A stretch of DNA of 29,402 nucleotides from a virus. Lineage: Duplodnaviria > Caudoviricetes. This document shows positions 1 through 29,402 of the stretch, piece by piece. The stretch spans positions 1-29,402 of the IMG/VR virus record IMGVR_UViG_3300028025_005807; one strand, written 5' to 3'. How positions within the stretch are numbered: position 1 is the stretch's first letter; the number at the start of each line of letters is the position of its first letter. The notes below the pieces were generated by a model that saw only the letters and a program-made list of their open reading frames with translations, did not search any database and had not been told where the DNA came from. A program made the position numbers and the translations under genes.

Positions 1-9
1 GGAGAATGG

Positions 10-231
10 ATGGGCTTAAAAAACGGAATTAAAATTGGCGATATTGTTATTTGTATCAGTGAGCCAGATATGCCAGATTTTGTTGGATCTAAGTGGATAG
101 TCATGGATATATCTTCTGGAAAACAGCTTTACTATTGCACAAATAAATTATTATACTGGGAATCCGAAGGATTTCCATTTAAACCTAGTGAAATTATACT
201 TTCATCATCGCTAATGGAGGAATTATTATGA
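10..231 (+). CDS. Small KOW/SH3-like protein with C-terminal SSLMEELL tail (tail family 1)
   Basis: N-terminal IKIGDIV; ends SSLMEELL; stop overlaps next ATG (ATGA). Confidence 0.7.
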   Translation: MGLKNGIKIGDIVICISEPDMPDFVGSKWIVMDISSGKQLYYCTNKLLYWESEGFPFKPSEIILSSSLMEELL

Positions 232-557
232 CTGACTTAGAAAAAAAGTCAAAGAAAGAACTTGTGGATATTATTCTACAGCTCAAAACTAAGCTTGGAG
301 AAATGCAGGGAGTTGAAGCCAAACAAGATGCTTTAGAACAAAGTTTACCCGGTATTGGATTTTCTGTAATCCAAGATAGAGATGATCGATTTAAACTTTT
401 AGAAATTGCGTTTGACTTTGATTCAAAAGCTGCTACAATAAATAAAGTAGAGGAAGTGACTACTAACGGTTATGAATATGCTTTATACGAAGCTAAAAAG
501 TTCTTAATCGAAAGAGTTATGAATAAGAATAACTTAAACCATTTAAAGGAGAATTAA
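228..557 (+). CDS. Hypothetical phage protein
   Basis: 109-aa ORF with GGAGG upstream, operon-packed. Confidence 0.7.
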   Translation: MTDLEKKSKKELVDIILQLKTKLGEMQGVEAKQDALEQSLPGIGFSVIQDRDDRFKLLEIAFDFDSKAATINKVEEVTTNGYEYALYEAKKFLIERVMNKNNLNHLKEN

Positions 558-558
558 A

Positions 559-813
559 ATGGACAAAGAATTTTCAAAACGTCTTAAAAAACTAGTTCCA
601 GAGAACGGAGGATTTGATCTAAGTTTTAATCTATCAAATTCTGGTCAAGCAGGTAAAGTAGCTTCAACTCTTAACTTGACTATTTTTGGACCTGGTGTTG
701 AAGGTAAAGGTAATATTATTACAAAGAAAGTATCTATTCCAGCTATTGCCGCTACTATCGAAGAAGCTAACAGAGCTGCTTTAGAAGATACTCTAAGTCT
801 ATTGGGGGTATAA
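559..813 (+). CDS. Hypothetical protein
   Basis: 84-aa ORF with AAGGAG SD. Confidence 0.7.
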   Translation: MDKEFSKRLKKLVPENGGFDLSFNLSNSGQAGKVASTLNLTIFGPGVEGKGNIITKKVSIPAIAATIEEANRAALEDTLSLLGV

Positions 814-1413
814 ATGTCAGGATTAATTTATAAGAAAATGTCCGAAGTTATGCGAGACATTGGTTCAGTTGGAAAAGATCAAAAAAATCAAGCTCAAGGA
901 TTCAAGTTCCGAGGAATTGATCAGTTTGTGAACTCCCTTTATCCAGCTCTTACAAAACATGGAGTTTTTATGGCTCCTCGTTGTGTTAGTGAGCAGCACG
1001 AGCTAAAGGAAGTCACTAGAGGTTCTGGAAAGGCTGGAGTTGATAAGCATGTGACAATTCTAATGGAGTATGATTTTTTTGCTGAAGATGGTTCTAAAGT
1101 AACAGTTGGACCAATTCCAGCAGAGGGATTAGATTCTGGAGATAAGGCTACTAATAAAGCTTTGTCTGCTGCTTTAAAGTATGCACTTATTCAAACTTTT
1201 GCTATCCCAACAGAAGACATGGCTGAGGCTGATCTGGAAAGTCCTGAAATTGGAAGACGCTCTTCTAATATTACTATTTCAACAGCTCCAGTAAATAATA
1301 TTGACAAGCTAGAAGAAGTTATTGTAGAATCAACTCCAGCGGCTAGTCGTGGATCATTTAGAAAAAATAGTGCTAAACAAGCTACTACGTCAATCCCATC
1401 AGGAGACTTATAA
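814..1413 (+). CDS. erf: ERF-family ssDNA annealing (recombination) protein
   Basis: FKFRGID...HGV and DSGDKATNKALSAALKYALIQTFAIPTED match ERF superfamily motifs. Confidence 0.88.
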   Translation: MSGLIYKKMSEVMRDIGSVGKDQKNQAQGFKFRGIDQFVNSLYPALTKHGVFMAPRCVSEQHELKEVTRGSGKAGVDKHVTILMEYDFFAEDGSKVTVGPIPAEGLDSGDKATNKALSAALKYALIQTFAIPTEDMAEADLESPEIGRRSSNITISTAPVNNIDKLEEVIVESTPAASRGSFRKNSAKQATTSIPSGDL

Positions 1414-1769
1414 TGGAAAATGCAGGACGAGTTGTATCTAAAGCAGAAGTAACAGAGACATTAGTTAGGAATATTCTTTCAGATCAAGAAGAGTTTAGGA
1501 ATGCTAGATCGATTCTTCGTCACGGTCAAAAAGATAGACTTATGGAAGCCATGGCAGCTTATCCATTATTGGATGAAACTTTTGACACCTCAGAACCAGA
1601 GCTTAGAAGTGCTTTAACAATCTGGAAAAGAATTTCAGACAGTCTAGTAGCATTGGGAACTGAAGCAGCTATTGAAGGAATTATTAACGGATTTGCTAAC
1701 AATCAACAACAAAACGAAGCTAACGGCTTAACTAATGGAGGAACAAATGGCGAAAGCACAGAAGGGTAA
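1413..1769 (+). CDS. Hypothetical protein
   Basis: 118-aa ORF, GGAG SD, TAATG overlap with erf. Confidence 0.7.
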   Translation: MENAGRVVSKAEVTETLVRNILSDQEEFRNARSILRHGQKDRLMEAMAAYPLLDETFDTSEPELRSALTIWKRISDSLVALGTEAAIEGIINGFANNQQQNEANGLTNGGTNGESTEG

Positions 1770-2088
1770 GTATGCTACTGTAGGAAGTATTATTCTACAA
1801 TCTCAGTTTGATGAGGAAGGTAATCGTCTTGATGGAGAATACAAGACAGATGAAAAAGGTCGTAAACTGTACGCTCTTAGACTTGATAAGAACACAGAAG
1901 TTATTATCAACGGAGTTAACATGACCGGAAAGACTCTCTACGTTTCTCGTCCAGACACTAAGCTTGCAAGACTTCTTGACAAAGGTGTTATTGACAAGAA
2001 AGAGTTTGAGAAAAAAGTCGCTGACTTTGGTCCGGGTGGACGACTTGAGTTTGTGCAGATGGAAATTACCGCTGATCTAGAGAAATAA
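1747..2088 (+). CDS. Hypothetical beta-rich protein; possibly ssDNA-binding by context
   Basis: Start moved to ATG 1747, which follows GGAGG; near erf; followed by a terminator. SSB role is inference only. Confidence 0.55.
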   Translation: MAKAQKGKYATVGSIILQSQFDEEGNRLDGEYKTDEKGRKLYALRLDKNTEVIINGVNMTGKTLYVSRPDTKLARLLDKGVIDKKEFEKKVADFGPGGRLEFVQMEITADLEK

Positions 2089-2092
2089 AAAG

Positions 2093-2118
2093 GGGGCTGA
2101 AAAGCCCCTTTCTTCTTT
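2093..2118 (+). terminator. Rho-independent terminator, possibly bidirectional
   Basis: GGGGCT-GAAA-AGCCCC hairpin followed by TTTCTTCTTT and preceded by an A-run. Confidence 0.85.
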
Positions 2119-2127
2119 GGAGTTTAT

Positions 2128-2364
2128 ATGGATTTTAAGATCGGAGATGTTGTTATTTGTAGAGAGCCTACGTACGAAGGTCTTGGAAAGATATATGACA
2201 TAGAGACGTATGATCATGAAACTAATTTTTATAACGTTCTAGTTGTTTTTAATGAACACGTATATATAAATTCAAAAACAGCTAGTGATTGGATTGATAG
2301 TTATGTTTGGACTAATACCACTTACTTATCTCAAGCCTCAAGTTTAGAAAGGGAATTATTTTGA
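2128..2364 (+). CDS. Small KOW/SH3-like protein with SSLERELF tail (tail family 2)
   Basis: MDFKIGDVV start; ends ASSLERELF; TTGA overlap with next gene. Confidence 0.75.
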   Translation: MDFKIGDVVICREPTYEGLGKIYDIETYDHETNFYNVLVVFNEHVYINSKTASDWIDSYVWTNTTYLSQASSLERELF

Positions 2365-2585
2365 AATTTAAGATAGGGCAGTACAGACAAGCTCATGAAA
2401 AGTATGTGCAAGAAAGATACTTAAATGATGGTATTGATTCTTTAGCTTTGTACTCCGCTGTTGGTTTTTGTCCAATTTTGGCAGTGTATTGGTTTTGTAG
2501 AGAGATAGATTCTGATAATAAAGAATTGACGAGAAGAATCGAAGGTGTTAAGCTATTCTACGGAATCACCGAGGTTGAGGAATGA
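2361..2585 (+). CDS. Hypothetical protein
   Basis: TTG start coupled to upstream stop; begins KFKIG. Confidence 0.65.
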   Translation: MKFKIGQYRQAHEKYVQERYLNDGIDSLALYSAVGFCPILAVYWFCREIDSDNKELTRRIEGVKLFYGITEVEE

Positions 2586-2800
2586 ACGTTGGAAGATATG
2601 TAATAATAAAACCTTCCTACTGGACTGCCGACGGAGCTACTGTGATAGTAATTACCACTATAGATGAATTGCTGGGAGAGGCTTATTATTTTTACGAAAA
2701 CAGTCCTGAAAAAAATCCAATTATAAGACATCGCGCTATAGAAGACTTTGATCATGTGGAATTAGTTCCTGCGAGTAGTTTAATTTTAGAATTAATATAG
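2582..2800 (+). CDS. Small protein with SSLILELI tail (tail family 3)
   Basis: MNVGRYV start; ends ASSLILELI-TAG. Confidence 0.7.
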   Translation: MNVGRYVIIKPSYWTADGATVIVITTIDELLGEAYYFYENSPEKNPIIRHRAIEDFDHVELVPASSLILELI

Positions 2801-2810
2801 GAGAGAGGTC

Positions 2811-3818
2811 ATGATGACAAATTTTAATGAGAAGAGAAAGCAACAAATGGGAGTTAGAAGCTTGGCTGATCTTAAGAGATCTGGCAAAGTAACTGGCGGA
2901 TTAAATACAAAGCTTTTTGTCAACGGACCAAAAGAGTTCGATTGCCTTAAGAACCAGTGGAGTAGGCAAGAACTTCTCGGAGTAATTGGAGATTCTGGAG
3001 TTGGTAAGTCAGAAGTTGTTCTTTATTTCTTCAAGGAAATTCTTAAGAATAATCCGGAGTCTTGTGCGGTGTATGTGTCTTTAGAAATGACCGATGAAAA
3101 GATTTCTCAACGCTGGTTTAAGCTGACAGAAGATTGTCCAGAGATTTCGGAAAGGCTCTATGTTATTTCTCGTTACGATGAGTCCGGTAAGTCTAGAGAA
3201 GTTTCTATGGGTTGGATCAAGAAAGAGCTTCTAAAATATCGTGAAGTTATTGGAGACGTTGCTGCATTTGCAATTGACCACATTCACTGCCTTGGAGAGA
3301 ACGATCCATCAACGCTAAACTCTATTATGATCACGCTCAAAGAAATGGCGGTTGAGCTTAATGCTTTTGGTATTCCAATGGCACAGGTAAATAAAGGTGC
3401 GGGACAGAAAGGAGAAGTTCCTCTTGACGCAGATGCAGTTCTTGGATGTTCACAGTATAAGTATATTTGTAGTGATATTATCCAGATTCATAGACCTGTT
3501 CTAAGACTTGAGGAAGAGGCTAAGCTAAGTGTTATGGGGTGGGGTTATTGTAAGATCCGTGAAGCGGATAAAACTGACAAAGTTAAGCGTGGACAAAATA
3601 AACTTTTGGCGTATGATATCGACACTAGAGGGTTTAGAAAAATGACCACGGCAGAATACTCTACTTTTAAAATGTTCTACAATGAGCTTCTAGCTATGAA
3701 GTCTGCTGAAGAAAAGCACAAAGCTCACACATATGATTTAATAAAAGAAGTTGTAAGTCCTAGTGGTAAGGTAGTAGTAGTTGTAGAAAAGTTTAGCGGA
3801 GATAATGGAGACTTATGA
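2811..3818 (+). CDS. dnaB: DnaB-like (SF4) replicative helicase, ATPase domain only
   Basis: Walker A GDSGVGKS, YVSLEM, Walker B FAIDH, LKEMAVELN..MAQVN. Confidence 0.85.
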   Translation: MMTNFNEKRKQQMGVRSLADLKRSGKVTGGLNTKLFVNGPKEFDCLKNQWSRQELLGVIGDSGVGKSEVVLYFFKEILKNNPESCAVYVSLEMTDEKISQRWFKLTEDCPEISERLYVISRYDESGKSREVSMGWIKKELLKYREVIGDVAAFAIDHIHCLGENDPSTLNSIMITLKEMAVELNAFGIPMAQVNKGAGQKGEVPLDADAVLGCSQYKYICSDIIQIHRPVLRLEEEAKLSVMGWGYCKIREADKTDKVKRGQNKLLAYDIDTRGFRKMTTAEYSTFKMFYNELLAMKSAEEKHKAHTYDLIKEVVSPSGKVVVVVEKFSGDNGDL

Positions 3819-4012
3819 GAATAGATGAGCTAGTAATTAATAAGAAATATAAAGTTCCTATTTATTCTGGAAAAATAGTCGTGACTTATATTGGAGTGGT
3901 AGATACTCGTAGGTTACATTTTATTTGCCAAAATCAACGAAATTGGTATTATTCTAGAGTACACGATATACCAGCAGAAGAACTTTCATCCTTAGAGTTA
4001 GAGTTATACTAG
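3815..4012 (+). CDS. Small protein with SSLELELY tail (tail family 4)
   Basis: ATGA overlap with helicase; ends LSSLELELY-TAG. Confidence 0.7.
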   Translation: MRIDELVINKKYKVPIYSGKIVVTYIGVVDTRRLHFICQNQRNWYYSRVHDIPAEELSSLELELY

Positions 4013-4026
4013 ACATTGGAGTTATT

Positions 4027-4878
4027 TTGAAAATTAGTATTTACCCTAAAGTTAATTTTCTTCCAAAAAACAAAGATGATAAAATTCTACAGTCCAAATT
4101 AACCTCCAGTCCTAACCTTCCAGAGATTGTAGAAATACCAAATGATGAAGATTTGATTACCGCTGTGACCTCTTATGGTTGGAGTCCTTGTATATTTTCC
4201 AGTTATAGGAACAACAACAACTTCCTGTCCTGTGACTTTATGAGCTTGGATGTTGATTCTGGACTAACTATAGAAGAAGCTGAGAAGCGAGTGCAGAAAT
4301 TAGAACTTGCTTGCCTGTGTCTTCCAAGTCCTAGCTTCACGCCAGAGTTTCATAAGTTTAGGCTGATATTCCCACTTGCTAAAACAATTCTTATCACAGA
4401 AGATTTTGACGCTACATGGGACTGGCTTCAGCAACAATTCCCTGAACTTGACGCTCAATGCTCTGACTATGCCAGATGGTATGCTCCATCCAAAATGGAG
4501 GCTGGATTTTGGCAGGATGGAAATTTTCTTGTGCCGAAGAAAGCTCCAGAAAAAGAAAAGGTTACGTATAATTTAAAGGAAACTCAAGTCGAAGTTCCAG
4601 AGGAGTTATCGGAGGTAGTAAAGCTACTTTATGGGAAGGAGCGAGATTCGATTCCAGAAGCCGTGGAATTTTTTCTTACTAATGCACACACCGGATTGTC
4701 TGGACTTTGGATAAATTCACTCAATTCTTGCGTTTTTAGCTTGGCACTGTCCGGAGTTGATGATACACTTATCGAAGAAGTTATAGCCAAGGTTTCTCCT
4801 GATTCTTTGGATAAGAAAGATCTATATCAAATTAAAAGGTCTATAAGAGATGGAAAGAAAGCTAGAGAAAGTATGTAA
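4027..4878 (+). CDS. AEP-superfamily primase/primase-polymerase-like protein
   Basis: SLDVD (DxD), SPS...KFRLIFPL, LDAQCSDYAR; lies between helicase and polymerase; TTG start after GGAG. Confidence 0.7.
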   Translation: MKISIYPKVNFLPKNKDDKILQSKLTSSPNLPEIVEIPNDEDLITAVTSYGWSPCIFSSYRNNNNFLSCDFMSLDVDSGLTIEEAEKRVQKLELACLCLPSPSFTPEFHKFRLIFPLAKTILITEDFDATWDWLQQQFPELDAQCSDYARWYAPSKMEAGFWQDGNFLVPKKAPEKEKVTYNLKETQVEVPEELSEVVKLLYGKERDSIPEAVEFFLTNAHTGLSGLWINSLNSCVFSLALSGVDDTLIEEVIAKVSPDSLDKKDLYQIKRSIRDGKKARESM

Positions 4879-5077
4879 GTATAAAAAACAACTGAAAGTT
4901 GGGGAACGCTATTCTTTATCTAACTTAAAAATTTTTGATTATTCATTTATTGTAACAGATATAAACGAATATGAGATTCTTGTCATATATTCAGATGGAA
5001 TGAAGGGAAGAATAACTTATGAACCGTTTATAGTGTATGAATACCCACTGACTTCTTTGGAAAAGGAATTGCTGTGA
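4850..5077 (+). CDS. Small KOW/SH3-like protein with TSLEKELL tail (tail family 5)
   Basis: LKVGERY motif; ends LTSLEKELL; GTGA overlap with next gene. Confidence 0.7.
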   Translation: MERKLEKVCKYKKQLKVGERYSLSNLKIFDYSFIVTDINEYEILVIYSDGMKGRITYEPFIVYEYPLTSLEKELL

Positions 5078-5325
5078 AAGAGGCTTTAATCGACTATAAT
5101 GATATATGCTTTGAAAATTCCACTCTTATGCTGGAAATGGAAACTTTAAGCGATGACGCATTGTTGGACGAATGCAATCACATACTGGCTGGATTTTATA
5201 ATAGTGATTACATGGAAGACATACTTACTAACTATTTTAAATCTGGTAAGATTTCAAAAGAAGATAGAAGAAAAGCAGAGGGGTTATATCTTTTAGCTTA
5301 TGGAGATTTTGGGTGGGAAGTATAA
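5074..5325 (+). CDS. Hypothetical acidic protein
   Basis: GTG start after AAGGA. Confidence 0.65.
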   Translation: MKEALIDYNDICFENSTLMLEMETLSDDALLDECNHILAGFYNSDYMEDILTNYFKSGKISKEDRRKAEGLYLLAYGDFGWEV

Positions 5326-5510
5326 AAGTTGGAGATTCTATTATCATAACCGATTGTTCAATTGGTTATTTAGTTGGGGGAATTGGAATTGTTGTAGAGA
5401 TAGATGCTTTTCCAGCTAAAACTATATGGCCATATAAAATTAAATGCAATAATAACATAGCTTGGGCTGATGGTATCCTTCGTAGTTCTTTAATAGAGGA
5501 GTTATTTTGA
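5313..5510 (+). CDS. Small KOW/SH3-like protein with SSLIEELF tail (tail family 6)
   Basis: IKVGDSI...GIVVEI; ends RSSLIEELF; TTGA overlap with polymerase start. Confidence 0.72.
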   Translation: MGSIKVGDSIIITDCSIGYLVGGIGIVVEIDAFPAKTIWPYKIKCNNNIAWADGILRSSLIEELF

Positions 5511-7798
5511 AAAATTATAAACTTATAACTGAACAAAATATGCCCCAACTCCTATCTGAAATAAACTCTTACGACATCATTGCTTATGACACTGAAACTA
5601 CCGGATTAAATGTTCGTAAGGATAAAGTTATTGGATTCTCAGTTTCTTGTATTGAAGGATCTGGATGGTACTTGCCACTGCATGTCTGGGATAAGGAAAC
5701 TCAAGAGCTTATGCCTCAAAACTGGGAGCTGTCTGTTGCAACGGACATTCTATCCAGACTTAGCTTAAAGAAGCTTATAATGCATAACGCAAGCTTTGAT
5801 GTTAGGTTTACTGCTAATAGTCTGGGAATAAGCCTTATCTCAGCTTTACATGCCGATACTCAACTTATGAAGCATACATTGCATGAGGAAGGTCCGTTCG
5901 CTCTTAAAGAAAATGCTGTCATTTATGCTAAAGAGATTGGACTAGACTCTCAAGACGCTGCTAATCAAGAGCAGCTTGATCTTGAGCAAAATGTAAAGGC
6001 TAACGGTGGACGCTGGGTTAAAGAACAAAAAGATATGTATAAGGCTGATTTGGAGGTTTTATCCAAGTACGCTATTGCCGACACTGATATTACCTTGCGC
6101 CTATTCAACTACTTTGAAACTCAGCTTATTGAACAAGATTTGCACACACTTTTCTATGAAGACGAGGTAATGCCTTTGTATAAGCTTGTGACGATAAAAA
6201 TGGAGCATAGGGGTGTTCATCTCGACATGCCTAAGCTTGAGCAGTATCTAAAAGAAATTAGTGATGAGTTGGAGCGTTGTGAAGAGAAAGTTGTAGATGC
6301 AATTATGAAAACTGCGGAGGCTCAAAAATTTGTCAGGAATTTAGTTGATGAAGAATTTCCGGTTAAACCTACGGGAAAGTTTGCACAAAAGTTCTGTGAG
6401 ATACTAGAGTTAAATCTACCTAAACTAGCTAGTGGAAAATATCAGATTAATAAGAAAACTGTAGCTTCTCTAAATACAAGCATTCCAGAGATTTATAACG
6501 CTTATAAGTTCCTTTCAGAAGGAGCTGTTTCTAATTTCCATTCTCTTTTCTGGCAAAATGTTCAAATGGATTGTCTTTATGAAACTCAGGAGTATCCTGT
6601 CAACATTGGATCAAAAGATCAGCTAGGAAAGATTGTGTTTGATTACATGAAGATTGAGCCATTGACCAAGACTCCTAGTGGCAAGGGTCAGTTTAATGAG
6701 GACTTCGTAGAGCATTTAGCTGAGAAGTATGGTTTTGCTTGGGCTAAGGAATTAAGAGTATTTAACAAGCTTACTAAGATTAAATCTAGCTACTACGACA
6801 GATTTATGCAGCAGCAAGAGAATGGAATTTACTACCCATCATTCAAACAACACGCAACAACTTCTGGGAGATATGGCTCGGACCTTCAGCAATTATCAAG
6901 ACCGATGGAAGAGGGTTCTGACGATTCCAGAATTATTTACTTTACTAACACTCTAAGAGCTTTGGTTATACCTAAGTCTGGATATGCTTTTATCGACGAT
7001 GACTATGAATCTCTAGAGCCGCGAGTATTTGCCGACGACGCTGGAGATCAGGCATTAATCGACATTTTCTTAAAAGGTGAAGATTTTTATTCCAAGGTTG
7101 GGATTGGTGCGGAGAAACTTGAAGGTGTTAGTGCTGACAAGAAAGCTGCTAACTTTTTGAAGAATGTTAACCCAATAGCTAGACAAAACGCTAAGGCTTA
7201 CGCGCTAGGTATTAGATATGGTATGAAAGACGTTAAACTGTCTTATACGCTTAATATTTCAAAAGAAGAAGCTCAGACTATTATTGACAACTACTTTGAT
7301 TCCTTTCCAGGACTTAAGCAAGCCATGGATAGTTATTTAACTGAAGTTAAGAGAAACGGCACAGTTACTTCAAAGTTTGGAAGAGTTAGACATTTACCAA
7401 GAGCTAAGGAAATTTATAGAAAGTTTGGAGATTCTATTTTAGATTTTAAAGCCTTACCTAAGTTATGTTTTAAGCACAAACTTCCCATGGATGAGTTAAA
7501 ACTTGTGCGAAAAGAATATAACAATTTACTTAACAACGCTTTAAACTTTCCAATTCAGTCTGCTGCGGCAAGTCTTGTTAATCGCGCAGCAATAGCTATG
7601 TCGCGAGAATTTTTAGCAAATGGATTAGATGCTTGGGTTAGTCTCCAGATCCATGACCAGCTTGTTGTGTCATGTCATAAAGATTGTATTGACAAAGTTA
7701 AGCAAGTGGTGCAAAATTGCATGGAGAATACTAATAAACTGGCTATGCCTTTAATTGCTAAGCCAGAAATAGCATATAACCTTAAGGACGGACATTGA
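5507..7798 (+). CDS. polA: Family A DNA polymerase with 3'-5' exonuclease domain
   Basis: Exo motifs DTETTGL, HNASFD, YAIAD; pol motifs TSGR, DYESLEPR, RQNAKAYALGIRYG, NFPIQS, IHDQ. Confidence 0.95.
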   Translation: MKNYKLITEQNMPQLLSEINSYDIIAYDTETTGLNVRKDKVIGFSVSCIEGSGWYLPLHVWDKETQELMPQNWELSVATDILSRLSLKKLIMHNASFDVRFTANSLGISLISALHADTQLMKHTLHEEGPFALKENAVIYAKEIGLDSQDAANQEQLDLEQNVKANGGRWVKEQKDMYKADLEVLSKYAIADTDITLRLFNYFETQLIEQDLHTLFYEDEVMPLYKLVTIKMEHRGVHLDMPKLEQYLKEISDELERCEEKVVDAIMKTAEAQKFVRNLVDEEFPVKPTGKFAQKFCEILELNLPKLASGKYQINKKTVASLNTSIPEIYNAYKFLSEGAVSNFHSLFWQNVQMDCLYETQEYPVNIGSKDQLGKIVFDYMKIEPLTKTPSGKGQFNEDFVEHLAEKYGFAWAKELRVFNKLTKIKSSYYDRFMQQQENGIYYPSFKQHATTSGRYGSDLQQLSRPMEEGSDDSRIIYFTNTLRALVIPKSGYAFIDDDYESLEPRVFADDAGDQALIDIFLKGEDFYSKVGIGAEKLEGVSADKKAANFLKNVNPIARQNAKAYALGIRYGMKDVKLSYTLNISKEEAQTIIDNYFDSFPGLKQAMDSYLTEVKRNGTVTSKFGRVRHLPRAKEIYRKFGDSILDFKALPKLCFKHKLPMDELKLVRKEYNNLLNNALNFPIQSAAASLVNRAAIAMSREFLANGLDAWVSLQIHDQLVVSCHKDCIDKVKQVVQNCMENTNKLAMPLIAKPEIAYNLKDGH

Positions 7799-7799
7799 T

Positions 7800-8120
7800 A
7801 TGAAATTAAAAATTGGCGATAAAGTAAAAATGACTAAGTATGGGTTTAAATTCCATTCCGACCTTGATATATCTTTTGAAATGAACTCAGTGTGTTCATC
7901 AATGAAACGAGAACATTTTACAAGTGCTGTGTGTGAGCTTTTCGCTATTAATGGAGTTGGTACAGTTAAAAAGTTTAATGAGGAAGGAGAACCTTATGTT
8001 CGGTGGGATTTCAAATTAGGCGGAATTAAGTACCACTACTCACACTACTATGATTTGACTAGTGTTAGAAAATTAAGTTTTTTAGATAGAATTATTTTTA
8101 AAATTAAAGGACTTATATGA
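7800..8120 (+). CDS. Hypothetical KOW/SH3-like protein
   Basis: MKLKIGDKV...GVGTVKK. Confidence 0.65.
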   Translation: MKLKIGDKVKMTKYGFKFHSDLDISFEMNSVCSSMKREHFTSAVCELFAINGVGTVKKFNEEGEPYVRWDFKLGGIKYHYSHYYDLTSVRKLSFLDRIIFKIKGLI

Positions 8121-8278
8121 TTTTTGTTTTAAAACTTGTTGTTGGCTTTATGATTGGTAAAATAATGGCTAAATTAGCTTTAACAGGACAGCTGAGTTTT
8201 GTGGCAGCTTTTGTATTATCAATCCTAACTACTATCCTTATTTGTGGACTTGTTGACAGGCTGGCAAAGAATGGATAA
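8117..8278 (+). CDS. Small membrane protein, 53 aa (not in the ORF track)
   Basis: Read by hand: MIFVLKLVVGFMIG...FVAAFVLSILTTILICGLV; AAGGA SD; ATGA overlap. Confidence 0.6.
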   Translation: MIFVLKLVVGFMIGKIMAKLALTGQLSFVAAFVLSILTTILICGLVDRLAKNG

Positions 8279-8459
8279 AAAAGACTTTTATAAAACCATA
8301 GAAGATTTTTTAAACTGTGACTCAGATCTAAGTTTTTCCAGAGAGTACTTTTGTGACGTAGTTCCCCCAAAAGACTTCTCAGTGCTTCAAAATTTCACAA
8401 CAGAGGAATTGGCTGAAGAACTTTGCAGAAGAACGTCATTGGGCAAGGAATTAAAATGA
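8271..8459 (+). CDS. Small protein with TSLGKELK tail (tail family 7)
   Basis: Likely start ATG 8271 (MDKKDF); ends RTSLGKELK; ATGA overlap with GT9 gene. Confidence 0.65.
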   Translation: MDKKDFYKTIEDFLNCDSDLSFSREYFCDVVPPKDFSVLQNFTTEELAEELCRRTSLGKELK

Positions 8460-9382
8460 TTGGAGACAAAACTATATACTGTTTAAATAGCGCGGCGGTT
8501 GGAGATTTGATTGCTTCAGCTCCGAGTATTAAATTTGCTATTGAGAACTTTCATAAAAAATCCGAGTACTTTGTAGGAATTCACGAACATTTTAAGCCAT
8601 TATTTCCGTTTGTTCCAGAAGATCGTTTTATAGAGGTCAAGGCTGATTACGACAAGTCATTTGCGGTTAGACACTTGAATATGCTTGGAGTTGGAGGAAT
8701 GAATTGTAAGCTCACTCCTTCTAGAATAAAGCTTACAGAATACGCCTCTATTGGGCTTTTAGGCAGAGTTTTGCCGGAGCAACAGCTTAGGTACGTATCT
8801 CTTCCAAAAGTTGATATAAGCCATTTTGGGGTGGATTTTAGCAATTCTGTTATTATCATGACAACTTACAGAGATAAGCAAAGATCTATTCTAGCTTCTG
8901 AAATAGTTAAAATAGCTGAGTATGTGACTGCTAAAGGTCTAACTCCGGTTTATGCCGGAAAGACTGGTGCTATAAGCATTTGGAAAAACAGTCTTGCCAA
9001 AACAGATTTTGAATACCCTGGATTTGGGGTTAATCTAATGGATAAGACAAGTTTACTAGAACTTGCTACAATTATGGGACAAGCAAAAGCTGTCGTCGGA
9101 ATGGACTCTGGACCTATTCATCTAGCGTTTACAACAGAGGTTCCAGTTGTTTGTGGGTTTACTACAGTGGCTCCAGACCTTAGAATTCCCTACAGGGGAT
9201 TGGCTAAAACAGAAGTAGTAACTCCCGATATCTTTTGCAATTTCTGTGAGTCTAACTGGTCTTTGAATTCGTGGAATTTTCAGAAGTGTCCTAGACAAAT
9301 GGAGCTTGCGGAATGTGTTACTAAGATGACATCTGATAAGTTTATAAAAGCTTTAAACAAATTAAATATATTTAAACCCTGA
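8456..9382 (+). CDS. Glycosyltransferase family 9 (heptosyltransferase-like, GT-B fold)
   Basis: AVGDLI, KTSLLELA, VVGMDSGPIHLA, C-terminal CxxC..C; start set at ATG 8456 after AAGGA. Confidence 0.85.
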   Translation: MIGDKTIYCLNSAAVGDLIASAPSIKFAIENFHKKSEYFVGIHEHFKPLFPFVPEDRFIEVKADYDKSFAVRHLNMLGVGGMNCKLTPSRIKLTEYASIGLLGRVLPEQQLRYVSLPKVDISHFGVDFSNSVIIMTTYRDKQRSILASEIVKIAEYVTAKGLTPVYAGKTGAISIWKNSLAKTDFEYPGFGVNLMDKTSLLELATIMGQAKAVVGMDSGPIHLAFTTEVPVVCGFTTVAPDLRIPYRGLAKTEVVTPDIFCNFCESNWSLNSWNFQKCPRQMELAECVTKMTSDKFIKALNKLNIFKP

Positions 9383-9388
9383 GGTTGT

Positions 9389-9841
9389 ATGAGATTTATT
9401 AAGGATAAGGTTAAGATAATAATTATTGGACTAAGTTGTTTGTTAGTTGGTAAGTTTGTACTGCAGGATGATCCAATAGTTGTAGAAAAAGAAGTTATCG
9501 TTTATAAAGAAAGTACGCAAAGTAGTTCTCAGTCTAAAAAAACAACTACTACAAAAGAAGAAAAAAAACCAGACGGATCTTCAACAACAGAGACTACCGT
9601 TACAGAAGAAACTTCCAATCAGAACAGTACAGAGGTTGCCGTAGATAGAACCACTAGTCGAGAGACTTCAAAAGCATCAAAAGTAACCGTGGGAGTTTTA
9701 GCCCTAAAGGATCTAGATCAGTTTTCAAAAAATACCCATATTGGTATATTGACAAAAGCACCTTTAGTTGGTAATCTTTCTGTTATCGGTTCCTTTGATA
9801 CTACTAAAAGGGTAGGACTAGGCTTATCCCTGGAGTTCTAA
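9389..9841 (+). CDS. Membrane-anchored protein with S/T-rich linker and C-terminal beta strands
   Basis: N-terminal hydrophobic helix; T/S/E-rich middle; ends VGLGLSLEF. Confidence 0.65.
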   Translation: MRFIKDKVKIIIIGLSCLLVGKFVLQDDPIVVEKEVIVYKESTQSSSQSKKTTTTKEEKKPDGSSTTETTVTEETSNQNSTEVAVDRTTSRETSKASKVTVGVLALKDLDQFSKNTHIGILTKAPLVGNLSVIGSFDTTKRVGLGLSLEF

Positions 9842-10023
9842 TGTGGTGGATAGATCCAGAATATCATGAAATTGATAAAAAAGAAGACACTATTGCATGG
9901 AGACAACAAAGTTGTTATCACGATTGGAAGGAAACTATACTTATTTTGAGCAAAGTTTATGACTGCAAGAAATGTGGTGTCAAAAAAGAAGACTACGAAA
10001 AGTGGGAAAAGGAGAAGTTTTAA
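9841..10023 (+). CDS. Small zinc-ribbon-like protein
   Basis: CYHDW...CKKCG. Confidence 0.6.
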   Translation: MWWIDPEYHEIDKKEDTIAWRQQSCYHDWKETILILSKVYDCKKCGVKKEDYEKWEKEKF

Positions 10024-10204
10024 ATCCGGAGATATTTGGTATGACCCATTTTTACAAGAGTTCTATTTAATTACAAAAAAATATAAAACTGAGTTGCAGA
10101 TAAAATGGTTACATAAAGATCTTACTCAACAAGTTAGTTTTCAAGAATGTTTAGAGGATACTTTTGTTAGAACAATTTCTAGCTTAGAAAAGGAGCTTTT
10201 ATGA
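9959..10204 (+). CDS. Small KOW/SH3-like protein with SSLEKELL tail (tail family 8); start uncertain
   Basis: FKSGDIW motif; ends ISSLEKELL; ATGA overlap with next gene. Confidence 0.65.
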   Translation: MTARNVVSKKKTTKSGKRRSFKSGDIWYDPFLQEFYLITKKYKTELQIKWLHKDLTQQVSFQECLEDTFVRTISSLEKELL

Positions 10205-10827
10205 GTGTTAATAAATATGTAGATAAATATGGAAGATATCACGACAAGCCTTGTTTGAACACAGAATCCTCTTCTAACAACGGTTGGGTTTACACCGCCT
10301 ACGCTGAAAAGCTTGGACTTGAAATAAACTATCCTAAACTCGCTACATGTTTTAGTGGTTGTAAGATAGCTAACAAAGACTTAGGCAATGGTATAGCTTT
10401 AATCAGAAGTCCTAATAAAGAACTGCCCCCAATGTCTAGAGACGAAGTTCTTGGGATGGTTGCGCTAGGATTTTTAAAACAACATCACTTAAACGGTTGG
10501 AATTTTAGCCCATATCCAATTCCTAAGTTTAATCTATTCAAAACTATAAGCCAGTTTTTAGAGCTTCGTGGTAAGCACAGAAACTACCTATGGCAGAATA
10601 AACTAGAACATACTTATAGGTTTGCTTTTTCAGTTCCTCTTTCAGACAGACACTTCATTCTACAAAAATGGGGAAAATTTAATCCTCTATACTGGCTTGT
10701 GGCTAAAGTAGACTCTATGATTGGAAATCCTACAAACGGAATTCCTTGGCTAAAGTATGGTGGACCTAAGAGAGAAATAGCTATGCAGTCAGAATTTCCA
10801 GAAGATCATCCATTAAGGAAATTATGA
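10201..10827 (+). CDS. Hypothetical protein
   Basis: 208-aa ORF with AAGGAG SD. Confidence 0.75.
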   Translation: MSVNKYVDKYGRYHDKPCLNTESSSNNGWVYTAYAEKLGLEINYPKLATCFSGCKIANKDLGNGIALIRSPNKELPPMSRDEVLGMVALGFLKQHHLNGWNFSPYPIPKFNLFKTISQFLELRGKHRNYLWQNKLEHTYRFAFSVPLSDRHFILQKWGKFNPLYWLVAKVDSMIGNPTNGIPWLKYGGPKREIAMQSEFPEDHPLRKL

Positions 10828-11075
10828 TTTTAAAATTTAAAGCTTTTATTTACAGATTTTCTAATATATTTGGATTACATATATACCTAGCCAAGCGAGA
10901 AGAAAGATTGTATTTAGAAACTTTAGAATTTTCTGATTACTTGGATAAGAGTATATCCTCTGGACTTTGGCAAGCTCTTAATGGTTTTACTACCGTATGG
11001 AGTTATAAAATGCCGTGGTATAAAGCATTTATAGCTAAGATTAAACATGCTTTTGATTTTAGGAGTTATGAATGA
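10824..11075 (+). CDS. Hypothetical protein
   Basis: 83-aa ORF overlapping neighbours at both ends. Confidence 0.6.
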   Translation: MILKFKAFIYRFSNIFGLHIYLAKREERLYLETLEFSDYLDKSISSGLWQALNGFTTVWSYKMPWYKAFIAKIKHAFDFRSYE

Positions 11076-11458
11076 TTACTTGGAAAAAAGGCACTTACAA
11101 GAAACTTTCCAAATATTTCTCCAGTAAAGAATTTGAAAACTCCACTGATAAAGAATTTTATCTTGATCCAGTTTTATTAGAAAAGCTAGATCTTGTCAGA
11201 GAAGAGTTTGGAGAATCTCTAACAATTACATCTGGTTATCGTTCCCCAGCCCACAATGCTAAGATTGGTGGAGCCCCCTCTAGTCAGCACTGTCTTGGCA
11301 AAGCCGTAGATATTCGTCCGTCAGCAAGTTCTAAAGAAAAGCTTGACAAATTATATTTAATATGCGAAAACTATTTCGAAGCCGTGGGTGATGGTAGGAA
11401 TAAGGGATTCATTCACGTAGATACCAGAACTGGAAAAAAAAGGCGATGGGATTACTAA
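11072..11458 (+). CDS. Peptidase M15A-family endolysin (Zn peptidase)
   Basis: SGYRSPAHN, SSQHCLGKAVDI, FIHVD motifs. Confidence 0.9.
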   Translation: MITWKKGTYKKLSKYFSSKEFENSTDKEFYLDPVLLEKLDLVREEFGESLTITSGYRSPAHNAKIGGAPSSQHCLGKAVDIRPSASSKEKLDKLYLICENYFEAVGDGRNKGFIHVDTRTGKKRRWDY

Positions 11459-11589
11459 TGAGACAACCTGATTATCACGAAGAAAGAGTTAAGCTACAAA
11501 GATTTCAAGCAAAACTACACATAGCACAAGTCATAATTCAGTTCCTAACGTTCGTATCAACACTAATATTATTGGCAAGTAAACTATAA
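11458..11589 (+). CDS. 43-aa protein with C-terminal hydrophobic helix (not in the ORF track)
   Basis: MRQPDYHEER...IAQVIIQFLTFVSTLILLASKL; TAATG overlaps at both ends. Confidence 0.55.
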   Translation: MRQPDYHEERVKLQRFQAKLHIAQVIIQFLTFVSTLILLASKL

Positions 11590-11888
11590 TGATAACAATG
11601 ACTGTACTGGCTATTTTACTAACTGCTAATATGTTATTATTACACTTTGATAAAATAGTACAACTTTACTACTTTCTTTATAAGAAACTAATACCACCTC
11701 GTTTTAAAGTAGACGAATTAGTAATGATAGATAATGTAGAGTATAGAGTATTGCATGTAGCAAAAAGTTACAGACCTTATACATATTTTTGTTTACCTAG
11801 TAATGGATACCATGGTAGAATGCCAGAAGCTTACTTTCATGAGTCAAGAATTAAAAAGAAGACTGGATTATTAAAGGAGTTAGAGTGA
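11589..11888 (+). CDS. Membrane-anchored KOW/SH3-like protein with TGLLKELE tail (tail family 9)
   Basis: N-terminal hydrophobic segment, RFKVDELV, ends KTGLLKELE; GTGA overlap. Confidence 0.65.
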   Translation: MITMTVLAILLTANMLLLHFDKIVQLYYFLYKKLIPPRFKVDELVMIDNVEYRVLHVAKSYRPYTYFCLPSNGYHGRMPEAYFHESRIKKKTGLLKELE

Positions 11889-12697
11889 AAAAAGAATGGA
11901 GCAATAAGGAAATAACCTTCGTACTTAATGAGTACAAGAAAGGTTATTCTAGATTTGAAATTGCAAAGAAATTTAGAATTAAATTTAGTTACACTAGATC
12001 TCCGGATTCTATTAAACATGCAATTGATGTATATGCTTTAGGTGTAGAAAGAGAATTGCCTAAAGTGTTACTGGTCGATATTGAAACAAAGCCTAAGAAA
12101 TCATGGCATTGGGGTGTGTGGCAACAAAATCTCAGCCATAATATGATGATTGAGGACGGAGCTATTCTTTCTTGGTCGGCTAAGTGGATTGGGGAAAAAG
12201 AAGTTTTCTATAAAGATCAGCGTGGAAATGAAAAAGATCTAATGAATGAAAAAGAGCTTTTAAAACCATTAGTTAAACTTATGGGAGAAGCTGATATTAT
12301 TATTTGGCAAAATGGAGATGGGTTTGATTACGGAGAAATTAATAATCGAATTGCAGAGCATAAGCTACCTATTCCAGAAGAGTACAAAACTATAGATACT
12401 AAGAAAATTGCTAAAAGACATTTACGACTACCTTGGTATAGTTTAGCCTATATGACTGAGCGATTTAATAAGAAATATAAAAAACAATCTCATAAGGAAT
12501 TTCCGGGATTTGAACTTTGGGAACAGACTATGAAGGGTAATAGAAAAGCCTGGGAATGTATGAAGAAATACAACCAATTTGATGTGCTTAGTATGGAAGA
12601 GCTTTTTGTAGAAACTCTTGCTAAGTTTGCTAGGGGTAACGCTAGAGTAGCTGATGCAATAAGAGCTTATGAGGCTGTGGTAAAGAATAAAAAATAA
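11885..12697 (+). CDS. DnaQ/RNase H-like 3'-5' exonuclease with putative N-terminal HTH
   Basis: VDIET, NGDGFD, IDT, YNQFDV (DEDDy pattern). Confidence 0.82.
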   Translation: MKKEWSNKEITFVLNEYKKGYSRFEIAKKFRIKFSYTRSPDSIKHAIDVYALGVERELPKVLLVDIETKPKKSWHWGVWQQNLSHNMMIEDGAILSWSAKWIGEKEVFYKDQRGNEKDLMNEKELLKPLVKLMGEADIIIWQNGDGFDYGEINNRIAEHKLPIPEEYKTIDTKKIAKRHLRLPWYSLAYMTERFNKKYKKQSHKEFPGFELWEQTMKGNRKAWECMKKYNQFDVLSMEELFVETLAKFARGNARVADAIRAYEAVVKNKK

Positions 12698-12715
12698 ACT
12701 TATAAAAAGGTTACA

Positions 12716-12967
12716 ATGTCTTATAACATAGACGGTAAAATAGTTAATCAGCCAGTTAGAAAGAAAATGGACGGTCAGGTGGTTTGTGGAAGGTGTTCGG
12801 TAGTTATAAAAGCACCTTCTAAAATAGTTATGAGTTTATCAGCCCAAAAGGCTATTTTTATAAATCACTACATTGGGAGTGATTTTTATATACACGAAAC
12901 TAAAAAAGGATATGCTGTTATGTACTGCTCTGACGAGTGTAGAAAAAGACATAACCATAGGTATTAA
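12716..12967 (+). CDS. Putative zinc-binding protein
   Basis: CGRC...YCSDEC. Confidence 0.6.
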   Translation: MSYNIDGKIVNQPVRKKMDGQVVCGRCSVVIKAPSKIVMSLSAQKAIFINHYIGSDFYIHETKKGYAVMYCSDECRKRHNHRY

Positions 12968-12969
12968 TT

Positions 12970-13155
12970 ATGAAACAAGGCGTTTACATTAATCTTAAAA
13001 ATGATCGTGGTGATCTTTGCTATTTTAATGGTGAAAAGCTTGAGATGCTCGAAGAGCTGTCTCTCATAGAATTCGAAGTTGACATTGATTATAATTTGAA
13101 TGATAATGCTATAACTGCTAATTTTTCTAAATTAGAATATCTAGGGAAATTATAA
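12970..13155 (+). CDS. Hypothetical protein
   Basis: 61-aa packed ORF. Confidence 0.55.
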   Translation: MKQGVYINLKNDRGDLCYFNGEKLEMLEELSLIEFEVDIDYNLNDNAITANFSKLEYLGKL

Positions 13156-13499
13156 TGGCTAGTAATAAATTTGTATCCAGAATTATTAAAGGCTCAGAAT
13201 GGCATTTTTATCTTGAGTCTGGAAGCACTTACAAAAGAAAACATGGTTCAGACTCTGATGCTATTACTTACGTAAAAGAACGAGAAGTGTATTTCAATCG
13301 TCCGGGATTTGATACGAGTGCAGTGAGGCATGAACTATTCCACATATACATTTCAGAAAGTAACACTAACTCATCTCCAGATTTTACAAAAGATGACATG
13401 GAAGATTTAGGTGCTGAGATAGTTGGCGAGTTTGGACCATTGATCGTACAAGAAGCTGATTTTATACACAACAAACTTTTGGTGCTGAATAAAAAATGA
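13155..13499 (+). CDS. Small HExxH metallopeptidase-like protein
   Basis: VRHELFH motif with downstream acidic residues. Confidence 0.6.
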   Translation: MASNKFVSRIIKGSEWHFYLESGSTYKRKHGSDSDAITYVKEREVYFNRPGFDTSAVRHELFHIYISESNTNSSPDFTKDDMEDLGAEIVGEFGPLIVQEADFIHNKLLVLNKK

Positions 13500-13729
13500 T
13501 CGTAAAAACTATATTTAAAATTCATAGACTTGTATTTAGAAAGCCTTCAAAGTCTAATGTAAGAATGGCTTTAGAACAAAAGCAGTATATGTATGATCTA
13601 TCTTGGAGAGTTGGAATGTTGTACATTTGTGGAGAAAGTGTAGAAGGTATTTCTGAATGGCTTTCTGTAGAAGAGAGGGATATTATCAGTATGTTAAATA
13701 AATTAGCAGATGAGGTAAAGTATGAATAA
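13496..13729 (+). CDS. Hypothetical protein, possible HTH
   Basis: GESVEGISEWLSVEERDI resembles a helix-turn-helix. Confidence 0.45.
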   Translation: MIVKTIFKIHRLVFRKPSKSNVRMALEQKQYMYDLSWRVGMLYICGESVEGISEWLSVEERDIISMLNKLADEVKYE

Positions 13730-14141
13730 TGGAGTTCACTCTACTTGTGGAATTTTAGTGGTTGGAGATTTTGTAAAATTTAACTACCCATCTGGTTTAA
13801 AAAATGGTAGAATTACAGCCATAGTTGAGGGTATAAATAGCATATCCCTTTCAATATACTGCACTGATGATACTGGAGCATATACACTTACTGTACCACA
13901 CTATAGCGTTGTAGACTTAGTTAAAAAGGGGTTAAAGTTGGAAGACATTAAAAAGCCTGATAGATATAATAAGCGCGGAAAATTAGAGTGCTGGGACGTT
14001 ATTCTAGATCAGGAAATGAATTTCTTGGAAGGCAATGTTTTAAAATATTTGTGGCGTTATAAAGAAAAGAATGGCATTGAAGATTTAAAAAAAGCTAAGG
14101 TTTATTTGGACAAGCTTATTTCCGAGGTTGAAAAGAAATGA
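13722..14141 (+). CDS. DUF3310-family protein with N-terminal KOW/SH3-like domain
   Basis: PDRY..ECWD..FLEGNVLKYLWRYKEKNGIEDLKKAKVYL; N-terminal LVVGDFV..GRITAI. Confidence 0.8.
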   Translation: MNNGVHSTCGILVVGDFVKFNYPSGLKNGRITAIVEGINSISLSIYCTDDTGAYTLTVPHYSVVDLVKKGLKLEDIKKPDRYNKRGKLECWDVILDQEMNFLEGNVLKYLWRYKEKNGIEDLKKAKVYLDKLISEVEKK

Positions 14142-14311
14142 GATTAATCAAATGCACTACAAGTTTCTTAATAGGCTTTTACATAAGCTTTCTTGTAATG
14201 ATGATTGTCTCAGCCTATGTAATAACTACTGAGTTTGTTTCTAAAACTAGTCTTAAGACAAAACTTGTTTATATTGATGGAAGGGTATATGAAGTTAAGG
14301 AACAAAGATAA
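14138..14311 (+). CDS. 57-aa membrane protein (not in the ORF track)
   Basis: FLIGFYISFLVMMIVSAYVI; ATGA overlap. Confidence 0.55.
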   Translation: MRLIKCTTSFLIGFYISFLVMMIVSAYVITTEFVSKTSLKTKLVYIDGRVYEVKEQR

Positions 14312-14357
14312 ACTTATTTCATATCTATAATATACAACTACGCCATAAAGGAAACAA

Positions 14358-14642
14358 ATGGGAAGGAATCGCAAACCGAGTTTGGAAATAGAGTATGAAC
14401 TTGAAAGAGAAGTTAAGGACTTAAAGCAGGAAGTAGCTAAATTAAAAAAGATGTTGCGTAATTTAGAGAAGTCGAATAAAATAGAAAAAGTTGAGGAAGA
14501 TAAGGTTGTAGTAAAAGTAAAAAAGCCAGTAACAAAAGAATGTCCGAATTGTGGAGCTGTATTAAAGATATCAGATTTGCCTTTTGGAAAACTTGAAATT
14601 TGTGAAACTGGATGTGGTTATAGGAGTGTATTAAAAAAATGA
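14358..14642 (+). CDS. Coiled-coil plus zinc-ribbon protein
   Basis: Heptad pattern followed by CPNCG...CETGCGY. Confidence 0.65.
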   Translation: MGRNRKPSLEIEYELEREVKDLKQEVAKLKKMLRNLEKSNKIEKVEEDKVVVKVKKPVTKECPNCGAVLKISDLPFGKLEICETGCGYRSVLKK

Positions 14643-14812
14643 ATGAAAATCCAACAAAAGTAAAATGTTTAAATTGTGGAGATGTAATATTCTCCAGAAC
14701 TTATGGTCAGTTTGTTAGCTGTAAATGTAATAAGGTGGCTGTCGATGAGACTTCTTATTATATGAGAATACTAGGTGATAAATATGAAATAGTGGAGGAA
14801 GTAAATGAGTAA
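14639..14812 (+). CDS. 57-aa zinc-ribbon protein (not in the ORF track)
   Basis: KCLNCGDVI...SCKC; ATGA overlap. Confidence 0.65.
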   Translation: MNENPTKVKCLNCGDVIFSRTYGQFVSCKCNKVAVDETSYYMRILGDKYEIVEEVNE

Positions 14813-15221
14813 TGTGGTTAAAGGTGTTAGAATAACTTTAGAGCAAGTGTTAAATAGCGAAGCAGTAAGTGCGTCTAACGCAGACTTTGTTACGCCAAAA
14901 AAAGCTACCATACTATCCAATAATTCTGGGACGCTTATTCAAACAGAGGACGATAAATTATACATAGCCACTGTTGGAAATTGGTTTAGAAGCAGTTTCA
15001 ATGGAAAGGCAATTCCTCAGGTTGATGAGTTTAATAAGCTACAAGATATGGGGTTAACTGCTATTAAAGATAAAGTTGTAAGACATGAAGAAAAGTCTAA
15101 GGTAGAAGAAAAGAAAGTGGAGAAGTCAGATGGACAAGAAGTTCGAAGCCAAAATAATGTCATCCCTAAGAAAATTGACAAAGCAGTGGCCTCCAATACT
15201 AAAAGCGAAAAGAAAAACTAA
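14805..15221 (+). CDS. Hypothetical protein
   Basis: GGAGG SD, 138 aa. Confidence 0.7.
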   Translation: MSNVVKGVRITLEQVLNSEAVSASNADFVTPKKATILSNNSGTLIQTEDDKLYIATVGNWFRSSFNGKAIPQVDEFNKLQDMGLTAIKDKVVRHEEKSKVEEKKVEKSDGQEVRSQNNVIPKKIDKAVASNTKSEKKN

Positions 15222-15525
15222 GATTGGTCCAGAACTGCACCAGTGCCCCCTTTGTCAGCAAATTATCTATACTGGAAAACGTTCCATAGACGCAATACAG
15301 GTTGATCATCCAGCAGCTATTGCTGGTAGAATGGATGTAGATCACATAGATCCGGTTATACCTGTGGAAGATTCTGGAAAAGCTAAAGATTGGAATAAAA
15401 TAATACAGCGGCTATTTTGTGAAGAAGATAACGTGCAATCAATATGTTGGCTCTGTCACAAAAGTAAAAGTTTAGCTGAACGTGGCGATAGGGCAAAAGC
15501 CAGAAAAGAAAATAAAAAATATTAA
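15130..15525 (+). CDS. HNH endonuclease
   Basis: CPLC...VDHIDP...NVQSICWLCH..K. Confidence 0.85.
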   Translation: MDKKFEAKIMSSLRKLTKQWPPILKAKRKTKIGPELHQCPLCQQIIYTGKRSIDAIQVDHPAAIAGRMDVDHIDPVIPVEDSGKAKDWNKIIQRLFCEEDNVQSICWLCHKSKSLAERGDRAKARKENKKY

Positions 15526-15534
15526 AAATAAATA

Positions 15535-15563
15535 TTGTTTTTTATTATCACCTATGTTATAAA
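15535..15563 (+). promoter_or_regulatory. Putative sigma70-type promoter upstream of the clpP-like gene
   Basis: TTGTTT-N17-TATAAA with extended -10 TG, in an AT-rich gap. Confidence 0.5.
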
Positions 15564-15608
15564 ATTATTACAAACAATAGTGTTTGATTATTATTATTTG
15601 GAGAATTC

Positions 15609-16388
15609 ATGCGTAAACTTTTAATCCCATTAACTTTATTATGCAGTACGGCATTTGCAAAGCCAGTAGATATTGTATTAACGGAAAGAAATTCAGTTTC
15701 ATTTAATCAAGCTTTTACTAGTGAATACGTTGCTAAAAAACAATTAGAAATCTTTTCTAAAAATAATATGTTAGCTAGATCAGAACCTATTTATCTTGTT
15801 ATGGATACTCCGGGAGGATCAGTCGTAGCTGGATTAAATTTTATTGATAGCCTTAAAAGCCTTAAAAGACCAATTCATACTGTTACTTTATTCGCAGCAT
15901 CTATGGGTTATCAAGTCGTTCAAGAACTTGGAACAAGATATATTACTCCATCAGGGACTCTAATGAGTCATAGAGGGGCTGTATCTGGTATTGGTGGACA
16001 GATTCCTGGAGAGCTTAATTCCAGACTTGGCTATATTCAAGGGCTTTTAGAACAAATGAATAGGAAGGCAGCTTCTAGATTAAAGACCGATGTTGAAGCG
16101 TATAAATCTTCTATCGTTAATGAATTGTGGATTTTTGGTCAACAAGCCGTAGACACTAGAAACGCAGACGCAGTAGCAGATGTAAGATGTGATAAGAAAT
16201 TAGTTGAGGGAAGATATATCCAACAATTTAATACTATCTTTGGTTCTGCAGAAGTGGCGTTTTCTAAATGTCCTCTAATCTCTGGACCTATTGGATTTTC
16301 TTTTTCTAAAGAATTCAAGTCTCAGAATAGAGGAAGCTTTATTAAGAAAGTTCAGTCTAGTAAAAGAAGAATTCATTTAAACTTTTAA
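15609..16388 (+). CDS. clpP: ClpP-like (S14) serine protease with apparent signal peptide
   Basis: DTPGGSV..G, AASMG (Ser), LMSH (His); N-terminus MRKLLIPLTLLCSTAFA. Confidence 0.8.
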   Translation: MRKLLIPLTLLCSTAFAKPVDIVLTERNSVSFNQAFTSEYVAKKQLEIFSKNNMLARSEPIYLVMDTPGGSVVAGLNFIDSLKSLKRPIHTVTLFAASMGYQVVQELGTRYITPSGTLMSHRGAVSGIGGQIPGELNSRLGYIQGLLEQMNRKAASRLKTDVEAYKSSIVNELWIFGQQAVDTRNADAVADVRCDKKLVEGRYIQQFNTIFGSAEVAFSKCPLISGPIGFSFSKEFKSQNRGSFIKKVQSSKRRIHLNF

Positions 16389-16395
16389 GGTATAT

Positions 16396-16761
16396 ATGGG
16401 AAAGTCAATTGAGGAATTGTTAAAGCTTATAGAAGAAAAGCCTAAGACTGGAAGAAAAAGTAAAGAAGATAACAGAGATGTTGTTGACTTTATAAACGAC
16501 TTAGGTGTAGAATCTGGAACTGAAGCAATTCCCAATTACTTAATATTTTATGTGTATCGCTGTATTTGGAGAGCTGACCAGTCTAAGAAGAAAGCTAAAA
16601 AAATAACTTTCTTTCAAACTTTTGGAAAGCATTTTCCTGACTATAGAAAAAATCACCAAAGATATTATATGTTAAAACCGGGAATATTTAATGCTAATGA
16701 GGAAGTTCTAAAGGCTGCTAAACAATATGACAAACAACACTGGCAAAGTAAAAAAGCATAA
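16396..16761 (+). CDS. Hypothetical basic protein
   Basis: 121-aa ORF with AAGG SD. Confidence 0.7.
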   Translation: MGKSIEELLKLIEEKPKTGRKSKEDNRDVVDFINDLGVESGTEAIPNYLIFYVYRCIWRADQSKKKAKKITFFQTFGKHFPDYRKNHQRYYMLKPGIFNANEEVLKAAKQYDKQHWQSKKA

Positions 16762-17281
16762 AAAGAAATTTCAGTTTATAAATGGAAAGGGTGCTAGAGC
16801 GCACAGAAAAGAGTTCATTGAAACTTCATACACAAATGGAGTTTTGAATGAATACGGCGATCAAGTTATCAGACCTATGAATAAGCAAGAAATTGAATGG
16901 CTTGACAAGTTTTATAAAGAATTTGTACATAGCACTTTTACTACTGACGATGAGTCAATGAAGCTTTTTAAAAAAGCAAAAGCATTGACTAAAAAGAAAG
17001 AGAATGTTAACTTCTATAAAAAGAATGGATTCTTTCCAGAAGATGTCCAAACGGCTATAGATTCATTTAATGCAAAAAGTAAATCTCTTGGTAACTTAGC
17101 ATGGGATTTTTGGCAACAAAGAGATATTAATTCTGACGACTATAAGAGACGATACGATATTCAAAATAATTGCTCGAAAGGCGTTCAGATTGAATCTTTT
17201 GAAGACATACAAAACATAGCTGATTTAGATGAGTATGGTGATACAAAAATAGAAGATTTAATTACAGAGAGTGAAGAATGA
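16727..17281 (+). CDS. Hypothetical protein
   Basis: 184-aa ORF. Confidence 0.7.
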   Translation: MTNNTGKVKKHKKKFQFINGKGARAHRKEFIETSYTNGVLNEYGDQVIRPMNKQEIEWLDKFYKEFVHSTFTTDDESMKLFKKAKALTKKKENVNFYKKNGFFPEDVQTAIDSFNAKSKSLGNLAWDFWQQRDINSDDYKRRYDIQNNCSKGVQIESFEDIQNIADLDEYGDTKIEDLITESEE

Positions 17282-17466
17282 GCAGCATTAAAGTTAAGAA
17301 AGATGAGCAAACTGGGGAGTGTTATATTGACTTTAATGATATAGCCCACATGTTTGAAGACCCGTCCATTATTGAGTACTATGTGCTAGAAGAAAATGAG
17401 AAAGGTAATATTGTATTAGAATTTTTTGATAAAGACGAAAATCCAATCTACCCAGTTGAAAAATGA
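17278..17466 (+). CDS. Small acidic protein
   Basis: 62 aa, ATGA overlaps at both ends, directly upstream of clpX. Confidence 0.6.
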   Translation: MSSIKVKKDEQTGECYIDFNDIAHMFEDPSIIEYYVLEENEKGNIVLEFFDKDENPIYPVEK

Positions 17467-18389
17467 AAACACCTGAGCAAATTAAAAAAGAATTAGACGA
17501 ATACGTTATTGGTCATGACAAGACTAAAAAAGCCATGTCAGTGGCTGCTTATAACCATTTTAAAAGAATGGGCGGCAGTTCTATAAAAAAATCCAACGTG
17601 CTATTAATTGGACCAACTGGCTGTGGAAAGACTTATATAGTCTCAATATTAGCAAGAATTCTAGGAGTTAGCTTTTTGACAAGCGACGCTACTCAGTTTA
17701 CCTCTGCCGGATATCAAGGACGAAGTGTAGAAGAATTAATCACAGATCTTATCGGTATTTGCGAGGGCGACGAGAAGAGAGCAGCCAAGTCTATTATTTA
17801 CATAGATGAAATTGATAAGCTCAGAAAAAAGTCAATGGACGGAAATCAAGCCGATGTTAACGGTCTTGGAGTTCAACAAGCTCTTTTAAAACTGTTGGAA
17901 GGAAGCGAAGTTCCGTACATTTCTAAGTATTCGCAAAATGGCGAGTACGACAGGAAGATGAATACTAAAGATATTTTATTTATATGCTCAGGAGCTTTTG
18001 TTGGACTTGAGTCCACTTCAATAGCACACCTCACAGACTTTGGAATGATCCCAGAGTTTCTTGGAAGATTCTCGGTCATTACGCAGCTTCAAGAGCTTAA
18101 ATTTGACGACTATAGAAAGATCCTTCGTGACTCTAAGGGGTCTATCCTAAACTCGTTTAAAGAATGGTTTTTGAGCGAAAAAATTGAGCTTGTAGTAGAT
18201 GACAGTGCTATTAATATCATAGCTCAAAAAGCTATAGACAAGGGATTAGGGGCTAGAGGTTTGCACAGCGTTCTGGACGAGGCTTTACTAAATGCTCAGT
18301 TCGAAGCTCCTAGCTTAGCGATTAAACCTAAACAATTTATATTAGACTCTTCGGTGGTACTTAGTGGAAAAACCAAGTGGATTTATTAA
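17463..18389 (+). CDS. clpX: Minimal ClpX-like AAA+ ATPase
   Basis: LDEYVIG, AYNHFKR, KSNVLLIGPTGCGKT, IYIDEIDK, GVQQALLKLLEG, FGMIPEFLGRF, GARGL. Confidence 0.92.
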   Translation: MKTPEQIKKELDEYVIGHDKTKKAMSVAAYNHFKRMGGSSIKKSNVLLIGPTGCGKTYIVSILARILGVSFLTSDATQFTSAGYQGRSVEELITDLIGICEGDEKRAAKSIIYIDEIDKLRKKSMDGNQADVNGLGVQQALLKLLEGSEVPYISKYSQNGEYDRKMNTKDILFICSGAFVGLESTSIAHLTDFGMIPEFLGRFSVITQLQELKFDDYRKILRDSKGSILNSFKEWFLSEKIELVVDDSAINIIAQKAIDKGLGARGLHSVLDEALLNAQFEAPSLAIKPKQFILDSSVVLSGKTKWIY

Positions 18390-18639
18390 GTCATACACTG
18401 ACATAACTCTAGCTCCTTCTTTTGTGGATAGGATAAAGCTTCCTTTTGGGACGGTGTTTGTAGACAGGGTTATAACCCATGGAATTATAATATGCGATAA
18501 GATAGATTATGTAATTGAAGGCGATGAGCTAATTTTCATCAACGATATGACTTCTTATTTAGAACCGGGTGATCATGTTGTTATTTTGCACACAATTAGC
18601 GACTTAATTAACACAAGCTTAGGCAGGGAATTATTTTGA
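18364..18639 (+). CDS. Small protein with TSLGRELF tail (tail family 10)
   Basis: Overlaps clpX 3' end; ends NTSLGRELF; TTGA overlap with next gene. Confidence 0.65.
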   Translation: MEKPSGFIKSYTDITLAPSFVDRIKLPFGTVFVDRVITHGIIICDKIDYVIEGDELIFINDMTSYLEPGDHVVILHTISDLINTSLGRELF

Positions 18640-18839
18640 AAAGAAGTGTGATGCTTAAAATAATTGCACTAAATATAGGAATGCAAGCCCTTTCGACAGG
18701 AAATGCTAACGCTGATATTTCTTGGATAGATGTTGACGATCTGTTAAAAGAAATTGAAAATCAAGGAATGCTTCCTCCAAGATGTGAACTTCCTAAGTTA
18801 GGAATATCGGATAACGCATGGGAGTCAGAGAATGAATAA
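18636..18839 (+). CDS. Hypothetical protein
   Basis: TTG start coupled to upstream stop. Confidence 0.6.
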   Translation: MKRSVMLKIIALNIGMQALSTGNANADISWIDVDDLLKEIENQGMLPPRCELPKLGISDNAWESENE

Positions 18840-19380
18840 TGCTAACTTACCTCCGATTAGAGTATCTGTGTGGAACAGATTTCTTTTTGATGATAATTCC
18901 AGTTTTTATGGCAAGACTGGTGGACATTTGATGTCTGTCCGAGGTAGGCAGAACCAAGCCCTCCAGTTTACCGTTTTATTGGACAATGGTGCTCTTTTTA
19001 CTGGGCTACCTGCCCACGCCATTACCTTCAGAGAAGACGAGTTTAATGGGGTTTTAAACCTGCAAGACGCTCAGATGTGGGACTGTATTAGCGACGACAT
19101 TGAAGTTTTTACAATAGAAAATTTAAGGTATGCTGAATGTGAAGTTTTGGGCAATGAAATAGCGGCGGCTGGAAAGTATCTATTCACTGTAGATTTTGTT
19201 GGGGAAGGATTTTCTCGCCACCCTACTCACTGGAAACAGTTACACGCTGTTCAGACCAATGATGGCTATCTTATGCTTTACCCTCAGTATCGTATTAGAT
19301 TTGTGGACAAGGCTTTGTTTGACGGGAGCGAGCTGCCTAAATACTCTCCGAACACAAAACACTGGATTGTTGGATCATGA
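18832..19380 (+). CDS. Hypothetical phage protein
   Basis: 182-aa ORF with globular composition (FTVLLDNGALFTGLP, QMWDC); function not recognised. Confidence 0.75.
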   Translation: MNNANLPPIRVSVWNRFLFDDNSSFYGKTGGHLMSVRGRQNQALQFTVLLDNGALFTGLPAHAITFREDEFNGVLNLQDAQMWDCISDDIEVFTIENLRYAECEVLGNEIAAAGKYLFTVDFVGEGFSRHPTHWKQLHAVQTNDGYLMLYPQYRIRFVDKALFDGSELPKYSPNTKHWIVGS

Positions 19381-19562
19381 AAGACATGACTTTTGGCACT
19401 TTTATCTCTTGTCTATTCCTTTCTTTTATGTTAGGCTTCTTAGCGTGTCATAAACTGTACGCAGGACTTAACAAGGATAGGTTTAATGATATCTCTAATG
19501 TATGGCGGAATAACCCATCACTACACGGCTCCGACACTAAATTATTGCAAAACGATAAATAA
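19377..19562 (+). CDS. Small ORF with hydrophobic, signal-like N-terminus
   Basis: FISCLFLSFMLGFLAC; overlaps next ORF by 77 nt. Confidence 0.45.
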   Translation: MKDMTFGTFISCLFLSFMLGFLACHKLYAGLNKDRFNDISNVWRNNPSLHGSDTKLLQNDK

Positions 19563-19890
19563 CGTCGGCACTATCCATAACGAATACATAATAGCTATGG
19601 CTGGAAGTGCTAACGCTAAAATTGGTATTTTAAAAGGAAAAGATTCTGCCTGTGCGAATATAGTGGGTCCAATCTCAAGTTTTAAACTAGACGACAATGT
19701 TGACTTTATGCTGGGTGGGTATAACACTAACTTCAAAGCGTTTGAAAAAAGAGGAATTATACCTCCTAGTTTTGGTGGGATAACTCCAGTTGTTGGCGTT
19801 AATTTTAAGATACCAATAACAGACAATATTAAAATTAACAACTTAGTATCTATTGGAATAATAACTCATGCGTTGAGTGTAGAGTTTTAA
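19486..19890 (+). CDS. Beta-rich protein, possible outer-membrane barrel
   Basis: Gly-rich amphipathic strands; ends THALSVEF. Confidence 0.6.
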   Translation: MISLMYGGITHHYTAPTLNYCKTINNVGTIHNEYIIAMAGSANAKIGILKGKDSACANIVGPISSFKLDDNVDFMLGGYNTNFKAFEKRGIIPPSFGGITPVVGVNFKIPITDNIKINNLVSIGIITHALSVEF

Positions 19891-19906
19891 TAAAGGAATT
19901 ATCTTA

Positions 19907-20068
19907 ATGACTATTTTAATATTACTAGCTTTATCAAATAATATGCCTAGTATAACTTCTATTGAGTTTGATAGTTATAGCAGTTGTTTAAAAGCTTTAA
20001 ACTCTATGATTGAAACAGAAGATAAGACTAAAAAGATTTTATTTAAGGGAAGATGTGTAAGCAAATGA
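19907..20068 (+). CDS. 53-aa protein (not in the ORF track)
   Basis: AAGGA SD; MTILILLAL...EFDSYSSCLKA...GRCVSK. Confidence 0.55.
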   Translation: MTILILLALSNNMPSITSIEFDSYSSCLKALNSMIETEDKTKKILFKGRCVSK

Positions 20069-20220
20069 ATTATGTTAGACTAATTTCAATTGTAATAATA
20101 CTTGTAAATTCTTTTAAGCTGTTTTTAAGCGATGATTTAACAGAGTCTTTTATAGGGCTTTTATTAATCCCAGTGTTTATTATCTACCTTAAAAAAGTAG
20201 TTTATAAACTCCGGCAATAA
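20065..20220 (+). CDS. 51-aa two-helix membrane protein (not in the ORF track)
   Basis: ATGA overlap; LISIVIILV and FIGLLLIPVFIIYL. Confidence 0.45.
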   Translation: MNYVRLISIVIILVNSFKLFLSDDLTESFIGLLLIPVFIIYLKKVVYKLRQ

Positions 20221-20458
20221 AAGTTACTACAGAAGCCAAAGCTCCTATAATTCTTAAGCTTGCATCAACCAAAGCAACGTGCTTTTTAACAGGCTGCATT
20301 TCTTGGCGAATAAGCTCAATATTCTGCTCAGCAAGATCTGTGCGATATATGTGATGCTCTAAGTCTTTAGCTTGTTTTGCTAAGGTAATGTCAATACTAG
20401 ATATTTTATCGTCTATCTTATCTATCTTCTCTTCGATCTTATCTAATTTCTCTTCCAT
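20189..20458 (-). CDS. Coiled-coil protein with C-terminal TM helix; holin-like
   Basis: LDKIEEKIDKID heptads; IIGALASVVTFIAGVY; last gene of the late module. Confidence 0.55.
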   Translation of the reverse strand: MEEKLDKIEEKIDKIDDKISSIDITLAKQAKDLEHHIYRTDLAEQNIELIRQEMQPVKKHVALVDASLRIIGALASVVTFIAGVYKLLF

Positions 20459-20467
20459 AACATTCCT

Positions 20468-22606
20468 CTAAGCTGGACCTTTTAATATTAAGGGTGTTTC
20501 TTCTTCTGTCTTTTGCTCGTCTTTAAGTTTACGCACTAACTCTCTGAAAGCAGGTTGTTGGTTCAATCCAAATAACACCGCTTCTTTTTGAGAGGCTGGA
20601 GCGTCTACAATCTGGCTTAAAACACGACTATACTCTTGAGACACCTTATCTGGAGATGATTGCATAGCTTGTGCCACAGACGATATTTCGGCTGGATTAT
20701 CAGCTTTAAGAACTTGCGTCTTTGGAGCTTCTACGTAAGTTGGAGCTAATGCGCCAAGCTTTTCTGCTTGCATAACTTTTTCTTTATAAGCTTTAACCTC
20801 TGGCTTTTCATAAGCGGATGGAGTTTTATCATAAGATTCATATCCACGTTCTGTTAAACCCTGTTTAAAACTAGCAAGTCTTGCTTTTTGCAATTGTTCT
20901 TCTGGATCACGAATTCCACGCTCAAACCAATACGTAGATTGTACCCCTTCCATTGATTTTGGACTTACTGCAATCGGAGCATTTCTAACATCGCTGGTTT
21001 CAATATCTGTAGGTAAAGCCCCTGATGTTTCTGGAGATGCGGCTTCTTCAGCGGCTTGTGCAGCAATTGCTCCAACGGCAGCCCCTCCGAATGGTAGTGC
21101 TTTAAGTGCACCCTTGCCTATTGTTTTTGCAGTTTTAGTTACAACACTAGGTAAAGCCGCAGAAATAGCTTCTGGTAAAGTTGCTACTCCTCTAGATACA
21201 CTTCTAGTAGTTATACTTTGCAGTATTTGGTTGATTATATTTGCGTTAACATACCCAATTCCTCCGCCTTTCTTTTCTGCTAATTTTAAGGCAGCCATTT
21301 GAATCTTTTTAAATTTATCCTCTGGCAAATACTTTTTTAAAACTTCTATATTTTCTATGACATTTGTTGGACTAGTTTTATCATAAGAAGTAGATAAATC
21401 TTTAACTATATTTTCTATTTGAGAATCTGGCATGTCAATTGTTGTTTTAGTACCCTCTCCAACTCTTTTAATATATCCTGCTTTTTCTAAAGCTTCAAGT
21501 TTAGATAATTCGACATTTTCAGCTTCCATCAACCTTCCAGCTTCGGGAGAAAGTTCTGATATTTTTTTTCTTATTTGAGTTGAAGTTGCCGCCGCTGGTT
21601 TTTCACTTAGTTGACCTTGTTCTGTAAAACCCCTGCCTCTTAATTGTCTAAGCTTTTCTTGCAACTCATATCCGCGAATATCTGCAGATCCAATATTTAA
21701 TATTTTTCTAAAAGCAGCTTCTTCTGGAGGATCAAGTTTTCCAACTCCTTTTAAAGAAGGAAATATCTCTGCTAAAGGAGTTTCTTCCACAGATATCAAC
21801 TTAGCTCGCTGCTCTTGAAAAATAGGAAAAGCTTCTTGAGCTGTCATTCCTTTAAAGTCAAATGCTTGGGGATTTTGTAAAACTTGTTCTTTTGTAGTTT
21901 TAGCTATTTGATCTGCAGTTTTTTGAGGTAATTGACCTAACGACATTTCTGAAGCTTTGGTAACTGCTTCTTTTGCTTTAAGGTCAGCAAATTCTTCAAG
22001 CATTTTTTCTTGCTTGGATTTTACAACTTCCTGAGTAGATTCTATGGCTGGTTGTAAAGTTTTAGAAACTTCTGATTGTGATATTGGTTTTGCAAAAGTT
22101 GGTTGACCATATTTATTTTGTTCTAAAGCCGCCTTTTCTACTAGTGACCTAAAGTCATCTGGAGTGATTTTCTTATCAGCTAATAACTCTCCGGCTTGTT
22201 CATACATTTGGTTGATGCTAGTATTTGTACCCCTAGCTTGAGCTAAAAGATCATTTACTTCTTGTACCGGATTTGTAGCTTTAAATTCTGGAAAGTTTTC
22301 TTTAATAACTTTAAGTTGCTCTGGAGATGTTCCTCCCATCTGAGCTATTTTTTCTAAGCCTTTTTCGACGTATTCTCCTGTTTTTTCAATACCTCTTTGA
22401 GTTGCTTTTCCAGCTAAGTAGCCAGCTAATGGAGCTTTAAGCTCTTCATCTGCAGCAGTAGTTTTAGGGGATTGATTATTTTCAGAATCTTCAAAGGCTT
22501 TTAATTCCTGTTCTGTTGGTGGGGAGTAGGTAGATTTTAAGTTTGACTCAGAGGTTTCAAATGCCTCTAATTCCTTTTCCGTTGGGGGTGCGAATTTAGA
22601 ATTCAT
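20468..22606 (-). CDS. Large putative internal virion/ejection protein
   Basis: 712 aa, helical A/E/K/Q-rich, GALKALPFGGAAVGAIAA segment; context. Confidence 0.6.
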   Translation of the reverse strand: MNSKFAPPTEKELEAFETSESNLKSTYSPPTEQELKAFEDSENNQSPKTTAADEELKAPLAGYLAGKATQRGIEKTGEYVEKGLEKIAQMGGTSPEQLKVIKENFPEFKATNPVQEVNDLLAQARGTNTSINQMYEQAGELLADKKITPDDFRSLVEKAALEQNKYGQPTFAKPISQSEVSKTLQPAIESTQEVVKSKQEKMLEEFADLKAKEAVTKASEMSLGQLPQKTADQIAKTTKEQVLQNPQAFDFKGMTAQEAFPIFQEQRAKLISVEETPLAEIFPSLKGVGKLDPPEEAAFRKILNIGSADIRGYELQEKLRQLRGRGFTEQGQLSEKPAAATSTQIRKKISELSPEAGRLMEAENVELSKLEALEKAGYIKRVGEGTKTTIDMPDSQIENIVKDLSTSYDKTSPTNVIENIEVLKKYLPEDKFKKIQMAALKLAEKKGGGIGYVNANIINQILQSITTRSVSRGVATLPEAISAALPSVVTKTAKTIGKGALKALPFGGAAVGAIAAQAAEEAASPETSGALPTDIETSDVRNAPIAVSPKSMEGVQSTYWFERGIRDPEEQLQKARLASFKQGLTERGYESYDKTPSAYEKPEVKAYKEKVMQAEKLGALAPTYVEAPKTQVLKADNPAEISSVAQAMQSSPDKVSQEYSRVLSQIVDAPASQKEAVLFGLNQQPAFRELVRKLKDEQKTEEETPLILKGPA

Positions 22607-23943
22607 TAAATACCTTCTCTATTTTTTAAAAATCTAGAAGCCTTATCGTAATCCCCTTTAAAATATTTATCTGCGTAATCTTGTGTTTCTTTATCTTTTT
22701 CAGATTTTTGTACACTTTCTGAAGTTCCACTGAATCTATTAGATGTAAATCCTCCTCGATCTTGGTATTCTGAAACAACCTCTTTTGGATATCCTGCTTC
22801 AATATTTGCAAAGGCTTTTTTAAGTCCTTCCTTAAATCTTTTCATAGCTTTTAATTTTTCTTCTTCTGTATTAAACTTTCCTTCATTGAATTCTTTTTTT
22901 AAGTTTTGTAATTCAGGTGGAGTTACAGCAACTCCAGATCTATTTTTTAATTCTACGTTAAATAATTTACTCATAGTAGAATCTAAATCTCTAGCTCCGG
23001 TACTATAAAAAGTAGTTCTTCCAATACCTGGGATAGAAACTCCCGGAATATCTATAGATTTACCTTTAATCTTTCCTGTGCTATCTATATCATCTAAATT
23101 AAAACCTAATTCCTGCTCAATACTATCTACGGTAGTAGCTACGTTTTGTGAACTTTGTAAATCTGCTTGTAGTTTTTGAGTTTTCTTATCAATTGCTTCA
23201 TTCTTTTTAGTTTCTTGCATCATTTCTTGATAAGGAGTCAGCTCACCTTTTCCGGAAGCTCTAATTCCAGCCGCTTTTAAATTACCTTCAATTTGCATCT
23301 GAGCTAATTCTCTAGCTCTTAAATCTGCTGTTTTTGCTCTTGATTCTTCTGAAGTAAGTCGTGCTTGCGCTCTTTCTCCCTTAGCTAATTCCGCATACTG
23401 CTTCATCATAGCTTCTCGTCTTGTTGCAACATCACTTGCAATTTCTGGAGCTGTAGCAAACATACTAGCAATTTCTCCAAGACCAGCTCCTTGCTGAACT
23501 TGCACTCCGGGAGCTTTGACATTCATCTGACCTTGAGCATTAAGATAAGTTGCTAACGCATCTCCCAAAGCCCCGCCAACTTTTAGCATTCTGTCACGCT
23601 TTCTAGCTTCTGCCAAATCTTGTTCACCTTTTCCTAGCAGTTTATTGTACTCTGCTATTAAAGCTTCTGATTTAGACATCGGAGCTTCTGGGAAAGGTGG
23701 GAGATTCTTATCTTCAGCTGAACTTACAGCTTCTTTTTTTGGAGCACTTTGTTTTACAACTGGTTGAGCTGGAGTTTTGACTTCAGGTTCTGGAGCTTGT
23801 TGCTCCATGATAGAAGCTAATTGTTCTGGAGTTGGATTAGCTGGAGTCATTAGCTGGTCTTGAGTTGGAGTCATTGGAGAGAAAAGTCGTTCCTCTTCTT
23901 TAGGATTAAGCAAGTCTGTTAATGCTTTATAATCAATTGCCAT
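22606..23943 (-). CDS. Putative internal virion/ejection protein
   Basis: 445 aa, P/Q-rich N-terminus, helical; context. Confidence 0.6.
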   Translation of the reverse strand: MAIDYKALTDLLNPKEEERLFSPMTPTQDQLMTPANPTPEQLASIMEQQAPEPEVKTPAQPVVKQSAPKKEAVSSAEDKNLPPFPEAPMSKSEALIAEYNKLLGKGEQDLAEARKRDRMLKVGGALGDALATYLNAQGQMNVKAPGVQVQQGAGLGEIASMFATAPEIASDVATRREAMMKQYAELAKGERAQARLTSEESRAKTADLRARELAQMQIEGNLKAAGIRASGKGELTPYQEMMQETKKNEAIDKKTQKLQADLQSSQNVATTVDSIEQELGFNLDDIDSTGKIKGKSIDIPGVSIPGIGRTTFYSTGARDLDSTMSKLFNVELKNRSGVAVTPPELQNLKKEFNEGKFNTEEEKLKAMKRFKEGLKKAFANIEAGYPKEVVSEYQDRGGFTSNRFSGTSESVQKSEKDKETQDYADKYFKGDYDKASRFLKNREGI

Positions 23944-23946
23944 AAT

Positions 23947-24915
23947 TTATCCTATATTCTCGTATGGATTTTTTCCAGGTTGCCAGTTTACAGCATAGTT
24001 AGTATTTTGAGGTTGGGAAGTCGCTGCTCCTGCTACTGTACTTCCTGCAGCAGCTCCTGCAGGGCCTCCGATCATAGCTCCTCCGATTGTAGCTCCGGCT
24101 TTAATTAAACCACCAACCAGAGCTTGCTGTGCTCCTTGAGCTGCCGCTGCTTGCTGTTGCATTTGTTGTGCTAAAGAGGATTGCGCTCCAGTAACTCCCG
24201 TAGCTTTCGCCATTTGATTCTGGAATTGTTGCTGAATAAGACCTTTATTATACATCTCTTGCTGATTTTTTGTTGCAGCTTGTTGATTAGCAATGCTTTG
24301 TCTTTGTGCTAAATTTTGAGCAGAAACACCCTGTCTGTTCTGTGCATTAAACTGAGCAATAGCGTCTGCTGCAGATGCTTTCTGTCCAGCTAATGCTAAT
24401 TGTTGTTGAGACATTTGAGAAGCCATACTTCCTTGTTGTCCTAAAGCTGCCATACGAGCTTGTTGAGCTTGTGCTGCAGTTTGTAAAGCAATATCTTTTC
24501 CAGACTGACCTGCTCCTTGTACAGCCTGAGCTTGTAAAGCTAATCTCTGACCTTGACCAAGAGTTGGATCTTCTCTAAGCTGTTGCAGTCTAGCTTGTTC
24601 AGCTCCCGCCACTCTTCCTAATCCCTGCTCTATGTTTAGTCTAGATTGTGCATCTAGACCACCAGCTTCTGCAACTCCTGTTATGCCTTCTAAAGCAGCC
24701 ATTTGTGCAGCCTGTAATCTTGGGTCCATTTCAACTTGTTCAAGACGAGATGGGCCTAATGCTTCAGCTTCTAATAATCCCACAAGTTCTGGGCTTTGTA
24801 AAGCAATTTGTTGAGCTTCAATTGTTGGAATTCCAATAGCTTCTAGACGAGCAATGTTATCTCGCATAAGCCTATTGGCTTGTTTCATTTCGCTTTTTCC
24901 AGCATTCTTACTCAT
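23947..24915 (-). CDS. Putative DNA ejection/pilot protein
   Basis: Q/A-rich with GATIGGAMIGGPAGAAAG glycine zipper, typical of podovirus ejection proteins. Confidence 0.65.
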   Translation of the reverse strand: MSKNAGKSEMKQANRLMRDNIARLEAIGIPTIEAQQIALQSPELVGLLEAEALGPSRLEQVEMDPRLQAAQMAALEGITGVAEAGGLDAQSRLNIEQGLGRVAGAEQARLQQLREDPTLGQGQRLALQAQAVQGAGQSGKDIALQTAAQAQQARMAALGQQGSMASQMSQQQLALAGQKASAADAIAQFNAQNRQGVSAQNLAQRQSIANQQAATKNQQEMYNKGLIQQQFQNQMAKATGVTGAQSSLAQQMQQQAAAAQGAQQALVGGLIKAGATIGGAMIGGPAGAAAGSTVAGAATSQPQNTNYAVNWQPGKNPYENIG

Positions 24916-25264
24916 ATCTCACACCTCTATTATATACAATTTGATACACATCTTCGTAACTATGTTGCATTCCAAATAACCGACATAAATGAGCCGTTCT
25001 TTGTTGCGTAAACTCAGATGTACTTTTACTTATTTGAGCAGAAATTGTCTTACATTTTTCTTGTCTAGCAATTTCTTCTATTTTAATCATTAAATCTCTC
25101 CACTTATCATTTCCTCTAACTTGTGGAGCAACATACATTTCTATAACTTTTAAGCATTTAACTGGACCAACTTCCTGTAGCTCATAAGTTACAAAGCTAT
25201 CTTCGTCCTCAAGAGTTTCCCAGTTTACAGTTTCTTTTACAAACTGTGCGTATAAACTAGCCAC
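24908..25264 (-). CDS. GNAT-fold acetyltransferase-like protein
   Basis: MYVAPQVRGN...IEEIARQEKC resembles the acetyl-CoA binding motif; GTG start. Confidence 0.7.
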   Translation of the reverse strand: MASLYAQFVKETVNWETLEDEDSFVTYELQEVGPVKCLKVIEMYVAPQVRGNDKWRDLMIKIEEIARQEKCKTISAQISKSTSEFTQQRTAHLCRLFGMQHSYEDVYQIVYNRGVRYE

Positions 25265-27209
25265 GATATTTTTCCTGATTAGCTAAAATAGCGGCTAAAG
25301 CAGCTTGTCTTGCTTTTGTTTCTTCAGTTTCTCCAACTAAAGCTCTATTATAAAAACCAGCATTTTGTAATTCTTTTTCTACATTTCTTTGCAGGTCTTC
25401 CTGCGCCAATCTTTTTGCAGTATTTTTAGCATATTTAGAAGACGGACCTCCTCCTCCAAAAATACTAGTACCAAGTAGATTGTCAGCAGTATTCATTAAA
25501 CCACCAGTAACGTCTAATCCTAGTGAACGAAGTCCAGCAGTTATTCCCATAGAAGATAAGTCAGCGTAGGCATAACCAGCTTTTTTAGCTAAGGTACTAT
25601 CATCTGTATAAGGAGAGATGGATGCTTCTGGTGTAAATCTAGGAGTTAGTGACTGTTCCCAGATATTTTCTAACGTGCTTGGATCTACATCTGTAACTAC
25701 ATCACCTCTAGCTGTAGAACCTAACTGCTTATTAAAATCATACCCCGCTCTTTCAAGGACATCTTTTAAATTAGCTGTTTCTTCTGCATAATACTTTTTA
25801 CCAGTAGTTTTATGTTTTTTCTTTCCATACCCTGTTATATCTTGGGTAGATGCTGTTTCTTTAAACCTTTCTTCTTGTGCTGTTAATAAATCTTTTATTG
25901 CTTGTTTGTTAATAGCATCTGCAGCAGTTTGTGTTCCAGCTTTTTCTAAATCTGTATATAATAAACCTTTTTGAAGTTGTTTAGATACATCTGAGGCAGC
26001 AAGTTGTTGCAATGCTAATTGACGACTAAGTTCATTTTTAGAAATTAATTTAGCAGCTTCTGCTTTATTCGTTTGTACAATTTGTTCTGGAGTTAAATTA
26101 TAAAATCCCGTTCCGGCTGTTACTCCTAATAAATCAGCTTCTTGCTGACTTAGTTGTTTTCCAGATTTCAACGCCTCTTTAAAATACTCTGGAAGTTTTT
26201 CCCAATTATCTTGGATTTGCTTTATTCTTTCATTAGCCGCATCTTCTTCAGCTTTTCTAGCTTCTGTAAAAGCTGTTCTAGCTCCAGATCTTACTTGCTC
26301 AATTGCTGCAGCTCTTTGCGCCGCTTCGTTGGCAGATAAATTCTGAGCTTGCTGAAGTTGTTGTTGGATATTTCCAGCTTGCTGAGCTTTTTGTTGGAGC
26401 TGCTCTACACCTTGCTGAGAAGTGTTTAAAAGCAATGCGTCAAGCTTAGATTGTCCTCTTGAATAATCCCTGTTTCTTGAAAAGATATCTCTAAGAAGTT
26501 GTGCTCTTCCTTCCACAGATTGCGCTTGTTGAACAGCCTGTTGAGCTGTCTGTGCTTTTCTAGCAGCTTGCTCGTAAAGTCCAGCTTGTTGTAAAGATTC
26601 TGGGCCTTGATATTGTGCGTTAATAATTTCAGCAAAACGCTGTTGTTGTTCTGGTGTAAAATATTGTTGAGTTTGAGCAGGAGCTGTTGGTTGAGATTCT
26701 GCAGGTTTTGATTCAGTTTGTTGCTGTGTTGGTTGAGCTGGTTGCGGAGCTTGATAAGTAACTCCTCTAGCAGCAGCTAAAATATTTGCAGTTTGTTCTT
26801 GTGCAGCCCTTTTAGCATCTTCTTCATTTTGTCCAGCTTGAAACAAAGAACCACTTCCAGCTTTCATTTTTTGACCAAAAGTTTGCTGAGCTTGCTGGAT
26901 TCCTTTCTGAGCTTGTCCAGCAACATTCTGCACACGCTGAGTTGCAGCTTGAGCAACTTTACCACCGCCTTGAGCGGCTTGTAAATAACTTTTAAGATTG
27001 GCGAAAGTTCCTGTGCCAGCTTTTTGCTGTTTTGGCATTGAAACTTGAGGAGCTTTTGGAGCAGAGGAAGCTCCGATTTGAGCTTGACCAGCACCTTCTA
27101 CTTGAGGTTTTTGTTCTTGTGGCTGAGCTTGACCTGCTTGAGGCTGTTGACCTAAAGCTTGATTAAGACCCTGACCTTTTTGTTCTTCTTCATCTCTAAT
27201 AGTTGCCAT
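25257..27209 (-). CDS. Q/A-rich putative virion protein
   Basis: 650 aa low-complexity helical protein; GAGG SD. Confidence 0.6.
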   Translation of the reverse strand: MATIRDEEEQKGQGLNQALGQQPQAGQAQPQEQKPQVEGAGQAQIGASSAPKAPQVSMPKQQKAGTGTFANLKSYLQAAQGGGKVAQAATQRVQNVAGQAQKGIQQAQQTFGQKMKAGSGSLFQAGQNEEDAKRAAQEQTANILAAARGVTYQAPQPAQPTQQQTESKPAESQPTAPAQTQQYFTPEQQQRFAEIINAQYQGPESLQQAGLYEQAARKAQTAQQAVQQAQSVEGRAQLLRDIFSRNRDYSRGQSKLDALLLNTSQQGVEQLQQKAQQAGNIQQQLQQAQNLSANEAAQRAAAIEQVRSGARTAFTEARKAEEDAANERIKQIQDNWEKLPEYFKEALKSGKQLSQQEADLLGVTAGTGFYNLTPEQIVQTNKAEAAKLISKNELSRQLALQQLAASDVSKQLQKGLLYTDLEKAGTQTAADAINKQAIKDLLTAQEERFKETASTQDITGYGKKKHKTTGKKYYAEETANLKDVLERAGYDFNKQLGSTARGDVVTDVDPSTLENIWEQSLTPRFTPEASISPYTDDSTLAKKAGYAYADLSSMGITAGLRSLGLDVTGGLMNTADNLLGTSIFGGGGPSSKYAKNTAKRLAQEDLQRNVEKELQNAGFYNRALVGETEETKARQAALAAILANQEKYRG

Positions 27210-27284
27210 AGCTATTTAACCTCTGTAATATAAGGGTGTTAAATCACTATTTTAGTGTTTAATATACTATCAATAAGTTATGGG

Positions 27285-27313
27285 TTGTTAACTGAATAAA
27301 AATGTGTTATTCT
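27285..27313 (+). promoter_or_regulatory. Putative sigma70-type promoter, antisense to the virion genes
   Basis: TTGTTA-N17-TATTCT with extended -10 TG. Confidence 0.5.
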
Positions 27314-27319
27314 AGTAAG

Positions 27320-27590
27320 GAAGTTTAAAAACTTCACTTTTTGCTCTTTTGGACCGTGAAATAGAGGATTTACAAGCGAATCCGATATATGACCCGGCGT
27401 AGGAAACGAAATAGTCAACTGGGTGTCGCAAAGCCACTAAGTACCCAGCGGAAAGCCAGAGAGTTAAGCACAGAGACTTGTGAACTTGGATTTGTGTTAA
27501 AAGTTAAATTTAGGTTAACAGCCCAAGCCTTATCCCCAAATAGCTGAAAGCACATTAAGGATATGGTCTAGCAAGAAGGAGTTTTTTGGC
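27320..27590 (+). ncRNA. Candidate structured ncRNA of unknown class
   Basis: Gap with no listed ORF and raised GC; 5' and 3' ends pair over ~22 bp and enclose at least 6 hairpins. Confidence 0.65.
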
Positions 27591-27621
27591 TCTATATAGG
27601 CGAAGCTATGTCAAAAGTTAT

Positions 27622-28032
27622 TTATTGAATTATTTCTAGTACTAGCCTATACTTAGATCCAGCAACAAATCCAATTCCATAATTAACCTTAACAACTCCA
27701 GTGCCTTGTAAAGTCCAATCAATGTAAGGAGCTTGTGTAAACTTAACAGCTGAGTTGGTTATGTTTTGAGCCTTGCCTATGTGAATCATAGAAACATAAG
27801 ACAAGTTAGTGGATATAGTTGAATTTCCAATTGGTTTACCAGCTGAGTCAAAAGAAATGTCAATGCTAACTTTAGCTCTAGCTAAGTTATCAAAATCAAG
27901 CTGGCCATTAACCACTTGGTAAATTTCATCAGCAAATTCATTATAAGAGCCAGCTATGCCCTCAACAACTGTCTGAGACTCTTTGTCATAATCTTCTGGG
28001 ATAATTCTTCGGATATCACTGAGCTTTGGCAT
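27622..28032 (-). CDS. Putative tail-associated protein
   Basis: 136 aa, helical N-terminus then beta-rich; follows the tail gene. Confidence 0.55.
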   Translation of the reverse strand: MPKLSDIRRIIPEDYDKESQTVVEGIAGSYNEFADEIYQVVNGQLDFDNLARAKVSIDISFDSAGKPIGNSTISTNLSYVSMIHIGKAQNITNSAVKFTQAPYIDWTLQGTGVVKVNYGIGFVAGSKYRLVLEIIQ

Positions 28033-28067
28033 GGTTTATCCTAATTTAAAAATCAGTAATGTTGTTT

Positions 28068-28093
28068 CTGGTTTTCTTTCTAGAATAAACCAG
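28068..28093. other. Intergenic hairpin
   Basis: CTGGTTT...AAACCAG inverted repeat between two late genes. Confidence 0.4.
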
Positions 28094-28112
28094 GAGAGAG
28101 CTTTAGTGAGCA

Positions 28113-29402
28113 TTAGCGATATCCTCTAGTTGAAACTTCACGAGGCTCTAAACTAACTCCAATTAGTTTCCACTGCTCTCTTGCGTTTATATGCGTAAAT
28201 TGCACATGCAAGTATCTACATCTAGACTTGTCTCTAGGTATTAAAGTTCTCACAGGAACCTCATTACCCTCTCCTCCAAAAGTTACATTCGCCCAGCTAT
28301 AACCGTCCCAGTATCCTGGTCCTTTAGCTGTGAAATCAACCGAGGTGAAGTCAAAAGATCTGTCAGAAGAGTATGCAACAGACCCTCCCCAGAAATTATT
28401 CTGGTCAAATATTAAAGTTCCTTCTGAAACTTGCTTTGTAGACTCAGGCTTTCCAAAGTGCTGCGGAGCGTATTCCACTAAGCACTTAATTCCCTTAAAC
28501 ACAGAAACATTCCCTTGCACAAACTTGTTTGTAAACTTAACCTCAATTGAGTTATTTTTACTGTTTACAGAAGTTATAAGAGTTTCATAAATTAGCTCAT
28601 CTGTTGCTAACTTATAGCCCTTAAGATTAGTTCCAGAGGTAGGAGTATTTAAGTAATTTACCATGTCGTTAAAGTCATCTCTAATGTCATAGACATCGTC
28701 TGAACTTGAAGGAGACGGGACCATTACACCATCAGACTGTAGCTTAGAAGCTAACAATGAAAGTTTTAAAGCTAGACTGTCTCCGATAACTGCTTTTAAA
28801 GTTATATATTTTATGCTTGAGAAAGAGAATCCATCTCTGTCTAGTCTCTTTAAGATTCTATTAAACTTATTTATATCTAGATATTGAAGCTGAGCTAGAA
28901 CATCTCCTGCCACTAACTCAGAGGCAGAGGATAGAATGTAAGTAGTTCCAATTATAGCACCAGACCCTAGACTTCTAATTATTTCTCTGTCAGCGTAATC
29001 TTGCCTTTCATAATTCTTTCTTTCTTTTAAAACATAAGGTCTTCCGGAAGAGTCTCCCAAATAGATCTTATCATCGCTTGGATTTACAACTCCGCAGTTA
29101 GCTGGTTTAGTCCAGCGAGTCCATGTTCTTGTGAAAGTGTTGTATCTAAAAGCTTGTGTCGCAAATTGGTCTGTGGTCTTTTCAGGAAGCCATAATATAT
29201 AGCATCTGTCTGACTCAGAGGACATTCCCCAACTCATAAGCTTGTAGTTATATTTTGCGTTGGTTATTTCTTGAATTTTGTTTTCAATGTTTCTTGAGAT
29301 AACTCCAACACCAGTTTCAGAAACTGTTACCACACCTTGACTAGTTAGCACATAAATGAGGTTATTTAAGTTTGTAGCAGTGTCGGGGGCATATATCAAA
29401 GC
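28113..29402 (-). CDS. Tail nozzle/tubular-protein-like virion protein, 5' truncated by window edge
   Basis: Beta-propeller-like segments (FRYNTFTRTWTRW) and C-terminal RCRYLHVQF...WKLIGVSL, typical of podovirus nozzle proteins. Confidence 0.6.
   Translation of the reverse strand, partial: ALIYAPDTATNLNNLIYVLTSQGVVTVSETGVGVISRNIENKIQEITNAKYNYKLMSWGMSSESDRCYILWLPEKTTDQFATQAFRYNTFTRTWTRWTKPANCGVVNPSDDKIYLGDSSGRPYVLKERKNYERQDYADREIIRSLGSGAIIGTTYILSSASELVAGDVLAQLQYLDINKFNRILKRLDRDGFSFSSIKYITLKAVIGDSLALKLSLLASKLQSDGVMVPSPSSSDDVYDIRDDFNDMVNYLNTPTSGTNLKGYKLATDELIYETLITSVNSKNNSIEVKFTNKFVQGNVSVFKGIKCLVEYAPQHFGKPESTKQVSEGTLIFDQNNFWGGSVAYSSDRSFDFTSVDFTAKGPGYWDGYSWANVTFGGEGNEVPVRTLIPRDKSRCRYLHVQFTHINAREQWKLIGVSLEPREVSTRGYR

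Follow-up and report, generated by a model that had tools for sequence, protein, structure and literature searches.

In the NorQ–NorD and CbbQ–CbbO systems a MoxR ATPase works with a vWA adaptor, and NorQD serves one dedicated target (PMC13036017). A MoxR/vWA pair is also known in group 2.2 jumbo phages (AAA_5 with DUF2201_N/DUF2201), where a role in virion assembly has been proposed (PMC7824862), and phage Bas54 needs a MoxR ATPase together with an unannotated gene to overcome the defence system DS-28 (PMC13716836). In T4, gp43, gp55 and gp33 are unrelated, yet they share a C-terminal motif that can be exchanged among them and that serves a single hub encoded by the phage, the sliding clamp (PMC2988020). 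The poxvirus ankyrin-repeat/F-box (PRANC) adaptors form an expanded family in which the binding part varies and a common part connects each member to a machine, the host ubiquitin ligase (PMC9414399). Finally, the bacterial FxSxx-COOH systems found beside vWA-MoxR systems with VMAP or FtsH components combine a zincin metallopeptidase, encoded by a separate gene, with a small, fast-diverging precursor ending in a conserved C-terminal peptide (PMC7159879). A literature search limited to article texts, whose supplements may bear on novelty, found no description of the tags reported below or of their arrangement with MoxR; passages of PMC9503650 likewise offered nothing relevant.

The DNA analysed here, referred to as the window, is a fragment of 29,402 nt from an uncultured phage. 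The pattern [ST][SG]LxxELx-stop ends 10 of its 51 listed plus-strand genes, where 0.0005 would be expected from residue frequencies, a figure that overstates the case because the pattern was derived from these same sequences. When re-read from the sequence, the ten C-termini, their stop coordinates and the codons quoted for them in an earlier, sequence-only reading were all as it had given them. Every six-frame match in the window is directly followed by a stop, as had been claimed; an eleventh match (2645) falls within a short non-gene frame. The ten genes, and the clpX gene ahead of the last of them, are as follows.

10..231, + strand: 73-aa protein with a KOW/SH3-like start and tail SSLMEELL (codons 205–231); NTGA overlap with the next gene; body groups with tagged proteins of G001–G003, G006 and L069
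2128..2364, + strand: 78-aa protein with a KOW/SH3-like start and tail SSLERELF (2338–2364)
2582..2800, + strand: 72-aa protein with tail SSLILELI (2774–2800); no overlap with the helicase gene; orthologues end SPLMEELI, TTLTEELL and NPLIEELI
3815..4012, + strand: 65-aa protein with tail SSLELELY (3986–4012); no overlap
4850..5077, + strand: 75-aa KOW/SH3-like protein with tail TSLEKELL (5051–5077); phrog_1564, of unknown function, is a weak hit; the tails of orthologues are TPLEQELM (L053) and TDLIKALF (G003)
5313..5510, + strand: 65-aa predicted five-strand SH3-like barrel with tail helix SSLIEELF (5484–5510)
8271..8459, + strand: 62-aa protein without a KOW start, probably helical, with tail TSLGKELK (8433–8459); 71 aa if begun at GTG 8244, ATG 8271 being the likelier start because of its overlap with the upstream stop; orthologues end TPLGKELE and SALGKELE
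9959..10204, + strand: 81-aa KOW/SH3-like protein with tail SSLEKELL (10178–10204); relatives end SPLERELL (L011) and SDLEKALL (G003)
11589..11888, + strand: 99-aa protein with a hydrophobic N-terminal segment (a likely membrane anchor), a KOW/SH3-like domain and tail TGLLKELE (11862–11888); ten orthologues, that of G003 ending SDLLKSLL
17463..18389, + strand: ClpX-like ATPase without CxxC or IGF motifs; rejected as general reader of the tail
18364..18639, + strand: 91-aa protein without a KOW start, with tail TSLGRELF (18613–18639), directly behind clpX; neither a Pfam hit above cut-off nor any PHROG hit

KOW/SH3-like starts had been ascribed to most of these proteins; six of the ten have the starts quoted, and those at 8271..8459 and 18364..18639 have none. 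None of the ten reaches a Pfam cut-off, for KOW or for any other named SH3-like family. Structure prediction covered one of them, the 5313..5510 protein, and gave a model of pLDDT 88.5 (last block 67) with a strand-rich barrel and a helix at residues 59–64, that is, a predicted SH3-like barrel followed by the tail helix. Its similarity to PsaE is weak (TM at most 0.63, with E above 0.001), as are the PsaE and KOW fold matches from an Atlas search.

Scanning related phage proteomes, as the sequence-only reading had proposed, reveals 11–38 tagged proteins per genome in phages of 58–89 kb. The complete genome G003 has 37–38 tails, and 34 of its 134 small ORFs carry one. Across genomes the general form is [ST]xLxxx[LI]x, spoken in genome-wide dialects, some of them without Glu, and orthologues switch dialect together with the genome. 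When the 86 proteins of 11 orthologue groups are compared, the residues at tail positions −7 and −3 go with the genome (p = 0.0005 for either position), and the four other positions tested show no such dependence. A profile that omits the scored genome's own dialect finds 9–34 tails in eight tagged genomes and 10 in the window, against 0–3 in vWA-negative genomes; the shared profile fails to recognise the dialects of G016, G032 and G033.

Which gene, then, accompanies the tail? Only two of 108 gene families occur in 10/10 tagged and 1/14 untagged genomes: an AAA+ ATPase of the MoxR type and the HExxH-peptidase/vWA protein that partners it. The next best family is in 6/10 and 0/14. The ATPase itself led to three of these ten tagged genomes, G011, G012 and G032; without them the count is 7/7 against 1/14. 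For 15 new genomes the prediction was fixed beforehand, and tails were found in three of four with the pair and in none of 11 without it (p = 0.009). In each of the ten tagged genomes the two genes lie side by side and have the same domains as the jumbo phage pair; gp24 of coliphage N4 matches the ATPase distantly (28% identity). What sets the present subfamily apart is its 11–38 tagged mini-proteins per genome, tagged small proteins not being mentioned in the passage that proposes virion assembly for the jumbo phage pair (PMC7824862).

In G001, on which domain assignments were made, the ATPase matches PF07728 over cut-off and has GIGKS and FFDELN as Walker A and B motifs. The top fold matches of its model are NorQ (Z 15.4, rmsd 4.1 over 185 residues) and CbbQ2 (Z 14.2, rmsd 4.3 over 187), with no clear fold or family match in this whole-ATPase model for the C-terminal helical domain (residues about 254–389). 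The partner matches PF13203 and PF09967 over cut-off and has an N-terminal HExxH peptidase and a C-terminal vWA domain with MIDAS; H67-E68-x-x-H71, D282-x-S284-x-S286, T338 and D360 are invariant in 38 partner sequences. The arrangement thus differs from NorQ–NorD and CbbQ–CbbO in the peptidase on the partner, the extra helical domain of the ATPase and an apparent second tier of small proteins. The pair is common in phages, 442 phage-collection records matching the vWA protein; a single viral scan that used the vWA protein of G006 as query gave no match. As a separate observation, a search of 50,697 phage records with the capsid protein gave one match only, to a Silvanigrella-associated record (25% identity).

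Most genes next to the pair are small. In G002, G016, G022, L360 and L399 tagged genes stand between the ATPase and vWA genes; in G011, G012, G025, L355, L357, L363, L367, L370, L384 and L385 they come immediately after the vWA gene. The pair is absent from the window itself, but a 19,362-bp contig of run X12, from a near-identical strain rather than from the window's own record, joins window positions 1–2122 (59 other letters, 25 gaps) to pieces of both pair genes 7–9 kb upstream.

Since the tag changes in step within each genome and travels with the ATPase and its protease partner, it is likely to be a plug for one machine. We narrowly favour a reading in which a helix-forming tail docks the small proteins on the phage MoxR ATPase/vWA-metallopeptidase and the variable heads are interchangeable substrate adaptors; judged from sequence, this ATPase and peptidase, which lie outside the window and were not among the partners named in the sequence-only reading, are the best candidate for the partner, and a library of substrate adaptors is the likeliest role of the tagged proteins. 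A clamp or a host complex, two of the partners named in that reading, is not needed to account for the tail. The tail would probably act as a short helix that plugs each mini-protein into the phage's own machine, its two leucines binding a groove that probably lies in the C-terminal helical domain of the ATPase near residue 363. The heads would bind host or phage targets, the ATPase would remodel the target so held and the HExxH domain may cut it; this remodelling is plausibly directed at host defences. The earlier proposal of a variable head joined to a constant, protein-level C-terminal piece for one common partner is supported by the tag's presence on unlike bodies, by the dialects and by the head replacement described below.

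One ATPase residue partly co-varies with the tail dialect. Where tail −3 is Glu, residue 363 is K/R (6/6 genomes); it is Leu in 10 genomes whose −3 is hydrophobic or Ala, and Asp in the one genome whose −3 is Lys. The rule fails in four of 13 new loci (L363, L365, L367 and L434, with K/R and a hydrophobic −3) and in G011, and G012 has Leu in one alignment and Gln in another. Only three ATPase columns split the dialects, which 2.4% of 126 labelings reach. The vWA protein, in which no column does so, was set aside as dialect reader, although the evidence is weak. Mimicry of the ATPase's own last helix by the tail was likewise rejected and kept only as a lead, as just four of 67 ATPases (L117, L118, L120 and L124) beat the 99th percentile of 758 controls.

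The T4 motifs serve three proteins of known function and are always acidic-hydrophobic, with the clamp as hub, whereas here dozens of mini-proteins carry acidic or basic dialects and the gene tracking the tail is the MoxR pair. With the PRANC adaptors, whose F-box is C-terminal, the likeness is one of analogy without homology, and they recruit a host ligase rather than a putative phage-encoded, ATP-driven machine.

Sequence alone cannot tell an adaptor from a substrate, and the co-occurrence, adjacency and dialect evidence would fit equally well if the tail marked these early proteins as substrates for the machine to unfold, mature or destroy, perhaps freeing a C-terminal peptide. The HExxH and MIDAS motifs of the partner are intact, and the FxSxx-COOH systems offer a precedent in their metallopeptidase and small variable proteins with a conserved C-terminal peptide. 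Here, however, the genes are dispersed in their dozens over phage genomes, many heads are probably folded, the peptidase is fused to vWA, and the tails are unlike the FxSxx, RxD and poly-acidic peptides as that source describes them (PMC7159879). Compact heads are moreover swapped between close strains under a kept tail, as would be expected of binding modules: in contigs of three other runs, 148 other letters stand in place of the body at 5341–5484, and from the first tail codon onwards the sequences match again. Any of 17 residues may occupy the last position in a set of 180 tails and, in remoter genomes, up to about 10 further residues follow the motif, so that the classical C-terminal degron suggested earlier fits poorly. 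A free terminal carboxylate, suggested as a general requirement by 189 tails at a single register with none at offset 0, 2, 3, 4 or 5 in 1,387 ORFs, was also dropped once these non-flush dialects turned up. Together with the likely membrane anchor of one member, these features make a substrate tag somewhat unlikely.

We consider it unlikely that the tail docks elsewhere, on a host complex, a membrane or other tagged proteins, with the MoxR pair a fellow traveller in an accessory module. Independent gains are few, because the seven tagged genomes not found via the ATPase form only two clades on the capsid tree, and the pair is not sufficient for tails: a tail within 10 kb was flagged at 8 of 77 distant MoxR loci, and in G020, which also encodes the pair, just one neighbour is tail-like. 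Basic dialects resemble membrane-targeting amphipathic helices, and self-assembly of the tagged proteins would also give genome-wide dialects. Against this, no other family of the 108 tracks the tails, which sit inside the pair's operon and follow it across unrelated capsid backbones. G012 shares 7 of 157 ORFs with G001, the pair being two of the three best matches, and has 11 tails; G007 and G008 are nearer to G001 than G011 is in capsid, portal and terminase, yet have neither pair nor tails. Mean tail charge, acidic in the window's clade, ranges between genomes from −1.7 to +1.8 (+1.0 in G006, +1.8 in L069), which would suit neither one membrane nor one conserved host surface.

Could the tail be merely the structural end helix of expanded SH3-like paralogues, its register held by Shine-Dalgarno sequences and gene overlap, with no docking at all? 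The KOW-like starts would agree with this, and NTGA overlaps end 8/10 tagged and 13/41 untagged window genes (p = 0.01), so that Shine-Dalgarno dual use of the tail is real: where genes overlap, the next gene's Shine-Dalgarno rides on the tail, and codon −4 ends in G at 74:19 with overlap and 8:26 without. In the window's clade the Shine-Dalgarno of the following gene probably helps to fix the stop-flush register. Dual use does not create the motif, however, since none of the 13 untagged overlapping window genes ends EL-x (0 or 1 per genome elsewhere). As 49 of 180 tails have no gene overlap, and the window tails at 2800 and 4012, where the motif had been noted to persist, have none either, Shine-Dalgarno or overlap constraint alone, raised earlier as a possible cause of the motif's frequency, is rejected. 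Codon usage bears on both sides. The serine codons switch (TCN 9, AGY 6), as had been noted, and in G001, G002 and G006 the use of synonymous codons is close to that expected; a DNA repeat or gene conversion was rejected as general cause. The same-codon fraction is slightly above expectation in G003 and L011 and clearly so in L069, L053 and the window's Leu codons (0.49 and 0.62 at the two positions against 0.26 expected; TTA in 15 of 20, more uniform than genome usage). The earlier claim of conservation at the protein level holds in general but less cleanly for the window's leucines. Bodies that lack a KOW start carry the tail too, as do proteins of 143 aa and, with a DUF6745 domain, 241 aa. 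Homologues in untagged genomes gave no picture of tail addition: of 185 tagged proteins, two had a body homologue there, both are DUF6745-like, and the homologue in G020 has a tail-like end of its own. With Glu-free dialects, orthologues that switch with the genome and the link to MoxR left unexplained, an end helix without docking is very unlikely. Last, the window's own ClpX, the common partner suggested earlier, can hardly be the general docking site or degron reader for the tail although clpX lies directly upstream of one tagged gene, as it occurs in only 2/10 tagged genomes and in untagged G004, is absent from complete G003 with all its tails, and in the window lacks both the CxxC of the N-terminal zinc-binding domain of ClpX and the IGF motif.

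Taking docking on the MoxR pair as the preferred reading, we propose tentatively, and with rather more doubt than belief, that a widespread group of phages encodes a programmable protein-remodelling system, a MoxR ATPase-peptidase core with 10–40 swappable mini-adaptors, each having a fast-evolving head for binding and a shared docking helix that co-evolves with the ATPase. Such a system, directed against host defence proteins, would correspond in prokaryotic viruses to F-box adaptor logic. Genomes that differ naturally in dialect, G001 and G003 for example, are suited to specificity swaps. If the tail is a plug, the MoxR–vWA-peptidase pair and the small SH3-like phage genes, which make up a large part of unannotated phage DNA, would gain a function at once, and up to a quarter of small ORFs in the tagged genomes would become candidate adaptors recognisable from sequence. 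The same reading could explain why Bas54 must have an unannotated gene as well as its MoxR ATPase to overcome a defence system (PMC13716836) and, if true, might provide a compact, ATP-driven and re-targetable tool for protein remodelling.

The C-terminal tail [ST][SG]LxxELx is found on 10 of the 51 listed plus-strand genes in the window, against 0.0005 expected from residue frequencies, an expectation that overstates the case because the pattern was derived from the same sequences. The ten C-termini and their codons, as described in the sequence-only reading, agree with the window. A stop codon directly follows every motif match in the window, and an 11th match, at 2645, falls in a non-gene frame. 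All ten tagged proteins stay below the Pfam cut-off, and one weakly matches a PHROG of unknown function. The other phage genes in the window include Erf, DnaB-like helicase, PolA, ClpP-like and ClpX-like genes. Relatives of 58–89 kb, found by helicase, ClpX, ATPase, vWA and capsid searches, carry tails in genome-specific versions, or dialects.

Tail dialects in the window and in related phage genomes (G) and loci (L), with tail numbers counted by genome-specific patterns in brackets
SSLxxEL[LF]: window, G001 (25), G002 (13)
[ST]PLxxEL: L011, L053
T[EDP]Lx[KE]AL: G003 (38)
SPLY[KQ]ALK: G006 (25)
TKLE[QK][VA]LK: L069
PLL[RK]xIY: G011 (14)
TKLE[KR]VIYG: G012 (11)
HP[IT]LVKLW: G016 (14)
SKL[IV][RK]AL: G022 (14)
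SEL[LI][KQR]EL: G025 (21)

The register is exact in the window's clade, where, of 1,387 ORFs, 189 have the motif at a single offset and offsets 0, 2, 3, 4 and 5 are empty. In G011, G012, G016, G022 and G025 up to ~10 further residues follow the motif, so a free C-terminal end is not a general requirement. A profile omitting the dialect of the genome being scored recovers tails in 10 of 49 small ORFs of the window, 34 of 134 of G003 and 30 of 178 of G025, and 0–3 in vWA-negative genomes; it misses the tails of G016, G032 and G033. Within 11 orthologue groups, covering 86 of the 180 tagged proteins, positions −7 and −3 (counted back from the C-terminus) track the genome (p = 0.0005), and positions −8, −5, −4 and −1 do not. 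Since many loci switch in step, a single reader is suggested. Another family of repeated small proteins, MKRS[EV]...WE[PS]E[DN]EE, has a single copy in the window (18636–18839) and about five tandem copies at L057:1700–3140. Window 8423–9382 encodes a family 9 glycosyltransferase (heptosyltransferase-like), which only some relatives have.

The bodies upstream of the tail form 92 clusters among the 180 tagged proteins. A single window protein, 5313–5510, was folded; its model, from an 18-row alignment, is an SH3-like barrel (pLDDT 88.5) that weakly matches PsaE and KOW, with the tail as a helix of lower confidence at residues 59–64. Some tagged bodies lack the KOW start and some are longer (143 aa, and a 241-aa DUF6745 protein). 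In contigs of sequencing runs X3 and X12 (labelled freshwater) and X10 (aquatic), 148 other letters take the place of the body of 5313–5510 (5341–5484); a run X2 contig skips a similar stretch. The strain match restarts at 5484, the first tail codon; it continues into polA, so the conservation there is partly that of the next gene. Most of the 208-aa gene at 10201–10827 is missing from run X12 (window 10244–10766), and the N-terminal part of the 99-aa tagged gene (window 11600–11761) has diverged in three runs. Window 7800–8120 has a KOW-like start without a flush tail; its amphipathic end, SFLDRIIFKIKGLI, is similar to the dialects whose motif is not flush, or else to a membrane-targeting helix.

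Eleven families, including a MoxR-type AAA+ ATPase and an adjacent HExxH-peptidase/vWA protein, remained when four tagged genomes were compared with two untagged ones. ATPase relatives led to G011, G012 and G032, in which tails occur on different genome backbones; G012 and G001 have 7 of 157 ORFs in common. Scored against G001, the terminases of G007, G008 and G011 reach 413, 424 and 312 bits and the capsids 341, 327 and 304 bits, and G007 and G008, nearer to G001 than G011 is, have neither the pair nor tails. As a prediction test, the vWA gene was scored before the C-terminal scan in 15 new genomes of at least 70 kb from a capsid search. Four were vWA-positive, and tails were predicted there in advance; in the unbiased scan G016, G022 and G025 showed motifs and G020 did not, its gene after the pair ending NSLLETVM plus six residues. 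Among the 11 vWA-negative genomes G017 was over threshold (a cluster of 8, rich in Lys and lacking a consensus), as was the control G004. The association in the 15 genomes gives p = 0.009, or p = 0.033 if G017 is counted. Across 24 genomes the pair are the only two of 108 families present in 10/10 tagged and 1/14 untagged genomes. If the three genomes reached by way of the ATPase are set aside, the figures are 7/7 and 1/14; those seven represent two capsid clades, and the p-values therefore overstate independence.

Tagged genes lie between the pair or directly behind it in at least 15 of the 30 loci listed. The pair is insufficient for tails: pairs without a tail are common, with 8 of 77 ATPase loci flagged in a first survey and 29 of 88 in a second, the 29 comprising 9 known genomes, 1 duplicate, 4 apparently chance matches and 15 new motif-bearing loci. 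The window, a 29.4-kb fragment, lacks the pair; on a run X12 contig of 19,362 bp, window 1–2122 occurs together with pieces of both pair genes, which lie 7–9 kb upstream. Other C-terminal motifs near MoxR pairs are CPTxxLF, RxEKLKRIL, DYxKLxKIL, LVxWLY, WLxGFY, WRxVIxVY, IETLKxxK, IEYMKxxK and RKMYPKA (from L121, L170, L375, L384, L385, L387, L399, L400 and L493), and small ORFs of Ser-Trp or Ser-Arg repeats occur near the pairs of two different phages (L160:13226–13930; L113:13418–13609).

In the model of the ATPase (pLDDT 84.6) the core is NorQ/CbbQ-like, and the helical domain, about 254–389, gave no clear fold match. Three alignment columns in the ATPase and none in the vWA protein split five genomes with Glu at −3 from four with Ala, a number reached by 2.4% of 126 labelings. 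One of these, column 363, is K/R in the Glu genomes versus Leu in the Ala genomes; G016, outside the split, has Asp there and tails with Lys at −3. With the prediction noted beforehand, 13 new loci were tested. Hydrophobic tails went with Leu in six of them, with Thr/Gln in two and, as misses, with K/R in four; the remaining locus, L360, pairs Lys with a Glu tail. A fifth miss is G011, and the residue of G012 varies with the alignment used; G020, G032, L361, L368, L384, L385, L387, L399, L400 and L493 were excluded for mixed or unclear register. The rule that we keep is one-way, Glu occurring only with K/R and Leu never with Glu (p = 0.003, uncorrected for kinship). This co-variation is suggestive of the ATPase as the reader. 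The ATPases of G001, G002, G006, G013 and G014 (L106:10001–11185), though not of G003, end DIPF, EIPF or SVPF, which we take to resemble the bacterial SSB tail. EVLRKVYG, an end close to the tails of G011 and G012, is found on the ATPases of L117, L118, L120 and L124, which belong to a tail-less subfamily whose other members score poorly.

On balance we lean towards a mechanism in which the tail would dock on the C-terminal domain of the MoxR ATPase, the variable heads would bind targets, and the ATPase–peptidase machine would remodel or cut the targets so bound. The main rival keeps the same reader and makes the tagged proteins its substrates, which we consider unlikely. Rather less likely still is that the tails serve another reader or the self-assembly of the tagged proteins.

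That the tail is a structural helix combined with a Shine–Dalgarno constraint seems improbable. Eight of the 10 tagged window genes end in an NTGA overlap versus 13 of the 41 others (p = 0.01), and the third base of codon −4 is G in 74:19 with overlap and 8:26 without; because this bias tracks overlap, the next gene's Shine–Dalgarno is superimposed on the tail. As the maker of the motif it is ruled out by the 49 of 180 tails without gene overlap and by the untagged overlapping genes, of which 0 or 1 per genome has an EL-x end. Ser codons in the window tails are 9:6 TCN:AGY. The same-codon fraction at identical tail residues is 0.34 versus 0.35 expected in G001, 0.35 versus 0.36 in G002 and 0.31 versus 0.30 in G006, with higher values in the window (0.45 versus 0.36, TTA being responsible), L053 (0.45 versus 0.34) and L069 (0.50 versus 0.34).

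ClpX, one of the common partners first proposed, is ruled out as a general tail reader by gene content: two of the 10 tagged genomes encode it, as does the untagged G004, and the complete G003 lacks it. We give docking on it hardly any chance. The window's ClpX (17463–18389) lacks the CxxC and IGF motifs, and its ClpP-like protein (15609–16388), widespread in this phage family, has a signal-peptide-like N-terminus; the two probably do not make up an ordinary ClpXP. The Erf-like protein (814–1413) and the helicase (2811–3818) end IPSGDL and SGDNGDL. Such acidic G-D-L ends recur in G001–G003, though the Erf-like gene of G001 differs, and they are possibly a common replisome docking tail, for which T7 gp2.5 and gp4 offer an analogue.

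The pair itself is known from jumbo phages, a role in virion assembly having been proposed for it (PMC7824862), and NorQD illustrates how a MoxR ring engages its vWA partner (PMC13036017). Analogues are offered by T4 clamp-binding motifs (PMC2988020), FxSxx-COOH systems (PMC7159879) and poxvirus ANK/F-box adaptors (PMC9414399). No account of tagged mini-proteins serving a phage MoxR as a library turned up in the literature searched, from which most subscription papers were missing; the MoxR–vWA kind of machine is already known, and the adaptor tier appears undescribed. To overcome DS-28, Bas54 depends on both an unannotated gene and a MoxR ATPase (PMC13716836). By analogy with Bas54, and from the turnover of their heads, the tagged proteins may have an anti-defence role.

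Follow-up and report, generated by a model that had tools for sequence, protein, structure and literature searches.

A conserved, covarying RNA predicted in a virion-gene gap of a tailed phage and an apparently undescribed family of structured phage RNAs

The 412-nt gap (27210–27621) between the genes for a 136-aa and a 650-aa protein in a tailed-phage fragment appears to hold a conserved, covarying and uncatalogued structured RNA on the plus strand, a reading well supported by covariation and by the lack of Rfam matches. This fragment of 29.4 kb (29,402 nucleotides, estimated as 35% complete) is the whole stretch of DNA that was analysed and is called the window below. Alignment A5 and its consensus fold predict a non-coding RNA gene of ~290 nt (27320..27612, plus strand), with ends inferred from a promoter-like site and from the last conserved hairpin; it is antisense to both flanking virion genes and overlaps neither open reading frame (ORF). 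We propose that it is a separately transcribed phage gene whose folded product likely works in trans by luring away a conserved host factor, a decoy reading to which we assign a probability of roughly 0.4. Its core recurs in other phages, and the resulting family of structured phage RNAs looks real and is apparently undescribed. Few classes of large structured phage RNAs are known and most have no function assigned; the present class is of this loosely known kind. Its core is small and well defined, with ~20 nearly invariant bases, a covarying pseudoknot, and natural paralogues and replacements, and it is therefore directly testable without a cultured host.

Plus-strand genes of the window encode a helicase, a DNA polymerase, an Erf-like protein, an endolysin and a ClpP-like protease. 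From 20468 the minus strand carries a block of genes that probably encode virion proteins. The gap, which the preliminary description had called non-coding, lies between two minus-strand ORFs of this block: a Q/A-rich 650-aa protein, likely virion-internal (25257..27209, divergent from the RNA), and a 136-aa virion-module protein (27622..28032, convergent with it). Neither matched anything in PHROG or Pfam. Near-complete relatives of this phage measure 80–85 kb, the packaging gene of the clade is a large terminase (PHROG 2, E 1.8e-29), and the sole cultured link is a Silvanigrella aquatica prophage with 5–7 proteins in common and without a copy of the RNA. Alongside the ClpP-like protease the phage encodes a ClpX-like ATPase (the two genes lie at 15609–16388 and 17463–18389), and the ClpP-like protein has more than 700 metagenome relatives. 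Genes resembling a family 9 glycosyltransferase and an acetyltransferase lie at 8423–9382 and 24908–25264, the acetyltransferase-like one inside the virion block.

Homologous loci were gathered through the 136-aa protein and not through the RNA. A homologue of the RNA occupied the same gap in 17 of the 23 loci tallied, some of which are near-duplicates. Core identity to the window was 90–94% in 12 of 13 aligned relatives and 55% in L026. Because the adjacent gene is only 67–75% identical in these relatives, the core is probably under strong selection. Under the consensus structure, 97.3% of the cells of A5 (14 sequences) were paired, compared with 33–46% in a slid-partner control that leans in favour of the structure, as this was predicted from A5 itself. 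The preliminary description had asked for covariation among homologues: two-sided changes were found in 27 of the 73 consensus pairs, a count reached by none of 500 shuffles, and the covariation score was likewise reached by 0 of 500 shuffles in each alignment tested. It had also asked for folding scores on both strands. Single-sequence folding of the window gave no signal above shuffles (z −1.02 on the plus and −1.76 on the minus strand), and the core and the full length each stood at chance level (z −0.93). Structural support for the predicted RNA is wholly comparative. A 52-aa ORF inside the gap is not conserved: it is cut to 15–36 codons in 13 homologues, and an ATG start is present in 5 of 14 rows.

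The predicted fold consists of a core of ~125 nt followed by a lineage-variable 3′ domain of ~150 nt. A 5′ hairpin of variable sequence, H0 (27320..27335), comes first; 45 of its 56 cells are paired in A5, and its stems change together. The next strand, P0 (27336..27342), pairs with 27499–27504 and encloses the core together with P6 (97.9% of cells paired, two pairs with two-sided change). P1 (27343..27352 with 27456–27464) closes the core and is 100% paired in A5; in alignment A8, all 12 of its pairs show two-sided change. Within P1 lie an A/AANG internal loop, P2, a UKAAA strand and the hairpins P3, P4 and P5, which are arranged as a four-way junction with a loop-loop pseudoknot. On the 5′ side, an invariant unpaired A and the P2 strand CCG (27353..27356, of which 27354–56 pair with 27449–51) lead into the junction strand UGAAAUAG (27357..27364), which in the consensus line reads U-G/U-AAA in 23 of 23 cores and which we take to be T-loop-like. 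P3 (27366..27383) is a variable hairpin with two-sided change in three pairs. P4 (27390..27417) shows two-sided change in three of four stem pairs. P5 (27419..27448) has a conserved C-G pair closing its loop and an A-rich loop end. The stretch 27449..27464 contains the P2 3′ strand, the AANG internal-loop strand (27452–55) and the P1 3′ strand, with AGCG.AA.G invariant in the 23 cores. P6 (27468..27497), a further variable hairpin with two-sided change in six of seven pairs, is missing in L026 and in the L204/L206 group. The 3′ domain continues with hairpins P7 and P8 (27513..27563, consensus fold, the register of P8 being tentative) and ends in P9 with an inner stem (27564..27608; 96% and 94% of cells paired), which the L204/L206 group has too. 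An alternative RCC/GGY pairing of 27527–29 with 27565–67 could form in 13 of 14 sequences and would be in competition with P9, so that the predicted 3′ domain might adopt two states.

The P4 and P5 loops pair with each other (27396–98 with 27433–35), a contact that the preliminary description had missed. The pairing is GGC/GCC in the window and in L013, and GGU/ACC in 11 others, with the pair 27398–27433 being C-G in 2 and U-A in 11 of the 14 sequences. P4 and P5 are 0–1 nt apart.

In proposing a multi-stem RNA in this gap, the preliminary description had pointed to a real structured element and had drawn part of its fold wrongly. Its stems at 27366–83, 27390–417, 27419–48 and CACAGA/UUUGUG (27468–97) are kept in homologues with two-sided changes. 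Its three-segment closing helix did not hold up: 71.9% of cells are paired, 245 of 500 shuffles attain its count of four two-sided pairs, and a +1 slide scores equally. The innermost segment, GGACC/GGUCU, is compatible in 85.7% of cells with one A-C break in L204, and might still form as an alternative pairing, as most rows are compatible with it. In the proposed GUUAA/UUAAC stem, two of the five pairs hold in just one of 14 sequences. Nor does the ~260-nt extent fit: the RNA has its 5′ hairpin at 27320–35, a core closed by 27343–52/27456–64, and a 3′ hairpin that reaches 27608, past the end previously given.

A 15-nt motif from the 5′ junction recovered two further loci, both of which had the 3′-junction motif, which had not been part of the query, 75–83 nt downstream. 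In a gapped pattern scan of viral sequences, 22 of 34 matches were judged real and 12 chance. A longer-range scan gave 4 real matches out of 29, and these four members, which were outside the input of model R1, scored 40–52 bits against at most 15.9 for the remaining matches of that scan; chance pattern matches elsewhere reached at most 25.6 bits. When P2 was left free in the pattern, six of 51 matches were members already known and none was new. Members found by pattern are biased towards the typed motifs. Eight further copies (seven distinct) were found by the model alone and fit none of the patterns. Their alignment was fitted to the model, which biases its counts in favour of the structure. 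In it, the base pairs are preserved, those of the pseudoknot among them, P1 and P5 covary, the junction strand is UGAAA or UUAAA, and P2 opens with a C-G, G-C or A-U pair, apart from one mismatch. As background, one of 49 unrelated viral records passed E ≤ 0.001, with a pattern match inside an ORF. None of 34 GTDB pattern matches to the commonest variant looked real; the highest score among six of these was 18.7 bits. An 11-nt motif, AUUCCUGUGCC, recurs ~100–110 nt past the core in the 3′ domains of L192, L193 and L195, three otherwise dissimilar members. Many others have a stem that ends in GCC.

Over the 23 cores compared, the invariant bases are A.CGU.AAA and AGCG.AA.G, and core identity across lineages is 33–91% (median 46%). 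The P4–P5 loop pairing has a different sequence in each lineage. Its summed longest Watson-Crick run was 74 compared with 49.6 ± 4.1 when loops were dealt among cores, and 0 of 20,000 permutations were as high; the loop windows had been picked after the pairs were seen by eye, relatedness was left uncorrected, and P4 was mis-picked in three rows, which lowers the score. An earlier test on 13 members gave 38 vs. 27.1. Loop matches in L195 and L207 are weak, and those in the model-only copies comprise 5, 5 and 4 pairs.

The core recurs in phage groups with 0–2 proteins in common with the clade of the window, and G008, G023, G024 and G025 have 0–1 proteins in common with G001–G003. No protein family was common to all carriers, the widest clusters covering 7 of the 14 records compared; sharing was scored by BLASTP at E ≤ 1e-5, a threshold that remote homology may escape. 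Its neighbours vary between virion genes, small early-type genes, recombination genes and the pre-terminase region, with the core in sense, antisense or divergent orientation. The earlier placement in a virion module is correct for the window and does not extend to the other gene neighbourhoods in which other phages carry the same core. Two copies were present in 9 of 26 records, and the four near-complete genomes to which the flanking protein led (G001–G004) each have at least one copy. More long non-coding, stem-rich stretches occur at an early-region site (G002:C1 ~620–1250; G003:C1 8465–8850; G001:C1 4550–4800), and these include long 3′ extensions of second copies.

The strand proposed in the preliminary description is borne out by two asymmetries. 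Across 55 pairs in 14 sequences, 84 cells are of G-U type on the plus strand and three of A-C type. Stems capped by a GNRA loop over three closing pairs number eight on the RNA strand and none on the other in the 23 cores. Since the RNA is known here from its sequence alone, a single-stranded DNA structure serving as origin or packaging signal might be considered, and a structured origin had been named before as an alternative. The two strand biases argue against it, as do the covarying pseudoknot, the presence of two copies per genome, and a GC skew with no switch beyond that of gene orientation, and we regard such a DNA element as very improbable.

The motif matches no RNA family in the collections searched, in line with the earlier impression that it was not a known one. 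Rfam 15 (4227 models) gave no match at E ≤ 1 for the window and for seven loci; on 27200–27630 only three weak unrelated matches appeared (E 1.1–7.6), and none lay over the cores of divergent members. Searching 50,697 GenBank phages by blastn returned nothing meaningful for the gap of the window, for L195, L206 or L207, or for RNA2 (see below), and no sequencing run was listed as a holder of the RNA. No description of the motif was found in the literature. Intergenic regions of IMG/VR have been screened before (PMC10690425), and the motif is absent from four supplementary files of that study, whose candidates may nevertheless include this RNA; the accessible part of 10.64898/2026.09.15.751765 does not mention phages. 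A tRNA or tmRNA, which had already been set aside by inspection, is not indicated either: ARAGORN found no such gene, and the internal ORF is not conserved. The window has no tRNA genes, and among 13 carriers scanned only G010 (L397–L400) has them, four in number (Ile, Leu, Asn, Tyr).

A group I intron was likewise rejected; the preliminary description had not recognised an intron either. The alignment to RF00028 is weak (12.6 bits against a cut-off of 50, E 1.1). The window alone carries both S- and R-like strings; the S-like string varies in 13 homologues and the R-like one lies in the variable P6, and the covarying helices do not follow the P3–P7 order. The RNA is not inside a gene, the ORFs on both sides are intact on the opposite strand, and the position is empty in G020 and G010. 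Resemblances to kink-turns, pistol, RNase P, the L1 stalk and cobalamin RNAs, judged by eye, come down to matching short strings and were dropped. A CsrA-type GGA sponge seems unlikely, with the GGA strings lying in stems or junctions. A retron or DRT-type RNA with a linked reverse transcriptase was rejected as well, PF00078 being found in 0 of 5 near-complete carriers, mimicry of a host reverse-transcriptase RNA aside.

Small ribozyme classes usually have few invariant bases in a pseudoknotted junction, a variable periphery and no fixed gene neighbour. The present RNA has few invariant unpaired bases in a covarying pseudoknotted junction, variable peripheral stems and no fixed neighbour, so that the invariant junction bases could form the active site of a ribozyme that cleaves itself or acts on another RNA. 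No known ribozyme model matches, however, the weak group I alignment depends on the S-like string of the window, and the core is placed at the 5′ end of what is predicted to be a free transcript, which has no evident substrate and no apparent reason to be processed. We consider a ribozyme unlikely.

The raiA motif RNA (RF03072) resembles the present RNA in size and in that its function is not known, and it has a junction T-loop directly after a P1 strand that our T-loop-like strand may parallel, according to the accessible part of 10.1101/2024.12.08.627333. In our RNA, the U-G/U-AAA strand follows P2 in all 23 cores, a comparison made by sequence alone. However, the cellular raiA RNA contains two pseudoknots, whereas here P1 closes the 5′ core only and the pseudoknot is a loop-loop pair, and none of five carrier records matched the raiA model at E ≤ 10.

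GOLLD, which we take to be RF02032, and ROOL are ~660 to >800 nt long and often lie near tRNA islands, whereas our RNA has ~290 nt and tRNA genes occur in 1 of 13 carriers; neither a GOLLD or ROOL model match nor a length above 600 nt was found. In the available text of 10.1101/2024.12.08.627333, they share with it that they are phage-encoded, intergenic and multi-stemmed, with kissing loops and one conserved and one variable domain. Like the present core, the phi29 pRNA has a junction domain of ~120 nt with a pair of complementary loops and a closing helix that bears a bulge, as seen in the accessible portions of PMC3753930 and PMC3479190. Two complementary loops on a junction are present here as the P4–P5 pairing. 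Its junction is three-way, whereas ours is four-way, with two paralogues per genome and no Rfam match. Instead of a phi29-type packaging ATPase, the clade has the large terminase, and no packaging proteins were seen to be shared across carrier groups.

These likenesses bear on a second reading, in which the P4 loop of one molecule pairs with the P5 loop of another and RNA alone builds up a ring or cage, which might scaffold the procapsid like phi29 pRNA or be free like ROOL and GOLLD. Covariation cannot separate intra- from intermolecular loop pairing, and a covarying kissing loop in ROOL that was first read as tertiary proved to be intermolecular (10.1101/2024.12.08.627333). The complementary loops in a ~120-nt 5′ domain with a separate 3′ domain resemble the interlocking-loop plan of pRNA, as given in the available part of PMC3753930, the 0–1 nt spacing of P4 and P5 could point the loops apart, and the L204 and L206 copies lie just ahead of the terminase region. 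Against a ring stand the Rfam result, with just the three weak unrelated matches at E up to 10, the conventional large terminase (PHROG 2) of the clade and the unrelated protein sets of the carriers. Furthermore, many of the kissing runs are of just 2–3 pairs, and paralogues within one genome differ in loop sequence. Taken together, such an assembly seems rather improbable.

We favour a trans-acting decoy. The RNA is probably not cis-acting, given that its copies differ both in their neighbours and in their orientation to them (antisense, sense or divergent), and its behaviour as a folded module independent of neighbouring genes and of detectable phage proteins points to a partner that is host-encoded or the RNA itself. 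The distribution favours a host-directed over a packaging role. Since carriers share no phage protein, the partner of the decoy would be host-encoded, e.g. an RNA-binding defence nuclease or regulator. The pseudoknot and the T-loop-like strand would pack the core compactly and display a few invariant unpaired bases to it; these bases may, alternatively, serve the RNA's own fold only. All steps beyond the secondary structure we infer. The known phage RNA decoys pseudo-ToxI and the Racrs are non-coding and target a host factor in trans (PMC13670838, in the part available). They are short copies of a host RNA repeat, whereas the present RNA is a large unique fold, for which no resemblance to a host RNA was found in Rfam or among the 34 GTDB pattern matches. 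The presence of a copy in all four of G001–G004 would also fit an essential role; the RNA2-bearing G006 and G007 are 50% and 38% complete.

What the RNA soaks up could also be a small molecule, for instance a nucleotide that signals immunity, which would make the RNA a counterpart of the phage sponge proteins. Riboswitch aptamers (TPP, purine, cobalamin) have T-loops, kissing loops and few invariant bases, and the present RNA combines a T-loop-like junction strand, hairpin loops that pair and few invariant bases with no expression platform and no fixed downstream gene. Phage proteins that act as sponges for immune signals are established. The literature searched held no natural trans-acting small-molecule RNA sponge of phages, however, there is no metabolic gene context, and the conserved 3′ domain would be left unexplained, all of which makes an aptamer sponge quite unlikely. 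If it is a decoy, an aptamer, a ribozyme or a ring, the RNA would extend the ways in which phages use RNA alone.

A decoy of this kind would be transcribed from its own promoter, sigma70-like here and late-promoter-like for one second copy. The candidate in the window (27285..27313, plus strand) has a −35 element at 27285–90, a 17-nt spacer and a −10 element at 27308–13 with TG. It has 8 of 12 matches, a score equalled in 234 of 300 shuffles and hence not significant alone. Relatives match better, and in seven slot members the −10 ends 36–39 nt ahead of the core. Sigma70-like sites with 10–12 of 12 matches precede 7 of 25 members; five divergent ones (L195, L197, L207, L217 and L310) have at best 5–7 of 12 matches in the 100 nt upstream.

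On the minus strand, a motif resembling a phage late promoter (27226..27244) precedes the 650-aa gene. The same motif lies ahead of this gene in G020 and G010, two more distant genomes with an empty slot and an unchanged gene order, and the motif therefore appears to predate insertion of the RNA. In G020 it occurs seven times, always intergenic and on one strand, ahead of six ORFs (five closely), and from this we infer that it is a late promoter. The second RNA copy of G020 has the motif 27 nt upstream.

The slot between the two virion genes is exchangeable. It held this RNA in 17 of 23 loci and other elements in six, and from this occupancy, together with its emptiness in G020 and G010, the predicted RNA behaves like an accessory gene. 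RNA2, a multi-stem element of ~320 nt, takes the slot in four loci (L002:3408–3735 and L003:3417–3745, both on the minus strand, L032 and L033); it comes in two sequence types that are 82% identical, with two-sided change in 9 of 84 predicted pairs among three sequences, and matched neither Rfam nor GenBank phages. RNA3 (L041:1915–2265, minus strand) is stem-rich and ~350 nt long (z −1.90, a single example). A short element of ~120 nt (L043:1910–2030, minus strand) gave no folding signal (z 0.22, again a single example) and is preceded by a near-consensus sigma70-like promoter. By eye, each alternative element sits behind promoter-like sequence. The slot thereby points to three further candidate RNA genes; RNA2, RNA3 and RNA4 fall outside the class by both models (best 10.4 bits with R1 and 9.9 with R2).

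An RNA antisense within a virion operon could tune that late operon in cis by convergent transcription, or it could be a passenger spread by homing endonucleases, and the RNA2 of L002 is indeed accompanied by a DUF559-like endonuclease gene. However, there is no overlap between the predicted RNA and either flanking ORF, the core also stands in sense and divergent contexts, the RNA is more conserved than the genes around it, and no reverse transcriptase was found in five of five near-complete carriers. Both variants have a slim chance of being correct. Of the trans-acting possibilities, a broader version can be drawn, in which an undescribed modular fold supplies interchangeable RNA genes to unrelated phages, some with an early and a late copy, that assemble into rings through their covarying loops or soak up a host immune signal or protein. 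On this view, at least four RNA genes would take turns in the virion slot, forming a cassette that parallels, in RNA, the variable anti-defence protein cassettes. This wider picture is speculative, and we would expect it to fail rather than to hold.

Further features of the slot and its surroundings were seen in single loci or genomes. Seen in L002 only, the DUF559-like gene (L002:3751–4290, minus strand) encodes a zinc ribbon, and RNA2 follows shortly downstream on that strand. In RNA3, the GAAA-looped 5′ hairpin is similar to the corresponding one in the main RNA as found in L013. Defined as a TAACA core followed by TATA (G020, L404 and L407), the late-promoter-like motif stands ahead of virion-side genes of this clade and is intergenic in seven of seven occurrences in G020 and in five of six in G010; the same pattern occurs three times in G002 and is absent from G001.
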